DNA from: Dudresnaya verticillata
Taxonomy: Eukaryota
Length of the DNA: 64,000 nucleotides
Direction: 5' to 3'
Assembly: GCA_977862235.1 (NCBI GenBank)
Contig: OZ374564.1
Location: forward strand, 2,666,001 to 2,730,000
Shown here: piece after piece, positions 1 to 64,000 of the stretch
How the letters are laid out: the number at the start of each line of letters is the position of its first letter
How positions within the stretch are numbered: position 1 is the first letter of the stretch
Made by a program: the position numbers and the translations under genes
The notes under the pieces: model-generated
What the model was told of the DNA's origin: nothing
What the model saw: only the letters and a program-made list of their open reading frames with translations
Databases searched by the model: none

Positions 1-30
1 CAACCGCCGCCATCTTCCGCAAGGCGACTG

Positions 31-1220
31 CGACTAAGTCAGCAAAGGGCACTATGCACAAAACGGAATTCCGTAATGGCCCCCCCAAGCCACAAACGGC
101 CTTGAGCATCTGCTCCCCCATCAACAGGGGAACGCCTTGGCTCAGGTCGTACACAAAAAGCGGACTTCCGCATCGCGGGGTACTCGCGTCAAAAACGCAA
201 AGCAATGCTCGCGACTCCTCTGATATGGTGCTCCCCATAACGCCCCTTTTGGCCCAACTACTGAGGAACACCTCTACACCGACTGCGTCCAAGCGCAGTC
301 ACGCGCTACTACCGCCACATTATTCGCATACGTGGTAGCCCCCACGACGGGCACCCGCGATCAAGCCCACCGGTATCAAGTCGCGTTGATATTTCGCGGC
401 ATTTCCGCTCCCCTAAACTATGCCGTCCCGTCGACGTTGTCCCATCACACTACGTCGAACTCGACTAGGTCGTTGGACGGCCCACTTAGGGTCGTCTCCC
501 CGCATAACTATGGTTGAGTCTACTCAGAGCAACGCTGGCGCGAATGGGTCAGTATGCCCAAAGTCAACCATGCCCGACAACAGCTGTCTGTACAGGCGCA
601 CGATTAATGTGGCGGTACCACAGTACCGGACTGGGCTACTGTACTCCCTTCAGGTCACGTGCCTCAGGCCACGCTATGGATTTCCATTGGATAATAATGG
701 TGCCGGCGTTTTCCGCACCAATCATCTGCGTGTGTCCACACAGAGGCCCACTCTAGCGGACGACCGCAAGTACACCTCATCCCCCAAGTCATGCACGACT
801 AAGTTGCAATTGCGAGCTATGACCAAAACGGGATTCCGTATTCAACACCCCTGGCCGCCAACGGCCTTGAGCATTCGCAGCTCCAGCGACGGGGAAACCC
901 CTACGTCCAAGTCGCTAACGAAATGTGGACTTCCACGCTGAGCGGCACGCGCCTCACTGGCGACATATCGCGGCCCGTCGCTCGCCGGCATATGCCTGTG
1001 CGAACCGATACGCATTACCACTCGCAAAAGGGGAACTCCTCTGCAGCGACGCGCCGCATTACGGCAATCAGGAAAACAAACGGGCAAACTTTTAATAAGT
1101 CCTGGTTATGGCGACGCTCTCCCTACTACAGTGCATGGGCTAGTCCCACAGGGTCGGTTGCCCCACACCACATGTCGACGATCGACTAGATATGAGCAGG
1201 CCCGCTTGGGCCCGCTCCAT
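31..1220. repeat. Diverged internal duplication (about 31-500 vs about 796-1220)
   Basis: Colinear blocks CGACTAAGT (31/796), AAAACGG.ATTCCGTA, AACGGCCTTGAGCAT and GGACTTCC at offset 765; TCGACTAG...GGCCC.CTT.GG at offset about 720. Roughly 70% identity by hand count over about 140 nt. Confidence 0.75.
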
Positions 1221-2506
1221 CCTCGCCATCCGGGTTATACCCCTTGTCCATAGCAGCCTCGAGGAGCTCCTCGTCGCTGCCGCGGATGGCAATCTCGGGA
1301 ATTCCCGTCCGACGCAGAAAGCCGATCACGGCAATACGCTGACTCAAACTCATCCGCACGCGACGTGGGCGAGGCTGGAACTTGTCGATTTTCGACTTAG
1401 TGCTCCGTTAGAGTGTGCAGTACTGCAAAAAGAGGAAATGTCTCATACACGGCCCATTTATGATACAAATTGGAAACGGCCGCAAGACACCGAGACAGGG
1501 GCCGCAGCGACCCCCTGAGTAGCCCTACGGTTACCGCGGTTACTGTAATGCACTTACAGTGGTCCGGACCGGACGGTCCACTAGAGGACCAATCGGCCCA
1601 TGAAGAGGACCAGTCGGTCCACTAACTGGACCGATGTGAGGAAAATGTGTGAGGATGGCGTACCACGTAAACATTGAACAGGTCGGTTCGGCTGTGGAGA
1701 CCGTCGGACACCTCGTACCGTCCACTGCCTTCCGGAATGAATGCAAAAGTCGGATTGCCACATATGGACCTATAACTATTGACTTTTGTGCTTTCTGAGA
1801 AGGGAGCGTAATCTTCAGTGGGATATCCACATCGTTCGTGGGTTGGGCTCGCAGGGGCTCACCTCTTAACGGGGGGGAGATGTGGTGCAACTCACCTGTG
1901 CTCATTTCCCTCAAATCGCGGATTCACCGCCAGCAACGTACTTGGGGACTGCCCCTGTAAGGCGCCCGGCCTGACAGTGCCCGGCGCCCTCTGCCAGCAA
2001 GGATGGCCCCGCAAGACGACAACGCGTACACGTGCACACGTGCGCCCCCTTGACGCACACCGTTCAGCCACACTACCACTAGGCTGACAGTTGATATTTT
2101 AGTAGATAATTATAGAATTGCGCGCGCCACGTAATGCCAAGTAGCGCGCCCCCTTCCCCTACCTTAATCCGCCACCAAGGCGCACCCACCTCCTACATAG
2201 TATATTAGGGCCCTGAGGTGCGCCCTCATACAGTAAACGGCCAAGCTTGGGCCCAGCGAGACGTACCCTCCTACCCTATCGACTCCCTCTCTAGGCTGGA
2301 CTCCAGTACGTACGCTACCCTTCTTCATCGTACAGAATCCTGTTTTTCTCTTATTTTCCTTCGGTTTCTCTTCCTTTCTAGGGTAACCCCTTTTCGCGGT
2401 CTTGTAGTGTTTTACAGTCGCACTACGGGGCTACTCCCCTGCTCTACCGCTACTACCTCACCTGCTACCGCCAGGCCCCCGAACCGCCTGAGGTGCATCC
2501 TCGATT

Positions 2507-3667
2507 CTACCGAGTGGATTGCACCACATGTAACAGGTTTTCTCTTAATTTACTCATGCCTGAAGGCCATTCTGTCCTCTCCCTCATCGCTTCAAACTTC
2601 CGAGTCTCGGAAAGGGCGGCTGAAGCTTTCACGAATTGCTCTTGCGTGTGTTTGGCCGAAACAGGTTTGAAATTGTGTGTCCTTGACACCTCTCGAAGCC
2701 TGTACAGGGTAGCTATTTGAACAGTAATGCCGTTGTGAGAGCTGCCTGCATTCATAAAGGCCTTGGAAGACTTGATGGAACTGACGTGAATGAAGCGTCT
2801 GTATACTCTGCAATCCAGATTCTGCATCGCGACATTTGAGTCTATGGCCTTTCCGGAAGCAGTCAACAGTTGCATAGTTGCTAGTTCAGGGACCTCCTCC
2901 TTCATTATCTTCCCAATTACATCGATAACGCGACGGTCAAGACGAAGAACGGTTGCCGCTGTCTGTTTGATAGTGTTTTCCGATAGGTGACTGCATCCAT
3001 CATATGCTTCGGCAACTGCCGTCGCAGTCGGAGTCTTCCCATTACTGGCTTCGAGACGGTCTGCCTCTTTCCTAAGACCGCATATCTGATCGTAAAACGT
3101 GGTCTCTACAAAAAAGCTGGAGTCGTGCTTTCGGTTCTGATGGCGAGCCAGTTGCTTCAGAATCTGGATGTTGTGCCCCCCTTTAAGCACAGTGGCAGTC
3201 AAAGCAAACCCCTTCCATGTCTCCCGGTCTTCATCGATTAGCTCCATAATGGCGATAAGTCGATGCATGCCATCAACAACTCCGAACCACTCCGACCGAC
3301 TGGAGGCCGCTGCTTTCACCTGTTTCTCTGTGTACTCAGTCCCATCCGCTTTCCGTTTAGCTCGGAGAAACTCAAAAATGAAACTCCTGAAGGGACCTGT
3401 TAGGCGAGCCAGTATGGGCGCATCAGAACCGGCAATGTACCCGTTGTTGTAGTTAACGCTCCTCGTCCCACCACCCCTGAAAATCTTCTTGAGCATCTCA
3501 ACACCGGATCTCGAGATGTCCCTTATATCAGTTATCGGAACACAGGACCTGGGGTCTATTCGAATGTTGGTAGACCCCTCCATGACATCTGCGAACAGTG
3601 CCTGTGCCATCTCCTCCTTCCTCAAGGGCTCACTTGACCCCCTGCTCCGCTTCTTGCGCTTCGACAT
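2507..3667 (-). CDS. ParB/Srx-like motif protein, probably TE-associated and C-terminally truncated
   Basis: 386-aa ORF with a basic N-terminus (MSKRKKR) and FGVVDGMHRLIAI, matching the ParB/Srx-type DGxHR motif. It ends abruptly in degenerate sequence. Confidence 0.55.
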   Translation of the reverse strand: MSKRKKRSRGSSEPLRKEEMAQALFADVMEGSTNIRIDPRSCVPITDIRDISRSGVEMLKKIFRGGGTRSVNYNNGYIAGSDAPILARLTGPFRSFIFEFLRAKRKADGTEYTEKQVKAAASSRSEWFGVVDGMHRLIAIMELIDEDRETWKGFALTATVLKGGHNIQILKQLARHQNRKHDSSFFVETTFYDQICGLRKEADRLEASNGKTPTATAVAEAYDGCSHLSENTIKQTAATVLRLDRRVIDVIGKIMKEEVPELATMQLLTASGKAIDSNVAMQNLDCRVYRRFIHVSSIKSSKAFMNAGSSHNGITVQIATLYRLREVSRTHNFKPVSAKHTQEQFVKASAALSETRKFEAMRERTEWPSGMSKLRENLLHVVQSTR

Positions 3668-6600
3668 GGTGTGCGAGAGAAGGACTCACTGTGCAGGTGA
3701 AAAGCGCTCTCCTTGAAAGAGTACGGAAAGGGGTACTGCATGTCCGACGAGTTGTCCAGATTCTGTTCAGAAAACCTCCCGCAACAAGTTCTTTACGTCC
3801 CCGGCTCATGTTTGCAGGGTGCCATTTTCGACTGACACCATACGGGCTTTCGACACACTGGACGGCGGGAGTACGACATGGATGTGCCGCAAATTCTGAG
3901 ATGGCACGGGAGGTCACGTGGATTGTTCACCGGGTGTGGGCAGTCTCCATCAGAACTATTCTTAGCACAGGTCGTACAGTTGGAATTGGTAGAATGCAGG
4001 TTTCACCGGACCTGCACGGCGAGATGTAACAAAGTCAATTAGGGCATGCTGCTCACTGTCCCAGCCGACTTGGCCGGGCTTTGAAGTTGAGGCCGGCCTG
4101 GCCAGGTGCTGATACTGCGAGTAAAATAGCATGCCACACACGGTTTCGGTGAGTACTGGCACACAGTTGCCAGCGGCCTGCCAGCGGGGGGCGCGGCGGT
4201 CAATTTACGAGGAACAGTTTCTCGGGGGTGGGAGGTGTCAACACCTGTGGGTGCAATATCAGTATCAGGGAACAGGTGGGGCGAGAGCGCCGGGCCAAAT
4301 AGCTGTTCATTTGATGTGGCAAAATGCGCGCTGAAAAACCTGTATAGATTTTCTGTCCAATGATATTGAATAAGCTTGTAAAAGGGTCTTTCTATTGGAC
4401 CGCCGTCAACACCTTTACAGCTTCTGAATGCGGCCAAGTCACATTGCTATGAGAACAGATATTGCGCTTCACGGCAACGCAGGAGCCCAAAGTGCAATAT
4501 CAGTATCGGGGAACAGGTCCTGAGAGCCCGCAAACTCCACAATCTATCTGGCCTCGGCGCTGCGAGCTCACGAGAGGAATGCCCAGAATGCGGACACAAA
4601 TACGCCTGCCACAACACACTGCCTCACAAACGCCCTTACCCTCGCCGCGACGACTCCCGCTCCGCGAATCCATCACTCACGGTATCCTCCTCCACTCCCC
4701 TTCCTCTCCGCTGCGTAATACCGCCGTTGTGCTTGCCTGCCTGCTTACCGTCCTGCTTCCGGAAAGCCCACCACGTGCAGTACTGCTCTTACCCTGCCCA
4801 TATGACCTCACGTCCAACCCCACCCCCAGCCGTGCACCCGCAGCAGTCAACTCTTGTTGCGCGCGCCTGCAACCGCCACAGTCATGGAAAGGTTTAGGAA
4901 CCTGGCCCTGCAGCCATGCCGCTAAAGGATGAGGTCTTTCCAGGAGGATCAGCCCCCTTCGGGTCTTTCGGCGATGGATTATTCGCTCGTGACTTCTTTG
5001 CCACTATGACGCTGGTGCACTGTTCGGTTCTTACCCCCAACCATCTCGGCTAGCACCCCGAAACGCATCTCAAGAAAGTTCTGCCCTGTCTCCACACCTG
5101 GCCTGTCCAAAAATGTCACTCACAACACCAATTGATATCACCACCATCGCGCTCCTCTTCCTTCTCCGAACCAATGCGCTCTCAACGAAGGCAATGGACG
5201 CAATTGCGGCCACTTAAGCGGAAACCCATCTGACGTCAAGTACATCCGCTGCGAGACCTGCAACTCGGTATCAAGGTCCGACGCCGCTGCCATCAACGAG
5301 CTGCAGCCCTCCGACCTCATGCATCTGCAAGTGCTAGATCTAGTCGAATCCCTCTGCAAGCAGACGTTGCAGCACGCGCGCTGGATGAAGTCAACCGACC
5401 TGGTCGAGTTTCTTGGCAAGCTGCGTCTGATTCCGCAGGAGGGGCAGTCAGCAGTCTAGACTGCACGCGCGAGTGCAATTGCACTTTTAAAACCATTTAC
5501 CTGGCCTGTGCCGACGTACTGGACGTCATCGAGAGCGAGCTGGTCGACCGCTTGTACATGCATGCATAGTGCACCGTCGAGAGGGACACACAATTCATGA
5601 GGAAGATCTTGCGAAGTGGGTATGTGCCAAGCGCAGCGGTCTTTATCTGTCTTTATGCATTAGGTGACCACGAGTAGAACCTCATGACTGTTGGCGAACG
5701 CAATACAGCTGGCAGCGACACTTCTAGAGATGATCTGTAGGCCCTGCAATGCCGGCGCACTTTATTGTTCTTTTCTCGAGACTCGCTTTGTTAGGCCTGG
5801 TCCCGGGACCGGCATTGAACCATTGCCTGTACAAGGTGATGCCAACAGGTCAATCTCGCTATTGTTTCCATCTGAGCAATAGCACTCGCACAAAGTTCGC
5901 GACGAGTATCTGCGCAGATGACCGCGCGGTCAGTTCAAAGTATGTGGCTCAGTCATAATATGGCGTTTTCATTTATGAAGGTTAACTTCAGTTTACAATA
6001 CCACTGCGGAGAGCACTTGCTCCTCGCTCCACTTCAACCGTCCCGCGTCACAAGTTTCTGGAACGAATAGGCATGTTTGCACACTGGTTAGTCTCGTGCG
6101 TATTCGCATGAGAGAGAAGCCACAAGTTCGTGTGGGAGAGGAATCACAAACACAAATCCAGGTGTTCTACAGACGCTTACTATACCTACAGTTAATAGAC
6201 ACGTGCGTTGTCATCTCTCGAAAAAAGAATAAGGCAGCCATTATAGTTAGATGATGCACAAGAATCAGGGTCTCCTGCCTAATGGGCAGTAGCCATGCGC
6301 TTACAATCGTAATTAGCCGTTGTTCATGTGGTTTGGTGACCTCCGCATGGTGACGGCTCCGACATTGTCGCACGACCATGTCCAAAACCTGTTATGGGCT
6401 TACAAACTTCTAACGGGGAGCTCCCCAAGTGTTGATGCCTACGCATAAACACTTAGCGAACTGGACGAGGGGGGAGGTTGGAGGGACTGAGGGGCAAGGG
6501 TGATTCGAATGTGCACCTCCACAAATACTTAAGCCAGGACTTGTCCTGCTCCACTAATGCCCTCCACGATTTGGGTACACAAAACTGCCTCGTCGTGAAA

Positions 6601-7932
6601 GCTCACAAGCCCGGCGAGCCGGGATGGCTGTGTTGCGTCTTTCTCGCGGCTTGTACAGTGTCACAAGTGCCCGGCCTTTGTTAGTCAACAGTAGCTCCCC
6701 TCACGCGGTTTTTACTCACAACGCAACTACGTGGTCACTATGTCTTGATGCCCTGAACTCGGATAACAAATTAATGCCAAGAGAAGGGGTACCGCACGTC
6801 CAGTGGAGCCCCGGCTCCGGTCCATGATGCTCCAACAGTCCCAGTCACGGAGCCCTCGGGAATAGTCACAGTCGAAACCCCTAAACACCAGACACTGTCG
6901 TAGTTGCTGTCGCAGTGCCCTTGAGCCCGACCTTCGGGGTGTTCCATTTGTGTGCCTCACGCATTGCTTCGCCACCTTCCACATCTACTGAGAGCGAGCT
7001 CAGATTACGCGTTCCATTCATCCTCTTCCCATGCGGCCAACAAATCCACCATTTCTTTGCCTCCTGGATCGCCCTTTGCCAGCTGCATATGCAGCGCATG
7101 ATGAGGAACACACCGTCCTGTCGTGAGTGACACCAATACTTATACCCCGAAGTCCTGCCCTGCTAGCTTTGCCTTCACTGCACCTATCCTCTCATATTGA
7201 CCATCTCGATCATGGCATGTCCTCTTGAAGGATAGTATTCGCTCTGGATACAATTATTCGAACTGCCGTTTCCGACGCCACTATTCTGGCGCCATGGCGC
7301 ATGTGCACATGTCCATCGTCTTTGTCCTGAGTCCTGTCGTCTGCTTCGCCGATCCGGAAACCATCATGCTACTGCAGAACCTTAAGGTACTGAGACAACT
7401 GGAGCAGCAGCATTGCCATTTTTTCTGTGCCGCGACTTCCTTGGAAGCGTCTCCAAACGATATCAACTCGTGATGTTGGCGCACTGCAGCTCCCAGCTCA
7501 CCGCAGGGTGACCGTCAGCTGTATGTGTCCGCCTCTCACAAGCTGCAGCTTGTGTGGCTCCGCATGCATGCGGAGAGTTGTACCTGAAATGTAATTGGCC
7601 AAGTGCAGAACCAGAATCTGATCACAACCAGAATCTGGGCTGCACAATAACCCAGATGCACCCCGTGCAGCCACTCGTACCGCTCCACGGGTGTGCAGCC
7701 TGAAGAACAGGCAACAGGCGGCGCGCCGCGGTGTCACAGAGGGTATTTAATGCGCAAGCGTTTTGCTGCGAAGGGCTGCGCCTCCCCGCCAGGTCGGCCA
7801 GGTGCCTTAACAGACTGCAAAGCGGGCGCACGAGCGCAAGCAGATCTGCTTAGAGCGTGAAGGGAAGACAGAAGGAGTGGCACTCTCACAAGCTGTGTGC
7901 AGATACCGTCGCGGAACGGCATTTTGAACGAC

Positions 7933-10882
7933 ATGGAAATGAGCCCGTCAAGTACGGATTGCGCTGAGCGAGAAAATGAAGCAAAGAAAGGAGGAAGTAA
8001 CGCGTGCGACGAAGGGCGTGTTGCTCTTCTGTATGACAGGGAAATGGTCAGCACTGCTATTGTCAAGAGACCGGGGACAAAAGAGGACGCAGACCAGTCT
8101 GGCAGGTATTGTATCACCCTGCATGGCCACAAATTGTCTCCCAGTCAGAAAAAAGGGGAGAAGCTGGTTGTGGTTTACCGAGCACAAATCATGCAACCGT
8201 ATGAGAAACTTCAGTACAAATACAAGTACAAGACAACGGACTCCGTTCCGCACACACTTGGGGAGATGGGTGGGGGTTTTCATGCATGGGATGTGAACTA
8301 CATTCAGGAGCTCGGCAATCAAGAAATCGCGCCGTTGTGCCAGAGACGGTTGTACTCTCCACGACAGGGCATAGTTCGTCGCAGAATTTACCCAATACTG
8401 AGCAATTGCCCCCCTATGTCACCTGCAGAACACAATGCCGCAGCGGTGGCCCCTACCGCATCGCCCCAGCAGATGACACCAGTTGACACGACAAGGCCAG
8501 CATCACCCCTCCAACAAAGTGCGGGGCCGCAAGCGGATGCCGCAGCGCGGTAAATTCGAACAACAACACCGCCTGTCAATGCTCCGAGCAGTGAGGAATT
8601 GAGTGAACCCCGAGAGCATTTGAGGGAGGCCAGCCATGATGATGCGGACGCCGTACGACACGTGTCGGAAAGTGATGACGACGCATATGACCCTTTTCAG
8701 AAGGTGCAGGTCAGGACGAAGCGAAAGTATACTTACAGGAAGAGAAAGCCGCAGACATTCAGTGGGAGAGGAAGTCTTCAGAAGAGACGTAAGAACCTCT
8801 TCAAAGACCTGGAACGCGCAAACACGCAGTCAATGAGATGCTGCATCGGGAACAAGTGCTTCCAAAGCGTGGAGCAAGTGTACTTCAAGGCGGAGGCGCG
8901 CAGAATTGCCGGAATGAACGTAGAAGCAAGGCGAACGTATCTTCGCAATCTGTTGGACACGACAAAGATGAAATACTTTTTCAACCGCCAGCCTGTCTGT
9001 TACAACTTTCTGGAGCAGGCCTTTGGATTCTCCCGTGACTTACAGACCTCTGTAAAAGGCACGAGGCAGTCCCGGAAGCTGCAGCTCCCAAACAATGCGA
9101 GGCGTGATACCTCATCCCATCAGCAGGATACTATCATTTGCTTCCTTGAACGTCTTGCAGACAGCACTGCTGAACCAATGCCCGATAATGGGGGGTCACA
9201 CCTCCCCTACTTTCAGAAATCAGTTGTGTATGAAATTTTCAAATTGGACCACACCAGGCTGTACAGAAACAGGGAAATTCCGTGTCAGAGTTACTTTTAC
9301 TTGGTATGGAAACACAGTTGCTCCCGCATTAAGGTGCGAAAGACACACCGATTTGCAAAGTGCAGCGAATGCGAACTCATTCGCGAGCGACTTTCTCAGA
9401 CAGGGACCTCTGGAGCAGGCACTGAACACCTGCATGAGCGGCGCAACATTCACTTGAAATTCATACAGGCAGAGAGACGTGAATATCAGAAAATGTGAGA
9501 AGGCGATACTATTGCCGCAAGAGTATTGCTCCCTCATAGTGGATGGTGCTGATCAGTCCGCATTTGGACTTCCCCATTTTGTGGTGTCGTCAAAAGCCAG
9601 CATTGGGCATGTCATGAAAGCGAAGCTTATTGGCGTGCTTGAACACAGGACTGAGAAGCGCCTGCACTTGTACACAATGACCGGTGAGTTCGAGACCGGC
9701 GCGAACCACATTATCGAGGCGTTGCACAGAACGCTTTCGGACAAACAGTCCAGAGGAGAGCTACAAGGGACTTTATTTCTACAAGTAGACAACTGTTCGA
9801 GAGAGAACAAAAATACCTTTTTGTTCTCATACCTGGAGAGTCTCGTTGCATGGGGTGTGTTCCAAGAGGTCTTCGTGTCTTTCCTGCCCGTCGGGCACAC
9901 TCACACAGATATAGATCAGGCCTTTTCGTGCACGGCACGCCGGCTTAAAGTTCGGGACGCAGTCACAATGACTGAATTGATGGAAGAGCTTCGGCAGTCG
10001 TACAGTCCAGAACCAGTTGTCAGTCGCATGCTTCAAATTGCGAATTTCTCAGGCCTGTGTCGACAGGAAGGATGCATTGGTAATGTTGAGGCATTCACGA
10101 CCTATCGCTATTTCAGATTCCACCGTGTGGGTCCAGCTGCGACGGAAGAGGCAGAATCTGTTTCAGCTTTTGTGACAGGCTGTCAATTGAGAATGACATG
10201 CGCGGATGACTGGGTTCCGTTGCAGACAGGAGGAGAGCATAAGGGGTTCATACTATCCCCTTCTGACCTTGGCAAGACTCCAGCAACAGTGGTCAAATCG
10301 CCGCCAGATTTGAAGGAAGTCAACGACAGGTTTCGTTCTGAAGAGACACGTGTGAATGACACGGGAAAGATGAGGGAGCTGCAGGAATTGCGTGACCACG
10401 TGTACAGAGATAGGCTGGAAACGTTTCATTGGGATATGGGACGCATATTTGAGACAAGGGGAAAGTACAGCGGAAGAGCGGCGCTGGAGTACGTACCGGA
10501 AGGGGATGACGGTGAGGAGGAGACTGTGACCCCCTCTTCAGACCTGCAGTACACGAAGAACTACTTCGTTGCCGTTGTGAGGGAGAACGCCACCGCACGA
10601 TGCCCATTTTGGCTTGGACAGATTCTAGATGTTGTGCAGGACGCTACGGGAAAGGCTACTGAGCTGTATATAAGATGGTACGAGGCGTATGACGGAAAGG
10701 GTGCTTGGGACGGAAAGTACAAGGCATCCATATACTCAGCGACTAAGCAGACATGGACTGGTACTGTCGGCGTCGCGACCGTAGTGGTCGAATTCGAAGC
10801 TCTTACGAAGAGACGTCTACCGCAGCTCGTCCAGAAGAGAATCAGAGAATCGCCGTTGTTAGTTAGGTATGCCGGATCTTGA
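7933..10882 (+). pseudogene. DDE-type DNA-transposon transposase (DUF7869-like family as I recall it), disrupted
   Basis: ORFs 7897-8553 and 8599-9498 share a frame and are separated only by TAA at 8551. A frameshift near 9490 joins ERREYQK to CEKAILLPQEYCSLIVDGADQ. Motifs: FAKCSECE, DGADQ, LFLQVDNCSRENKN, FLPVGHTHTDIDQAFS. Confidence 0.8.
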
Positions 10883-11069
10883 TATGAGAAACAGCTACAA
10901 CCAGTAAATTCTACTCTCAGGTTGATGCAGCACACGAGAAATGCAAGGCCATTTGACGCCTGTAGCGCCCGTCTACGCTACAAGTTAAGTCCGAACCGCG
11001 GGTGGAAAGCGGCTTAGCTACCTGGTAGTGGCACCAGGTCGGGCGGGTAGTGGGCCCAGTTGTGAGGAC

Positions 11070-11830
11070 GGGTCAGAATGCGGGTGGCCGTGCCGCACGG
11101 GAGCGGGGTAGGGGTGAAGGAGGCGTGTCGGGGACTGCTGCGAGGGGCTGACCGTGCGTCCGAATGCGGCAAATTCATGTGGACGTCTCAGAATGTGGCA
11201 GGGCGCGGTGCGCAGGAGCGTGGGGAAGGGTGACGGCGAGGTGTCGGTGAACGGCAGGGAGCGTGAGACAGAGTGCGGTCACAGGCCGGACTGGGGCGGG
11301 GAGCGGCACTACGGGTCTGGGAGGGGTGGGGAAGCGCGCCTCATTACGCGCAAGGCAGAAGCAGAGCGCGTGCGCACGCGCCAGAATGCGGAATGCGTGG
11401 GCCGGTAGCAGCACCAGGAAGGGTGATGGTGGGAGTGGCTGTCGGATGTGGGGAGGTGGCCGAGCGCACGTCGGAATGCGGTGGGTAGCCAAGTCCGAGC
11501 GCGCCGGAATGCGGCGGGAAGTCGCCAGAATGCGGTGTGCGGTCAGGGGGCGGGGGCGCGGGCGGCGGGACGGGCCAGAATCAATTTCTGGAGAATTTTT
11601 AATTGGAACTTTTCGGAAAAATCACAACTTTCGGGAAATTTCGACCCCGGGGGGGCCCATATGCCGGGACGCATAACTCCGAAACTATTAGCGTTTGCTC
11701 CGATCTGTTTGCTCCACTGTTCTCAGAGTAGCGCCCCCTTTCTAACGCGCTATCGAACGACGGGATTCAAGGACCCTCAAAAAATTCTGTTCTGTTTTTG
11801 AAATTCTGTAGCCGGCTAAATTAGTGTTGT
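11070..11830. mobile_element. Probable subterminal region of the adjacent DNA transposon
   Basis: G-rich tract with about 8 copies of GAATGCGG or variants (11075-11537), then a tract with A/T runs. It lies directly downstream of the transposase. No terminus was identified. Confidence 0.4.
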
Positions 11831-12249
11831 TTGTCGAAGCGTGTGTGTGTGGGTTTGAGCTCTTTCAGGGGCCGCTATTTCAGACTCCGCTTAAAATGGT
11901 GGTTGCTGTAGTGCATGCAGCATGCAGCACGTGTGTACGTCAACGAAGATTTGCAAATCGTCGTTGACGTAGACACGTCCGAGTAGTTCAGCTCGGCGGG
12001 TAGCGCGTCGGGGATGGGTGTTTGGTGATAGAGCAATGATACGCCAGGGGCGGACTGTAGACGCCCAAATCGCAAGTAGAAAGGGGAAGAAAACCCAAAA
12101 CGAAACACATCCAGAACGGTAGCGGACGCGGAAGCGCGGGTAGACAGACGCTTAGGTCTTCGGGTAGCGGTTGAGTGCGCGTGACGCAAAAGGGGAATTC
12201 CAGACCCGAACCGGCTTGCCGGGAGTTTACTGCTACGTCATAGACAAGG

Positions 12250-12415
12250 TACCTAAGTAATGCTATGGGGCCGCGGCGCAACGGCTGTATGATGTAATGC
12301 GCGGGAACCCGGGACACGTGTCGTGCAGAGGTGCGTCTGACACAACCCGGGGCGGTGCAGCCGCTGTACGCCGCCGTGCGCGTCTTACAGAAGCGTGTTT
12401 GCGCGGTACTGTAGA
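12250..12415. repeat. Dispersed repeat, homologous to 39359-39568
   Basis: Shared colinear blocks TACCTAAGTA, GCGCGGGAA..CGGGACACGTGT, GAGG.GCGTCTGACA, TGCAGCCGC, CTTACAG and GTACTGTAGA. Confidence 0.75.
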
Positions 12416-15400
12416 CTATCTGGATCCCGATCCCGATTCGCGGCAGTATTACAGGCGCGCTTTTATTACAGCGGATCCCGATGTCCGATCCGTATGTCGG
12501 ATCCGGATTCGATCGGGATTCGGGCCAAACTGACAGTCGAGCATCTTAAACCGCGTTGATCCCGATGCGAGATCCGGATCCGCTCCACAGCGTTGTGTCG
12601 TACAGTGCGTCAGGCGCGCGTGGCGTGGGGATGGCGCCCGCGTGTCGCTAGGCCAATCGTCGATGACGTGTTCGCGCCAACGGCGAATTAGCTGTTTGAG
12701 GCGACCGCCCGTCGGTCAACGCGGTGTTGATACGTAAAAACGCTGACCCCGTTCGCCACAGCGACGCCGAGGTGCGATGTCATCATCGAAGTTCGAGTCC
12801 GACTCGGACGAGCTGACTATCGAATTCGAAGAGGAAGAAGATGAAGAGGAGGACAAGGAGTCGCTATACCCGGGATCATCACGGCGGCGTCACCAGTCTT
12901 CCTTCTTCTTGAGTGTTCGGTCGGTTGCTTGCCGCGTTCACGCTGTTCACGACGTGAGCCACGTGGCTCCTTTCCAGATCTCTGTCTCACGAAACTATCA
13001 CGAAAGCAGCAGCATTCAGTGCCAGCAGTGATGTGACTGTGCGGTGCCTCGATCCATGCGTCAGCGTTGTTCAACACGTTTCTCCCCTTCTACATCCTGA
13101 AGCAAAAGTGCTGTTGAGAGCTGAAAGGACGCCTTTCTGGTATGCATGAAAAACTGCGCTGGAGAGTTCACCGCGTCAACAAAAACTGTTGTTGCGGCCG
13201 AAATACTGTTACAATTGTATGCCCGTACCGGAATGTGGTGCAGAGTGATACGAATCCCCGCCAGAGAACAAGGCTAATACGCAGAATTTGTTTTAGAAGA
13301 AGAGTTACCCGTAGCAGGGCGCGGATGCTGTGTGTGGGCACATATAGCTTTCGTTTCTCCGCGACCCGGATGCACTTCGTTAGAGCAGCATCTCCTCGAT
13401 TCAGCAGACAACCAGGAAGCATCACAGAACCGATTACCTTGCTACCGCCAGCCTCGTTTATTCGTTTTTCGGGACTATGTCTAACCCCATCAATGTTTTT
13501 GCTTCTTCGCCAAATTTGCGTTGCTGTTTCTGTTACCATATTCACGCCTGCATACCAAGAGATCTTACATGCCAAACCTACTGTACCACTGCGTACCTTA
13601 CAACGATGGAAGAGTGAAGCCTCGAGAGAGAGGAAGGAGAACATCGCTTGGTTCACGGCTTGGTTCTGATCCGAGCGTGGCGCCAACGACGCTATTTGGG
13701 AATGGGGGGCTTCACATCCTCGAGGTATGCCACGCTGCTCAGATTCTGTTGCACCGAAGATGTGCTGTGAACCAGACTTTAGAAGTTCTTTTCCCGGTTG
13801 CGCCCCTTGGGTAGTGTCATTGTCGGCCATTTCCGGTATCGTCTCCGAATGTAAGCATGATCCCGACATACTCTCTGTCTCACCCCTGATACCATTCAAT
13901 TGCCATGCGAAGGGTGCTACCGATGAAGGACTCTCACACACTCTCCAGACTGCTTCTCAACCTAGGACATTGTGATCGAAGAAGTCACTTTGCCTTGTAG
14001 GAGATTGACAAAAGTTCGAGTCTGCTTGGACCTTTTCGAGCCGAGTGCGGCTCTAAGCCTCTCGAAGTCGTCAACAGGTGGTCCAAGAAGCCCTGACTGT
14101 AAGTAAGGGAGTTCAGCACAAGAAGGGTTTGCCCCGTGTAGTCGCTTGCAATGAATCAGAGAGGTCGCTAGAAAGCGGCTAAGGTCGTGCCCAGAATCGT
14201 TGGACGAAACCTACGACGCAAATAGCGATTAGCATCGCAAATTGACCTGCGACTGGGAAACCAACCGCTGTTGAGGAAAGCGTTGCAGCCAGGTACCTGA
14301 TACAGCCCAGGCGGCTCTGCAATAGCGGACTGAAGCCAGTAGAAGCAGACATCGCAATCAGACCAACTTCTTGTCCATTGTTATTCTATGTCATTCGTAG
14401 CATATTGCTAAACGCTCTCGGCCTTTAACATCACCAGCTGCCTTCTTACAGTATCCTGTAGTAACAGCAGAGATTCCGACGTTCCTTGCAGATAGAACGC
14501 CTCCGTTTACCATTTGCCGTACTCGTACGAGACGACTCACTGGAATCGTAACGGACACTTGAGCGTTCCGAGCAAAACGGCTGATTCGGACCTGTTGGGC
14601 CCAGTCGGGCCTAATCGGGCACTACCAAACCAGAGCCGCGCAGAGCTGTGGAGCGCAATTCGTCGTCGGTGCTGGTCTTGAAGAGCATGCGGCCAGAGCC
14701 CATGACCACGATCACACTCCGACCCTCCGAAATATCAAGCGCCCCACTGCAGCGAACTACTATCTTTCCGTAGTTCGAACCCTGTTGTAACGCGCTCCTC
14801 GACGCTTCCCAGTTGCTAAGCGTCGCGCCCCGGAGTTTGAAATGAAGAAGGACATTGCGAAGTCCAGCGGTCGCGACGCCGCGAAGGTGGTTGACAATGG
14901 AGATGGTGTTCACGTGAGTAAAACCATCGCGCCGGAACCTTATGACAAGACCGAGGATATCGGGTCGACCTACATGGACCATTACGAGCGTAAGTGTGAG
15001 AAGAAGCAGAAGAAGCGCTCAAAGGCCCGTCACATCAAGCGCGACTATTGCAATCATCGGGAGAGCCGCAACCTGCAGAACCGCTACGAATCGGACCCGT
15101 AGTGCTTCCACGCGCTTTTATAAGGAGAAATCGCTGTTGTTGCAGTTCTGTAGCAGGAAGAGGTGTGATGCCTGAAGCGGGAGCTTCTTTCCCCACCCAC
15201 GGCACAACTAAGCTCGGCCCCTTTTCCTGCAGGAAACCGGCTGTTCAATTTCGCTGTGTTGTTAGAGCTCTGCTCGGCAATTAGGACAATTAGATAGCTG
15301 TTATCCGTCTTGCTGTTACTCGCATGAACATCAGTTCGTCTGCTTGAAGTAAACATATTGGTTGTCTTGTCGTTCTTCTGAGAAAGATAGGGCCTTCCCG

Positions 15401-18400
15401 AGAAGTGGCTACGAGAGTACACATCCGGCCAGTCTCATCCGCGTTTGCCTCCATCCGCCACCTGCGTAACACTTGCAAACCCTCCCGGTCCGCCCTCCCA
15501 TCTTGTTGAGAATCCCACCCCCGGCGACACGCACCCTTTCCGTTGCGACCCTTACAGCCCGTGCGCCTGCAAATGGGCTTTTGTCGCCCGCGCATGACCA
15601 CGGAAAGCAAGCAATAAAGAGAAACCTCAGATCAGTTATTGCACTGGTTGCTTCAGGACCATATCACCTAGCAATGTCCCTTCTTGGAGTTACTTCTATT
15701 ATCAGTCATGAGGTCGGGCGTCGTTGGGGCGTGAAAATCTCGAGGAGTACCGTGATCTCTTTACCTTGGGGGTTGGAAATCGCAAGTATCTACATCCCTT
15801 AAAGGTGAAACTTGTTGTGTGACGGGCTTTCTTCCTTTGTGCCAGAGTGCCTCATGGCCTCGGCACGAACGGGCTTCCACGAAATAGCGAGGGAATGCGT
15901 TGGGAGAGGCACCGGAAGAAACTAAGCGCCCTCAATGTGTGTGGAAAAGAAGCCTTGCTTTTCGATTACGGTTCGCATGTCTCGGCCTAGGCGTATCGTC
16001 TGCAGCTGGGAGAAGGCTCATCAGTTTCCCTGCTTGCTTCTGCGGCTCGCTTCCTCCGGTGGCAGCACCTGCTGCTTGTGGTCACGCGTGGGCGCAGCGC
16101 TGTGAGAGTGGGAGTTCGTCGCCAGCGCACGGGCGGGATGCTCGACCAGACGAGCAGCAGTGGTGGGGGCGACGATGGCCTCTGGGGGGCCATTCGGTCC
16201 ATCATCTTCTGTATTTTGTTTTCTTCGCTCCAACGCAATCTGCTCAGCAGCTCTGCTCTTTCCTTCCAGCCGCGAGTTCGGCTGCGCAGCGAACGCGACT
16301 TTCATCTAAAACGTTTTCTTTCATGACAACCGACAGGTCACGGCCGCAATCCGGCACGCGTCCAATATCGCATGAGCACACACGCCGTGCACACTTGCAC
16401 TGACCGCTATGTCTCTCTCAACGTGCTGACGGCGAGTGCAATACCCCAGCGACATGTGCCATAAAACCTGCGACGCTCAGTTCTCAGCAGGCGTCGCCGG
16501 AACAAACAAGGCAAGGAAAAGAGACGCTTGCTTGAATTGTAATGAAAGGTTGCCTGCAGTAGGTGTTGTCGGACAAGCGTATTGAATAGAAATACGGCGT
16601 ACTCAACGGGTGCAAGCTGACTCCACACATTGCACTAATGAATTTTCACAGCGTTCCAGGAAGAACGTCAAGAACGGCAATGCCTTGGACATCTGCTTAC
16701 GTCTTATGCTCTCCTCCGCTTTCCACACTCCTGATCTTACAACTCGCTAGATGAATGCCATTCTGAAGGTTCTACCCAGGCTACAAGAAGATGTGGTAAC
16801 GAGGCTACTGGGACAAAAGGGCAAAGCAGTAGCTGCTTTATTGTCGGCGTGCTAGCTTCAAGCTCGTGCTGCATCAACGGTCTCCAATTTTGCCCAGCCA
16901 TCCTAGGTTGACGTAGCATGTGAAACGGATGGGATCTGCAAATGCACACTGCTCGAATGTGTGTGTCACTATAGTCGCTGCTAGCGTGACAGGATCGTGC
17001 ATGTTACGCTGGCTAGCGGTTGGAGGCGCTACGCTCTCGCACGAATGACGCAGGCGCTCGAGAAGGATAGATGACATTTCTATCTCGAGAGAAATATCGC
17101 TTGGGACTTTGGAGTCCTGCGCCTCTGGCGGGTAGAGTCCGCATCAGCACTGATGATTGGCGGCTCGCACTTGGTGTCTGGTTGTTCAGTTGCCACCCAG
17201 TTGCTGGAAGCTTCGGGCGTGAGCGTTGCAATGTCACATCTCACCGCTGCGGCCGGGCGCGTGTGCTGGAGGGCGCAGCACAGCACTCGCCGCGGATAAG
17301 GCTATTGAGACTCACGGTGTGGGTCATCGCGAAAAGAAGCGGTAGCGTTGGCTGACCCCCGTTGCAGCGCCGCTTCTTTTGCTGTCGATAACATGATGAC
17401 GAACTGGAGAGGATTCGCCGCGGCAACGCTATCAGCCGCAACATCCAGCAGTGTACCATATGGAAGACAAGTACGGATTTAGACCATTGCGCCAGCATTG
17501 AATACTTATTGCCGCTATGTTTTCGCTTCCCCCCCTTGCCTTTTCAGTTGTGTTTCCTTATCCCTTCTCACGCTCTGCTGGATCTCGCCTACGCAAGCCT
17601 TCCCGCACCGAGCGGATTGCTGCTGAACCGGGTCGACCCTTCCCGACCCCTCTGACGAACCGCCCGAGACTTCTGCCCGTGATCTTCTTTCGGTCGGATC
17701 AAGTCCACACGCGACCAATAGTATTTTGACAAGTAGCAACGCTCTGCCGCTCTGCCTAGCCGTGCATATGCACTTTGATCGTAGAACAAGCTTTTCGCAC
17801 AAGCACCCATTGTGACATATGTGTAATAAACAGCAGCTGAGCTAGCTCAGTCCCGCAATTACGGCATCGGCCCTCCTTCAATTCTCATTCTCGTGTCCTC
17901 GAAACCTTCCATTGCGCTATCGGCTCTCGAACCTGCATTAGTCCTGACGAAAAGGAGAAAACTTATTGTCCTACGGGTACAAGAGTATTTGTTGGACGTC
18001 TTTTGTGATGCAGAAGTACTAAATTACGTTAAGGCTTATGGTATGGTGTTGTTCGATTTTGTTGCTTAGGGTGGTCCGGCTCATTCCGTGGTGGATCGCT
18101 GGAAACGGTGCATTAGCTCTCTTCCTTGAGAAAAATTTCAGTTCTAGGGGATTTCTCTTTCTGTCTACTGAGTGCTTCCTACGTGGACTTGTGATGTCAT
18201 TTACATTGTGGTGGCAGCGTAATTGCAGCGGCGTATGTCTGTGTTTGTCTTGGTCGGAATGTGAAGTACTCATTCGTTTTATGGCTTTTTGCTGTTACAG
18301 CAGCAGGTGCGCATCCATCCTCGCTATCGACAGCACACCTCTTCTCTCGAGCATTGCGCGCGTTTGTTTTGTGTCCAGATGTTATGTTTCAGCATATACA

Positions 18401-21400
18401 AGCACACAGATGGCAATGTCGAACCAGATACGAATTCGTTAAGTACGTCTCGGATTAAACAATTGACACAATCCGCCCTATTTTCCCAGGTGATGTTGGA
18501 TACAATTCAAATGAAGGATATATCTTGCCCCTGCTGCACTAGATGGAGCGCTGTGAAAAATCCATGTCCCTCTCATTCCCCTACGAAGGAAGAAAGAAAA
18601 GGTCAGAAATGACCTTATCCGTCTGCTTCTTGGGATACACACTGTGGACTGGGTGCGCTACTTAATGACAAGTATGGGCAGCACAGTTTGGTAATGGCTG
18701 TGCTGCAGCATCTGCTCCCCGTCAAGTTATCTCCTCAATAACTAATCTCTAAAAGGACTTGTGAAAAGGCCCTTGTCTACGTTGCTATGTTGTCTATATT
18801 GATGCTATGGTAGCGAGGATTCAGTTCGGCTTGAAGCGATGGGCCCAAAAGCTTTTTTGAGATGTGCGCTAGTTCTCCAGCAACATGGACAGCTTCGCGG
18901 TTGATGAGCTCATGTTCTAAGCAATATGTGCCCTGAGCTGCAGTGACATGACGGCCAGTGGATTGCACCAAGGGGTGAAACTCGCCCTGTACTGCGTGCC
19001 TCTAGCGATCTTTGAGATAAAAATATCGTAGCTTGCAATAGGAGGCATAATCGGAAGTTGAACCCTCAAAAGGATCTTTGAACGTGATGATTTCTCGTAC
19101 AGTGCTCTACGTGCGAAGTAAGCCTTCCTGACGGAGGAGGTATCCTATGCAGGGCTTTTTTCATTGATTAATTCTGCGCCGCGTGTAAAGTCGTAGTAGT
19201 GATGTTGTATCTTAATGCTGTCATACGGTACTGGTTGTACGAACCACTTACCGTTTTGGTTCTACTACGAACCCAGAGTCTGTTAAAAATTCCATCACTT
19301 TCAAGGATAATATGCTCACGTACGCTACACTACGAAAGCGAGAAAGCAGCGAGTGTAGGTGATGTCGACCTTAAATTGTAGTTCTGACAGTTGTGAAGTT
19401 CACGCGCGACAATCACACCATAGCTATAGATGCCAACCACCAACCAAACCATGTAACTTGGTACGCAATCAAATTTCTAGTCTGTTTTGCGTAGGCGTTT
19501 CAGCACCATGGCGTCCGGAATTGCAAACAAGAGGAAGGAGGGCTACCCATTCCTTGCTTCAAGCCCATTCTCTATCGCTATCAACTCCCACCTAAGATCA
19601 ACAAAAGCAGCGTCATTGTGAATCGCGTGTACTAATTGGCCCATTGTACTTGTTCTTGGATACACCTTCACTTCCTCTGAAGAGTCTGTAGTAATCGGAT
19701 AGACAAGTGTGCGGCAATGAACCCGGCTGTGTTTCAAACCGCAAACAAGTGCCGGTATTTTACCGAGTAATTAGTTTTCCAAACGCGGCATCCCCAGCAC
19801 AATAAGCTTGCACCGCGGGCGACGATGGTATAGGAAGGTCATAGGAATCTCATTCACTAGTTCCCGAAATATCCCACTTATTCCGTAGTGTTTGCCATAT
19901 ATTCCCTCCTGCTTGGCCTTCTTGTCGTCCACAATTTCCTATCAGCGAACAACACTTAAATCCCTTATACTTTACGGCTTGCAGGAGACCAGGGAGTGTG
20001 GGCCAAATGTGCAAGTTGCAGTCTCGGAATCGTCAACTGGAGGGGTGGTAGATAAAGACTTCGGGTCCTGGACTGGCAGCTGGCCAATATCCAGAGCGAC
20101 GCTGAATTCTATGTACCGTATCCCTTGGGATCACTCTTTCCTCTGTACCATTTATCTCAGGTTGTAGTTTGGTGTTCTGTTATGCCATGGAACGTCAAGC
20201 TCCCTAAAACATCGATTCTCACTACTATTGGAACAAGCTGCAAACTTTTGAGCTGAGCGTCCACATTTTCTTTTAATAAGGATGACAGACAATATACAAT
20301 AAATGTTTCATGATATGGATAATATGGCCTTGTCGCTTAGTACTCGCCTGGCATATGCATATGAGGGTTTTAGGTCAGCATTTTCAAGAGGGCGAGACCT
20401 GTGTCACAGACCCCGCAATATTGTTAGCCGAGAGGCCTTCGTACGGCTCGACGTTTCTGCGGTCAAGGGCCTCTTGTGAAAGGTCCTGTTCTACCCATTC
20501 ATAAAGTACAAAAACCGAGGAGAACCATTCTCAATCCTTCTTGCCCGCGAAGCGAAGCGAAGTGAATTGATCTTTCCGAGAGAGGTTATGTTGTACCGGC
20601 ATCGGCAACATACGCCTGTGATCCAGCGTGTAACTGTCAGGGTATAAATCCTGTGTCATCGCTCTGTTCGTCAACGGATTCCAGCGCAAGTGGTTCAATG
20701 GTATTTTTGCCTTCGAGACTCTCAAATTGAGAGTAACACTGTGGTCTAGCATTAGCTCGAAATGAAGAGATTAATTAGGAGAGATTACTTTACTCAGGAA
20801 AGTAGGAATACCGAAAGGGAGCTTAAGGACTGTCACTCAATACACTGGAGGACAGCTTGTGTTGATGGACGCAGATAGTTACCTATCTATAGCTAGCTAT
20901 GTAGAGGCATTGGAGAAAAAGAGGCTCAAGACGAGTGGAAATTTGAAGCTATTCTGCAGAAGGGGGGTACTTTTCCTCACAGCCATGAAAGAAGTAATAC
21001 TTTGGACTCCATGTTCGAATCCTGTCCCAAGACGACAATAGGTATCCATTACCATATGGTGGAAGTCCATCCCAAGGTTGGAAATCCATCCCAAGGTAGG
21101 AAAGACTGCCACAAACCCTGAGATAGTGTGAGTGCTTCTGTCGTTCGCGAGAACAAGTAGCTTGAACAGAACTACAGCCCACGGGCCCAGTATTATAGTG
21201 AGGACTGATAAGAGAAACACCGAAGCCTTGCAGACAATTGATACAGAGAGAGAGTCCGTGCCGTGTCATTGGGTAGGTGAGGGTTGGGACCATACATGCA
21301 GCTGGCTTCTGCGGAATGCAGTGCGGCGATGGTTGCAATTCTTTGAGCGATGGTGCGGAGGATGGGTGGGGTAGTATCGGTTTGCAATAGGAGGGAGAGG

Positions 21401-22389
21401 AGCATCCCGGGAAGCAGTGCAAATTGTTGCATGGGCTGGTTCTGACGGGGACCAGGAACGCTCCCAAATTCCAGCAAACCGCGAGGTGGCGTTAGGCGGG
21501 ACATAGAATGCTGTTGTACCTGGGAAAGTTGGGAGAACTTCGGGACAGGGCCGGTCACCTGCCTTGAAGATCGACCCCCCTTTGGCGCAGATGCGAAGCA
21601 TCATGATAGCTCCGGAGGCGGACTGCGGCGAAGAGACTGCACGGCGAAGGGATTTAGAAGGCGATCGACTGAGCGCATATAAGGATGCACGGGCGGCCGG
21701 GGAAAATCGGGGGTCCCTGCAAAGTGCTCCAAGTATTGCAGCTGTGCAGCGCGATTTTAAACGTTTGGGCTTGGGATGCCCTTTTCTCTGGTGTTGTCCG
21801 AACCAGCGCGGTCTACGCCGAAATATAACGATTGCCGTGCTCATCCGCTCTCCGCGCATTCGGCCACTCTTCGACACGACGAGCATCACATAATGCTTCC
21901 CAAATGCGATCGGCGTTGTACAGTTACCGACAATTTCAAGGCGGTGTGATCAGCCGGCAATCACGTAACTATTGTTCTATTGCCTCGTTCTCAGTGCATA
22001 TTTCGGCCTTATTACTTTAGTATGAGGCCGAGAATAAGCCTGAACACATTGAGTATGAGCGCGCCAGGGCGCCCGCGACGCTCCGTTGAGCACATCTCAC
22101 AGACTATAAAAGCCCACCTCAGACAACCGCAATCGAGGCCATCCGCCGAACGCCCCACCGCCCTCACCCTACGAACCACATCTGCTACCGCAGCGTACGA
22201 CAGCCGCATTCTCGCGTCGTTTTTCTGCCAATAGGCCAAAGCCGCTGAGGCAGACCCACTCTAAACCAAGTGAGTAAACGTTTGTCAGCACCTCAGACAC
22301 CCACAAGACAACCGGCATCCTACTTGATCTGCCCGTCAAGCTCCCCGTCCCCAAAGGGAACTTCCCCGCGCATCCAACATCGCTACAAA

Positions 22390-23550
22390 ATGGAAGGCTC
22401 TTTGCAACAACCGAAAGCGAGGAAGAAGAGGACCTATGCCACGAGGGAAATGACCTCTTTTATTATTCAATATTTGTCTTCCGCAATAACACCACCGACG
22501 TATTATCAACTGAGAATGGCCGTTGAGGAGAGGGCAGCTGAGACTGCCGCAAGGGAGGCCCTCGAGGCTGCTCCTTCGGTCCAGGCCGTCAACTATTTTC
22601 CAGAGTTGCCGGCATGTGATACCGAGATCTGTAATAGACCTCCGGACGTTCTCGACGAAATCGCTGGGCCTTCTGAGGGCGACCGGTTTGGACCTTATGA
22701 TGACAATGCCTGGGCACGACTATTCTCGGAAATTAAGGAAGATCCGGCACCCGTCTTAGAGATGCCCGAAGAGCCCCCGGTTGACATGGTAACCCCAGCC
22801 TCGCCGGTCTTGGACGCCCACCATGATCCCGGAGCAAATCAAGAAGCTAGCGCTGAGCACCAGGAGGAATTCGACCGCCGTTATGCGGAAGGTTTATCAA
22901 TGCCGTCCAATGAAATCTTGCAAGGTTCCCTCATGAACCTACAGACACCAGATCTTGAGGAAGAGGATAAAATTGCTATCGCAAGGAAAAAAAAGATTAC
23001 ACTCATGAGAAGAAGAATGTACGACGTTCTGAACACCCTCACAGCCGCAAAGATTGTAATTCGACCTACAACTAACAGTGAAATTCTATGGGCTGGGGCT
23101 GAATTTCGGTTACGAACACAGAGAAGTGAGCCCCATGGAGCACCAGCTCTGGTGTTGCCGGCTAGCCCGGAAGCGGCGGATGATAGAACGAGGAGAATAG
23201 AGTACGAAAAACTGGCTATCCGTGCCGCTAAAGAGCGCCAAAGCAGCATCTGTACAAGGTTGACAATTGAACGCAAGAAGCTTCTTTTATCGGATCTTGT
23301 GACTATCCAAGAGTGGAGGAGCAAAGAGCCCAACAGGAATTTGCATGGTAACGGAAGTAACAGCCAACCGATCAAAATGCAAATTCCGTGCCTTGCGGTT
23401 GAGGCTTCTGAGATGAAAGTCACAGTAGAGGAAGCAACGAGCGATCAAGGTGTTAATGAAACCCTCATTCTGGACCTAAAAGAATGCACATCTTTCTCTG
23501 CGGTGACGATCGTGAGCAAATTGTGCCGAAGGTTGCTGGGACGCATATGA
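22390..23550 (+). CDS. Divergent DP/E2F-family transcription factor
   Basis: MRRRMYDVLNTLTAAKIV...EILWAG matches the E2F/DP RRxYD..NVL...I.W.G signature and is followed by a coiled-coil-like segment. First ATG at 22390. Confidence 0.75.
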   Translation: MEGSLQQPKARKKRTYATREMTSFIIQYLSSAITPPTYYQLRMAVEERAAETAAREALEAAPSVQAVNYFPELPACDTEICNRPPDVLDEIAGPSEGDRFGPYDDNAWARLFSEIKEDPAPVLEMPEEPPVDMVTPASPVLDAHHDPGANQEASAEHQEEFDRRYAEGLSMPSNEILQGSLMNLQTPDLEEEDKIAIARKKKITLMRRRMYDVLNTLTAAKIVIRPTTNSEILWAGAEFRLRTQRSEPHGAPALVLPASPEAADDRTRRIEYEKLAIRAAKERQSSICTRLTIERKKLLLSDLVTIQEWRSKEPNRNLHGNGSNSQPIKMQIPCLAVEASEMKVTVEEATSDQGVNETLILDLKECTSFSAVTIVSKLCRRLLGRI

Positions 23551-24550
23551 GCAAGCCAGGCAAACGGCTACTTTCGAATGAAGGCATGGAAGGGCAGAGC
23601 GTGCTTGTGGAACATTTAACAAACATATCACAGAGGTGCGTTTGGTGAAATACTTTGTGGACCGAGGCGTGCACAAGTCAAAACAAGACCTGTCGTCTAT
23701 ACAAAAAACATTGAACTCGTACCCGGAAACCGTACCGTACGGTTTTTACCGGTTCCAACTCTGGAGGCCAGCAAACCAGCCTGCAGGTTGGGCAGTTAAT
23801 AAGTGAATACGACATCTCAGCGATGACAAGGTTTGTTTCTGTACACAAACAGCTATCCGTGAGGCGAAAGTGACGAAGGACACATGTATGTGGTTATCCC
23901 AACCACGAATTGTGAATAATGGTGGGGTATCATTCAAGGAATTAATATGCATAGCTCTGTGACATATTAAGGTTGAGAGTTTGAAAACTTCCCGGTGTTC
24001 TTCTCGGAGCAGCAGTTCGTGCTAACAGTGTTCAACAAGAATGAGAAGGATGGGAGCGCAGGCGGACAACGGGCAACGGACATTCCAGCCCTGTGGGCGA
24101 GAAGCACGAGCAGCGTTATCCATGAGGAGGACAAATCATAACGCAGAACGGTATGCGTACTGAGACTGTCATTGATCTATAGGACGAATATTGCAAGTCA
24201 CAAAATCAAGACGAAGGTCGTCAGCACTCCGCGAAAAATCTTCAACGAGATTTCTGCCTGCAGTGACGAGGGATGAAGGCGTGGTAGAACAGTCGTGCTC
24301 CAGTAAGTCGTAGACTCTTGGCCCCACCACCGACTTTTGCTCTATTAAAAAAACGGCAAGCACGTCAATCGGCACCACCAACACTGTCATCTTCACTTTC
24401 GGATACGCCTTTTCTGCACAACCTATTTGCTGATGCAAGCTTCCCAAAGTACACCGAAGACATCTCGCCCTGACTATGCTGTCCCTCCCTGTGCATTACA
24501 CTACTATCACTGAACGCTTCCGTCACCTGCTTCCTATGACGTACTGCCGT

Positions 24551-26335
24551 TCAGTACCTCACTATTTTACAACATATCTCGAGACTCTTTCTCATCCCAG
24601 TGGTCTCACAACTCATACTCCTCAACACAGGGACCATCCCACGCTGGTAAGCTATTTCAATCAATTCATCAGCGTTTGGCGTTTCGGGGTACTCTGCAAG
24701 AGCCCATTTGAGGTACACCAGAAAGTCCTTCCATTCTATGTTCCCGTCCTGATCTATCCTTTTTATGCTCTGAAGAGTACGTTTCGTGTCTTTGAATCGA
24801 TAGCAGCCTATGTAAGGCGACAGAAATCCATGGTAGAACGATTCATAATCCAAGCTCTGGCAATTCCCACCGGCATGCTTTGGACCCCAGTAGTCCCAAA
24901 GATTTTTGACCTGTTTAAGGAGCTTCTCGTGTTCATCTTTATGTTTTTGTAGCTTGTATATAGCTTCTTTCATCCTGGGCGTCAGCTCCCCACCGCTACG
25001 AGCGAACAATACAGCCAGACCCATCGCGCTTCTGTAATCTTCCTTTCTAGAGGGCAGCGATGTGATATCGTCTTGGATAGTCTTCAGCATCTTCCGGCCC
25101 ATGCAAAGAGTGAACTGCTTGTTATACCCAAACAAGTGCGTCAAACGATATACTGCCATTCGTGAGCTTGTTAGTGGCTTTGTGTCGTCAGATCTCCACC
25201 CAAAGAACTCGACAATATTGAATTCGCCTTCTCCGAGTGTATCGAAGACCAGATCCAGAGCTCGTTCTCCATACACGCACTGCTTCTGATCTGGTAGTTT
25301 CGAAGTGGTAAGGGTGGTAACCTGAATAGCTGAATTACGAAACTCTTTGCAGTTGTACGTGTGGAGTACTTTTCGATTTCCAAGGCGCACTAAGTTCATA
25401 GCGGTGACAGTTGAGCTTGCATGACCCATCGCAGAGCCTTCCACACAAAGACTAGCCCATACACCGTCGCTACCGGAAGCCAGACATTCCAGAGTAACAG
25501 CAGTTTGCATTTCCCACTTTTCATGAATATGATTAAGTAATCTCCCGTGCGTCCAGCCGCATGAATTCATCACTGTGCGAATTGCTCTGGTCCATGCCGC
25601 CATCTGCTCCGGCATGCTCTCTCCCAAAGGGTCCTCGAACATCAACCCAAACAAGCTCTTCTGTTCAGGCATCTTGGCGAAGTGTTCGACAACACTAAGA
25701 ACTCTTTCTGGGTCGGACGCAAAGGCTGCAGGCATGTCCCGAAAGTTGAGTCCAATGCGAGCATTTGGATTTAGGTTCTCGCGCACCCAGCTCACCCACT
25801 TGTCAATAAGCTTGCACGTGTCAGAAGTGCTCCACTTGGTACCCCAAGCTATGTTTCTGTCCGCTAAATCAATCTCGAACAAGGTGTTGAATAAGCCGTA
25901 TTCCTTGTTCTTCTCAAGGGCAACAGGGATGCTTTCCGCATCATACTGCCCGTTCACAATCTTTCCTCCAGAAATCTCAGAGAAAGAGAAGAGCCTGGAG
26001 AAGTCTTGTTGAGTTTGCTGTAGCCATTCGCAGAAGTCATCATCAACGCGGCGCATGTGAGAAAAACAGGCAACGATAATGCTATTTATTCGGCATTTGT
26101 TGACCTCATTGTAGATGGCCTTCTTGTCGGCGAGGGTGTGGTTTCGAAGCTGACCGACACTGCTTTCTCGAATTGAATTGTCCAAGATGAAGAAATCTAG
26201 GTTGCGGAGACGTCGAAGCTTGGCGTCAGCAGCCTCAAGGTCTGTGCGCATCTGGGCCGAAGCACTGCGCACATTGGCGGACAAATTTTCTGTAGTCACG
26301 GGGTGGTTGTGATTGTAATGGGGAGGGTGGTGCAT
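24551..26335 (-). CDS. HMGL-like/DRE-TIM barrel protein with C-terminal EF-hand-like motif
   Basis: 594-aa intact ORF with ILDNSIRES (D..RE motif), HIH, GHASS and IDQDGNIEWKDF (EF-hand-like loop). Confidence 0.7.
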   Translation of the reverse strand: MHHPPHYNHNHPVTTENLSANVRSASAQMRTDLEAADAKLRRLRNLDFFILDNSIRESSVGQLRNHTLADKKAIYNEVNKCRINSIIVACFSHMRRVDDDFCEWLQQTQQDFSRLFSFSEISGGKIVNGQYDAESIPVALEKNKEYGLFNTLFEIDLADRNIAWGTKWSTSDTCKLIDKWVSWVRENLNPNARIGLNFRDMPAAFASDPERVLSVVEHFAKMPEQKSLFGLMFEDPLGESMPEQMAAWTRAIRTVMNSCGWTHGRLLNHIHEKWEMQTAVTLECLASGSDGVWASLCVEGSAMGHASSTVTAMNLVRLGNRKVLHTYNCKEFRNSAIQVTTLTTSKLPDQKQCVYGERALDLVFDTLGEGEFNIVEFFGWRSDDTKPLTSSRMAVYRLTHLFGYNKQFTLCMGRKMLKTIQDDITSLPSRKEDYRSAMGLAVLFARSGGELTPRMKEAIYKLQKHKDEHEKLLKQVKNLWDYWGPKHAGGNCQSLDYESFYHGFLSPYIGCYRFKDTKRTLQSIKRIDQDGNIEWKDFLVYLKWALAEYPETPNADELIEIAYQRGMVPVLRSMSCETTGMRKSLEICCKIVRY

Positions 26336-28798
26336 GTTGTTCTTCAGGATGGTGGAGGGAGAGACGACTTTGCTGGAGGTCGTTTAAGCATCGCTAGGAA
26401 ACGTGAAAGTAGGGGGCGCAGTTTACTTATCCGCCGGGACGCACTGCTGCGGGCATTTCGGTTTAATGTCTGAGAGGGAGATGGGGTCCTTTGTGATTAT
26501 GGCGCTGCACTTCACTGGTTGTTTACAGTAGTCCTACGCGCTTGTGCGCTGCACAGCACTACAACATATACCATACACACGTATGTTGTCCATCGAGCCA
26601 CGCGTGCGCGTTCAGAGAGAGTCACAGTGCCTGTTGACAGCCCCCGAGGGGGAAGTAAGAAAGTATTACCACACACATCGTACCCGTAGTATTGAAGGCA
26701 CAGAAATCAAACTTTTGAAGTGGGTGGACGATGTAAATTGAGAGGTCTCCAGTCGACAGTGACATGAGAAACAGATTCAATGACGTGGGAGCCCAGTTGA
26801 GGGCATGAATAGAAGCGTACTAAGAGGACCATCCGTTTCAATCCGCTCCTTTCCTGCAGCAGAAGGAAGCATTCGTGTCGGTGGAGAATGAAGAGGGTTG
26901 GTGAAATGTCATTGCTGTGGTACGAGCTGCTGCTCAGGCGAAGAAGAATAACGAGGACCATGGCTATTATTAGCTATGGTTATCTACACGGTACGCACCT
27001 ATAGGGGGCACGTAGGTAGGCAGCAAAACAAAGTATTCACAAACTAGGCATCCCAAGTAATATCTTTCTCACACGCAAGCGGAATAATACGCATCTCTGA
27101 AGAGAAGACTTCAGGTAGGGCCTGGGCGGCAGCCCGCACATATTACGCACGGAAGCGCTTCTTCCTCCAATTTTCAGCGGTGCGTGCATTGCTTCGTGTA
27201 GGGTTTTTTGGGTCATGCGACAGAGCGAGGGGGCAGAAAGAGCAGCCCTTTTACGTGAAGAATGAACATGAGTTTCACTACAGTCTTACCTCCGTTATCT
27301 CAAGTGACGTCAAAAGTCGTGAGGCTCGTCCTCGCACCCACTCTTTAATCTTCTTACCTCGGAGATGAACAGCGTCATTTTGCACAAACTTGTGCAGCGT
27401 TTCCAGCTTTCGAGCACAGGTACAGTAGTAGGGATCGAGCTGCTGAAGGCAACAAAGATCAACGGGCTTGCACCATACTGGCTGCAAGGGCATGTCCGAC
27501 TAGTTTTGTTTGGACAGGCGAACGTCTAAAGAAAAAGTAGATCATCGCAACTCGATGACGGCCCAGATTCAATTCAGATCACGCATGAAGCAGACTGACT
27601 TGGAGAACAAGTGCGACTTCCAGTCATGAATGAGAGTGGGCCGGGGACATGCCCTCAAGAAGAGGACACGTCGGGGCGTCGACAGACTCGAAGTCTTCGG
27701 AGACACGTGAATTAAGGCGACTTGTCTTCTCGACGGCTATTGGAAGAGGGCTGCATTGCTTTGCTGACTTGATCCACAACAACGCGTTCTTACCTCTTAC
27801 CTCGATTGCATCGCTGCCGTTGTGAGTTTCTCGCTGCCAATATGCCTTTGCACTTGAAGCAAAACTGCTGCACTTGGCTGTGGACGTTCGAGGTTTTTGT
27901 TCGAGAGCCGCTGCTTGATAGTGCTGGACAGGGCCATCTTCTTGAACAAATTTCTTCAACTATGTGCAGCCGTGGCAACAACGTGTGATTTCCCCCGTGC
28001 TTCAACAGCATAGGGTTCACTTCGTCCGGGCAATAATAATGATGTTCAGGTTTCTACGACTCCCAGTTGCGAGCCCAACGCTTCTGTGGACAGTGTATTG
28101 CTACCTGCGTCAATCGTGTAGCCCCGGCAAAAGCCAACAGTCCAGCAAGACAGGCAGCATTATATAATGCAGAGAGGCAGACACTGCTACGGAAACTGGA
28201 AGCACCAGACCCGATTGCCTTTGTGGCAGCCATCCAAGTCGTAACACAGAGCTCTCTTGAAATATTATCGTTGCTTGTGTGCCTCTTTTATATTCAGCTG
28301 GTCTGCTTCCAGGCCGCTTCCTGCTCGGCTAAGGCGATAGGCTCCCAGGGTCCCGCAGTGAATCATACCCACCCCAACGTTACAAGCATATGATAACGGT
28401 TAAGTACTGTGACGATTCTTCCTCTAGACGGGGTTTTGCTCGACAGTAGTAGTGCAACAGGAAGGCTACGAAACCTATTGCAGTGTGTTATCCCCGAACC
28501 CCGTTGCCGCGCCGCAATACGCCCTTGATCTATTCACTGATACGGAAGTAGTGTCCTGTGACAGTGTCACACTCAGCCAGCTGAAGCCGGAAGCGGGGTA
28601 CCCGGTCCACACGCGAGCGCTCGCGCCTTGGGCCATGAAAAGCCCTTTTGGAGTACATAGAATGTGTATGCTGCCCAAAACCTCACGTGGAAACCGCGGG
28701 TCGAAACGCTCCTAACCCGGTGTGAGGTACCCGGGCATACCGCTCTCTTCTTGCTTGAACTGAGCTACGCCTAGAAGGGCACAGGGAACTGTTGCCCG

Positions 28799-29671
28799 TC
28801 ATTCGCTTTCTTTGGCACCATCGCCCCTGTCTCCAAGGTCATCCACAGCCGGGACAATGACGTGGTGGCCAAACACGTCCTCGCCTTCAAAAACGGTAGA
28901 CTCGGCAAGTTCTGCCTCGGTCGGCGGCTCACAGCTCCAAACGCGGCTCGGGACCCAGCCGCACTGGCGTTTGAGAATGGCGGCATACTCTGCTCGCTTG
29001 AGAGCGGCGACGGTGGGGTCTATAACGGGGACACCCAACTGGTCGGACAACTGGCGATAAAAGCCCAGCTGCAAGGTGCAGCCGAGGATAATGGCCTCTG
29101 CGTGGTCGTTGTGGACGGCGCGACGCGCGGCGTTGAGAATCCTGCGTTCTGTGTCATGCTTGTCGACGAGAAAGTCGTGAACGCCCAAGTCGACCGAGTA
29201 GAAGCCCGTGAGCATGTCGCGATAGCCGTATTGGAAGACGGTGGAGCGCATCTGGTGGACCCACTTTTGCCTTCCGACGATGATGGCAAAGCGGTTTGCG
29301 AGACTGGCGGCGATCTCGCAGGCGGCGATGCACGGGGCGGTGACGACCATATCGGCGCTGACTTCGCGGGCGGCGGGGAGGGCTGTGTCGTAGAAACAGG
29401 CGATGGCGAGGGCGTCGAAGCGTTGGCGCGCGGAGTGGCGCACTGCGCGGATGATAGCGCGGGTGGCGATTGCCTCGAGGGTGCGGTACTCGAGGTTGTT
29501 GAAGCGGCCGACATGATTTGGGAGGGAGGCTATGTGGACCTCTGTGTTGGGGAGCTTGTGGGTGGCTACGGTGTCCTTGAAGACTTGGACGACGTCGGCG
29601 GGGATGGGGACCGGAAGGAGGAACACAATTCGTAGAGGGAGGGCGCGAGGAGGGGCGGGACGGTTTGTCAT
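28799..29671 (-). CDS. Asp/Glu/hydantoin racemase family protein
   Basis: 290-aa ORF with two catalytic-Cys motifs, ALAIACFYD and AIILGCT, plus GVPVIDP. Confidence 0.88.
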   Translation of the reverse strand: MTNRPAPPRALPLRIVFLLPVPIPADVVQVFKDTVATHKLPNTEVHIASLPNHVGRFNNLEYRTLEAIATRAIIRAVRHSARQRFDALAIACFYDTALPAAREVSADMVVTAPCIAACEIAASLANRFAIIVGRQKWVHQMRSTVFQYGYRDMLTGFYSVDLGVHDFLVDKHDTERRILNAARRAVHNDHAEAIILGCTLQLGFYRQLSDQLGVPVIDPTVAALKRAEYAAILKRQCGWVPSRVWSCEPPTEAELAESTVFEGEDVFGHHVIVPAVDDLGDRGDGAKESE

Positions 29672-30205
29672 TTTTGTTGTTGATGATGAATGAACGAGTC
29701 GGGATGTGTGGCAAGTTTGTTATACGCGTAAGGGTAAGGCTAAACGCCTCCAAAGGAGGTAAGCGTGCGGTGTGTGCGTGTGTGCGTGTGAAAGGAAGGG
29801 GTATATTGAATTGGAACACGCCATTGCGAGGGTCAGCGGAAAGGCCCGATAAGCGAATATGCGTGGTCTCCCGAATTGGGATGCATTTACAACAGGCTGT
29901 GCGCCCAATCACAATCGCAACAGCAACACGCACCGTCGCGTCGGGAGAGGATGTTCGCTGCGCTCGCTCCATGGCGCGCCGTTATGTCGCGCGCTCAAGC
30001 GCCGCGCCGTTGCGCGCCCGTTGGCGCCGCGCTGCGCGCGCCCGCTGCACAGCCACGCCTCCCGCCCTGACCGGTCCGTCGCACTTTCTCCTCCTCCGCC
30101 CTTATAACAATCTCCCTCCCGCCGTCCCAACAGTCCTGCCTCTCCACCCCCCTCCCTCCGACCGCCGCCGCCCCACACCGCCCGCACCCTCCGCCGCTCA
30201 CAGAC

Positions 30206-30469
30206 ATGCCTCCCACTCGCTCCGCCTCACCCGCCAACCCCACGGCCGCCCCCACCGCAGACCCCCCGCCATCCACCCGCCCCGCCCGCCAGCCCTGCCC
30301 AGAGTCCACTGCCTCGTACCTCTCCAAGTTCCTGCTGGCATGGATCTTCCCGCTGGTCCACCTGGGCTACAAGCGCCCGCTGCACGACCCAGACCTATGG
30401 GAGCTGCGCCACTTTGAGCGCGCCGAGAGCACCTCGCGCGCCCTGCTCGACGCGCGCTGCCCCCCCGCT

Positions 30470-30529
<60 letters not shown>

Positions 30530-30541
30530 CCCGCTCCCGCT

Positions 30542-30580
<39 letters not shown>

Positions 30581-33500
30581 ACTGCCCACCAACACCCCCA
30601 GTCCCACCCGCCCCCGCAACCCACAAACTCAATCTCCCTCCGCGCCGCAATCTTCCACACCCACCGCCGCGCACTGCTCGCCATCTCCCTCTTCAAGGCC
30701 GTCGACCTCGCCCTGGCCGTCCTGCAGCCTGTCTTCGTCTCGCGCCTGCTCGTCTTCCTCGACTCCCCCAACACCCCCGTCAGGGTTGGCATCGCATGGG
30801 CATTCTCGCTTCTGCTCGCCCCCTTCTTCAAGACCATCTTCGAGAACCACTACTATCTCCGCGCCACGCGCGCAGGCATGCAGGTACGCTCCGCCTTACA
30901 AGCACTCGTCTACGACAAGTCCCTTCGTATCTCCCCCTCGGCCCGCGCCACATCCTCGCTCGGCGAGATTCTCAACCTCATGCAGCTCGACTCGCAGCGC
31001 GTCGGCGACTTTGCAGAGTATGCCCACAACTTTTGGGCTGCCCCACTTCAAATTATCGTCTCTGTCGCCTTGTTGTACAACTACATCGGCGTCTCCTCCG
31101 TTATCGGCCTGTTGGTCACCCTCACCACTATCCCGTTGCAAGCCACGCTCATTTCTTACATGCTCAAGCTGCGCAAAGCTAGTATCGCTATCACGGACCG
31201 CCGCGTCAAGCTAATCAACGAGATAATGCAAAGCATCAAAGCAGTCAAGCTCTATGCCTGGGAGCAACCTTTCGCTGACGCTGTCCAGGTCGAGCGCCGA
31301 GCTGAGATTCTCAAGATCCGAGGCACCATCTGGCTCCGCTCATCCTTCATGGCCATTATGATGACCATACCAACCATCATATCCGTCATCACCTTTTCAT
31401 TCTTTTCTGGCGTCTTCAAGGAACCGCTCGAGCCGGCCAGAGTCTTCACAGGTCTCACACTTCTCAACCAACTCCGCATGCCCGTTATGATGCTCCCCAT
31501 GACTGTCACTACCTTCATCGATGCTCGCATCGCTATAAAGAGGATTGAGCGTTACCTACAGCTAGAGGATGCTGACAATTACTCTCGCCCCCAAACCCCA
31601 GACAAGGCAAACGCGGATAAGCGTTCTCCCCATGATCAAGACAAGCCAACAAATGGAAATTCTCCTGGGAACGGTTCTGCTCTTTCTCCTGGCCCAACCA
31701 AAGGAGGAGGCTGTGGGTCCATTACGATTCAGGAGGGTGAGTTCGAATGGAGTCAAGTTGTCGATCCTCCAGTGCAGGAGGACCCTAAAGACAAAAGGAG
31801 CACCGTACAGAAGTGCCTCCCACATAGATCCAGGCGTAAGGCTGTGCCAAACCAACATAATGAGATGTCGAGTGACTTTGAAAATTCTGACAAGCTCGTA
31901 GACCCCGAGGTAAAGACAACTGGTTTAACAAAATATACGTCCGTACGTGGCTCTGCCTTGCGGGACATCAATATTACAGTGAAACCTGGTCATTTGACTG
32001 CGGTCGTTGGGCGAGTTGGGTCGGGAAAGTCTTCGCTCGTTCATGCAATACTTGGGGAAATGAGAAAGGTACATGGGGTCGTTGCATTGGAAGGCTCCGT
32101 AGCCTACGTAGCACAAACCGCCTGGATATTCAACGATACGCTTCGGGATAATATCTTGTTCGGCAAGAAATTCGATCCCAAGTTGTACAAAACGGCTGTC
32201 AAGGTTGCATCTCTCGAACAAGATATTGGATTGCTTCCGGCTGGTGACATGACAGCAATTGGTGAAAAGGGTATCAACCTGTCTGGGGGCCAAAAACAGC
32301 GGGTCAGTATTGCTAGAGCTGTATATGCTGATGCTGATGTGTATCTGTTTGATGATCCCCTGTCGGCTCTTGACTCTCATGTTGGTCAAGAAGTGTTCGA
32401 GAACTGCATATCGCGCAAAGGAGTACTCCGCAACCGTCTCCGAGTTCTCATCACAAACCAAGCCCATGTGCTTCCAGAATGTGACGATATAGTATATTTA
32501 GAAAATGGAACCGTCAGAACTCAAGGGCCGTACTCGATGCTTGCTGCTAACGATGCGGCTTTCAAGCTTCTCATTAACGAACAGCAAAGCAAAGAAGACT
32601 CGACAGATGTTGACGTGGACAGAAGCGAAGGAGGGGAACCATCACGTGGTGGAAACGAGCCTAGCAAGTATGCGTCGGTTTCGCAAGGAAACAACTCCGT
32701 GCTAGGGTCTATAACAGCTGCAAATAACTCCCAAGACCCACAGTCGAGACACTCAACGCACAAGGCTGTTGAGGCAGAGCTCGCTGGTACTACTCTAATA
32801 CAGGAAGAGGAACGCATGACTGGTAATGTTGTGCTCCGTGCATACTTGCAATATTCCAAAGCATGCGGTGGTAGCTTTGTTTTCATACTGATGGTGCTGT
32901 TCTATGCTATAACTGTAGCGCTGTCAGTGGTTGCAAATTGGTGGCTTGCGTTTTGGGCAGAGCAAGAGCGAGACGGAGCAAGTCAAAGTCTCGGCTTCTA
33001 CCTAGGTATTTACTTTGGGTTGGCCATTTTGTACACCGTTCTGGTATTGCTTCGAGGAATCTGGTTCTTCAGCATGGCTCTCCAAGCGTCTCAAAAACTG
33101 CATAAGAGTATGCTCAAGTCTGTATTGCGTGCACCGATGGCTTTCTTTGACACTACTCCTATTGGACGGGTCATTTCGCGGTTTTCAAGGGACATGAATG
33201 TTTTGGATGAGCTTCTTCCTCAATACTTTGACCAGATGTTGTCAACGGTGTTGAACTTAATCGCCTCATACGTCTTCATTGGTGTCATCTTGCCACTTTT
33301 CTTTTCTGTGGCCATTCCAGTGCTGATTGGGTACTTTGCCCTACAACGATTCTTCAACCGTACGTCTATCGAACTCAAGCGTCTCGACGCCATCTCAAAG
33401 TCGCCAATATATGCACACTTTTCAGAGAGCCTGGGAGGGTTGAGCACTTTGAGAGCGTATGGGAAGCAAGAAGAATCAAAGGCTGAAAACATGAAGATGA

Positions 33501-34606
33501 TTGATACGAACCAACGGGCGTACTTCTGTTGGCTGATGACAAGCAGATGGTTCTCTCTGTACCTGGAAATGGCAGGAGCCATACTAATTTTTGCCACAGC
33601 GGTGTTCGGAGTCCTGTCGAGGAGCAGTGCCTTCAGCGGGAATGTCGGACTCAGTTTGGCTTATGCACTCCAGGTCACAGGCATTCTTGGTTTCTCAGTT
33701 CGCTCTCTTACTGAGCTGGAAGGGCAGATGAGCTCCGTCGAGCGGGCAAATTACTACAGCCACGAATTGCCGCAAGAAGCGCCAGCTGAAATGGACCCGA
33801 AGGACCCTGAAAATGCAGGTCCGCCCCCTGGATGGCCAAGTCAAGGCAAGATTGAGATCTCGAATGCTCAGATGAGATACAGGGAGGGTCTAGACCTTGT
33901 ACTGAAGGGTGTGAGTCTATCTATTTCACCGGGAGAGAAGGTCGGTGTGGTGGGCCGTACTGGAAGCGGGAAAAGCTCCTTGATGCTTGCTATTCTCCGC
34001 ATTGTGGAACTCGCGGGAGGGTACATTTCTGTCGATGACATCGACCTCAAAAGGCTGGGATTGAACAACGTACGGGAGCAAATCACTATTATTCCGCAAG
34101 ACCCGGTTATCTTCAGTGGGACTATTCGATTCAACTTAGACCCGTTTAATCTACATAGCGATGCCGAACTGTGGGATGCATTGGAGAAATCGCATTTGAA
34201 GGATTTCGTACAAGAGTGCGAGAGTGGTCTTGACACCAAAGTTGCGGAGTATGGCGAAAACCTGTCTGCTGGTCAACGCCAGGTCATCTGCCTGACACGG
34301 GCCCTGTTACGGAAATCAAAAATCTTGATTCTCGATGAGGCAAGCAGCTCTCTTGACTTGGAGACCGACCGGCTGATTCAAGAAACTATTCGAAACTATC
34401 TCCAAGATGCAACAATATTGACCATCGCTCACAGACTTTTCACATTAGCAGACTACGACAAGGTTGTGGTCATGGACAACGGCATTGTTGCGGAGTTCGG
34501 AAGCCCGGCAGAATTGCTTGCGTCTCCTGAGAGCCAATTCAGCAGACTTGTGGATGCTATGGGACCGGTTGGGGCGTCCAAATTCCGAGAAGCCGTTAAT
34601 ACGTAA
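30206..34606 (+). CDS. ABC transporter, subfamily C (MRP-like), TMD-NBD-TMD-NBD
   Basis: 1466-aa ORF with GRVGSGKSS, NLSGGQKQR, YLFDDPLSA, GRTGSGKSS, NLSAGQRQ and ILILDEAS, and two hydrophobic TMD blocks. Confidence 0.97.
30464..30580 (+). repeat. In-frame hexanucleotide microsatellite encoding (PA)n(PD)n
   Basis: (CCCGCG)n and (CCCGCT)n followed by (CCCGAC)n inside the ABCC N-terminus. Confidence 0.95.
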
Positions 34607-35204
34607 CATAGCAAGCGACACAATTCTTATGTTCTCAAACATTCTTGTTGCCGGTCAGACATACTGGTACTGGCGCCGATCTGCCATGGTGGTGGTGTTC
34701 CACTTTACTCAACCGGATGATACGGTAATTTTGTTGTTTAAAGTTGTTTGTAGTGGGTCCTACGCAGACAGCTTGGGAGCACCACACCGCAACTCTATTC
34801 AACCTGAGTCGGAGTGCATCTACCGGGGGCAGAGGAACACACACGCCACGCTATCCAAACTGACAAGTCTGACCCGACCCCCTCAGACCAAACTTCCAAG
34901 GGGGGCAGTTGTGCCTCTACGTAAAGTAAAGGTTCATGATTACTCAGATTATTTACACAGAAAAAGAAAAAGGGGTTCGGTCGATGCAGAACGAAAAGAA
35001 AATCGTAATTGCGTAATGTGTTATAAAATAGTGACCATGTACATGCACTTAGAGATGTCCGAAAGATTGCTCCCCATTGAATAAAGTGATCTCTCTCTTC
35101 CAATGCTCACCTGTTCGAAACTTTCTGGCAAGCTTTCACTTTTCTGATCGACTTGATCCCGAAAATGCAAGTCAATCTTGCAATTTTGATACAGCAGGAG
35201 AATG

Positions 35205-36629
35205 TTACTTGCGTACAATCCTTGCTATCTCTGACTCAGACATTGTTACGTGTTGCCGTTGCGCAATCTTTCTGTCTGAACTCGCTCCTCGCTGCGGACC
35301 GACCTCTTCCAACACCTTCTCTTCTAATGTTTGCGAGGCCAATCTTGTACCGTGTCTGTTCTGAAGACTGTCCATCTGTAGTCCAAATTGTGTCACAGCT
35401 GAGACCTTTCGGTAACCAGGGCTCTCGGACCAAGATTTAAGAGCATTGGCTTCTTCTTCTGGGTGATAGTAGAGAATTTCCTTCAGAAACGCATCTCGAT
35501 AATACTCCGGGGGGAGACCACCCTTCTCAAACCTGAACTCAGCCACAGATACCGGTTTTGGTTCTTCTCCAAGACCAAGGTGATGGTACGAAGCAAAGTA
35601 TGGCTGTCGCAGTGCTTCTAGAGCGGACATTCGATGGTTAGGGTTGAACGTCAGAAGGCGAGTCAGCAAATCCACAGCCATTGGGTTCTGACTCGAGAAC
35701 CTCTCCTTCAACGATTCACCTTTCTGTTCGCGGTACCTTCTGTTGACACGGGAAAAGAGAGTCCGAGCCCGGATGTCTTGAATGCTCATGATATCCTCCC
35801 CTGACACTGGTCCGACAGCCTTGATGATGAGCTCCAGTTGATTCTGGCTGCTTCTCCCAGGAAAAAGGACTTTTCCGTTGCTGAGGAGTTCAGCAAAGAT
35901 GCAGCCAATGGACCACATGTCAATAGCAGTTGAGTAGGTCCCGCTGTTCTGAATAATAAGTTCTGGTGCTCGATAGTATCTGGTAGCCACGTAATCGGTC
36001 CATAAAAGAGTGTCCGGTGTTTCCTCAAATGACGCGCGAGCCAACCCAAAGTCAGTGATTCGGATGTCGCAGCTCTTATTGACAAGGATGTTGTTAGGTT
36101 TCAAGTCCCTATGAATGACACGACAGCCATGCATGTAATGAACTCCCCTCAGAATCTGGAACATAAAGTACCTGATGTAGTTTTCGGCCAATGGCTCCTT
36201 CGTGTTCAGAATCCGACTTAGATCTGCGTCCATAAGCTCAAAAACGGCAAACGTGTCGTTAAAGCTGTCGCGATCACCTGGCAGCATAATGTCCCGGATA
36301 TTCACGATGTTCTCATGGGTCGACAATAGTCGCAGGAACTTCAGCTCGCGAAGAACTCGAGTGGCCATAGGACCAGAATCCAGGCACTTCGTTATCCGTT
36401 TCACGGCCACAAGTTTTCCGTTTCTCGTATCCATGGCTCTACAAACGATCCCATAGGCACCACGGCCAATAATCCGCTGTGCCTGGTAGCGATTGGAGGC
36501 GAGCGGCACATTGAAAAACCTTTCCACCGGGTTGGAACTGGCCTCTTGACGCTGGGTGTGAGCCTGCCTCATGTGGGAGTTACTTCCTGAAGCACTCCCG
36601 AGGGAAGGGTCGTTGCTCTCTGAGGCCAT
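35205..36629 (-). CDS. MAP kinase with TDY activation loop
   Basis: GRGAYGIV, VAVKRI, HRDLKPNN, DFGLAR and LWTDYVATRYYRAPE. First ATG at 36629. Confidence 0.95.
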   Translation of the reverse strand: MASESNDPSLGSASGSNSHMRQAHTQRQEASSNPVERFFNVPLASNRYQAQRIIGRGAYGIVCRAMDTRNGKLVAVKRITKCLDSGPMATRVLRELKFLRLLSTHENIVNIRDIMLPGDRDSFNDTFAVFELMDADLSRILNTKEPLAENYIRYFMFQILRGVHYMHGCRVIHRDLKPNNILVNKSCDIRITDFGLARASFEETPDTLLWTDYVATRYYRAPELIIQNSGTYSTAIDMWSIGCIFAELLSNGKVLFPGRSSQNQLELIIKAVGPVSGEDIMSIQDIRARTLFSRVNRRYREQKGESLKERFSSQNPMAVDLLTRLLTFNPNHRMSALEALRQPYFASYHHLGLGEEPKPVSVAEFRFEKGGLPPEYYRDAFLKEILYYHPEEEANALKSWSESPGYRKVSAVTQFGLQMDSLQNRHGTRLASQTLEEKVLEEVGPQRGASSDRKIAQRQHVTMSESEIARIVRK

Positions 36630-37923
36630 CGTAGGTACTAGCAGGCGTTGCCAGCCGCGGCCTTGACTTTGGGGGCCCTGACAGTTGGATTTCAACAACT
36701 TTGCTATGCTGTGTCAGTCCGGACCTATCTCTGCGAGAGTCTCGAAAACTGTGGGCGTCGCAAATGAGAAAGGGATGGGAATAACTGGATATTGGCGATT
36801 TGAAATCACTTCAGCGGTAAACAACGTCCAGAAAGAGAGACTTAGTGAAAATTAGTCGTCTTCGTTATCAGGGAATGCACTGCACAGTGCACGATGCGAA
36901 AGCTTGTTTTCTTAGGGCTCCAGTTGAAACGATTTCAGAATGGAGAGAGGCAGAATAAGGGTGGATGCAATACGTCGACGGCGGAGAGGGCTTCTGCAAT
37001 CCTTCGGAAGTTCTTGTGGGCAGACGTGCTTGAAAATGGAAAGAGATACCCCACCTTAAGCTGCTTTAGGCTGTCTTTCGTTGGACACTGTCGATGCGGT
37101 GCTCACCGCAGACTTGTAAATTGGGGAATTCCAATGATACCAGATAAGAAATTACTTCTCAGTCGTCGACCCTCGAACACCGCAGATGCTGTGTCGCGAG
37201 ACCGACTGACGGCCTTAGCAGCGAGATCAAAAGAGGAAGCGATACTTCAAAGGTGAACAAAAGATATTGCGCGTTGACATTCGAAGATATGACAGACTGG
37301 GGAATGTAGAGATTGTGTCAACAGAAGATACTGAGTTCGACCACTCACTGATCTGGGAGGGAGGCTGTAGAGTATGCAAAGGGCCGGAATGCAGGACTGG
37401 CAGCACTACAGAACCTTGTGTTGTGTTCGAGTTGTTTTGGACAGTGCCGATGCGCGTCTTCACGTACTCGCTAGGTGCAGTGATGCTACGCTGGGTGATG
37501 CTGTTGCCAGGCTTACGCCGGAAGTGACGTGCATGGACGAAGCTTCATAGCCCCCAGATTTCGGTTTTCGAACTGCGCCACACACGTCTTTCGAAAATCG
37601 CCGAAAATGTGACAGAGCCCCAGAAAGAGAAAAACAATAACAATAATCGTGGATTTTGGCATACCGATTTCGGTGCCACTTCGGTGATTTATTCGGCAAA
37701 TATTTACAGTAGGCGCGAGATACTGCCGTCACCACAGAGAAAACTCGGCATTCCCTGACAAACAGCGAAGCGCAGTTCGAAAGCAAATTGGCGCGAACTC
37801 CGCGCTGCGCCCTCCGCACAGCCTACCTAGCACTGCACTCGAGAGGAACACGCGCACCAATCACATCGCCACCAACGCCTTCCCCATGTTGAATTCGTCT
37901 TGTCAGCAACAGGTGCCTTCCGG

Positions 37924-39071
37924 CTGTGGTGAAGTGAGCTGTGGCCCGCATGCGGCGCGCCGAAGGCGAGTCAACCGTAACGCATGATGTGGCAACACGC
38001 CACGTTGATGATCTGGCAACGTGTAACCGTGTCGGTTGTGTCCGCATTACTGTGCACTGGTACATATCGCTGTACTGTAATTGGAGCGCACCAACCGTAG
38101 CGGAGTATTTGTGGTATTTATTCTTTATTTTTAGTGAGTATCTGTACAGTGTGTAGAGTAGTGCGCCAGCCAATGAGATTGCTGCGCATGTCCGTGTCGG
38201 AGATTGGGACCAGCAGGGCCGATTCCACGATAGGACCAGACTACTAGGGCCTGGCCCCCACAGACCGCCCCGCTCGGTGCCACCGTGACTTGTATATCAG
38301 GACGGCACCGCAGAGGCTCCTAAGGTCAAAGAACAAGTACACATTGAGCCACAATCCCACTTTAGCCCTTTTCTTTACGGTTTTCCCCGCACCGAGCCCA
38401 GTACGGCCTACCATCACCACCGTTACGGAGGCCTTCCCGACACCCGTACTACCCCCTTGTCTGTTGGTTCCCAATACCCGTTTCGGTTAGCCGCTCGCTG
38501 TTCTGCGGTCTCGGTTCGAACTGCTCTACCACTCCGTGGAGGTAGTGTCGCTCTCGTCCCGTGAGGGAAAGTCAGGCCAGCTGTCCGTTACGGAGTTGGC
38601 GGTTTTTCACTGCACCACACCGGCGACATTTTGGTTGACAAGGACGTCATTCAGCCAACAGCGACCCCACCTTCGGAGTCTCTGCGGTGCCACCCTGATA
38701 TACAAGTGATGGTGGCACCAAGCGGTGCGGTCCGTGGGGGCCAGACCCTAGTAGTCTGGTCCTATCGTGGAATCGGCCCTGCTGGTCCCAATCTCCGACA
38801 CGGACATGCGCAGGAATCTCACGGGCTGGCGCACTACTCTACACACTGTACAGATACTCACTAAAAATAAAGAATAAATACCACAAATACTCCGCTACGG
38901 TTGGTGAGCTCCAATTACAGTACAGCGATGCGTACCAGTGCACAGTAATGTGCACACAACCGGCACGGTTACACGTTGCCCGATCATCAACGTGGGGTAT
39001 TGCCACGTCATCCGTTACGGTTGGCTCGCCGTCGGTGCGCCGCATGCGCGCCACGGCTCACTTCAACACAG
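37924..39071. mobile_element. Non-autonomous foldback/TIR element with about 400-bp inverted arms
   Basis: 37924-38325 is the reverse complement of about 38670-39071. The ORF track shows near-identical peptides at 37941-38156(+) and 38839-39054(-). Non-coding spacer of about 345 bp; no clear TSD. Confidence 0.85.
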
Positions 39072-39358
39072 ACCTCCCTCCTTAAATGGCGCCACGTCCT
39101 TGGGCGCCCACCTTCAGGTATTTCCATCAGCTGTCACACCCACACATTCAACCGATACGGTTAACGCGCTCAACTTTCCCTTCTCCTGCGTGCTGTGGTG
39201 CAAACGTCTGAAGACGGAACAACACCGCCGAGCAGTTCGGGGCTCGGTGGGTAGCTGCGCCCGTGGCGGTGAGTAGCCTTGCCTTGGACGGCTTGTGGTA
39301 GAGGATTGGACACCAAGGCCGGCTTGCCCGCTCGTTTATTGCTACGTCTGGGACGGCT

Positions 39359-39568
39359 TACCTAAGTATAGTACGGCGGTGCGGCGGCGGCGGTGCATGT
39401 GCGTAGCGCGGGAAGTCGGGACACGTGTTGTCCCGAGGCGCGTCTGACAGATCACCCGTCGCATGCAGCCGCGCGCCAGACAGGTTGCCGTGCAACCCCC
39501 TGTGTGGGCGCTTACACACACACGTGGACGCGTGTGCCTTACAGCTGTGCGCGCGCGTGTACTGTAGA
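39359..39568. repeat. Dispersed repeat, homologous to 12250-12415
   Basis: Same colinear blocks as 12250-12415, ending in GTACTGTAGA. Confidence 0.75.
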
Positions 39569-39756
39569 GCGTGCGCCTAAATAGATTCCCGGATGGAATA
39601 GGAAAGTAAAGCCCCTGATATAACTGAAATTCCGGTTTATTGGAATGCCAGAGACGAGGAGAATGGCTACGATGGAAAAGCCTGTTCGACCTTCCTGTCT
39701 GAGGTTGGTGTCAGGATCTAAGTATAGAGCATGCAAGTAAAGAGATTAAACTGAGT

Positions 39757-39875
39757 AGGAAAGGGGTTAGCGGAATAGGAAAGGGACGGGAGATAAGGAA
39801 TAGGAAAGGGCCCAATGGAATGGGAAAGGGCCCAATGGAATAGGAAAGGGCCCAATGGAATGGGAAAGGGGAACA
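39757..39875 (+). repeat. Purine-rich 20-bp minisatellite
   Basis: GGAAT(A/G)GGAAAGGGCCCAAT units. Confidence 0.85.
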
Positions 39876-40174
39876 AGGCTAAAAGAATCAGGTTAAAGGG
39901 ATAGAAGGTGAGTCGTCAGCAGGTGGAGTCCGGATGGCACCGTAGAAGTACAGTGCCATCCGCCGGAATCCGGGAACGGTTGGAGTACCAGCACGCTATT
40001 CAAAAAGCCATAGTGTGTAAACAAACGAGGGAAGAGACCAAATACCTCGCTAGATGAGATGCTGCAGTATATGGAAAGGTGCGCGAGCAGCGGGATCGAA
40101 CCGAACGGGATACGGTGCGAAAGGGAACCGAATGTATGGGAAAGTGGCCGGTGCGAAGGAGTAGGGAGGGGGAC

Positions 40175-40428
40175 GGATAGAATGGGAAAGAGAACGGATA
40201 GAATGGGAAAGGGGACCGATAGAATGGGAAAGGGGACCGATAGAATGGGAAAGGGGACCGATGGAAAACGAAAGGGGACCGATGGAAAACGAAAGGGGAC
40301 CGATGGAAAAGGAAAGGGGACCGATGGAAAAGGAAAGGGGACCGATGGAAAAGGAAAGGGGACCGATGGAAAACGAAAGGGGACCGATGGAAAAGGAAAG
40401 GGGACCGATGAATGGGAAAGGGGACCAA
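40175..40428 (+). repeat. Purine-rich 21-bp minisatellite, about 12 copies
   Basis: GAAAGGGGACCGAT(A/G)GAA units in tandem. Confidence 0.95.
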
Positions 40429-41066
40429 TACTAAAAGAACCCGGCTCTGGATGGAAGGATGAGTCGTTAGCAGGTAAAGTCCGGATGGCGCCGTATAAAT
40501 ACGGTCCTTCCCGGCGGCTTCCGTTGTAGAACTACAACGGCTTTCACAATGCCAAACGGCTCTGAAGACAGTCAAGATCAGATCCGGCTTTGGATCACGG
40601 ATCGGATCCGTGAGCATTCTGTTCTTCAATCCGGAGCATCGACGCCGTTGGCGTTACAAGGAGAACGGTGCAATGTCCGGAGCTTCGACGCGGTCGGCGT
40701 TACAAGGGGAACGGTGCAATGTCTCGTGAGAAGAAACAGCTTTGGATCTCAGATCTGACGAGAGGAGCCGTTACGGAATACACATCATCAACGCCGACAG
40801 AACCAAAACAGTATTCCCGCCAATAAGGCCAGATGACCGTTCCAATATCTACTCGAAGTGACGCAGTTCCACCGATCACCCGCCCCCTCCCCTCACCCAT
40901 TGCGCACTCCGAGGAAAGTTGAGTGTGGCGTGCGCGATTGCGAACCGGACTACGGCAACGTCTTGCGACGGTCTCCGACAATCCTCTCTCTACAAGAAGC
41001 GCGCTAACACGCAGACTTCTGCAGGCGACAGGCGATTCAGCGTTGCCTCTGAAGGATCCACGAGGG

Positions 41067-41089
41067 CGACGACGACGGCGACGACGACG

Positions 41090-41121
<32 letters not shown>

Positions 41122-41139
41122 AACGACGACGACGACGAC
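41067..41139 (+). repeat. (GAC)n microsatellite
   Basis: Near-perfect GAC run. Confidence 0.95.
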
Positions 41140-41531
41140 CCACCGCGGCGAAGCAATTGAGTTAATTACTTCTCTTCGGTTTCAATTAACGGTATGTAAT
41201 TGCAAATTTCTTTTGGTACCGCTTACACAATTGTTCGGAGTGATTCGAGTGGCGGTGTCAACGGGAACGGCCGTATACGGTCGTTTCCAAGTCGGACAGC
41301 ACCGTAATATTACGGTGCTATCCGATTGACAGTCGCAGTGTGAAGTTACGGTGGCATCCGAATCGGAAGCTTATCGGACAGCAAAAACGAAAGCGACTGT
41401 GAATCGGATAACACCGTAATATTACGGTGCTGTCCGGTTTGCCGTTTAGAAATTATTGTATACTGACTTGAAATTCCCATGTTCCACTTGTTTCAGATCG
41501 AAAGTAGTGCAATTGCGGAGCTCTGCACGGA

Positions 41532-44500
41532 ATGAACGGTCTTAACGGAGGTGATGGGGTCCAGGAGTCGGAGTTGAAGCTCGAGGAATATGGCTTACGT
41601 CTTATTCCGGAGGTCGCGGAGCTTCTGTGCGTCGTATGCCAGCATGCCGTATTCTTCGGTGTGCAAGGACAGGACAATCTCTTCAGGCATTTGCAGAAGT
41701 GTCAGCCGTGGAAACGGGTCACCCGCATCGAATCGAAGGAAGTGTACAAGTCGTGGGATACCGTCAAGAGGGCCTGTGTGCGCACGGCTTCTGAAGAGGA
41801 TTACCATGTGTACATTGGGAGCTCAGTTCGAAGCTCTTCTCGAAGAGCCGTGCGCAGGATTCCATTTTTAAGAGTTATGGAGTGCATTCCTTGCCCTCAA
41901 TGTTCGTTCTTGTCTTTGTCTTCTCCATCGTTGAAGAAACATTATGACGCCGAACATAACTCTTCTGGAAAGTCCATAAGTCTTGCGGAGATCAAGGGCC
42001 TCGGAGGTGTAAAGTGCCAGAAGCTGTTTAAGGGAACTGGCACAGGAAATCCGTTTCTACTAAAGGATGGCGGAGCAGCGGAGTGTACCGGGAATGGAGA
42101 AGCCCGGGCAAGCGGGGAAGGTTCATCTCATGTCCAGCTTCTATTGCACGAATTGAGCGAGGCCAGGAAAGGAAGGATGAAGGTAGAAGAGCCGGAAGAG
42201 AAGGACGTGAGGAGAATGGGTCGTTTTGCAAGTTGCACGAGGCCAGATTTGAAGCTCGAGCAGCTGCATCTCAGCATGGAGGAGGCTTCCAGGTTGAGCG
42301 GAGATGCCTGCCGCGGAGAGAAGGTTTTTGACTAAGATGAAGTCGAGCTGAAGAAGTGGCTGACAGAAGCCGTTCTTTCCGTATTCCAGCATGGCCGTCG
42401 CTGCTCACAGAGGCCCAATATGACGATGTCCAGGGTAATGTTCGCTGTTCGAGCACCTACTGGTGCGACGGGGAGCCAAAAGGTCGAGTTTGCCTGGGTA
42501 GAGAGGCAGTCCGAGAAGAGGTATGCCTCCTTCGTGTCTCGTGGAGCGTTAGCAATTCTACGCATGATTAATGCGTCTCGGGAAGGTGAGGAGCTCATCG
42601 CCAGTGAAGAATTACGCTCTGCCTGTGAGAAGGTGATGGAGGTGTATCGTGAAGAGACTCAGGAAGAACCGGAAGGCGCCGTAAAAATACGGCGCTGTCC
42701 GACGGGACCGTCCGAAAGTATAGTGGCGATGCACGCTTTGCTGAGAGCTTTGTTGTATGAAAGGGTGAGCGTGGATGAAGGCAGCCACTTCTGTGCTGCT
42801 CACGTCCTAACAACCTGTCTTTGTGTGAAGCGTGCGGGAGGGGGGGTTACATTTTCTGAGGGCAGGGATCTGTCTCCATTTCTTGCTGCACTCGCCTATG
42901 CGAGTTCTTGCTGCGCTTTCATCGACATATGTAGCGTTGAGAAGGAGGGTACTTGTGATGAGGAGTTGGCCAGGGTGGAGTTGAGGCATCAAGCCGGCGG
43001 GAGTTTAGGGATACATTTTCTCCAGTCCCTTTGCTTGCAGGCTCGACGGTTTCGGAATGAAGAGTACTCCAGGAACACATGGCTTCCATGTGACGATCCT
43101 GAGCACGTGGGCAAGTGCTGCGGGTACGTGGAGGGGCTTCACATGAGCCCTGATGAAATTGGTATTTGTGTGAAGAAGATGCAAAAGGAGGCGGTGAGCC
43201 TAATGTTCGACCCAACTGGTATTCTCTGCGGGGTAGAACTGCCAAAGGACTTTCAGAAACGCCTCTCGAATATGGTAGACGACACCAGGAAAGAAGACAT
43301 TCCGTATGGATTCATGGAAGATGAGCGGAATGCTGAGATTGTCAGAGAATGCCGCGATCTCGTCGATTCTGCGGTGAGAAAGATGGAATCATTAGACGAA
43401 CGAGCATTCGAGAAACGCGCAAGGGTGATGCTATCGAAACTAAGGAAGTTCCATGTACTCATGGTAGCCTGTTTGCATCTGGCGGGTGGTAATGTCTGTC
43501 GCGGTCCGGAGCTTGGGTTCTTGGCCGTGAGAAATACGGTCAGCGGACCACGTGGGATTCAACTCCCGGGTGGCCCCCGAGTTGCTGTAATTCCAAGTTA
43601 CGACAAGACAAGGAACATGAAGAGGGGGAGAATGCGTGTCATTAGCAAGCATCCTGATGTCGTTACGAGCAACCTGGTCAAATTGGCGATTCTCGTTGGG
43701 ATGGAGTTCAGGCTAGCGTTGTCCCGACTTGTCAGTAACAGGGAGTCAGGGCGTGCGGCCGCGGTCTACGAAGATGGGGCAATGGACTATCTCATGCCAA
43801 CGGCTAGTGCACGATCGGGGTGCCTGCAGCTCGCGGGGAACATGTGGAAGAGTTTTGGTCTGCCTGAAGAATATGGGGCGGAGAAACATCGACAGTGGTT
43901 TGGTGGATATGCGACCGACAAGGCCAATACGGACGAGAAGTTCCGTTACGTCGTGAAGATATTGAATGGTTTCAACAAGGGAGATTCGGATGCTGCTGCG
44001 CTGAATAGTGGAGACCTTGGAAGTGTGATGCAGGTGCAGGGAGCACACTCTGTGCATATCGCGAGAACTCTGTATGGAGCTTGCGCGCCGAACATTGCCG
44101 GTGGCGGTGAGGTAGATGATCGGAACATGAAGCAGTTCAAGCAAGTATCTGACTGCTGGCTCGCAGATTGCGGCTTGGACAAGAACTTTGATTGGAACAA
44201 ACTCCAGGGTGGCGATGAAGAAGGAGAAGGGCGTTCCCGATTGAGTCGGGTTGTGCAGGCGCGAACCGTTTCGGGTGTCAAACGCAGACTCTTCTCTAGC
44301 GGAAGCGGGACAGGAAGCGTGTCGAAACCGGAGAGCGCCGTAATTTTACGGCCGCTTCCGGAAAATTCAGCTGTTCCGAGAGATGCATCAGAGCCGGAGA
44401 GTACCGGAGGATTACGGTGCTGTTCGCCTGTGGATTTTTCAAGGCAAGCCTCCAAACCGGAGAGCGCCGTAGGATTACGGTGCGGTCCGGCCGTGGATGT

Positions 44501-47216
44501 TCCCAGACAAACCTCCGAACCGGATGGCACCGTAGGATTACGGTGCCTTCCGATTCCTAAACATTGTGATTCGGCGGGGCAAGCAAGCGAAGTTGAAGAC
44601 GCCGTAGAAGTATGGCCGCCTCCAGAAACGGGAATTGGAGAGGAAAGAGAGTCGCAGGAGCAAGGAAGGGATGTAGAGAGCGCTGATGGACCCAGTGGTC
44701 CCGGATTGGGAACTGGAGGTGGCGGAAAGGGTGTGAAAAGAGCGATGTCGGGAGACCTGGCTGGAGCCGTACTCCCACGTGCACGCAAGCAGAAGCTTCA
44801 AGGACAGGAGGCGTTGAATGAAGGGGAAGAGAGCAAAGGTGCGGAAAGTGGGAGCGCCGGGGTGTTGGACGGCAATGGGCATGGTCTCCGACTGGATGGG
44901 TGCGATGTTTCTGAGATGAGTCGAGAAGAGATGGCTGATCTATTAAGGAAGTGTTTGGCGACAATCTCGGAATCGGAGCAGAGAAAGAAGGCTTACGAGG
45001 ACGAAAAGCGGCACACCGAGAAGAGGGAAAGCGATAATATTATAGGATTGGGTGATGAACTCATGTCAGATGCAGCACGTCGCCGCTCTGATAAGGATAA
45101 CCGTACAGTCGAAGCTCGCAAAGCAGAGCGTGAGGCTTCAATTGCACGGCGTGTACAGGAATGCCTTGCGCACGCTGTAGGGGACCGTGATGCCGAGTTC
45201 AAAAGCGAAGAACAGAAGCTGGCAATGGAACTTGTATTGCGCAAAGAGAGTGACGCATTAATCGTGCTGAGGACAGGAGGTGGGAAAACCGCCGTTGTTT
45301 TTGGGCCCGCTTCAAGTGAACAAGGAGTGACTATTTTTATATGCCCCCTTCGATCACTACGGGAGGAGATCAAGTTGCGATGTGATGATATCAGGCTGCC
45401 CGTTGTCGATATTGAAGACTTGGACAACAACGAAGTTGAGAAGCGCTTGATGCCGAGAGGTATAATCCTTGCGTCCCCTGAGATCGTGTCCTGTCGAAAG
45501 TATAATTCGGTGCTGAGGAAACTGTACGGAGAAGGGAAGTTGATGCGTGTTGTTGTTGATGAGGCTCACATCGTTGTTCTGAGTGCCCACTATCGCAACT
45601 GTATGTTACGCATGCGGCACGCAAGGCCGGATGGTGTCCAGGTACCGATCATTATGATGACGGCCACTGCACCGCCACATTTGGAGAACCGTATAATAGC
45701 TGGTAACGGAGCCGTGGTCGGGAATACGAAGGTGATTCGTGGCAGCCTCCGTCGGGACAACATAATGTATACCGTGGAGCGGCTTTCGAAAACGACTGAC
45801 GAGGAAGTGGGGCACTGTATTAGACACGCTGTCACCCATGCAGTGAGTGAAGCGTTTATTGTGCGTGGTGGCGGCAAAGTTCTCTTGTGTGTGCTTACGA
45901 AGGGCGAGGCTGATCAAGCTCATGAACTTCTCGAGCGGAGCAGAATGTTCTCGGGAACAGCGCATATTATAATATGTAAGTATCACAGTGGAATGAGTGT
46001 TGAAGCACGGCGGAACAGTGTGGCCGAATGGGGCCGAAACGGGGCAGCACAGCGCTCCGTGTGTGTAATGGTGGCCACGGAAGGATTTGGTACAGGTATC
46101 GATGCCCCCGACGTGGCTCAGACTATAATTGTTGGGAGCAGCCGATCGCTAATGGAGCTGTATCAAGTGGGTGGGCGTGTTGGTCGGGATGGGAAACCAG
46201 GGAGCGTTAGTGTACTGTACCATCATGAGTATGCTGACCGCGCCAACGTGAAGGACACGGAGTCACTGATCGCCTTGAAACGGTTTCAACGGTGGGCCGA
46301 GGACACGAGAAAGTGTCGTGTCAAGGAACTTGAGCAGTATTTGGGATGCCCTGAGGAGCCTTCGGATTGCAGACAACGTGTGTGGGAGAGGACGGAATCT
46401 TACATTCGGTGTTGTGATTACTGCGCTAGGTTTTCTCCGGTAGTGGAAGCAGCGGAATCGCCGAAAAATGACGAATTGGACGAGTCGTCATCTGATGACA
46501 CCGGTTCTTCACAGCAGAGCCCGTCCTTACGTCCAGCAAGGAGTTTGCATGAGGTTGGTGGTGGAATAACCGAGCAAACGGCAAATACAGGGAGACAGAG
46601 ACAGACGGAAGAAACTGTGCAGTGCACCCCGGAGGATAGCGCGGTGGCTGCAGTTCGCACGGCGAGTGGAGCAGGCGAAGCAGTTGAAGAACTGCGGGAT
46701 CTTGCCGTCAAGCTGGCTGGTGTGTGCCCGCCTTGCTTTGGTCGTACGAGGCCCGGTGACAAGGTGTCAATCCGTGCCTGCCGGAACAGCCAGCATTCGA
46801 GGAGCTGCTATTTTCGGCAGTGTATACGGTGCATGTCCGGGGGGCACGATGCAGCCCAGTGCACTGTACGGCCTTGGAAGGCACGCGGCGGTGTGTTCAG
46901 CGCTGGTTGTTCGGAGTGCTCGATTCGAACGTTTGGTTCGAAGAAGCTCCATGTAGGGAGCGGCAGTCCGAGGCGAGGACAGAACGAGTATGGGTCGTCG
47001 GAACGTTGCCCGTTCTTCAGACCCGTACAGCTAGCGATGGCTTTTTGGAGCCACGAGGAGAGGCGCACGGAAATGCTTGCGCATCGTGGGATGCGACGTT
47101 TCAGGAGATGCTCAAGTTTGAAGGCTTTCTGTGAGGAGCTTGTGTTGGACAAGCCTGGGTGGTGCCCAGGAATTCTTGAGTTCTCTCGGTATGCTGTGGA
47201 AGTGTTTGATTTGTAG
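41532..47216 (+). pseudogene. OrsD/DUF3505-like Zn domain + tyrosine-recombinase-like domain + RecQ-type SF2 helicase + Cys/His knuckle fusion; single in-frame stop at 42333
   Basis: ORFs 41532-42335 and 42420-47216 are in the same frame with only one TAA between them. N-terminus: LLCVVCQHAV..RHL and CPQC..KKHYDAEH. YR-like: CRGPEL (R at 43500), YDKT (K at 43605), EKHRQ (R at 43890), QGAHS..ARTLY (H at 44046, Y at 44073). Helicase: LRTGGGKT, VVVDEAH, MTATAPP, YHSGM, VATEGFGTGID, QVGGRVGRDG, CR..CCDYC. C-terminus: CIRCMSGGHDAAQC. The helicase call is firm; the YR call is moderate. Confidence 0.85.
44328..44625. repeat. Cluster B: five in-frame copies of the 34-bp palindrome inside the CDS
   Basis: Starts at 44328, 44394, 44457, 44520 and 44592 (spacing 66/63/63/72). 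Translated as PESAVILRP, PESTGGLRC, PESAVGLRC, PDGTVGLRC and VEDAVEVWP. Confidence 0.9.
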
Positions 47217-47491
47217 TGCATGCGATGTGGAGATTGGTACGGAATGGAAGTATAGTTGAGTTCAGAATAAATCAGGAAACAACATCGCAGTAATGCAGGT
47301 CAAGGCGTGGGAGAAATTTACTGCTAGTGAAAGGGACGTGAATATCGTGTAGAGAAGCGGACTGTGTGCGAGAATATGTCAGTAATATGCGCAACGCAAT
47401 CGCTCGAGAATTATCGTTGAATGCGTGTGTTAGCGGGGAGAGAGTCGGAAGCTTACCTGAATGTATTTTTGTAGATGAAGATCGGGCTAGT

Positions 47492-47985
47492 CCGGAAGCC
47501 ACCGTAAATTTACGAGGGTTGCTGGTTGCCATGTCTCCACGTCCTCGAGATTAGCGTACGGGTGAACCGGAAGCCCTTGTAAACTTAAGATGACTTCCGT
47601 TGTATCTTGAACTATTGTAGAAGCGTCTTGAAGTGAAGTAGAGCCTAGGAGGGTGCAGTGCGTAGAGCGGGGGCGGCGTTGGAGCGGATAGCACCGTATA
47701 ATTACGGTTCTATTCGGTTTAAACGTGTAGAGCTGGAGCGGCGTTGGAGCGGATAGCACCGTATAATTACGGTGCTATCCGGTGGAGGAGTGTAGAGTAT
47801 GTAGAGCTAGGGCGGTGTTGGATCGGATAGCACCGTATAATTACGGTGCTATCCGGTTGAAGAGTGTAGAGTATGTAGAGTTGGGAACGCGTTGGAGCGG
47901 AGAGGACCGTATAATTACAGTGCTCTATGGTTTGAGGGTGTAGAGTATGTGGAGCTGGGACGGCATTCGACTGGAGAGCACCGTA
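47492..47985. repeat. Cluster C: palindrome array downstream of the helicase gene (65-74-bp units)
   Basis: Degenerate copies at 47492 and 47567; clear copies at 47684, 47749, 47823 and 47897 (spacer TATAATTA); left half-site at 47971. Confidence 0.93.
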
Positions 47986-48773
47986 CATTAATTCATTGAG
48001 CGGGAAGGCATCGCAATGTACGCGCTTCTTGCAACACGTGTCCACGGGTACACGCCCTACACTCTGTGCACAGTGTACCAACTGTAAACTCTGTACACGT
48101 GTGGCATCTTGGCGAGTACGTGTGTGAGGTGTTTCGGGTTGAAGTTTTGGCGCGGAGAAGGTCGCCGTGTGGGCATCGCAATGGCATAACTTGTCGAGAC
48201 GGATGAGGGTTTTTTGGTGGCGACGGTAGAGGCGGCTAACGTCGGGTGGCTTCTTGTGCACACTGGTGTGCAGTCGAGCTAGCACAAACCCACCTTCAAG
48301 TTGGAGTCGTGCTCGTGCGATGGGGAGTGTGCGAGGGGTCGGGGGCTGAGGAATTGGACGAGAAGTACGGCGGTTGCTGCTGTCAGTTGCGCGTCCCATG
48401 ATCAGCTAGGGGTGGAAGCGCCATGCGTGGACGGAGAGCATTGCGTCGACGGATTTAGGGTGTACGTGAGTCTAGATTTTGATGGGAAATTGCCTGAAAG
48501 TTTGAGATTGACTGTGCAGGCCCGTGCTCTCGACTGTCACCTCACCACCCCACCACCGTATCCGAACCCCGTCCGGCATCACCTGATGCGCCCCGTATCG
48601 TCAAACATACCGCTGCTGCAGATTTATGCCGCAAAGTGCGGTCTCTTCTCGCCCTTCCGAGTATTTGAGCGCTTCACTGAAGGTTTACACCGACAGGATC
48701 ACCCCATTGACCGTCGTTTGGCCCGCTAATCCCTGAAGCAGATGGGTGGCTTGTCTCCGGCAGCGCCAAGGAA

Positions 48774-49757
48774 ATGTATGTGCCTGCAAACTGGCTAAGA
48801 GCGTTTGGGAGTGGCAAGGAACTGCTCGAAATTGGCCTGGATCAGTCGGGAGACGGGTTTATCACGCGCTTTCGGCATAGCGTGCGAAGGAGGCTTGTTA
48901 CGGACCGTATGGCGATACCAGGACAATCAAGGTATGCTGTGCTGTTCTCAGGGGGTATCGATTGAATGGTCATTGCGCGAGTGCTTGATGAATGCTTGAC
49001 TCCCGGGGAGGGTATTACGTTGATCAATGTTGCTTTGGGCGCCGACTCGCAGGCTGTGGCGCAGTGTCCCGATCGACTAAGCGCAATTTCGGGATGCGAA
49101 GAGCTGCGTAAGCTGTCCGAGACGGACAGAGTCTTCGACTTATGCTGCGTGGACGTCGCCCCGGAACAGGTGGATGAGACGCTTGAAAAGCAGGTACGTT
49201 TGCTTGTGCACCCGTGCGACCAGGCCATGGACGCGTCGATAGGCACCGCGATCTGGCTCACAGCGCGTGCGGATGGGAGTTCACATAGCGGGCTGCAGGG
49301 AACAGCGAAGGAGGCACGAATTTTGTTCAGCGGGCTCGGCGCGGACGAGCTAATGGGCGGGTACAAGGGCCGACACCGGACGATATACCGGACGGAGGGC
49401 GTGAACGGTGTGCTGCGAGAGATGGACGCTGATTTGAGCAGACCGTGGTTTCGGAACCTAGGTAGGGACGACCGGCTTGTCGCAGACCATGGCAAGGAGG
49501 TCCGTCATCCGTTTCTGGATGAGGACCTCATCGAGTTTGTAACTGGCCTCCCTTTGGAGCGGCACGTTTGTGACCTCTCAAGACCAGATGGAATTGGCGA
49601 TAAGCACCTGCTCAGGCGCGCCGCAATAGTTCTTGGTTTGTCGGCTGAGACGGCAAGCGGTTCGAAGCGAGTGGGTCACGGAGCAAGCAGGTCATTGAGC
49701 GCAAAGGTTCTTGTTGAACATTTGGAGGCAGTTTTTGGCTTAAGCCAAAGTCTCTAA
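48774..49757 (+). pseudogene. Asparagine synthetase domain-containing (ASNSD1-like) C-terminal fragment
   Basis: AVLFSGGID*MVIA with an in-frame TGA at 48963, LFSGLGADELMGGY, RNLGRDDR and RHPFLDE. No N-terminal glutaminase domain is visible. Confidence 0.82.
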
Positions 49758-50108
49758 AGTGCGCCAATGAGTCCCATTGCCCGTCAACCGACGAAGACTA
49801 CGAAACAGGCGGCTCAACACGCATTAACGCGAACTTGTCCGCCACCCGGCTGGCTCACATCCGCATAGAGTGCTTGTCATAGCCTAGACACTAGTACCCC
49901 AGACTCGCAGCAAGTGAGAGGAAGCATTGACGAATTCGATTGCGGCGAACGTTGCGCGTGGTACCGTTGAAGGTTGCTATTCGATCCAAATACTCGTCAG
50001 ATTGGGCTTCACTGCCCAACCGCACAACATATCGCGCCATTAAGCTGGTATTGAAAAAACCGTATTGATCAAGCTGTAAATGTTGGAAAGGAGCTGTCAC
50101 AGACGCTG

Positions 50109-51324
50109 ATGGAGTGTAAGAACACATTGAGAGTTACGCTGCTTCCACTGTCGACAATCGATACTACAGCTCAGGGAAAAATTCGCTCTCTGGATACAAT
50201 CACTCTGAAGGAAAGGTCAGCGACGTTAAGTTCGCTAGAGCAGGCCGCGCTGGACATCGAACAGATCCTCCAACTCAACATCTTGAAAATGTTTCCGATA
50301 TTGAAGAGGCAATATCAACGCTTTTACAAAGCAGTAGATTCCAGAGCACTTGTGTTCCGCGACACAGTGCGCAGCCTGCTTCCCCAGGTGAGGGACGGAA
50401 ACACAGATCAGGCCGAAGTCATGCGCGATCTTGAAAAACCCATCTGCGTTGCAAAACACCAGGCAGAAGTAGCTCAGGACTTTATTGAGGCGAAGCAACA
50501 GGACTGCCGAGTTCTCGATGTGACTACTGCGAATCTCTTCAAGCATGGCTTCGAAGACTACCGCGATTCAGTAGATAATCTTGCTTCCGTCGTATCAGAG
50601 AATAGCAAACCGCGTCTATTGCTTTCTTTCGCTGGGATTAAGGCGACACACAGATTTGAGAATCAACTCCCCCCGTGCTTCTCATGCTTCTGGAGAGAGC
50701 ATATCGAGCTCTGAGACGTCGCCTGAAGGGGACCACTCGGCCAGTGACATTGATGACGAAGATGAGGAGTGGTTTGAGGACAAGGCGAGTTTGGAGTATT
50801 TGGGAAGATCCTGTGAGGTTTTGCGAAAGCTGAGGCATAACAATCGTCTAGCTGAGTTCGAGGCCTTATATGGAGTGACGACTGCTGGTCGAGCATTCCG
50901 CGCTGACGGCCGTAAAATGAAGAGGACTCGTATCGGAGATATTGTCCTAGAGGCAAACGGACGACGACAAATTGTCACTCCTGTTATGGTTGGACCTCCG
51001 AATCTTTCATGCACCGTTAACAAGCAGACTGTCAAAGTCGCATGGCATCCTACTGATAGCGAAGTTCTTCCTGCAACGGCGTTTCTAATCTCCTATCAAC
51101 CTACACGGAATGCCGCTCTCGACGAATTTGATCAAGCCGTCGCAGCCAATGAGCCAGTCGAGTACTTGGTGCAGCCTGATGGGGACAGCGTCCTTGCTTC
51201 TGCGTCACAGATGCTGTGCATCTGGAAGGCGTCTTTGACAACGCACGCCACTTTGTTGATCACGCGCTGGGAGCATCAGAAGATCCTGCAACATGCCAGT
51301 GCAGACCGGTTTGGCGTGCAGTAG
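50109..51324 (+). pseudogene. Unidentified, probably frameshifted coding remnant
   Basis: Two overlapping ORFs (201 and 247 aa) with protein-like composition (helical part, acidic SDIDDEDEEW). No motif recognised. Confidence 0.35.
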
Positions 51325-51644
51325 CGTGATGTCCTGAATGTGTCGAAAGAGCTCGTCAGTTGTGTATCCAAAAGCATGTCTCCGTGTGTGTAATGTGACG
51401 TGGTCGACCCGGAACTGGCGCTGTCGACCAAGGAGAGCAAGTCGGCTGCGCTGCTGTTTTACTTGGGTGTTGTGCTGCGCCCGACCAGCGACGCTAGCCA
51501 GAAATTGACCGAACGGGATTTGGTTCGTGTGTCGTCCATCTTCGCGGTGGAGATGGGAATGGTAGCCGTGCTAATGAAACCCACCGAGGCAATTGAACGA
51601 ATGAGGGTTGATGACGCAGAACGCTAGCTGGGGGGCGTCGAGCG

Positions 51645-51980
51645 CAGAAGCACGCGGCTCGCCATCGCGGCAAGGTCAAGTCTTTTCCGAGGGATGACCC
51701 CAAGAATCCGTGCCACCTCACCGCCTTCATGGTCTACAAGGCCGGTACGACCCAAATCGTCCGCGATGTTAACAGGCCAGGTTCCAAGCTGCACAAGAAG
51801 GATGTTGTCGAGGCCGTGACTGTCACTGAAACTCCACCAGTCGTGGCCATCGGCGTTGTGGGGCTCACTGAAACCCCATACGAACTGCGCTCGATGACGA
51901 CCGTTTGAGCCGAGCATCTCTCTGAGGAGGTCAAACGTCGTTTCTACAAGAGCTGGTATCGCAGCAAGAAGAAGACATTT
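51645..51980 (+). pseudogene. RPL3: 60S ribosomal protein L3 N-terminal fragment
   Basis: Manual translation: [60 protein letters not shown]...TTV*AEHLSEEVKRRFYKSWYRSKKKTF. Stop at 51906; start and C-terminal two-thirds are missing. Confidence 0.93.
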
Positions 51981-52299
51981 CTGCATCTTGCTTTTCTACT
52001 TTCGCTGTGAATATTTTGGCAATATTCCTGGGAAGGCGCTGCCATGCCGTCAGCGACTCCGCAGCAGGCCCAAACGGAGTGTTAGTTCGGAGCCGGGCTT
52101 CCTCTGGCCGAACAACGCGATCGAATATGGGTGTACCAGTATCCTGCAGTCGATATCCTCATCATGCTTAGAAGGAAGGCCCAGACTCTGTCTAGGATTG
52201 CACTTGGGAGGCCGCGGTCATTTGACTTCTTCCCACGGATCGTCGGGAAGCGAGGCCCGGATTGTCCTGGACAGTTGGCATGCCCGGGCTCCACTCTGC

Positions 52300-52680
52300 A
52301 TCGGACTGGCGACCGATAGCTTCTGCATGCGTATCAGAATGCTTGCAGCTTGCGGATCGAATCCGTGCTCATCCGCAGTTGCGCTCTTCAACGACCTGTC
52401 AGACCGCCTCTGTTCGGTCTTGGATGCCGCAGAGCTGTGTCGCAATGTCCACCCGAACCTGGGGTTTGTCCGGGACGCAGATGACACATTTCTGCAAGTC
52501 TCTTCAGTTCTGCAGGAGCTCAACGCGGACTAAACCCTGTATGATCCCCTAGATCGACTGTATGACGATCACCTACGCCATCTTCGCAACGCCGCCGATC
52601 GTGCGAGATTCGTATCTGATGAGGACGTGTTTATGGCGAGATTTCTCAAGCACGAGTTTGAACGTGGCGGTATAGCTCTT
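52300..52680 (+). pseudogene. Mitochondrial intermediate peptidase-like (peptidase M3) N-terminal fragment
   Basis: FNDLSDRLCSVLDAAELCRNVHP...LQELNAD*TLY...FLKHEFERGGIAL resembles the MIP/Oct1 N-terminal helices. In-frame stop at 52531. Confidence 0.7.
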
Positions 52681-52697
52681 GGGCGTCGTGACCCGCG

Positions 52698-52935
52698 ACC
52701 TGGCACGTTTACTCAATGGAGTGGACTCCGCACAGAATTGCCTTCTTTCATGACGGTAGGCAGATTGCCGATGCATATGACAAACCGCGCAACCCCACGA
52801 AACGCAACTGGCCATTTGATGGGGAAACCCCTTTCTACCTCATTATCAACAACGCCATACACCCGAGCTGGGGAACTGAGCCTCAAAACCTTGAATCGCA
52901 TGTACTGGAAGTTGATTATATTCATTTCAGAGAGT
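52698..52935 (+). pseudogene. GH16 glycoside hydrolase C-terminal fragment
   Basis: WHVYSMEWTPHRIAFFHDG...WPFDGETPFYLIINNA...LEVDYI. The catalytic ExDxxE region is absent. Confidence 0.8.
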
Positions 52936-55004
52936 ATCCGATGCAGCAATGGTGCGCTCTCCTGCTTGTGTACCTGCCACGGCACTGGTTTGGTCCAGTC
53001 TGTCAGTTTGGTCTATCTGTGTCCAGTACTGCACTGTAGTACGCAAGACCGGCCGACTGCCGTCACAAGAGAAAAGTGTGCCCTTATTCAAACCATTGAA
53101 CCACATCGGACGTTTTACTGTTTCAGTCCACTACCCTCTCACGGTCAGCAAGGGCTGAGCAGACCGGCAAATAAGATGGTGAAGGGCGCCGAGCGAACAA
53201 ACGAAGCGCGAAACTTGTCGAAGAAGAAGCAGCTCTGCAGCAGCTACAAGAAGTGCGGCGCACTGTAGTAAGAAAAGAGCGTACGTCTGTTCTGGGAACA
53301 GAAGTCCAACACGAGATATCGAGACATTGGGATATGGTTGTCACACACGAACGAGTTGTAAATGGCACTCTATTACACAGCACTGTCGTCGAGCACTACT
53401 TGCACATGGTATGCGCAGTGTTGAGTGCGTGAGAGCGACGAGAACGCTACTTGTATATGCATGAGGATAAAAGATGTCGGAGGCGAGGCTATATCGACAA
53501 CAATGCACTGACGCTAACATGGAGTACTAATCTAAGCGGACTGCATGGTGGAGATGGAGATTGCAGAGCAGACGTGGTGGCTTAGTGGATGAGGAAGCGG
53601 CAGAAAGCCAACTCGAGAACGACTTAGTTCTGGCTGCTTCATGCAAGCAGCTTAGGATGCGCTGGAACATGCTGTTCCGAACTATCTACAAACTTCATCG
53701 AACAATCTTGGCATCACCAGCGGTGACGATTCGATACACAGCATGGGGGCTCGGGACCAGGTAGCAGATGAGGTGCTTTGGATGACGGAGCTAGAAGGGC
53801 TCGTGAATGGCTGGTGCCGCAACTATAGGAGTCGGTTCGGATTATAGCGTGTGCTCCAGGGCTTGGAGGAGCTTGTTCCACTCTTTTGTTTCTAGCATGA
53901 TGCTCAGGCGCCGGTTGGAGTACAATGCAGTGGTGCTGCAGCTATTTGAGCCGTCTTGGAACCTCTATTCGCCCCTGAAGCACCACAAGCCCGGAGTCAA
54001 GAGCATCAATAGGAGGGCACTGTGCAATAGAAAGGTGGTATCGCGGACTGCCTGGGGCTTTCACAGTCTCTCTGTGGCTGCGTCGGTTCCCCCGTGTCGA
54101 CTCGAACTGACAAACAGTATCGCAGCCAGAATACAATGGTAGTCAGCTCTGACCCCGTAATAACGGGCTATTCTGGCAGTTGTTCTCGCAAAGGATGGAA
54201 AGGGAGGCTTGCTACGTTCCTTCTATCCGCACAGTAGTAGCAGAAACTTGCTTGAAAGGTGACTCTGCGTATGTGCGGCCTGCGATGTGAGGATCTGTGA
54301 TGATCTTGTCGTCAGTCTGCAGTTCTGACAAAACCAGCAATGGCTGCTCGTGTAACATATCCGCCACAACTACGCAAAATTGGCCATTGATCAATCGTGC
54401 ATAAGTTCCTCTTCATTCATGGTTGCAGCACGTCCAATGTTAATTGAAAAGCCGTGCGAGTGAGCTTCTGGAAGACACGACTGTGCGGTACGATTGCAAA
54501 ACCTGATATCAACGGTAACACGTTTACAAGTGTGTTCACGCTGCTCAAAAACGAAACTCGTCGAGCTGCGACTCAGCGAACATTCGGACGCCTTAGGACT
54601 TAGCCTTGTTTCAACTCTTAGCGAATACAACATATTATATTGCCAGAGCCACGGCATCCTAGAGGGACAAGTCTAGAGGTACCCCTAAAAGGCTGCAACT
54701 AGAGTTCGAAGCATTTAGATGGTGCTGAGGGGCATAGCTGAAAAGCCGCAGTCGCTCTTGTTGAGAACTCGATGGGGAGTCTCCGTTTACTCGTAGGTAT
54801 TTCTGATATGGCGTGCGGTACTGGGAACTGTTATCTACCGTGCTGTATTTATCTTGACAGCCAATGTGTCTCACTCACGCTCACGCATCGACTTTTGTGT
54901 CTGCACATGTCAACCAATTTTGAGGTTGCATGTTACGTTGGCGTTGCAACCCGACTGAGCAGTTCCGCCCCCCATTGGTTGCGCCCTGGGTGATCATGAC
55001 CGGC

Positions 55005-55270
55005 GTTGGGGTGTGTGTGTGTCCGTGTGTGTGTGGGTGTTGTAACGGGCGTTGCCGTTTTTTGCGGCGGAAGCGGGCGTTGCGGTATGTGTGTGTGTGC
55101 GCGGTAGTGTGTGGGTGTTGCGCAAGAAGCGGGGGGTGAGGGATATGTGCGTGCCGGTGTGTGTGGGTTTTGCGGAAGAAGCGGGCGGTGAGGTGTATGT
55201 TCGTGCGGGTGTGTGTGGGTGTTGCTGCGGAAGCGGGCGTTGCGGTGTGTTTGTGTGTGTGCGTGTTTGA
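55005..55270 (+). repeat. GT-rich degenerate minisatellite
   Basis: (GT)n runs alternating with GAAGCGGG(C/G)G motifs, about 4 units. Confidence 0.8.
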
Positions 55271-56052
55271 GGCGCGATGGCCTGTTGGCGGTTTGTATCG
55301 GTGGGGGCGTGGCAGGCTGGAGCAGCGGCACGCATGCCTGCCGTTTTGTGGGAGCCGGGGTCAATGGGCGCGCGAAGATAGTAACGGAACGCTCAACCGG
55401 TCATCAAAAGTAGCCAAGGGCGGCGAGGAGTGCGGCGCACAAATACAAAATAATGAAAAGCAGCCACGGAGGGGAGCCCACGTGTCTTGCAGAGGCGAGC
55501 TTTGAAAATCCAGATCACCGACGACACTCGACGCCGGTTTGGGGCGGAACATAAGAGCGCCGAGCGTGCACTGTCCACCCCCCCAAGCGCCGACTCTTTT
55601 CCCAACCACTGCGCCGCGACTTCGCCCACCCCAACGCCCCGCGCTCATCTCAACTCGCCCACTCTCGCAGCGCCGCGCTCCCTCCTCCCCGACCCGACAC
55701 CGCAAATGCCGGCGCCCTGCAACGCGAAAGTCTGCTCTGCACGCCCTTCCCGCCCATCTCGCGCACTGCCACAACTTTCGCACGCTACACCCCGCCTTGC
55801 TTCCGCCGCGCGCAAAACGCCTGTGCAGTCCGCCCGCGCACACTCCGAGGCGAAAGCGCATCACTGCGGCGCAAGCGCATCACCGTTACGTGCGGGGGCG
55901 CAAGTTATCGTTGCCGACAGGGCCGCCGCGACGCGACTACTTTCCCGTACCGCGTGCGAACAGCGCGAAAACGACACCCTCCATCCTACCGTTCGCCACA
56001 GCGAATCCGGATCCGATCCGGATCCGATCCGGATTCAGAACCGGATTTAGAA

Positions 56053-56468
56053 CCGGATAGCACCGTAATATTACGGTGCTCTCCGACGCGAGGCCCTAAC
56101 CGCCGCAACCGAATCCGCGAACGGCTCACCGCCGTGCGCGTCAAGAACCGGATAGCACCGTAATCCTACGGCGCCATCTGGCGAGCGGTTCACCGCCGCG
56201 CGCGTCAAGAACCGGATAGCACCGTAATCCTACGGCGCCATCCGGCGAGCGGTTCACCGCCGCGCGTGTCAAGAACCGGACAGCACCGTAATCCTACGGC
56301 GCCATCCGGCGAACGGCTCACCGCCGCGCCCATCAAGAACCGGATAGCACCGTAATCTTACGGAGCCATCCGGCACAAGCCACTAACCGCCGCAGCGGTA
56401 TCCGCGAACGCCTCATCGCCGCGCGCGTCAAGAACCGGATAGCGTCGTAGTCTTACGGTGCTCTCCGG
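56053..56468. repeat. Cluster D: palindrome array (64-bp core units) immediately upstream of the orphan ORF
   Basis: Copies start at 56053, 56148, 56212, 56276, 56340 and 56435; spacers TAATATTA, TAATCCTA, TAATCTTA and TAGTCTTA. Confidence 0.95.
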
Positions 56469-56485
56469 CTCCAGTCTCGACAAGG

Positions 56486-59400
56486 ATGGCCAATAGTCCG
56501 AGGAGAGGGCGAGGAGGGAAGAATCGAGGGAAGCTGCCATCTGTCCGTGGTAGGCGGCCACGAGGAGTAACCGCCGTGCCTCCTGCAGCCGACCCAAATG
56601 ATACTCCTCCGGCAGGCGAAGCTGACCCAACTGTTACTCCTCCGGCAGGGGACCCAACTGTTGACAGCAGCTCTAAAGCAAGGTCGAAGGCGACACCACC
56701 GAAGGAGGTTTCTGAGGGGGTAGCAGGTGACGCCCCCCCATCTGTACGGAAGCCTTCTTCAAATTTGAAGAAAGCATCCGAAACCGCGATTGGCCCACGA
56801 CTACGGAGCGAGACAACTGCAACGGCCCCTCCGCAGTCTTGCAGCCAGGATGATTCATCTCTGACGCCTGCAGTAGCGGGTAAGAGCACAGGGACGCCCA
56901 AGAAGAATTCTGGGGAGCCGGGAACGAAGGCGTCCTCGGGTGGAGGGGCCGAGAAACGAGGTGGTGATCCCACATCGAAACCTCCCCAAAAAGCGGGTAA
57001 GGTCAAGACCGCACTCCCAAGAAACGTGGGAAAAGGCGATGAAGGCAGAAGTCCGCCTGTATCGCGCAAACCAGTACCGCGCAAACCAGCAACCCGCGAT
57101 TTTGTGGAGAAGGGGTCGTCAGAAGTCGGCAAATCCGATGGAGCTGTGCACCCCTCACCGCCGCCGAAAGGGACCCCAAGGGCTCCGCCCGGGCCGCCAG
57201 AAGCGGCTCCGAGTGCGCCGCCAAAAGCGGCCCCGAGTGCGGCCCCGAGTGCGCCGCCAAAAGCCGTCCCGAGTGCCCCAGCTGCTGCTACAGCTGCGAA
57301 ATCCTCTCAATCAGGTCAAGGGGTGCGACCGGCATCGGGCGAAGAGTCACCAGCGATTGCAAAAGCTGCGGGGAAACATCCAAAGCCCGCCGCCCCAACC
57401 CAACCAACGCGGCGGAATAGGGCATCCGATGGAAACCTCCCTAGCACGGGAAGTGCAACTACCGGTAAGACGAGAAACAGCCGAGCCCCTTCTGGACTGC
57501 GCAGTCAAGCTGCGCACAGTGACGCAGGCAAAATGCCGGTATCAAGTAAGGGTCCTCCAACCAGTGCTGGCGAACCAGTGTACTACAACGGGAAATTTAC
57601 CGAATCGGTCACCGGCGTTGGAGAGGCTTCTGCGACGGGCACCACAATGTCGATGAAGTCTAAAATGCCCCAGCCTGCAATCGTTCTCGAGTATTGGGAC
57701 AGTTGGAGGATGGTGAACCGGCCTGGTTCAGATCTTACACAGTTATTCAAGCAGCCAATTGGACATGCTCTATACCCGAATAATGGAGATGGGCAGAAGT
57801 GGCCCGTCGCAATACCACTGTCAAACATTCGGATAGCAACGGCGAACAATATTCGTGAAGTGCAAGAATCGTTTCTAAGTGGCGGGGATGGAGAGGCAAG
57901 GTGGCATGAGGGTTTAGGCGCTGCAACCCTGATGACGACCGCAGCTGCGCTTGGAATTCAAGTCCCTGACGAGTATCTTGAGAGGATACAAATTGCTGAG
58001 AAGTCCGCTCCAGGGAACCCGGCTACAGGACCAATTCACCTCTATCGTTACAAGAAGAGGTACCGGCCCCCCCTTCCAGACGCTTGGAAGCTTCCGCCAT
58101 TTGGCGATGCATATGTCCCGCCCGATGCCCGCATTGGAATCGAGGATGGTAACGTGAGACTGTCCGCTGCCGCGATCACGGGCGTTGAAAAAGTTCGAGC
58201 GCACGTTTCTGTTTTTGTTATCCCTCAACAGCAGCTTGAGGGGATGACCGGTGATCCGTGTGATATCGCTGCTGCTGGGAACTGGCTGGAAGGGATGATG
58301 ACCACAGTTGCAAACAGGCTTAACGAGGCAACTGCCAGTATTGGTACGACCACTCCTGTTCAGATGGCCCTGTCGTGTGCCCGACTGCGTACAGGTACCG
58401 CCCGGCAGCTCCCGTCTCGTGTATGGATGCCACAGTCGGATAGGATCGGTTCGAAGAACAAGACCCTAAGCGAGGTCAGGGCAAAACTCAGGGAGGCTCT
58501 CGACGATATAATCGTCATCTCTGATGAAGAAGATTGTGCAGAACACTCCGATGAAGACAAGCAGGCCAGTCAAGAGAGAAACGACACAGAAGGAGCTGAT
58601 ACGGCCCCGGTGGGCCCGGAAGCGGCCGCCGTAAATTTACCAGGCACTCGGTCCCATGGCGCCTCTACCCTCGTCCTGCCTATTCCAGGCGAGGATGAAG
58701 CTATGTCATACATAGGTACCATCCGAGAAGCTTCGAAGCAAAGGAACAGCGAGGCACCTCCCCCTGCCCGTACTGAAGCTGGTTGCCAGGATCCCGCGGG
58801 CATCAAACCGCGGGAAAAGAAGAACTATGAGATAGCCCCTTGGTCTGGCGTGATCCTGTCGACAAACACACCGGGATATGAGGAGAGTCAGCCGCGGGTA
58901 CCGAATGCAAGCGAGTATCTGGCCGGGGCTTTTGTAGCAGGTGAACGCCACGGTATAGTTGCGCGTTCTGTGATTGGAGATTTGAAACCCGCAGAGAAGC
59001 GCAAGAGGAATGAAATGCGGAAGAAGCGGTCGGGTGAGAATGGTCTTTCCGCGGAACAGTCTGAGGCTATGAAACGCCTTCGAGTTCAGACGCATGGCGA
59101 GGAAGGAAGCCGAGCAGTCCCTGTGGAGGACCTAGAAGAACATCAGAAAGCCGCTGTGGAAGAGGCGAAGGAAAAGAAGACCAGTGACAGACAGTCGTTC
59201 TTGGAGATGGCCAAGGAGAACTCTGATTTCTTGTTCGTGTGCGGCGGTGTTGAGATAGTCGAGAACAAGATTCAGCATCGCTGTATGGCGTGTTGGCTAG
59301 ACTATCAGTTGATTCGGCATGATAAGGCATGCACGTGGGCCCTGGAAGTGCTGGATGCACGTGATTCTCCGGTGGAGCTTGGTGGTGTCAAGCGGCCTTT

Positions 59401-61153
59401 CGTGCTTCCGTACGAGGGCGGGAGGTACCGTTGGATGAAGACGGAGATCAACAAGGCGTGCGACATGTTGTTCACCCCGCTCCACCATGCTTCCGGTCGT
59501 CGCCTGCTCGGTGAGGGCACAGCTCGCAGGTACAAGAATGACGATGTCGCCCTGTACAACATCATGGAGGGCGAAAGGCGTCTGGTTCGCAGTGAAGTCA
59601 CAGGCGTAGCGATGGTGACGGCAGTCCAGCGCCTCGATGCCTACAACGAAGCGACGGAGACGGGGAAGGCGGCCATTGGAGGATATCGACGGGCAAAGCC
59701 GTCGACAAATCCAGAGAAGTGTCTGGAGGAGCCGCAGTCCGAACACTACTACTACCAGGAGTCAAAGTTCTCGGCCCAGACCGCCTTATTAGCAGAGGCT
59801 GCAAAACTTGGGGCGAGGGCGGCAGTTGCAGCGACACGGCTTTGCTGTGGGCTTCTCGGTCTTCGTTCAGTGAACTGCATACTCCTGGCCGGGGAATGCG
59901 AGAGTAGGTTACCCCGACGGACGTCGGAGGCATATGAGTGGTTTGCTATTAACGTTTGGCATCGTCGCCCCCAGACGAGACATATGTTGCATAGGCGGGT
60001 GAGAAGTGGGACTGGAAGTACGACTGGAGCTGGGTGTGTACTAAGAATCGTGAACAAGGAGCAGATGGCCTGGGGGATGCACAGTCTCGATAATCACATG
60101 TGTGCCATTGTGGTGATGGCTCTGCCTGGGCTTCAGAAGGTCCTTCGCGATCTGGTATTTACGGACAAGTATGATGTGGACTTGTGGGCTGGCACGAAGC
60201 AGAGTGGGATGCGTGTTAAGGACCCTGTCGACCGGGCCCGAATGGGTGGAAGCCGCTTTGACTATGATGTCTTTCGTGTTCTGGAGAAAGCAGCTGGTCG
60301 ATACAAGTGGTTGGAGGACGCCTGGCATGATTTGGAGATTCCCTCGCGTATTGCCCGTGTGCTGTACGCTATTCAGACTCGCGACCCGTGCGTTGGGGAC
60401 TTGATGTCCCAATGCATCATTCTCTCGCAGAGACCTGATGATGAAGCCCACCAATCGAAGGTGGTGATGCTTGAATTTGTCAACCAGGACGAGTTTAAGA
60501 AAGACCGCGACATAAACGTGAGGCTGACTGACAGGCTTCCGGAAAGAAGATCTCTGGGGCCAGGAGGTGGGGCATCTGGAGAGGTGATGTCGAATCTTTC
60601 CGGGGGCGGCGGGAGTCGAAGGGGTAGTAAAGGACGTAGGGATAGCAGTAGTAGCGCTGGTCGCGGTGGTGGAGGCGTGGGTGGTGGAGGCGGAAGTGGT
60701 GGTGGGCGTAAGAGAAACGTTTCTTGGCGCCGCGCGCCGCACAACACCGTCGGAAGCATAACTGTTGGCAGAGCTACTGAGGCGCTGCGTGTGGCAGATG
60801 CTGAAGAGCGGCAGAAGAATTTTACTATGGTTCTTGCTAGTGCTTTCGACTTGTGTAGAACGCACCCGGAACTGATTGACAATCACGATCTGGACAAGCG
60901 TGCCGAATTACTTGAAGGGATTCTGAATCAACCAGTAGATGGACTGCCGGACATCAAGAAGGAGTTGCCGGAACCTGAAGAGTTTATGGACGAGGTTCAA
61001 ATTGTGCATGAGCATGTTATGACTCAAGTGCAGTCTGCCAGTCAGTCTGCCACTCAAGCCGAGTCCCGGAAGGAAGGGCGAAAGCAAGCAGAAGATCATG
61101 CAAGGGGTGGTATCGATAGTGATGAGGAGTCTTCAGAGAATGAATCCACGTAG
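56486..61153 (+). CDS. Large hypothetical protein (1555 aa), no recognised domain
   Basis: Uninterrupted 4.67-kb ORF. Pro/Ala/Lys-rich low-complexity N-terminus, globular-looking middle with RCMACW, Gly-rich patch and acidic tail. Confidence 0.85.
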   Translation: MANSPRRGRGGKNRGKLPSVRGRRPRGVTAVPPAADPNDTPPAGEADPTVTPPAGDPTVDSSSKARSKATPPKEVSEGVAGDAPPSVRKPSSNLKKASETAIGPRLRSETTATAPPQSCSQDDSSLTPAVAGKSTGTPKKNSGEPGTKASSGGGAEKRGGDPTSKPPQKAGKVKTALPRNVGKGDEGRSPPVSRKPVPRKPATRDFVEKGSSEVGKSDGAVHPSPPPKGTPRAPPGPPEAAPSAPPKAAPSAAPSAPPKAVPSAPAAATAAKSSQSGQGVRPASGEESPAIAKAAGKHPKPAAPTQPTRRNRASDGNLPSTGSATTGKTRNSRAPSGLRSQAAHSDAGKMPVSSKGPPTSAGEPVYYNGKFTESVTGVGEASATGTTMSMKSKMPQPAIVLEYWDSWRMVNRPGSDLTQLFKQPIGHALYPNNGDGQKWPVAIPLSNIRIATANNIREVQESFLSGGDGEARWHEGLGAATLMTTAAALGIQVPDEYLERIQIAEKSAPGNPATGPIHLYRYKKRYRPPLPDAWKLPPFGDAYVPPDARIGIEDGNVRLSAAAITGVEKVRAHVSVFVIPQQQLEGMTGDPCDIAAAGNWLEGMMTTVANRLNEATASIGTTTPVQMALSCARLRTGTARQLPSRVWMPQSDRIGSKNKTLSEVRAKLREALDDIIVISDEEDCAEHSDEDKQASQERNDTEGADTAPVGPEAAAVNLPGTRSHGASTLVLPIPGEDEAMSYIGTIREASKQRNSEAPPPARTEAGCQDPAGIKPREKKNYEIAPWSGVILSTNTPGYEESQPRVPNASEYLAGAFVAGERHGIVARSVIGDLKPAEKRKRNEMRKKRSGENGLSAEQSEAMKRLRVQTHGEEGSRAVPVEDLEEHQKAAVEEAKEKKTSDRQSFLEMAKENSDFLFVCGGVEIVENKIQHRCMACWLDYQLIRHDKACTWALEVLDARDSPVELGGVKRPFVLPYEGGRYRWMKTEINKACDMLFTPLHHASGRRLLGEGTARRYKNDDVALYNIMEGERRLVRSEVTGVAMVTAVQRLDAYNEATETGKAAIGGYRRAKPSTNPEKCLEEPQSEHYYYQESKFSAQTALLAEAAKLGARAAVAATRLCCGLLGLRSVNCILLAGECESRLPRRTSEAYEWFAINVWHRRPQTRHMLHRRVRSGTGSTTGAGCVLRIVNKEQMAWGMHSLDNHMCAIVVMALPGLQKVLRDLVFTDKYDVDLWAGTKQSGMRVKDPVDRARMGGSRFDYDVFRVLEKAAGRYKWLEDAWHDLEIPSRIARVLYAIQTRDPCVGDLMSQCIILSQRPDDEAHQSKVVMLEFVNQDEFKKDRDINVRLTDRLPERRSLGPGGGASGEVMSNLSGGGGSRRGSKGRRDSSSSAGRGGGGVGGGGGSGGGRKRNVSWRRAPHNTVGSITVGRATEALRVADAEERQKNFTMVLASAFDLCRTHPELIDNHDLDKRAELLEGILNQPVDGLPDIKKELPEPEEFMDEVQIVHEHVMTQVQSASQSATQAESRKEGRKQAEDHARGGIDSDEESSENEST

Positions 61154-61684
61154 GTTGCAACGCTTCGGGCGCCTCCTGCAGTGAACCTGCTAACCAGTAA
61201 AGTTCAAACGTGTACATTCTATCAGCTGATGCGCCTAGTGAGAGGGAGAGTTACGAACGGTCTGTAGACATGTTGGTATCCGACAGACAAGGACAATACA
61301 TTTACTAATATTGGATCTCGGAAAGGACCGATATAGCTGGGCGGAGACGTATGGGGAATTGTAGCAAAGTGACATGGTTAGCGATTGGACTTGCGTCTCA
61401 GCCTGGACCTCGGAGGCGGAGGCGGCAGGACATGCTTTGCGCGGTCAATAGCAAGGAATCTTTGTTCGAGTCTCTGGAATGCTTCTTCTCTGGATAATTT
61501 GGGTTTGTTTGGCTGCTCTTGCCGAGTTCTGGCTGGTCGAGGTGCGGTTTCCTTTCGGGCAGGTGTGTTTTGCGTTCTTGCACGACGGGAAGTCTTGGAG
61601 ATACGACCTCGAGAATGACGGCGGTGGGACTTCACAGGTGGTTTCCTTGGAATGGAGGAGCGAAATCTTCGCCGCGAGTCCTGT

Positions 61685-62430
61685 GTGAAATCAAAATCGG
61701 AGCTAGAGTCAGTGTCTACGTCAGCCGGACCGGGGGCAACACTTCGAGGCATTCTTGAGGGGGTAGGTATGAAAGGACTGGATGTGTGGATGGCGGTGTC
61801 GCGGTGAGAGAACTGTAGGGGGAAGCAAACCTATGAATAGCAATTCAGAGCCGAGCAGTTGATGAAACAGCAGTACATCTTGAAATTGAAAATTTGTAAT
61901 CGGGGTAATGAAGCACTCTTAATAAATCACCAATCTCCGGAGAGCTCGTACGTACCATCGATGTTTAATCGATTCAGTCGACAATGGAGGTTGTCTATTC
62001 GAAAGCACTGTAATCAAGCGACACATTTACGTCATTTACGTCTACGTCTTCATTTGCGGAAACGAACGCAGGTAATTGTCCCGGTGTTGGATACTAGGGA
62101 AGAGGTTAGAGGTTAGGGGATTGGAGGGCCGTATCAATGGGGTAATAAGTGGACGCAGGACTTCTGCGTGAAGTCAAAATCAGAGTCGGAGTCCTATTTA
62201 CAAGTTCGCAGAGCCGCGCGCAACTCATCGAAGAATTCTTGATGGAGTGAGCTAAGTTTCGACTGGAAGTGATGTGTGTGTTGCAGGCCCGACCCAGCGA
62301 GGCACCGCCTGATGAAACAACGGTGCATTTCGAAATTCAAAAATTTGTAATCAGAGCAATGAAGCACTCTTCAGTAATTGCACTCGTCAGTAATCGCCAT
62401 TTCCGGGTTTCTACAGAACGTACCGTCAAT
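61685..62430. repeat. Diverged direct duplication (offset about 450-480 bp)
   Basis: GTGAA.TCAAAATC.GAG...GAGTC at 61686/62168; GATGAAACA...GAAATT.AAAATTTGTAATC...AATGAAGCACTCTT at 61861/62311. Confidence 0.75.
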
Positions 62431-62562
62431 TTAGTCGAGATTGTAGTCTGTCTCCTTGCAAGCCCTCTTTCAAACACAGCGAGACGACATCTCCCTCTGC
62501 AGAATTGAGGGAGTCCACATCTCCCTTTGCAGAATTGAACGCAGTTCGCTATCCCGCTTTGA

Positions 62563-63458
62563 CCGGAAAGGACCGTAACCTTACGGTGCCATCCGGTTGT
62601 GCATGTTTAACAAGCTATCACCGGATAGGACCGTAATCTTACGGTGCCATCCGTTTATGCATACTTAGCAAGCCATGACCGGATAGGACCGTAATCTTAC
62701 GGTGCCATCCGGTTGTGCATACCTAGTATCCGATGACCGGATAGGACCGTAACCTTACGGTGCCATCCGTTTATGCATACTTAGCAAACCATGACCGGAT
62801 AGGACCGTAACCTTACGGTGCTATCCGGTTGTGGATGCTTAAGAAGCTATCATCGGATAGGACCGTAATCTTACGGTGCCCTCCGCTTGGGCATACTTAG
62901 CAGGCTATCACCAGATAGGACTGTAGTAGTACGGTGCCATCCGTTTATGCATACTTAGCAAGCTATGACCGGTTAGGACCGAAATATTACGATGCTATCC
63001 GGTTGTGCATACTTAGACCGCTATGAGCGAATAGGACCGTAATATGACAGTGCCATCCTGTTGCCTAGCAATCTCTGACTGGATAGGACCGTAATCCTAC
63101 AGTGCCATCCGGTTGTGCACACTTAGCAAGCTATGCCCGGATAGGACCGTAATATGACAGTGCCATCCGTTTGTGCGCACTTAGCAAACTATGCCCGGAT
63201 AGGGCCGTAATATGACAGTGCCATCCGGTTGCGCATACCTAGCAAGCTCTGACTGGATAGGACCGTAACCGGATAGGACCGTAATATGACAGTGGCATCC
63301 GGTTGCGCATGCCTAGCAAGTTCTGACTGGATAGGACGGTAATCCTAAAGTACCATCCGGTTGTGCATACCTAGCAAGCTATGACCGGATAGGAACGTAA
63401 CCTTACGGTGCCATCCGGTTGTGCATGCTTAACAAGCTATCACCGGATAGGACCGTAA
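62563..63458. repeat. Cluster E: 58-bp tandem array = 34-bp palindrome + 24-bp linker
   Basis: 15 full copies (62563, 62621, 62679, 62737, 62795, 62853, 62911, 62969, 63027, 63079, 63137, 63195, 63269, 63327, 63385) and left half-sites at 63253 and 63443. Linker consensus TTGTGCATACTTAGCAAGCTATGA. Confidence 0.97.
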
Positions 63459-64000
63459 GGCTCCCTTTTGCGTTGTGCCTGGCCGCAAATGATATTGCGA
63501 TATTAGTTCTTGATACCGAAGCGGTGTGCCCTACATCCTAAAAGTTGGTCAACCAGGCAAGGGCAGGAAAATCTAAGCTGTAGTTTTGGAATGATTCCTG
63601 ACCATAAAGCCTCAAGCAGGAGACTTTTCCACCATGGAAGCCCAGTCTCTGGGTGGTTAAAACCGTGCTTGTGAGTGCCTATATAATATCGCTCGTTCCA
63701 CAGAGGAAAGGAGGGTGAGGAATATACTTCCTTTTATTCTGAGGGAGGAGACGGTTTTTCAATTCCATGTTGTTGCAGTTGGACGAGGTTCATATCAATG
63801 TCAATGCTGGATCGACTGGTGGTCCTTTAGAAGTGCAATAGGACAAGAAATGATGCAGTAGAACAAGCGTTGAGGATTGGAAGACAAGTTACAAAAGAAA
63901 GATTTAGACAATTGCATGGCGACGGTCACAGGTTGGACTACCTTTGCTTCGGCTAAACGAAGCCATCCCAGAAAGGTTTGGTTCTGCAAGAAATGTAAGA

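Follow-up and report, generated by a model that had tools for sequence, protein, structure and literature searches.

Arrays of loxP-like palindromes around a TLH-type gene with a predicted tyrosine recombinase domain in Dudresnaya verticillata

Genes and palindromic sites at the locus

The window, that is, the whole stretch of 64,000 nucleotides of Dudresnaya verticillata DNA analysed here, carries two large genes, ORF1 and ORF2, a group of broken gene fragments between them, and arrays of a 34-bp palindrome (Table 1). Both genes point toward the right end of the window. The host is a eukaryote, tentatively a red alga, judging from the paucity of introns and the places in which relatives occur. 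A PWM scan (>8 bits; best shuffled score, 6.7 bits in 20 shuffles) gave 36 palindromes, all within 39930-63418. This agrees with the original prediction of more than 30 copies in five clusters and none in the first 39 kb: the clusters lie where they had been placed, with two further copies at 42669 and 47567, and neither the PWM nor the mismatch scans of the 64-kb window found a copy before 39.9 kb. With at most three mismatches to the earlier consensus, we found 22 distinct positions (44 strand matches; 24 positions if one-strand-only matches are counted), compared with 0.00 in shuffled sequences (n = 100), and a looser scan allowing at most nine mismatches over both arms gave 35 sites. No Rfam match was found across 36-64 kb of the window.

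Table 1 Features of the palindrome-bearing region, in window coordinates
Feature	Position	Strand	Details or basis
Site cluster A, upstream of ORF1	39930..41437		full sites at 39930, 40481, 41292, 41404
Right half-site in cluster A	41347-41361		
Duplication in cluster A region	39757-40010, copied at 40310-40554		
ORF1, TLH-type gene	41532..47216	+	OrsD/zinc finger, predicted tyrosine recombinase, RecQ helicase, Cys-rich tail
In-frame TAA in ORF1	42333-42335	+	reading frame
Predicted tyrosine-recombinase region (core-binding and catalytic domain)	42336..44225	+	fold model, conservation
Catalytic residues of predicted recombinase	R 43500, K 43605, R 43890, H 44046, Y 44073	+	alignment
Lone palindrome inside ORF1, in frame	42669..42702		in a loop absent from 81-94% of relatives
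Cluster B, four sites, period 63-66	44328..44553		in frame, recombinase-helicase linker of ORF1
RecQ-type helicase	45213..46193	+	GGGKT 45276, DEAH 45558, QVGGRVGRDG 46164
Cluster C, downstream of ORF1, six sites	47492..47985		includes site at 47567
Terminal left half-site + TA of cluster C	47971-47985		non-site DNA beyond
Broken gene fragments between modules	48800..53040	+	asparagine-synthase domain, stonustoxin-helical-domain fragment, ribosomal protein L3, weak GH16
CCGGAT/GATCC repeats preceding cluster D	55998-56050		sequence
Cluster D, six sites, period 64/95	56053..56468		ends 17 bp ahead of ORF2 start codon
ORF2, 1555 aa, open	56486..61153	+	low-complexity N-terminus
Weakly ParB/Srx-like domain of ORF2	about 57650-58460	+	Atlas search
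Cluster E, 15 full sites, period 58	62563..63458		internal half-site at 63253
Terminal left half-site + TAA of cluster E	63443-63458		non-site DNA beyond

The consensus, CCGGATAGCACCGTA-NNNN-TACGGTGCTATCCGG, is a perfect palindrome, and the window copies show the inverted arms and 6-8 bp spacer of loxP/FRT-type sites. The 13-8-13 geometry proposed earlier is one valid reading of the site, but its symmetric part is really 15-4-15. Conserved arms around a variable centre, also part of that proposal, were recovered: there is almost no variation at arm positions 2-5 and 13-15, the TA..TA bordering the centre is intact in 30 of the 36 copies, and the four bases at the centre differ from copy to copy. 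Because arm positions 7 and 9 are often unpaired (paired in only 14 and 16 of the 36 copies) while positions 2-5 and 13-15 stay fixed, the conservation pattern seems to fit a site that is read by a protein.

Tandem arrays with periods of 58, 63, 64, and 65-74 bp hold most of the copies, so the number of independent origins is roughly 6-10 rather than 36. Over 483 between-array pairs, identity was 75% for the sites and 25-26% for the 20-bp flanks on each side; the common unit of the arrays is the palindrome itself, not a longer repeat. The 8-bp spacer was identical in 27 of the 147 within-array pairs, and spacer identity between partner sites was found in only 21 of the 483 between-array pairs. 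Nine of these 21 are direct pairs flanking ORF2, 6.3-7.2 kb apart, two are direct pairs flanking ORF1 and the gene fragments, 14.7 kb apart, and ten are inverted. Cre-type exchange requires matching spacers, and with so few matches it is doubtful that the system behaves simply like Cre/loxP.

The clusters bracket both genes, as had been claimed, but five palindromes lie inside ORF1, so that the sites interrupt the gene as well as bracket it; all five are in the only frame that is free of stops. An origin of the palindromes as coding repeats was rejected, since 30 of the 36 sites are noncoding.

Predicted domains of ORF1 and ORF2

Judged by its architecture, ORF1 is a TLH-type gene, matching the telomere-linked helicases in the accessible text of a 2024 preprint (10.1101/2024.02.27.582403). 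Like TLH genes, it has putative N-terminal zinc fingers/OrsD, a conserved middle region, a RecQ helicase, and flanking repeat arrays; unlike them, it lies beside a second large gene in a window without a telomere tract (the 64 kb searched run 540 bp past the last array), and one palindrome is common to all arrays and is also inserted in the gene. Neither the TLH nature of ORF1 nor the ParB-like look of ORF2 had been noticed in the original prediction. At its start, ORF1 has a weak Pfam match to OrsD/zinc finger (E 0.0008, below the cut-off); of its two C2H2 motifs, the second fits the published TLH pattern and the first has a variant C2HC form and a gap of 16 residues. The helicase matches DEAD and Helicase_C in Pfam, and its motifs are intact.

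A search with ORF1 residues 1-640 after the stop retrieved 116 relatives, and the helicase is present in 51 of the 53 that are at least 1150 aa long. An ordered R...K...(H)R...H...Y motif set fused to the RecQ helicase had been proposed, and most of it stands: R389, K424, R519, H571, and Y580 are kept in 71, 72, 69, 71, and 71 of the 72 relatives spanning the region, respectively, and all five are jointly intact in 68, but the first His of H-x-x-R is missing (Glu in ORF1; Ser, Arg, or Asn in relatives). The in-frame TAA of ORF1 lies in a stretch that aligns colinearly with intact relatives, so the window copy is probably dead, and by the same alignment the TAA is likely a nonsense mutation. 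An intron spanning it was rejected because relatives align colinearly across the stop.

The AlphaFold model of the recombinase domain (48 sequences) had a pLDDT of 84, with values <50 at residues 573-592, the stretch that contains the tyrosine. In a structural search of 48,161 chains, 19 of the top 20 matches were tyrosine recombinases or topoisomerase IB, and a recombinase-fold phage protein ranked 13th. This wide search aligned the model with XerA (Z 9.6, rmsd 15.7, 250 aligned), IntI (Z 9.5, rmsd 4.0, 264 aligned), XerH (Z 8.8, rmsd 4.8, 287 aligned), and Cre (Z 8.3, rmsd 4.7, 264 aligned; in a second comparison, Z 9.5, rmsd 4.5, 271 aligned); these top matches cover both recombinase domains at Z about 8-9.7, values <10 being middling for a helical model. 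Protelomerases were low in the search (Z 4.7-4.9), and Foldseek found no match to the model in the PDB at E ≤0.001. Model residue 580 aligns at TelA 406 and at lambda integrase 342 and variola topoisomerase 274, the last two of which we take to be catalytic tyrosines. The TelA nucleophile is Tyr405 according to the accessible text of one of two papers (PMC3558466, PMC12270096). The model thus supports the tyrosine-recombinase fold suggested for this domain and predicts that the middle region of ORF1 forms a complete tyrosine recombinase, made up of a core-binding and a catalytic domain. Among sequence-based methods, word-based protein searches gave nothing for ORF1 residues 1-640, Pfam and NCBIfam had no match for the recombinase region, and PDB sequence searches gave nothing significant for this region or for ORF2. 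DUF3435 was not matched at E ≤1 in 43 aligned family members or in ORF1, nor was DUF3504 matched by Pfam in the aligned members or ORF1.

No sequence homologue of ORF2 was found by Pfam, NCBIfam, word-based, or PDB sequence searches. For its first ordered domain (57656-58459), chosen by eye as ParB-like, 30 of 30 Atlas matches belonged to the ParB superfamily (0.91-0.93), with a recognition value of 2214, which is under the tool's mark of 2300. Comparison of ORF2 with ParB-like proteins by BLAST, HMM, and hhalign gave no support, the C-terminal part had no Atlas match, and a single-sequence model was unusable (pLDDT 30). ORF2 appears weakly ParB-like, a look that makes it another candidate binder of the palindromes, and as a partner gene it probably shares its palindromes with ORF1. 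The gene fragments between the two modules could be either cargo or neighbouring debris. No shared terminal repeats or target duplication were found around either module in the window, and the single element of at least 23 kb that had been envisaged is thus not borne out.

Palindromes beside relatives of ORF1

We examined 80 metagenome loci of relatives, 40 of which, in 23 sequence clusters, have the recombinase domain. A blind search for repeated palindromes gave matches in L013, L031, and L068/69/71 and none in the 40 loci without the domain. L031 has seven copies of GGGCTGTA-N4-TACAGCCC, three before and four after the gene and in both orientations (chance, 0.00), and L071 has three copies of the GGGAGCTGTAGGCCTACAGCTCCC type just downstream of the gene. 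These palindromes have a GTA-N4-TAC core in common with those of the window, as do two copies of AGTAGCGCTACTAA downstream of the gene in the L061/L051 lineage, which was found after the core had been defined (at least two copies were reached in 0 of 200 shuffles). The recombinases of L031 and L071 are 24% and 19% identical to that of the window, respectively, and a single clade, to which the window's gene is not sister, unites L031, L061, and L071. Recurrence of the core beside some distant relatives suggests that the palindromes are likely the enzyme's own sites.

The core occurs 21 times in 377 kb of YR-positive loci and once in 423 kb of controls, a post hoc count that is inflated by 10 near-identical copies and 3 simple-repeat matches and is not an independent test, because the core was defined after the L031 and L071 palindromes had been found; cores with other spacer lengths gave 0-1 matches. 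The expected co-location of palindromes with homologues thus holds in part: three distant lineages share the core, but among 16 representative loci, several of which have short flanks, three have at least two paired-arm GTA-N4-TAC sites, two have one, and 11 have none. Palindromes without the core were seen in L013 (five copies of GGGTCT-N3-AGACCC) and in L086 (six GAATCGCATGCGATTC-like copies), the latter having no GTA-N4-TAC site. In a weaker, generic test, palindrome families turned up in 6 of 23 YR clusters and in 1 of 20 controls; some of these families are side effects of longer repeats. A degenerate site pattern, which covers 14 of the 36 window sites, had 0 matches in the metagenome, viral, and prokaryote collections, the L031 20-mer had 0 matches in viral contigs, and the recombinase domain is absent from five viral relatives and from four of six in the prokaryote collection.

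In L071, the recombinase-helicase gene is followed by the three sites and, right after them, by a large gene that begins with a low-complexity stretch and has a ParB-like motif, IDGAHRL. Such a layout would suit palindromes that are bound without being cut, by the ORF2 ParB-like protein or the ORF1 zinc fingers, in a parS-like loading, regulatory, or partition role, while the recombinase acts at the element ends. Although the ParB-superfamily matches of ORF2, the clustering of palindromes near start codons, and the mostly incompatible spacers point the same way, we regard this explanation as unlikely: the Atlas recognition is below its mark and the profile tests give no link between ORF2 and ParB, no ParB-like gene was seen on the L031 and L061 locus DNA examined, and TA steps around a free centre, together with the half-site ends of arrays, suit a cutting site better.

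Three relatives, L013, L020, and L030, adjoin TTAGGG tracts; they give scores against the ORF1 domain profile, and R, K, R, H, and Y are retained in all three. Repeat arrays flank the TLH genes of M. oryzae, and one of these arrays, HAR-D, contains a conserved 23-bp imperfect palindrome (accessible text of PMC1635262); repeats that hold a palindrome and lie next to a TLH gene of a fungus are therefore already published, a point that the original prediction had missed. These telomeric and fungal cases, as well as the common orientation of ORF1 and ORF2 with broken gene fragments between them, are compatible with an ordinary subtelomeric TLH region, in which the arrays would be helicase-associated satellites spread passively by slippage or ectopic exchange and the helicase would serve the host. 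This account seems quite improbable to us, as passive spread would carry flanks along, whereas the flanks of the window sites are at random identity; the window has no telomere tract, and a conserved recombinase active site and a core common at 19-24% protein identity would be left unexplained.

Proposed mechanism and comparison with known systems

We consider it fairly probable that the 36 palindromes are binding and cutting sites of the predicted recombinase of the adjoining TLH-type gene, in a helicase-assisted mobile unit. That the palindromes are recombinase targets had been proposed before; the predicted complete domain and the similar palindromes by homologues argue for it, whereas the mostly mismatched spacers do not. 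This unit is likely to be a mobile element that copies itself and represents a kind not yet described; its copy in the window has a stop codon. Two recombinase subunits would bind the two palindrome arms and nick at the TA steps on either side of the four free bases in the centre, with formation of a 3'-phosphotyrosine. At spacer-matched sites, reciprocal exchange could excise a module, either ORF2 (6.3-7.2 kb) or ORF1 with the gene fragments (14.7 kb). At spacer-mismatched sites, the fused 3'-5' helicase, tethered at the nicked 3' end, would peel a strand off, a new partner would receive this single strand, and replication by the host would finish the event. Such events would be expected to produce tandem arrays, scattered single sites, and arrays with half-site ends. 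On the right, the arrays of clusters C and E each stop at a left half-site with an additional TA (C) or TAA (E), beyond which the DNA no longer belongs to a site; the chance of two half-site ends among the ten array ends is ~0.09 by a hand estimate. The half-site junction at 63253 is equally explained by ACC microhomology.

Baculovirus hr repeats are palindrome arrays that serve as origins and enhancers, and the arrays of the window, several of which are dispersed, made of imperfect palindromes, and adjoin a helicase gene, might similarly be replication origins or enhancers for the helicase. We hold this to be very unlikely, since the region has no viral or replication genes, viral contigs gave no match, the five viral relatives are without the recombinase domain, and a 3'-phosphotyrosine nick leaves no 3'-OH primer.

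As a tentative extension of the recombinase reading, one that we think possible but do not favour, TLH-type genes may encode the transposases for a class of eukaryotic DNA elements that is widespread yet unrecognised. One protein would nick and unwind a loxP-like palindrome and transfer the strand without spacer identity, each lineage would have its own site arrays, the GTA-N4-TAC core would be kept across ~20% identical proteins, and a ParB-like partner and host fragments would travel between arrays. If so, the window would hold the first enzyme-site pair of the TLH family. What TLH genes do has been debated as an open question for two decades, and the accessible text of the 2024 preprint (10.1101/2024.02.27.582403) gives their function as undetermined; no assignment of a recombinase function to the TLH domain was found in that text or in the accessible text of PMC1635262. 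A recombinase link for TLH or for RecQ-fused Crypton/Starship was likewise not found in the literature library searched. The advance lies in a candidate cognate site whose core is common to distant relatives of the recombinase-helicase gene; with a recombinase domain and a short, sharply defined candidate site, TLH function becomes directly testable. If the reading is true, a recombinase-helicase class would join the short list of eukaryotic tyrosine-recombinase elements, and natural eukaryotic recombinase-site pairs with differing arms would be possible tools for genome engineering.

With Cre/loxP, Flp/FRT, and XerCD/dif, the locus shares the predicted core-binding plus catalytic fold and a 34-bp inverted-arm site with an often asymmetric centre; it differs in the fused helicase and zinc fingers, the dozens of sites, the variable centre, and the absent first catalytic His. 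Cryptons and Starships are eukaryotic DNA elements with a tyrosine recombinase, as is predicted here, and Starships bear cargo or accessory genes; by the description in the accessible text of a 2026 overview, they are bounded by short direct repeats (PMC13465315). The window gene has no DUF3435 or DUF3504 Pfam match, and the Starship arrangement, a DUF3435 captain as first gene in filamentous fungi, was not found. In its accessible text, the same overview lists DIRS, Ngaro, VIPER, Crypton, and Starship and does not mention RecQ, helicase, or palindrome arrays (PMC13465315).

Protelomerases (TelA, TelK, and ResT) have the same catalytic fold, palindromic targets, and a link to chromosome ends, and a protelomerase-like resolvase could cut the palindromes and seal hairpin ends, so that linear replicons or new chromosome termini would arise, for the helicase to unwind. 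The perfect palindromic consensus, the predicted folding of the sites as hairpins, the self-complementary centres of the L071 and L061 sites, and the telomere link of the gene family would all fit such an enzyme. TelA, however, requires a specific symmetric six-base centre between the cuts (accessible text of PMC3558466 and PMC12270096), whereas the window centres are variable and mostly asymmetric, with 9 of 36 self-complementary, and those of L031 are not self-complementary. The structural scores of protelomerases are also lower, and we give this possibility little credence. Integron and Tn1549/Tn916 integrases, which tolerate spacer mismatch, ranked high in the structural search; they differ from the predicted enzyme in being bacterial, in having no helicase fusion, and in the structure of their sites.

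A second, broken element in the left part of the window

Window positions 2507-12600 hold a second element, which is broken. Comparison within the window showed that positions 12203-12415 are similar to 39309-39568, and that the GATCC repeats at 55998-56047, immediately before palindrome cluster D, have a similar stretch at 12468-12520.

Features of the window outside the recombinase-helicase gene
Position	Feature	Note
2507-3685	ORF; N-terminal part of ParB-like + N6/N4-methyltransferase proteins	8 relatives
7861-8553	Match to C-terminus of ParB-like + N6/N4-methyltransferase proteins	
9458-10882	DUF7869	
22249-36713	Genes for E2F/DP-like and HMGL-like proteins, an ABC transporter and a protein kinase, all long and poor in introns	
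37924-39071	Inverted repeat, 403 bp, 93% identity, 340-bp centre	Shortly before cluster A
40169-40430	Purine-rich tandem repeat, 21 bp	Within cluster A
48800-53040	Broken fragments: asparagine synthase, stonustoxin-like helical domain, ribosomal protein L3, weak GH16	
61676-62556	Direct duplication, 400 bp, 60% identity	Precedes cluster E

Flanking repeats and other genes

The inverted repeat beside the first palindrome cluster is MITE-like, and the direct duplication before the last is old. The long intron-poor genes are ordinary; judged by eye, positions 28799-29719 look racemase-like.

Relatives of the recombinase-helicase gene

In the related locus L064, a frame for an N6/N4 methyltransferase (positions 1-1674), which is kin of the ParB-methyltransferase family of the window, lies upstream of the recombinase-helicase gene. 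The recombinase-helicase genes of locus L086 (positions 1-8486) and of P0041 are intact and were assigned to bacterial metagenome bins; both are probably mis-binned eukaryotic DNA. Upstream in L086 we found degenerate GGGGATTA repeats together with a palindrome array. Locus L013 (positions 1-7813) carries a telomere tract on the 5' side of its TLH-type gene, which is therefore directed away from the telomere, unlike the arrangement in L020 and L030.

When the structure model of the predicted tyrosine-recombinase region (window 42336-44225) was compared with viral structures, the sole match at E<=0.001 was B5LWN9, an uncharacterised protein of Feldmannia species virus, with a TM of 0.33.

Follow-up and report, generated by a model that had tools for sequence, protein, structure and literature searches.

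Known recombinase and TLH systems

The sites of Cre-loxP, Flp-FRT and Xer-dif consist of two inverted arms around a short core, and loxP measures 13+8+13 bp. The locus described here resembles these systems in the predicted fold and catalytic residues of one protein domain and in a sequence, 34 bp in total, whose inverted arms surround a short core. Instead of a matched pair of sites, however, it presents tandem arrays that add up to dozens of copies and show 12 different centres, and its recombinase-fold domain, whose activity is only predicted, is fused to a helicase.

TLH genes encode C2H2 fingers and, ahead of a RecQ helicase, a conserved domain of unknown function, and they have blocks of tandem repeats on their flanks, an arrangement shared by our gene. 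The TLH papers assign this domain no function (the word 'recombinase' occurs 0 times in the preprint), and our literature search found no paper tying it to tyrosine recombinases. Magnaporthe HAR-D, which enters the TLH comparison, contains a 23-bp imperfect palindrome, a further likeness to the present locus. Here, unlike in TLH genes, one common 34-bp palindrome builds the arrays and also occurs within the ORF.

The suicidal integrases of the archaeal SSV family have a recombination-type site translated within their own ORF, in a change-tolerant segment, as the putative site is here; their single tRNA-gene-derived attP splits the gene on integration (PMC7253208), whereas our eukaryotic gene is unsplit at all six of its palindromic copies. 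Cryptons and Starships are eukaryotic elements led by a tyrosine recombinase, as may be the case here, and have short terminal direct repeats (PMC11162782, PMC3627910); the words 'helicase' and 'RecQ' each occur 0 times in PMC11162782. At the present locus no such repeats were established, and Pfam places no family on the recombinase-fold domain.

A TLH-type gene with a predicted recombinase fold

We analysed a window of 64,000 nucleotides from Dudresnaya verticillata (contig OZ374564.1), to which all coordinates refer. Judged by its sequence, the gene at 41532..47216 belongs to the TLH-type zinc-finger / tyrosine-recombinase-fold / RecQ genes, with the following parts.

41192..41496, forward strand: putative 5'-UTR intron (GTATGT ... 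CTGAC ... CAG, by motif scan)
41532..47216, forward strand: TLH-type gene of 1894 codons, with one in-frame TAA at 42333-42335 (codon 268)
43452..44189, forward strand: predicted tyrosine-recombinase-type catalytic domain (R361, K396, R491, H543 and Y552, numbered from 42420)
44190..45182, forward strand: linker of 331 residues between recombinase-fold domain and helicase
45210..46193, forward strand: RecQ-type helicase core (Pfam DEAD 931-1088, Helicase_C 1148-1258)

The domains run in the order C2H2/OrsD, tyrosine-recombinase fold, linker, RecQ helicase and C-terminal Cys/His region. The ORFs 41532-42335 and 42420-47216 share one frame, and the homology of 20 relatives continues through the TAA at 42333, a stop that makes current function of this gene copy doubtful. 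Neither the real gene start at 41532 nor this TAA figured in the initial annotation. In the N-terminal part (41532-42332), OrsD (DUF3505) matches with an E-value of 7.5e-4, below the Pfam cut-off, and the C2H2 matches are weak; OrsD is present in 13 of 29 aligned family members. The family profile of the helicase matches RECQ5 and BLM (E ~1e-65), its best relative found being 38% identical, and the linkers of 61 homologues range from 36 to 506 aa (median 110). A conserved domain stands where a TLH domain is expected (~250 aa upstream of the helicase), a match of size and position only; its Atlas look-alikes are fungal (best 0.97), with one OrsD cluster at 0.87. A position beside a telomere marks the TLH family. 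The present locus lies among ordinary genes. None of four types of tandem telomere repeat tested was found there, and the host's repeat may be of another type. An exact-match look-up of seven window proteins in the protein collection returned none of them.

That the domain upstream of the linker is YR-like had been proposed already, and alignment and structure comparison agree, both pointing to a tyrosine-recombinase fold with R-K-R-H-Y residues. The catalytic positions are conserved in nearly all rows of the 29-row alignment (R 28/29, K 29/29, R 26/29, H 29/29, Y 28/29), while the His of HxxR is not conserved. The predicted model (pLDDT 74.5) finds its best VIA match in an archaeal Xer, with a modest Z of 8.8 (rmsd 3.6, 148 aligned), and the top 29 rows among 48,161 chains are recombinases, TopIB, protelomerase, or Ndc10, MrpR and SroF, which we take to have the lambda-Int/TopIB catalytic fold. 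Foldseek, run with two models, gave no significant match (best E 1.7), nor did a word-based search with the recombinase region give any. Structural support from these predicted models is modest. By its catalytic residues and predicted lambda-Int/TopIB fold, the domain is assigned to the tyrosine recombinase superfamily, cleavage and strand exchange being only predicted.

A 34-bp palindrome around two reading frames

Copies of the palindrome surround the gene and a second reading frame, ORF B (site copies are listed without strand).

39930..41437: upstream copies at 39930, 40481, 41292 and 41404 with a right half-site at 41347, the last ending 95 bp before the ATG
47492..47990: downstream array with a 65/74-bp period
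56053..56468: six copies spaced at 64/95 bp, with the end of the run 18 bp upstream of the ORF B start codon (ATG)
56486..61153, forward strand: ORF B, 1555 aa, with site copies on both flanks and none inside
62563..63460: array of 15 full copies with a 58-bp period

The half-site reads CCGGA-n5-CCGTA, and two halves flank a free 4-bp centre. A motif search gave 49 strand-matches in the window, while each of 100 shuffles had 0. All 35 full copies lie within 39930-63418, and 21 of them flank ORF B. Bit scores come from a matrix trained on the 29 non-coding copies only; the best score in window positions 1-38000 is -9.2, and these 38 kb of host-type DNA hold no full site. The copies at 41292-41437 would be enclosed by the putative intron. 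ORF B itself had no match of note in Pfam, PHROGs, homologue and Atlas searches.

The motif shares with loxP and FRT the two inverted arms around a short core (6-8 bp in that type), but not the single core common to all partner sites, since 12 centre 4-mers occur among the 35 copies, 8 of which have self-complementary centres. The minor-allele fraction in the 58-bp array is 0.23 for the centre, 0.125 for the spacers and 0.07 for the arms. The centre is thus the least conserved part, which, with its 12 forms, fits binding better than homology-dependent crossover. Covariation between the arms (0.094) does not exceed that of shuffled arms (0.099; 332 of 500 shuffles as high), so each half matches the consensus independently. 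Although four different arrays share the site, their spacers resemble one another no more than shuffled sequence does (6 of 6 pairs), and Rfam found no match in 38000-64000. These unrelated spacers and non-covarying arms, together with the synonymous conservation described below, argue that the motif behaves like a loxP-sized duplex sequence with two half-sites for protein binding, that is, a putative binding site. We do not claim helical phasing of the sites: the 58-bp array, the largest, does not keep the phase, and the Rayleigh p is ~0.06 over 12 non-independent spacings.

Copies inside the gene

42669..42702: in-ORF copy 1, centre AAAA, peptide PEGAVKIRRCP, 36.8 bits
44328..44361: linker copy, centre ATTT, 31.8 bits
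44394..44553: tandem array of three linker copies (44394, 44457, 44520) with a 63-bp period, centre GGAT; 27.8, 37.3 and 44.7 bits
44592..44625: decayed linker copy, centre GAAG, 1.1 bits

The initial annotation reported five copies in the linker, and all five are recovered, at spacings of 66, 63, 63 and 72 and in codon register 0. It overlooked the sixth in-ORF copy at 42669, which stands in the same register. Each of the first four linker copies shows 4-7 mismatches per 30 arm positions (27.8-44.7 bits). Copy 44592 has 14 of 30, a chance level by count; its 1.1 bits lie above every one of the 95,260 null positions and above the maximum for window positions 1-38000, so we regard it as a real, heavily decayed copy. 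The corresponding P(E/D)xxVxLR peptide repeat is exact in three of the five linker peptides, two deviating from it (in order, PESAVILR, PESTGGLR, PESAVGLR, PDGTVGLR and VEDAVEVW).

Both in-gene locations are length-variable in homologues. Copy 42669 sits in a helix-helix loop ~16 aa longer than in most relatives, the segment measuring 53 aa against 36-40 aa in 14 of 20 homologues. Compared with one another, linker copies are alike at 20-25 of 30 arm positions, versus 9-22 of the 29 bases upstream. In the five strong copies within the ORF, fourfold-synonymous core positions agree with the non-coding consensus in 29 of 30 cases and non-degenerate first positions in 19 of 25; conservation is thus at the level of the DNA, not of the amino acids. 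Two of the three GGAT copies agree at 30-31 of 34 positions with the array preceding ORF B when that is read in reverse complement.

Non-coding periods were said not to be multiples of 3, unlike those in the linker. This holds for 58, 64 and 74, but two of the nine distinct spacings (75 and 117, each involving decayed copies) are such multiples. The selection for an open ORF read from this pattern stands in so far as the linker has been kept open, only 1 of 20,000 simulated neutral sequences of its 331 codons being stop-free, while little is gained from the multiples of 3. As evidence, a preserved frame is weak, because frameshifts drop out of any open ORF and stops are rarest in register 0: across the three registers, stops occur in 11, 45 and 29 of 58 non-coding copy-orientations. 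Three independent copies would all fall in register 0 with a probability of ~0.15.

The motif peptide was found in none of 116 homologues, and a strong internal linker repeat in 2 of 61 (P0120 and P0052; the P0120 cluster has three members with identical linkers), so that family-wide embedding of the site was rejected at the protein level. The in-frame embedding alone is a minor, lineage-specific feature. Nineteen homologues had no helicase match and may be cut or broken records. A tblastn search of the window matched the gene itself only, with no second, deleted, inverted or chimeric copy. Exact-motif scans of metagenome and viral contigs gave 0 loci; a related-locus scan gave 0 viral loci and two short, distant metagenome loci, neither with such palindrome arrays.

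What may bind the palindrome

Tentatively, at a probability of roughly 0.45, we favour the palindrome as the cognate site of the element's own recombinase-fold domain, the six in-gene copies acting mainly as binding or self-control sites. Site clusters stand before the start codon, within two loops and after the stop codon; the proposed link between protein and site rests on adjacency and geometry. Two recombinase-fold protomers would clamp the two half-sites, as Cre does on loxP. One copy may have entered the linker and then multiplied by 63-bp tandem duplication, and variants with frameshifts would have disappeared, since relatives have recombinase and helicase joined in a single chain. Placed in two length-variable, insertion-tolerant loops, the in-gene copies would serve self-repression or loading, not domain swapping; autoregulation through them, an earlier suggestion, is plausible. 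The companion suggestion, that recombination separates or swaps modules, finds no echo in the peptide (0/116 homologues), in the strong linker repeats (2/61) or in the centres, which differ between copies, and a crossover among the three GGAT-centred copies would delete merely 21-42 residues. Strand exchange, if any, would take place at outer copies, for instance the half-sites 47971 and 63443.

The in-ORF copies might instead be functionless passengers of a site used elsewhere in the element: slippage, gene conversion or stray recombinase activity would have placed them in tolerant loops, where they persist only through being frame-neutral. We consider this unlikely, even though it would account for a peptide absent from 116 of 116 homologues, the near erasure of copy 44592, the two GGAT copies that match the pre-ORF B array in reverse complement, the use of the least stop-prone register and the premature stop in the gene. 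Passengers would hardly be expected to have arms more alike than the bases upstream, to keep 29 of 30 synonymous core positions intact or to be gained at two separate gene locations; the synonymous identity could also stem from recent copying of the bare site. That the copies are true crossover sites, an extension of the earlier module suggestion, seems to us distinctly unlikely; the enzyme would then switch itself off by deleting or inverting its recombinase segment from 42669 to the linker. These copies do bracket the catalytic domain, every same-orientation crossover would be in frame (removing 553-641 aa), and archaeal SSV-type integrases have a site within their own ORF (PMC7253208). When 44328 is compared with 19 copies in either orientation, 42669 read in reverse complement comes out nearest (29 of 34, centres ATTT and TTTT), but this is barely above other pairs (27-28), the centres as read in the gene differ (AAAA versus ATTT, GGAT and GAAG), the window holds no rearranged copy, and the homologues that seem to lack a helicase may be incomplete records.

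It is improbable to much the same degree that another factor (the ORF B product, the gene's zinc fingers or a host factor) binds the site, its loxP-like size being coincidental. Arrays of many copies are characteristic of repressor or partition sites, and ORF B, with a like site layout, 21 of 35 copies on its flanks, one ending 18 bp before its ATG, and no recombinase fold found, makes another binder possible. However, ORF B belongs to no recognisable DNA-binding family, the 38 kb of host-type DNA upstream hold no full site, and tandem C2H2 fingers fit a 34-bp site with two-fold symmetry and a free centre less well than a recombinase dimer does. Least probable by far is a mechanism on the lines of integron attC or protelomerases, in which the motif would work as a single-strand hairpin or cruciform that the fused helicase opens. 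Strong copies do fold with a 4-nt loop (-6 to -17 kcal/mol), and protelomerases are among the weak fold matches (Z 3.0-3.4), but the arms do not covary, positions 6-29, 7-28 and 9-26 fail to pair in 11-13 of 28 copies, and only 8 of 35 copies have self-complementary centres.

If the palindrome is the enzyme's own site, as we favour, it would be a first testable target for a poorly understood family. The locus offers the TLH domain a candidate DNA substrate with a defined consensus, so its DNA target becomes a question for gel shifts and reporters, and a new eukaryotic recombinase-site pair, if true, would also be of interest as a tool. A bolder proposal, decidedly improbable in our estimation, is that TLH-type recombinase-helicases drive undescribed eukaryotic site-specific mobile elements with a loxP-like 34-bp site. 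Since inverted sites with near-matching cores (42669 and 44328) flank the catalytic domain, the enzyme could here flip or excise its own recombinase module, switching between recombinase-helicase and zinc-finger-helicase.

Half-sites at array ends

Terminal left half-sites that stop at the core close the downstream array (47971) and the 58-bp array (63443). As core breakpoints they are suggestive only, being 2 of ~8 array ends (p ~0.2 by estimate), and the site matrix found no left-end half-site pairing with either. Within the 58-bp array, a 16-bp half-site duplication is also present at 63253.

A 34-bp palindrome in and around a TLH-type gene

The 34-bp motif, two inverted arms around a free 4-bp centre, gives 49 strand-matches in the window against 0 in 100 shuffles. 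A pattern search of the window allowing up to 10 mismatches yields 35 copies, every one within 39930-63418. The initial annotation's five copies in the recombinase-helicase linker (44328, 44394, 44457, 44520 and 44592), in register at spacings of 66, 63, 63 and 72 nt, are borne out as four strong copies and one decayed: a matrix trained on 29 non-coding copies scores them, in order, at 31.8, 27.8, 37.3, 44.7 and 1.1 bits. Even the weakest is unmatched by any of 95,260 null positions, and the top score at positions 1-38000 is -9.2. A sixth in-ORF copy, at 42669 (36.8 bits), keeps the same register; the feature is confirmed and is a little more extensive than first reported. Further copies lie 95 bp upstream of the gene's ATG and 276 bp downstream of its stop, and others flank an orphan ORF (ORF B, 56486-61153) on both sides, with 18 bp separating the end of one of them from that ORF's ATG. 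The two downstream arrays both terminate in a left half-site (47971, 63443) that halts at the core, the place at which strand exchange by a tyrosine recombinase would occur. Reading these as strand-exchange ends is weak, too few having been counted, and a search of the window for a matching left end found none.

The gene and its recombinase-fold domain

Two ORFs, listed with their Pfam matches, share one reading frame:

41532-42335, + strand, ORF with weak OrsD and C2H2 matches
42420-47216, + strand, ORF with DEAD and Helicase_C matches

Since similarity to 20 relatives runs on past the in-frame TAA between them, 41532-47216 is one 1894-codon gene, its TAA being either a genuine nonsense codon or an error of sequencing. 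With phmmer, 116 relatives were recovered, the closest helicase at 38% identity, and the layout agrees with TLH genes as described in 10.1101/2024.02.27.582403. The window looks eukaryotic, possibly red-algal, and seems poor in introns: at 30-37 kb it encodes a protein kinase and a 1466-aa ABC transporter whose reading frame is uninterrupted.

Across 29 alignment rows, R361 (28/29), K396 (29/29), R491 (26/29), H543 (29/29) and Y552 (28/29), numbered from 42420, are conserved. The recombinase-fold domain was modelled at pLDDT 74.5, and in a structural search of 48,161 chains its top 29 rows (best Z 8.8) were recombinases, TopIB and other proteins of that fold. With a longer domain model, 12/12 top matches were of the same kind. 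Foldseek with the domain model returned nothing significant, though Cre topped the listing.

Open frame and conservation at the DNA level

In the linker, frame 0 is stop-free, the other two frames holding 12 and 16 stops; of 20,000 simulated neutral sequences, 1 was likewise free of stops. Both domains sit on one chain in 61 of 121 relatives, those passing a two-domain filter, with linkers of 36-506 aa. Because the linker is kept open and relatives hold both domains in one chain, the fusion was under selection, and from this the spacings in multiples of three follow. The argument that frame-preserving spacings reveal selection to keep the ORF open despite the sites is correct but of little weight: an open ORF entails such spacings, and register 0 is the one expected, having the fewest stops among non-coding copy-orientations (11/58, against 45/58 and 29/58). 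Three independent copies would fall in it with a chance of about 0.15. Frame preservation of the in-ORF sites is ordinary. Both in-gene site positions fall in length-variable segments: the one holding 42669 runs to 53 aa, where 14 of 20 relatives have 36-40 aa.

Is it the peptide or the DNA that is conserved? The linker's peptide repeat was found in none of 116 relatives, and strong linker repeats of any kind occur in just 2 of 61 relatives' linkers; the repeat is a by-product. In the five strong in-ORF copies, 29/30 fourfold-synonymous core positions carry the consensus base of the non-coding copies, as do only 19/25 non-degenerate first positions. The half-site reads CCGGA-n5-CCGTA, lax at positions 1, 6, 7 and 9; the central 4 bp are the most variable part (12 forms), and a test for covariation between the arms found none. 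Array spacers show no relation in 6/6 pairwise comparisons among four arrays. This is how a duplex site bound by a protein with two-fold symmetry looks. The bare site may instead have been copied recently, which would leave a similar picture.

Binding or crossover

What the data demonstrate is the motif and the layout of its copies, their conservation as DNA, the open frame, and the fold with its conserved residues. A dimer of the recombinase-fold domain would bind the motif, and most copies, in-gene ones included, may be used for binding, in self-repression or helicase loading on the element. We infer this role because mismatched centres would block Cre-type exchange.

The proposal that recombination here separates or swaps modules is unsupported. 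Exchange among the three copies with a GGAT centre (44394, 44457 and 44520) would cost the linker only 21-42 aa. Recombination of 42669 with the linker copies, which would delete 553-641 aa in frame, is a bold reading; archaeal suicidal integrases (PMC7253208) offer a precedent, but no recombination product is seen in the window. The nearest match of 44328 is the reverse complement of 42669 (29/34), a similarity that scarcely exceeds that of other pairs.

What gives the locus its value is a candidate cognate site for a TLH-type recombinase. No paper joining a telomere-linked helicase to a tyrosine recombinase was found in a search of mainly open-access literature, and the Crypton papers mentioning RecQ that were consulted describe no fusion of this kind. 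Magnaporthe TLH regions carry helicase-associated repeats, one holding a 23-bp imperfect palindrome (PMC1635262).

Neighbouring features

ORF B (1555 aa) has the same palindromes on either side and none inside; a search for a family or homologue gave none. Directly upstream of its site array, 55062-55248 and 56005-56058 hold repeats of two kinds, a 52-bp GT-rich tandem array and short 11-12-bp units with CCGGAT. Between the two site-flanked genes, 48842-52010 contains gene pieces that look broken, possibly captured cargo or decayed duplicates:

within 48842-52010, asparagine-synthase-like piece (Pfam E 6.7e-15)
within 48842-52010, ORF matching stonustoxin helical domain (E 1.5e-7)
within 48842-52010, ribosomal protein L3 fragment interrupted by a stop codon in frame

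To the left, 39797-40520 comprises two G-rich tandem arrays (units of 20 bp and 21 bp), each followed by a similar stretch of ~25 bp and one palindrome copy, and has the look of a unit duplicated on the left side of the element. A 49-bp inverted repeat (92%) at 41288-41441 has a site with a self-complementary centre in each arm and encloses a lone right half-site. A dispersed repeat of ~155 bp (12211-12364 and 39319-39472, 73% identity) may mark host DNA immediately left of the element. A further mobile-element gene may be represented by two successive ORFs at 8599-10882, of which the second matches DUF7869 (E 1.9e-47). GC skew over 38000-50000 is positive throughout the element on the + strand, peaking at 42-48 kb. 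The linker of one distant relative (P0120) has its own repeat at about residues 642-694, with a period of 31 residues, identical in 3 cluster members.

Follow-up and report, generated by a model that had tools for sequence, protein, structure and literature searches.

What is the role of a 34-bp palindrome that recurs in several arrays, with dissimilar linkers, in a single region of the Dudresnaya verticillata genome? The window, i.e. the whole stretch of 64,000 nucleotides that was analyzed (contig OZ374564.1), contains 34 full copies of this core. The span from 47,492 to 63,458, on which the initial annotation focused, contains 25 of them (4, 6 and 15 in arrays C, D and E, respectively), and 9 are located upstream of it (39930-44553). 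The question is if these copies are an ordinary repeat, a protein-binding site or the substrate of an enzyme encoded among them.

Distribution and geometry of the core

The full cores and four lone half-sites are all confined to 39.9-63.5 kb. They form five clusters with unrelated flanks, spread over about 23.5 kb around two genes, one coding for a helicase with a predicted tyrosine recombinase (YR) domain and the other termed ORF2. The features of this region are listed here.

39930..41437, no strand assigned: cluster A, full cores at 39930, 40481, 41292 and 41404
41347-41361: lone right half-site in cluster A
41532..47216, + strand: YR-RecQ helicase gene, 1,894 codons in a single frame apart from one stop
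42669..42702, no strand assigned: single in-gene core, in frame, in a loop (residues 82-95, pLDDT <50)
43041..44192, + strand: predicted tyrosine-recombinase catalytic domain (R361, K396, R491, H543 and Y552, P0001 numbering)
44328..44553, no strand assigned: array B, 4 cores with period 66/63/63, in frame within the linker that separates YR from helicase
45210..46193, + strand: RecQ-type helicase domain (DEAD and Helicase_C, Pfam)
47492..47600, no strand assigned: weak copy (47492) and borderline copy (47567) from the weight-matrix scan
47663..47985, no strand assigned: array C, 4 cores, period 65/74/74, all with centre TATAATTA
48000..56000, no strand assigned: coreless stretch between C and D, with pieces of host-like genes
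56003..56468, no strand assigned: array D with preceding words, 6 cores, period 95/64/64/64/95
56486..61153, + strand: ORF2, 1,555 aa, open, with a low-complexity N-terminus
62563..63457, no strand assigned: array E, 15 cores, six spacer types

All 34 cores score 27-53 bits with the weight matrix, while none of 30 simulated backgrounds exceeded 11.1. The scan added the weak copy, which is real (18.1 bits), and the borderline one (9.0). It detected no core copy before 39.9 kb, where the window carries ordinary genes, nor in the 8 kb separating C from D. The latter stretch contains the C-terminal part of an asparagine synthase, an ORF with a stonustoxin helical domain and a piece of ribosomal protein L3 that ends in a stop. 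An exact pattern search for the core gave no matches in metagenome contigs and none in viral contigs.

The cores of cluster A sit among purine-rich 20-21-bp tandem repeats, and 94 bp separate the end of the cluster from the first ATG of this gene coding for the YR-helicase. Reiterated CCGGAT/GATCC words (56003-56050) lie ahead of the array D cores, and this array stops 17 bp short of the ORF2 start codon (ATG). Array E has a period of 58 in 12 of its 14 intervals; the window ends 543 bp past it and contains no telomere array. Two of eight array ends stop at the site centre, as do four lone half-sites. The last element of array C is a solitary left half-site (47971-47985), broken off at the inner TA; array E has two more solitary left half-sites, at 63253 and at 63443, and the latter closes the array at the inner TA. 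Helical phasing of the array periods is not significant (p about 0.2). The arrays might also be taken for minute MITEs flanked by TA, each made up of right arm, linker and left arm; this was rejected, because solo copies are whole palindromes and the arrays start with a left arm.

The initial annotation had assumed an 8-bp variable centre, which we correct to 4 bp. The inner TA is nearly invariant (of the 68 half-sites, 66 have the T and 64 the A), so that the site geometry is 15-4-15. An alternative 13-8-13 reading fits lox-type sites, although the symmetry extends 2 bp further inward; YR sites have inverted 11-13-bp arms and a 6-8-bp spacer (PMC3212892).

Cores, linkers and centres

That arrays C, D and E retain the same core was confirmed (mean identity 0.79 for C-D, 0.76 for C-E and 0.80 for D-E). 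Their linkers are unrelated, also as proposed: local scores equal or fall below those of shuffled sequences for C-E (10.0 vs 10.0) and D-E (9.0 vs 9.8). The C-D linkers scored 12.3 against 10.7±0.5 (shuffle maximum 12.1), an excess in one of six comparisons (p=0.037) that stems from a 7-bp inverted match and is read as chance. Within arrays, too, the arms of the core are better kept than the linkers (27 variants at 120 arm positions versus 45 at 123 linker positions, p=0.046).

The claim that each array favors its own spacer is strictly valid only for C (TATAATTA in 4 of 4 cores), the only array with a private centre. D and E have three centres in common. In D, TAATCCTA occurs in only three of six cores; the 15 centres of E are TAACCTTA (4), TAATATGA (4), TAATCTTA (3), TAATCCTA (2) and two others found once each. 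Three of the four cores of the in-gene array B carry a D/E centre inverted, and B differs from D, whose centre it has in inverted form, by 3-4 mismatches in 34. Because centres are shared and B carries that of D inverted, the cores have passed between arrays by copying or conversion, so that they are not independent. For the arrays themselves, the linker comparison supports separate amplification of each one together with its flank. It had also been suggested that spacer classes define which sites can pair. As array-specific partner codes they are not supported, since centres recur across clusters more often than by chance (7 shared pairs versus 1.7 expected, p=0.006). Loss of the inner TA from the right arm did not prevent the amplification of four copies in E. 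A telomere-resolvase site was also considered and is unlikely, a self-complementary centre being present only in the ATAT class.

The number of distinct changes by half-site position is 14, 2, 3, 4, 2, 14, 9, 3, 7, 9, 3, 5, 1, 2 and 1. This unevenness is significant (p=0.00025, position 1 excluded), and the fixed blocks are CGGA, G and CCGTA. Compensatory arm changes are at chance level (6 seen versus 6.3 expected), and in E, the largest array, the stems have a fixed G-G mismatch. The constraint is on sequence and not on pairing, as in lox-type sites. Since conservation is uneven and compensation is at chance, the pattern of changes indicates that the core sequence is read by a protein and that pairing is not maintained.

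The genes among the sites and their relatives

The helicase gene codes for a C2H2/OrsD region, a YR-like domain, a disordered linker, a RecQ helicase and a Cys/His-rich tail, in this order. It is interrupted by an in-frame TAA (42333-42335), so the window copy is probably defective. Its five cores are all in the only open frame of the core and fall into low-confidence loops or linkers; the in-frame core peptide (at most 2 mismatches) was found in none of 116 homologs. The family was recovered by a full HMMER scan, while word-index homolog searches missed it. OrsD (E 0.00075, under its cut-off) was detected in the window protein, and also in 9 of 20 family members. GCR1_C matched neither the window protein nor the family members.

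The involvement of a YR had been presumed from the sites, and is supported on the gene side by a gene with a predicted YR fold and catalytic residues that is located among them. When the predicted fold was compared with 48,161 chains, the top 12 matches were without exception YR or topoisomerase IB; XerA (Z 8.8, rmsd 3.2, 162 aligned) and Cre (Z 8.1, rmsd 5.2, 268 aligned) match with Z near 8, which is in the caution range of the tool. Foldseek returned nothing at E<=0.001 (XerD at rank 15, E 0.48), and Pfam Phage_integrase matched 0 of 20 family members. Across 52 aligned rows, the catalytic residues are kept in 50 (R), 51 (K), 43 (R), 45 (H) and 44 (Y), with misses being mostly gaps. They align to the same residues in 18 bacterial integrases (E 0.0017, reversed control 0.28), the profile comparison giving a probability of 15.6%. 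The His of the HxxR motif is not kept, the integrase His being aligned to E488 (family consensus s). Support for the YR assignment is moderate.

ORF2 has no homolog or family in Pfam, NCBIfam, PHROGs, PDB sequences, plasmids or viral contigs, and none in the Atlas (best 0.81). A DNA-binding domain was not recognizable in family searches, and its single-sequence structure model has a pLDDT of 30.5.

DNA around relatives of the helicase was found at three metagenome loci, two of them TLH-like and distant; viral contigs contained none around close relatives. All 41 bacterial RecQ loci found are devoid of a YR domain. Of the two relatives with a TLH-like frame, the distant L001 has a 14-2-14 palindrome within a 99-bp repeat behind the gene, while L002 has no flanking palindrome repeat in about 500 bp. 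The window protein resembles fungal TLH proteins in its layout (C2H2, middle domain, RecQ), and in both cases repeat blocks are found up- and downstream of the gene. The Schizosaccharomyces octosporus "recQ" protein has the same middle domain (E 1.4e-29) and keeps R, K, R, H and Y. The TLH-like assignment is based on the combination of C2H2, TLH domain and RecQ motifs (OrsD, helicase Pfams and a middle domain shared with P0121 and L002). In a FastTree of 68 rows (midpoint root, long branches), the window helicase is apart from the Schizosaccharomyces/L001/L002 group, and clusters with 20 family rows and one long-branch bacterial row (SH 100).

In Magnaporthe oryzae, TLH genes are flanked by repeat blocks (HARs); HAR-D contains a 23-bp imperfect palindrome in the core kept across all units, and 181 bp lie between the end of the HAR-CDEF block and the start codon of the TLH gene (PMC1635262). 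These HARs are, however, nine unrelated units, several with telomere motifs, whereas one 34-bp palindrome is present here in all clusters and in the gene. TLH genes are located next to telomere repeats, at several chromosome ends; telomere arrays are absent from the window. The function of TLH genes has been called elusive (Fusarium oxysporum TLHcr, bioRxiv 10.1101/2024.02.27.582403). The terms "recombinase" and "integrase" are absent from the main texts of PMC1635262 and that preprint. Among the papers that literature searches listed, none describes a YR-RecQ fusion element or lox-like TLH repeats.

Cre/loxP and Flp/FRT use two exact 34-bp two-fold sites with 13-8-13 geometry. The window shares with them a 34-bp two-fold core that is readable as 13-8-13, mostly asymmetric centres and an adjoining YR-fold gene. 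It differs by having dozens of degenerate tandem sites, with only 4 variable central bases, and a YR that is fused to a RecQ helicase and lacks the HxxR His. Cryptons are likewise eukaryotic YR elements without reverse transcriptase (PMC3212892; PMC9977147). They carry a YR, with or without GCR1_C, and no helicase, whereas here the YR is fused to RecQ; the word "helicase" is absent from the main text of PMC3212892. According to that paper, the ends of Cryptons carry direct repeats of 4-6 bp, and neither inverted nor long repeats are present. CryptonF-1_cRei terminates in CACCG (PMC3212892; PMC9977147); the 13-bp arm of the core also ends in CACCG, which is a lead only.

Candidate explanations

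We give an even chance to the palindrome being a lox-like recognition and crossover site of the neighboring predicted YR-RecQ helicase, with the arrays being single sites that were tandemly duplicated with adjacent DNA. Each half-site would be bound by one YR monomer via CGGA, G and CCGTA. A cut beside the centre would leave a 6-bp A-NNNN-T overlap; a 6-bp overlap is a property of Cre. The region would be a TLH-like mobile unit that is copied or rearranged via these sites, assisted by its own helicase. Exchange restricted to 34 bp of shared sequence would render cores alike across arrays and leave linkers unrelated, and many copies in E may be surplus and decaying. Confinement of the sites around the gene, the 13-8-13 fit, uneven conservation, the YR fold with its residues and the shared centres all argue for this explanation, as do the repeat blocks that flank Magnaporthe TLH genes, one of them with a palindrome, and the palindrome repeat of L001. 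Arguing against it are the moderate YR call, the missing HxxR His, the in-frame stop, a variable centre shorter than the usual YR overlap and the amplification of four E copies despite a lost TA. In addition, the in-gene core peptide is lacking in 116 homologs, the palindrome repeat is found in L001 only and not in L002, and the positions of A and D before start codons fit operators equally well.

The core could instead be a pure binding site, an operator or an iteron of an origin, recognized by a dimer that the element encodes (either ORF2 or the zinc-finger part of the helicase protein), with no strand exchange and an unread centre. This is unlikely. Uneven conservation without compensation is equally expected, the 15-4-15 shape is natural for a dimer, and A and D are directly upstream of both start codons and both open with near-identical TAATATTA sites (2 mismatches). 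The Magnaporthe HAR-CDEF block has a similar position. It does not account, however, for the above-chance sharing of centres among clusters or for the copies that lie within coding sequence and 3' of both genes, and ORF2 has no recognizable DNA-binding domain. We regard it as improbable that a tiny mobile palindrome of REP or MITE type inserted several times and was then duplicated with its flank by slippage, the cores being alike by recent common origin. The unrelated flanks of solo copies fit, as do B cores being inverted D cores, all five in-gene copies being in the sole open frame and in variable loops, and homologs being devoid of in-gene copies. Target-site duplications are, however, lacking: none of the 9 sites or arrays has flanking matches longer than 3 bp, which does not differ from random positions; the 39.9 kb of ordinary genes and the C-D stretch are core-free, and fixed next to variable half-site blocks are unexpected under neutral drift. 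That the core acts as a hairpin or cruciform signal with a 4-nt loop in a single strand of DNA or RNA, as a rolling-circle origin or a terminator would, is very improbable. For five of the six copies tested, the fold, which has a loop of 4 nt, is better than that of any of 200 shuffles, and arrays C and E break off at the site centre, but one tested E copy barely beats its shuffles (z -1.6), the E stems have the G-G mismatch, compensatory changes are not in excess and Rfam families were not detected in 37.5-64 kb.

Returning to the lox-like site, a wider proposal is possible though doubtful. TLH-type proteins may serve as transposases in eukaryotic elements of a class not described so far, with a YR-RecQ fusion acting on the lox-like sites of the element itself and with arrays bracketing excisable or invertible cassettes. 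The cassettes would be the recombinase gene, the second gene and the block of captured host gene pieces, and sites would be located even within the recombinase gene. Centres shared in direct order between D and E would lead to excision, and B against D or E to inversion.

A family member amid 34 natural variants of one lox-shaped site permits a direct test of the protein, the site, the tolerated positions and the predicted catalytic tyrosine. If the core is the site of this enzyme, a helicase family of elusive function would gain a testable DNA substrate. If recombination occurs there, this would be a new eukaryotic recombinase-site pair, and TLH-like subtelomeric units would be self-mobilizing YR elements.

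Copies of the core and their conservation

A scan with the two 13-bp arms detected 34 full copies of the core, a 34-bp palindrome, in the window. Arrays C, D and E hold 25 of these, and the other nine are located upstream.

Full cores upstream of arrays C to E (arm scan)
39930-41437, cluster A
42669, single core
44328-44553, array B

All 34 cores score 27-53 bits with a weight matrix (best background score 11.1, 30 simulated). The matrix also picks out a weak but real copy at 47492 and a further, borderline one; no core was detected in bases 1-39929 or in 48.0-56.0 kb. Four lone half-sites (41347, 47971, 63253 and 63443) were found by a half-site scan, for which 0.07 such matches are expected per 64 kb; all four adjoin arrays and are intact through the inner TA. 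Arrays C and E each terminate at a site centre, which accounts for two of eight ends and is not beyond chance; hairpin processing would produce the same outcome. At 41262-41289, 2 bp before the site at 41292, a core-like palindrome has CCGTA fused to TACGG, lacking the four central bases. A degenerate core-like stretch in ORF2 (58616-58652) has three additional bases in its left arm and is below the scan threshold; its frame is that of the sites inside the helicase gene.

The inner TA is nearly fixed (T in 66 and A in 64 of 68 half-sites) and thus belongs to the arm, making the site 15-4-15. Per-position conservation, a check proposed in the initial annotation, is uneven: distinct changes cluster at half-site positions 1, 6, 7, 9 and 10, whereas CGGA, G8 and CCGTA are spared (p=0.00025, position 1 excluded). 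We infer from the sequence that each half of the duplex palindrome is read by a putative protein.

Array amplification and sharing of centres

The initial annotation described a common core with unrelated linkers in arrays C, D and E and proposed independent amplification. The feature is real and was correctly seen, while its interpretation is only partly right. Core identity between arrays is 73-81%, and linker alignments are at shuffle level in five of six inter-array comparisons. The exception, C-D (12.3 vs 10.7±0.5), stems from a single inverted match of 7 bp (p=0.037 before correction) and is taken as chance, because the null counts near-identical units as independent. Within arrays, arms vary less than linkers (27 distinct variants in 120 positions vs 45 in 123, p=0.046), a modest effect obtained from regular-period units only (12 of 15 in E, 2 of 4 in C, 3 of 6 in D and 2 of 4 in B). 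This contrast between core and linker supports separate amplification of each array together with its own flank.

That each array favours its own spacer (the variable centre of the core) applies to C, which has a single private spacer in 4/4 copies, but not to D, the commonest spacer of which occurs in three of six D copies and also in E. Three centres are common to D and E, ATAT is common to A, D and E, and array B holds a D/E centre in inverted orientation. Such sharing exceeds chance (7 vs 1.7 expected, p=0.006), and only 3-4 bases distinguish the B cores from inverted D cores. Cores were thus copied or converted between clusters, leaving their flanks behind, which weakens the proposal that spacer classes are array-specific codes.

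The predicted YR-helicase gene and its surroundings

The predicted gene fusing a tyrosine recombinase (YR) to a RecQ helicase is one frame of 1,894 codons (41532-47216) with a single stop (42333-42335). It has DEAD and Helicase_C domains, the helicase matching RecQ models best, and a weak OrsD/C2H2 match. The middle domain was found in 116 relatives, many with the whole domain layout; the 20 that were looked up carry no protein names. Its model has a pLDDT of 75, and ranks 1-12 of 48,161 chains are YR and topo IB; Foldseek and Pfam do not detect the YR fold. Five residues, R361, K396, R491, H543 and Y552, hardly vary and fall in the alignment columns of the catalytic residues in 18 bacterial integrases, which come from 18 of 30 loci; the HxxR His is absent. 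A Schizosaccharomyces octosporus protein with the name recQ contains the domain (E 1.4e-29), as does L002, a distant metagenome locus resembling the fungal telomere-linked helicases (TLH); none of 41 bacterial RecQ loci has it. Fungal TLH proteins have a 'TLH domain' upstream of the helicase (bioRxiv 2024.02.27.582403), and we infer that the middle domain corresponds to it. In a helicase tree (FastTree) of 68 rows, for which coverage selected 67 of 161 candidates and P0121 was included manually, the window protein forms its own group, separate from fungal-type rows. ORFs of the window are long and unspliced in this eukaryotic host, which may be a red alga, and the nearest Atlas clusters are mostly fungal.

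Five core copies lie within the coding region, all in the core's only stop-free frame; a low-confidence loop holds one of them and a variable linker the remaining four. Their peptide signature is absent from homologs at two or fewer mismatches, so that these sites are recent and specific to the lineage of the window.

Reading along the window, the first sites precede the YR-helicase, array C follows it, and 8 kb of host-like gene pieces separate C from D; ORF2 (56486..61153 (+), open through 1,555 codons) then lies between D and E. Start codons follow the ends of cluster A by 94 bp and of D by 17 bp. The gene pieces at 48000-52000 look like captured or decaying cargo. They comprise the C-terminal part of an asparagine synthase, an ORF that matches a stonustoxin helical domain (E 1.5e-7), and part of ribosomal protein L3 with a stop at its end. 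The window contains no telomere array.

Several other repeats were observed. Directly left of cluster A, a 403-bp inverted repeat (37924-38326 and 38669-39071, 93%) flanks 342 bp, with no target duplication; a small palindrome in each arm region includes GGTGCCAC / GGCACC words resembling the core's arms. About 210 bp are common to 12203-12415 and 39309-39569 (73% across the best-matching 158 bp). Next to the first copy, at 12420-12590, are GATCC-type reiterations similar to those preceding array D; this may be an end of a related element. Downstream of a DUF7869 ORF (9479-10882) lies a near-perfect palindrome of 50 bp (11929-11978) that is not related to the core. A GT-rich 52-bp tandem repeat (55002-55293, ~3.5 copies) precedes array D by 750 bp. 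An AT-rich 70-bp stretch occurs twice in the interval from ORF2 to array E, 450 bp apart (61860-61927 and 62310-62378), with the word GAGGTTAGAGGTTAGGGG at ~62102 between the copies.

Known systems and the candidate role of the core

Repeat blocks lie on either side of TLH genes in Magnaporthe, where the helicase-associated repeat HAR-D has a conserved 50-bp core containing a 23-bp palindrome (PMC1635262); Fusarium TLH units are arranged in arrays (bioRxiv 2024.02.27.582403). YR site geometry and Crypton ends are described in PMC3212892 and PMC9977147, and Academ and Kolobok have RecQ alongside DDE transposases (PMC3627910, PMC9587614). The paper listings searched, which did not extend to Repbase, subscription journals and supplements, contained no description of a YR-RecQ element. 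The locus is a TLH-like unit bearing lox-shaped repeats. About 300 bp behind the distant TLH-like gene of a second metagenome locus (L001), a 99-bp tandem repeat (3015-3208) has a 14-2-14 imperfect palindrome that differs from the core; 0/40 simulations yielded two such. L002 has no palindrome repeat in ~500 bp of DNA, and the comparison of the two is no more than a hint.

We give an even chance to the core being a lox-like site of the predicted YR-helicase. Single sites would have been duplicated in tandem along with local DNA, and exchange limited to the 34 shared bases would maintain core likeness. A core that is only bound, as an operator or iteron, is considerably less probable. A short palindromic insertion is unlikely, no target duplication having been found, and a hairpin signal is the least probable: the suggested search for compensatory arm changes gave no excess (6 observed vs 6.3 expected, 33 distinct sites), and pairing is not the selected property, though most copies can fold as hairpins (five of six tested).

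Cre and Flp require matched overlaps; the integrases of Tn916 and integrons are exceptions. If YR rules apply to the candidate site, the centre matches predict deletion between D and E and inversion between B and D/E, with C being isolated.

Follow-up and report, generated by a model that had tools for sequence, protein, structure and literature searches.

Truncated pieces of six genes lie in a chain at positions 48744-52925 of the window (the whole 64-kb stretch of red algal DNA analyzed here), every one of them on the + strand, and together they cover ~85% of that span. There is good support for gene-fragment capture as the way in which this chain arose. We regard as evenly balanced the fuller proposal that it is inert cargo collected in steps within a large DNA element encoding an OrsD-RecQ helicase and a predicted tyrosine recombinase. 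The initial annotation had described a mosaic of gene pieces at this place and on this strand, and all four pieces that it named are confirmed. The mosaic is larger than was claimed, and includes six families; two of the coding-like remnants previously left unnamed are now assigned, one to a stonustoxin-like family and the other to the RNase III family.

Composition and decay of the chain

The chain members are ASNSD1, a stonustoxin-like/FN3/GTPase family gene, an RNase III-family gene, RPL3, mitochondrial intermediate peptidase (MIP), and a GH16 glucanase. The ASNSD1-like piece (48744-49717, + strand; alignment 48744-49705) is the C-terminal ~58% of the protein (residues ~239-565 of 568), as had been proposed, and has an internal stop at 48963 and a frameshift near the 3' end (about 49655-49690); the stop at 49715-49717 is probably the native one. 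It groups with florideophyte red algal sequences in a tree of the piece and 60 of the 120 listed relatives, built with a quick method and not a careful one. Next is an internal piece of a stonustoxin-helical/FN3/septin-AIG1-GTPase family gene (50064-51168, + strand; residues ~217-580 of ~1290) with one frameshift within 50640-50690, and then an internal piece of an RNase III-family gene (51204-51606, + strand; residues ~132-281 of 587; E 1e-13) with stops at 51322 and 51391 and a frameshift near 51280-51300. The RNase III-family assignment is made through a single relative (P0153), and the 5' part of the piece scores 44 against a maximum of 41 over 500 shuffles.

The RPL3 (uL3) piece (51639-51983, + strand) spans residues ~17-131 of ~390 and has a stop at 51906, so that the RPL3 identity holds but the first ~16 residues of the reported N-terminus are absent. 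The MIP (M3 peptidase) piece (52164-52692, + strand) is the expected N-terminus, running from an ATG at 52164, the probable native start, to residue ~184 of ~720, with two frameshifts and one stop (52531); a PDB search with this piece gave no significant match. The GH16 C-terminus is likewise present as a laminarinase-type piece (52692-52925, + strand) corresponding to the last third of the domain; its Pfam match (E 3.3e-4) narrowly misses the curated cut-off, and its PDB match has E 1.4e-7. It does adjoin the MIP piece, although the gap is 0-9 nt rather than the ~20 nt given earlier. In chain order, the gaps between alignments are about 350, 35, 32, 180, and 0-9 nt, with three of the five junctions at ≤35 nt. 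The + strand stretch at 48440-48730 is an open frame and possibly a seventh piece, and the tract at 52930-54950 possibly holds further decayed pieces; Pfam and the other searches run gave no match for 48440-48730 or 49720-50060, and no credible match for 52930-54950. A stonustoxin-family match at 53030 is weak and unsupported by the family profile, and was rejected. An Rfam search returned no matches, and there is no regional CpG depletion over the chain.

Matches to Pfam are concentrated here, with 4 of 102 frames at 48-55 kb matching at E ≤3.3e-4 and none of 235 control frames at E ≤0.002 (Fisher p 0.008), the controls being frames of 50-109 aa from 21.4 kb of other nongenic DNA, with length ranges that differ between the two sets and longer control frames scanned separately. 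The pieces are partial and mostly stop containing, as had been noted, with in-frame stops in four of the six and a stop or frameshift in five. This reflects decay and not sequencing error, as neighboring ORFs of 1500 to 1600 codons are open while five of the six pieces are broken. An assembly chimera or base-calling artefact is very unlikely: the tandem palindrome arrays on both sides of the chain can trouble assemblers, but the flanking ORFs run uninterrupted for 1626, 1588, and 1511 codons, indicating a low indel error and arguing against the chimeric misassembly that the initial annotation had raised, and the pieces have substitutions at conserved sites as well as stops, unlike joined intact genes.

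The pieces also appear to have decayed unequally. Near-invariant columns are changed at 5 of 109 positions in ASNSD1 (4.6%) and at 8 of 50 in MIP (p 0.025), where the median among intact relatives is about 2%. This fits serial capture, although the age difference is only suggestive, because intact relatives reach 7.8% for ASNSD1 and one intact MIP relative has 11.3%. Unequal decay also argues against the chain being a duplicated block of adjacent host genes reduced by numerous internal deletions, a reading that we consider highly unlikely. Such a block could account for an ASNSD1 piece with a probable stop, a MIP piece with a probable start, and spacer DNA without a match, and deletions would also yield abutting pieces. 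However, no fewer than five deletions would be required, and the six neighbors would all have to share one orientation (two-sided p 0.03 for six of six); intact host genes are found on both strands of the window. In favor of capture, the 64-kb window contains nothing else of the ASNSD1, MIP, or stonustoxin-like parents.

The candidate carrier element

The chain was said to lie between two palindrome arrays (C and D), and this is confirmed, with a single palindrome family on both sides. The unit is a 34-bp palindrome with a loxP-shaped 13+8+13 layout, and all 29 paired units in the window are at 39.9-63.4 kb, with none at 1-39.9 kb, tying both flanks of the chain to one repeat family. The left array (47684-47990) has a period of 65 to 74 nt, and the right array (56053-56468) has a period of 64 to 95 nt and runs into the start of a 1588-codon ORF; a long terminal-side array (62563-63460) has a period of 58 nt. 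Four further units at 39930-41437, upstream of the helicase gene, are the probable left part of the element, and others are inside the helicase-gene frame at 42669 and 44394-44553. From the spread of the palindromes, the element would span roughly 39.9-63.5 kb, about 24 kb or more. Palindrome half-sites, with up to three mismatches allowed, are absent between 47990 and 56050 and hence from the chain junctions, and an integron-like cassette array was rejected, there being no recombination site where the pieces meet.

The helicase gene (41508-47216, + strand) codes for an OrsD/DUF3505-like zinc region, a predicted tyrosine-recombinase region, and a RecQ-type DEAD plus Helicase_C helicase, with one in-frame TAA at 42333 separating OrsD from the remainder. 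The Pfam matches are OrsD (E 7.7e-4, below the curated cut-off), DEAD (9.6e-12), Helicase_C (3.3e-10), and ResIII. Tyrosine recombinases have an R-K-H-R-H-Y residue pattern, and the middle region of this protein (in the ORF from 42336) has motif-like residues, read by eye, at R390, K424, R519, H570, and Y579. Its nearest named Atlas clusters are integrase (0.83), OrsD (0.82), and NDC10_II (0.81), which are leads only, being under 0.9, while it scores 0.96 to unnamed fungal clusters. We therefore predict a tyrosine recombinase from motifs and weak Atlas leads. Pfam (the DUF3435 and NDC10_II families included), PHROG, and PDB gave no match to the region, and a word-based homolog search with ORF residues 40-640 scored none of 7,986 candidates; a single-sequence structure model has a pLDDT of 37.6, too low for use. 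The 1588-codon ORF (56387-61153, + strand) is an open frame without a family match in the searches run, Pfam included, and is probably a second gene of the element.

We note that the left and right ORFs could belong to two elements with the chain between them, since 55000-56050 resembles a promoter or end region in its own right, and 200 nt of the left flank are repeated at 12203-12415, where there are no palindromes. Searches for other copies gave chance matches only: the half-site was found at 4 viral-contig and 42 metagenome-contig loci, but not one of these 46 had a complete palindrome or resembled the window, the full palindrome pattern matched one GTDB locus on an unrelated bacterial contig, and no relative of the recombinase or helicase regions was confirmed in viral contigs. 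The initial annotation had suggested fragment capture inside a candidate YR-helicase element. The capture itself is well supported, by pieces that are truncated, abutting, co-oriented, decayed, and of the host lineage; for the recombinase-helicase element, a role as captor and carrier is our inference from the position of the chain and the palindromes in one copy.

Routes of capture

All six pieces are on the same strand as both element ORFs, an orientation bias that is also seen among Helitron-captured fragments in maize. A plausible course of events is that host loci in different places each contributed a copied piece of 0.2 to 1.1 kb to a single internal zone of the element, perhaps when breaks or gaps arising in its replication were repaired, as proposed for Pack-type elements and Helitrons. 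Read-through RNA antisense to RPL3, MIP, and similar genes may be harmful, and sense-oriented pieces would therefore be those that persist. The cargo would decay afterwards, with the long ORFs of the element staying almost open, and the 34-bp palindromes would serve the element's own protein as sites for binding or recombination, without a part in cargo insertion.

The sense bias is equally compatible with an RNA route, in which the chain would be a chimeric retrocopy, assembled from mRNAs as reverse transcriptase switched templates or through RNA-templated repair, and inserted in or between palindrome-bearing elements. We view this as rather unlikely. The sense orientation of six of six pieces, the lack of an intron-sized gap inside any piece alignment, and the inclusion of RPL3, typically an abundant mRNA, are as expected for retrocopies, although red algal genes are intron-poor and the missing introns thus say little about an RNA or a DNA route. 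Against it, the chain has no poly(A), the longest A run being 6 nt, there is no long terminal repeat, reverse transcriptase, or flanking direct repeat nearby, and the unequal decay argues weakly against a single event. Template switching is, nonetheless, reported as a capture route (PMC13317346).

An old nonautonomous Helitron, Pack-MULE, or Pack-CACTA nested in the helicase element, with eroded ends, is also unlikely. Multifragment chains are described as typical of these groups (PMC6431247, PMC3288121, PMC8903248), large CACTA elements are reported in Chondrus, and short Helitron ends are easily missed in one copy. However, no terminal inverted repeat (TIR) pair beyond chance surrounds the chain, the best inverted repeats in 47990-56030 being at most 28 nt at 70 to 88% identity, and the three 6-bp hairpin-CTRR candidates (two on the + strand and one on the − strand) do not bound the identified chain in this single copy. 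Neither a RepHel nor a DDE transposase adjoins the chain. The nested Helitron or MULE with its own termini, offered earlier as an alternative, is thus unsupported.

Relationship to known elements

The chain is probably Pack-type cargo, with the recombinase-helicase element as its probable host. Pack-MULE and Pack-CACTA elements are reported to join a number of short, truncated pieces of host genes into a single stretch (PMC6431247, PMC8903248), much like the six here, but those are in land plants and this is in a red alga, neither TIRs (erosion is possible) nor a target duplication are found here, and the candidate carrier has a helicase and predicted tyrosine recombinase rather than a DDE transposase. 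Helitrons, with chains of up to nine fragments reported as gathered stepwise (PMC6431247, PMC3288121), are similar in having a chain of fragments. They differ in that the helicase here is a RecQ-type SF2 enzyme (DEAD plus Helicase_C) and not Pif1-type, the HUH Rep is absent, Pfam giving only DEAD, Helicase_C, ResIII, and a weak OrsD, and there is no convincing hairpin-CTRR end. Cryptons and Starships share tyrosine recombinase mobility, which is only predicted here, and Starships also carry cargo (PMC9977147; see also PMC9156397 and PMC8092012). The descriptions consulted mention no helicase fusion for them, and the Starship cargo is described as accessory genes, whereas all of the pieces here are truncated. 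AcademH, KolobokH, and Kolobok-1_CCri are DNA transposons with a RecQ-like helicase, one of them from a red alga (PMC9587614, PMC10799480), but they have DDE transposases and TIRs, neither of which is detected here.

The closest domain architecture is in the fungal telomere-linked helicase (TLH) repeats, which are described as having DUF3505/OrsD, DEAD, and Helicase_C within 11- to 18-kbp repeats (PMC5576322; 10.1101/2023.02.05.527183). The same Pfam set is in one large protein in both, the sizes are similar, and the Atlas neighbors of the middle region are fungal. In contrast, the element here is in a red alga, is interstitial within the window, has 34-bp palindrome arrays, and carries a cargo chain; there is no telomeric array among the 41 repeats listed for the window, which ends at 64000. 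The TLH descriptions in these two sources mention neither a recombinase nor captured fragments, and a literature search (supplements and Repbase being outside it) found no description of a recombinase-helicase element of this type and nothing linking telomere-linked helicases with a tyrosine recombinase or with a transposon and recombinase. It is possible, though doubtful, that the fungal repeats and the red algal element together make up a class of large DNA transposons, so far overlooked, that move by a tyrosine recombinase, here have arrays of loxP-shaped 34-bp sites, and capture and chain host gene fragments in the sense direction; shuffling of the Pack type would then be driven by a fused recombinase and helicase.

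Helitrons and DDE-based Pack elements, chiefly those of land plants, already provide examples of fragment chains, and should the carrier prove to be one of these with eroded ends, the chain would be no more than an ordinary run of pseudogenes in a lineage that has received little study. Because the 34-bp unit has a loxP-like geometry, its binding or recombination could be assayed directly. If the chain does reside in a recombinase-RecQ element, it would bear on host gene capture by RecQ-bearing elements, a question left open by PMC10799480, and would explain the fungal telomere-linked helicase repeats in terms of a transposon. Such an element would be a third engine of fragment capture, and would extend the reach of this process to the red algae.

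Six co-oriented gene pieces

Between palindrome arrays at 47684..47990 and 56053..56468, six truncated gene pieces, all on the + strand, form a chain within 48744-52925. These are ASNSD1 (residues ~239-565 of 568, 66% identical to the protein relative P0001, with one stop and a frameshift near the end), a stonustoxin-helical/FN3/GTPase family gene (residues ~217-580 of ~1290; one frameshift), an RNase III-family gene (residues ~132-281 of 587; two stops and one frameshift, on the basis of one relative, P0153), RPL3 (residues ~17-131; one stop), MIP (from an ATG at 52164, probably the native start, up to residue ~184 of ~720, broken by one stop and two frameshifts), and GH16 (the C-terminal third of the laminarinase-type domain). 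The pieces occupy ~85% of the 4.2 kb by arithmetic on alignment coordinates, with successive gaps of about 350, 35, 32, 180, and 0-9 nt. The + strand mosaic described in the initial annotation is confirmed, including its four named pieces, and is extended by the stonustoxin-like and RNase III pieces.

Pfam matches at E<=3.3e-4 occur in 4/102 stop-to-stop frames at 48-55 kb, compared with 0/235 control frames (50-109 aa) at E<=0.002 from 21.4 kb of non-genic sequence elsewhere (p 0.008), and longer control frames gave no fragment-like matches. Co-orientation of 6/6 pieces has a p of 0.03. Family profiles detected no further parts of genes of three of the piece families elsewhere in the window.

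Host lineage and decay of the pieces

The DNA is eukaryotic, and a florideophyte red alga is its most likely source. Among named relatives, the best for ASNSD1 and for MIP both come from Gracilaria domingensis. A quick tree of 61 rows, built from the ASNSD1 fragment and 60 of 120 listed relatives, places this fragment as the sister of P0001 (support 87) within a 33-row clade (support 100) whose only species-named row is G. domingensis, separate from Porphyridium, green algae, and fungi. Intact host-like genes lie on both strands at 22-37 kb; an HMGL-like gene (24551-26383, -) and an Asp/Glu/hydantoin racemase gene (28799-29719, -) are each a single open frame.

Because flanking ORFs are open over 1626, 1588, and 1511 codons, the breaks in the pieces reflect decay and not read error; misassembly as the source of the chain is highly improbable. 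Near-invariant columns are changed at 5/109 positions in ASNSD1 and 8/50 in MIP (p 0.025 for the difference), and intact relatives have a median of ~2% and maxima of 7.8% (ASNSD1) and 11.3% (MIP). This hints, though not strongly, at pieces of differing age.

Flanking genes and palindromes

The gene to the left (41508..47216, +) matches DEAD, Helicase_C, and, weakly, OrsD, and its frame is interrupted once, by a stop at 42333. This TAA, the only one splitting the OrsD part from the remaining helicase gene, has a branch-point-like context (42300-42340) and may be removed with an intron. The middle region scores 0.96 to unnamed fungal clusters (Atlas), and the nearest named clusters (phage integrase, 0.83; OrsD, 0.82; NDC10_II, 0.81) serve as leads only. 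Pfam, PHROGs, PDB, and word searches gave no match to it, and its structure model was unusable. By eye, some of its residues are positioned as in a tyrosine-recombinase set, and the recombinase is a predicted one. To the right, a 1588-codon ORF (56387..61153, +) matches no known family.

Like loxP and FRT sites, the palindrome unit consists of two 13-bp arms around an 8-bp spacer. All 29 paired units lie in 39.9-63.4 kb, on both flanks of the chain, with none in 1-39.9 kb; spacers differ by array (39930-63460), and some units are translated, both inside the helicase ORF (at 42669 and 44394-44553) and where the 1588-codon ORF begins. An integron-like cassette model is ruled out, because no half-site lies between 47990 and 56050 and the palindrome therefore played no part in joining the pieces.

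Two observations count against a single element at ~39.9-63.5 kb: 55000-56050, which has tandem repeats of its own, resembles a start region in its own right, and a non-coding ~200-nt segment at 39309-39568 recurs, ~73% identical and without palindromes, at 12203-12415. GGATCC-rich short repeats occur near 12480, 40580, and 56005. A foldback or MITE-like element (37924-39071; 403-nt arms, 93% complementary, 342 nt apart) lies close to the palindrome-bearing region on its left side, and an old local duplication (61670-61996 and 62154-62453) takes in the 5' portion of a minus-strand ORF of 150 codons (61378-61830).

Elsewhere, three successive ORFs (7861-10882, +), the last with DUF7869 (E 1.9e-47), read by eye as a DDE-like transposase. 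A divergent ORF (2507-3685, -) has a presumed ParB-like motif, and together they are probably another DNA transposon. A diverged direct repeat (31-169 and 796-934) is 71% identical over 140 nt.

Origin of the chain and related systems

We infer, at about even odds, that the chain is cargo collected stepwise within one large recombinase-helicase element. Host DNA would be copied into breaks or gaps of the internal zone, with sense pieces perhaps being kept and decaying afterwards. The anatomy of the chain is observed directly, and the interpretation proposed initially is supported in part, with the YR-helicase carrier, the capture route, and the reason for the sense bias being conjectural. An RNA-derived chimera is unlikely, and no poly(A) is present at the chain. 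An eroded Helitron or Pack element nested here is also rather unlikely; neither a TIR pair above chance nor a well-placed hairpin-CTRR end bounds the chain. A collapsed duplication is an improbable source. Searches of viral, metagenome, and GTDB collections, in which algal nuclear DNA is scarce, yielded no other copies.

The chain is comparable to Pack-TYPE elements and fragment-carrying Helitrons (PMC6431247, PMC8903248, PMC3288121, PMC13317346), although the candidate here, unlike these, is negative in TIR and RepHel tests. Fungal telomere-linked helicase repeats have the domain set of the left-hand gene (PMC5576322, 10.1101/2023.02.05.527183), and none of the main texts searched linked them with a recombinase. 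The RecQ-bearing transposons described have DDE enzymes (PMC9587614, PMC10799480), recombinase transposons are described without a helicase (PMC9977147), and a fungal Helitron-like element is reported to carry a DUF3505 fragment as cargo (10.1101/2025.11.13.688278). A bolder reading, less likely than not, is that recombinase-RecQ transposons form a class whose members string host fragments into chains.
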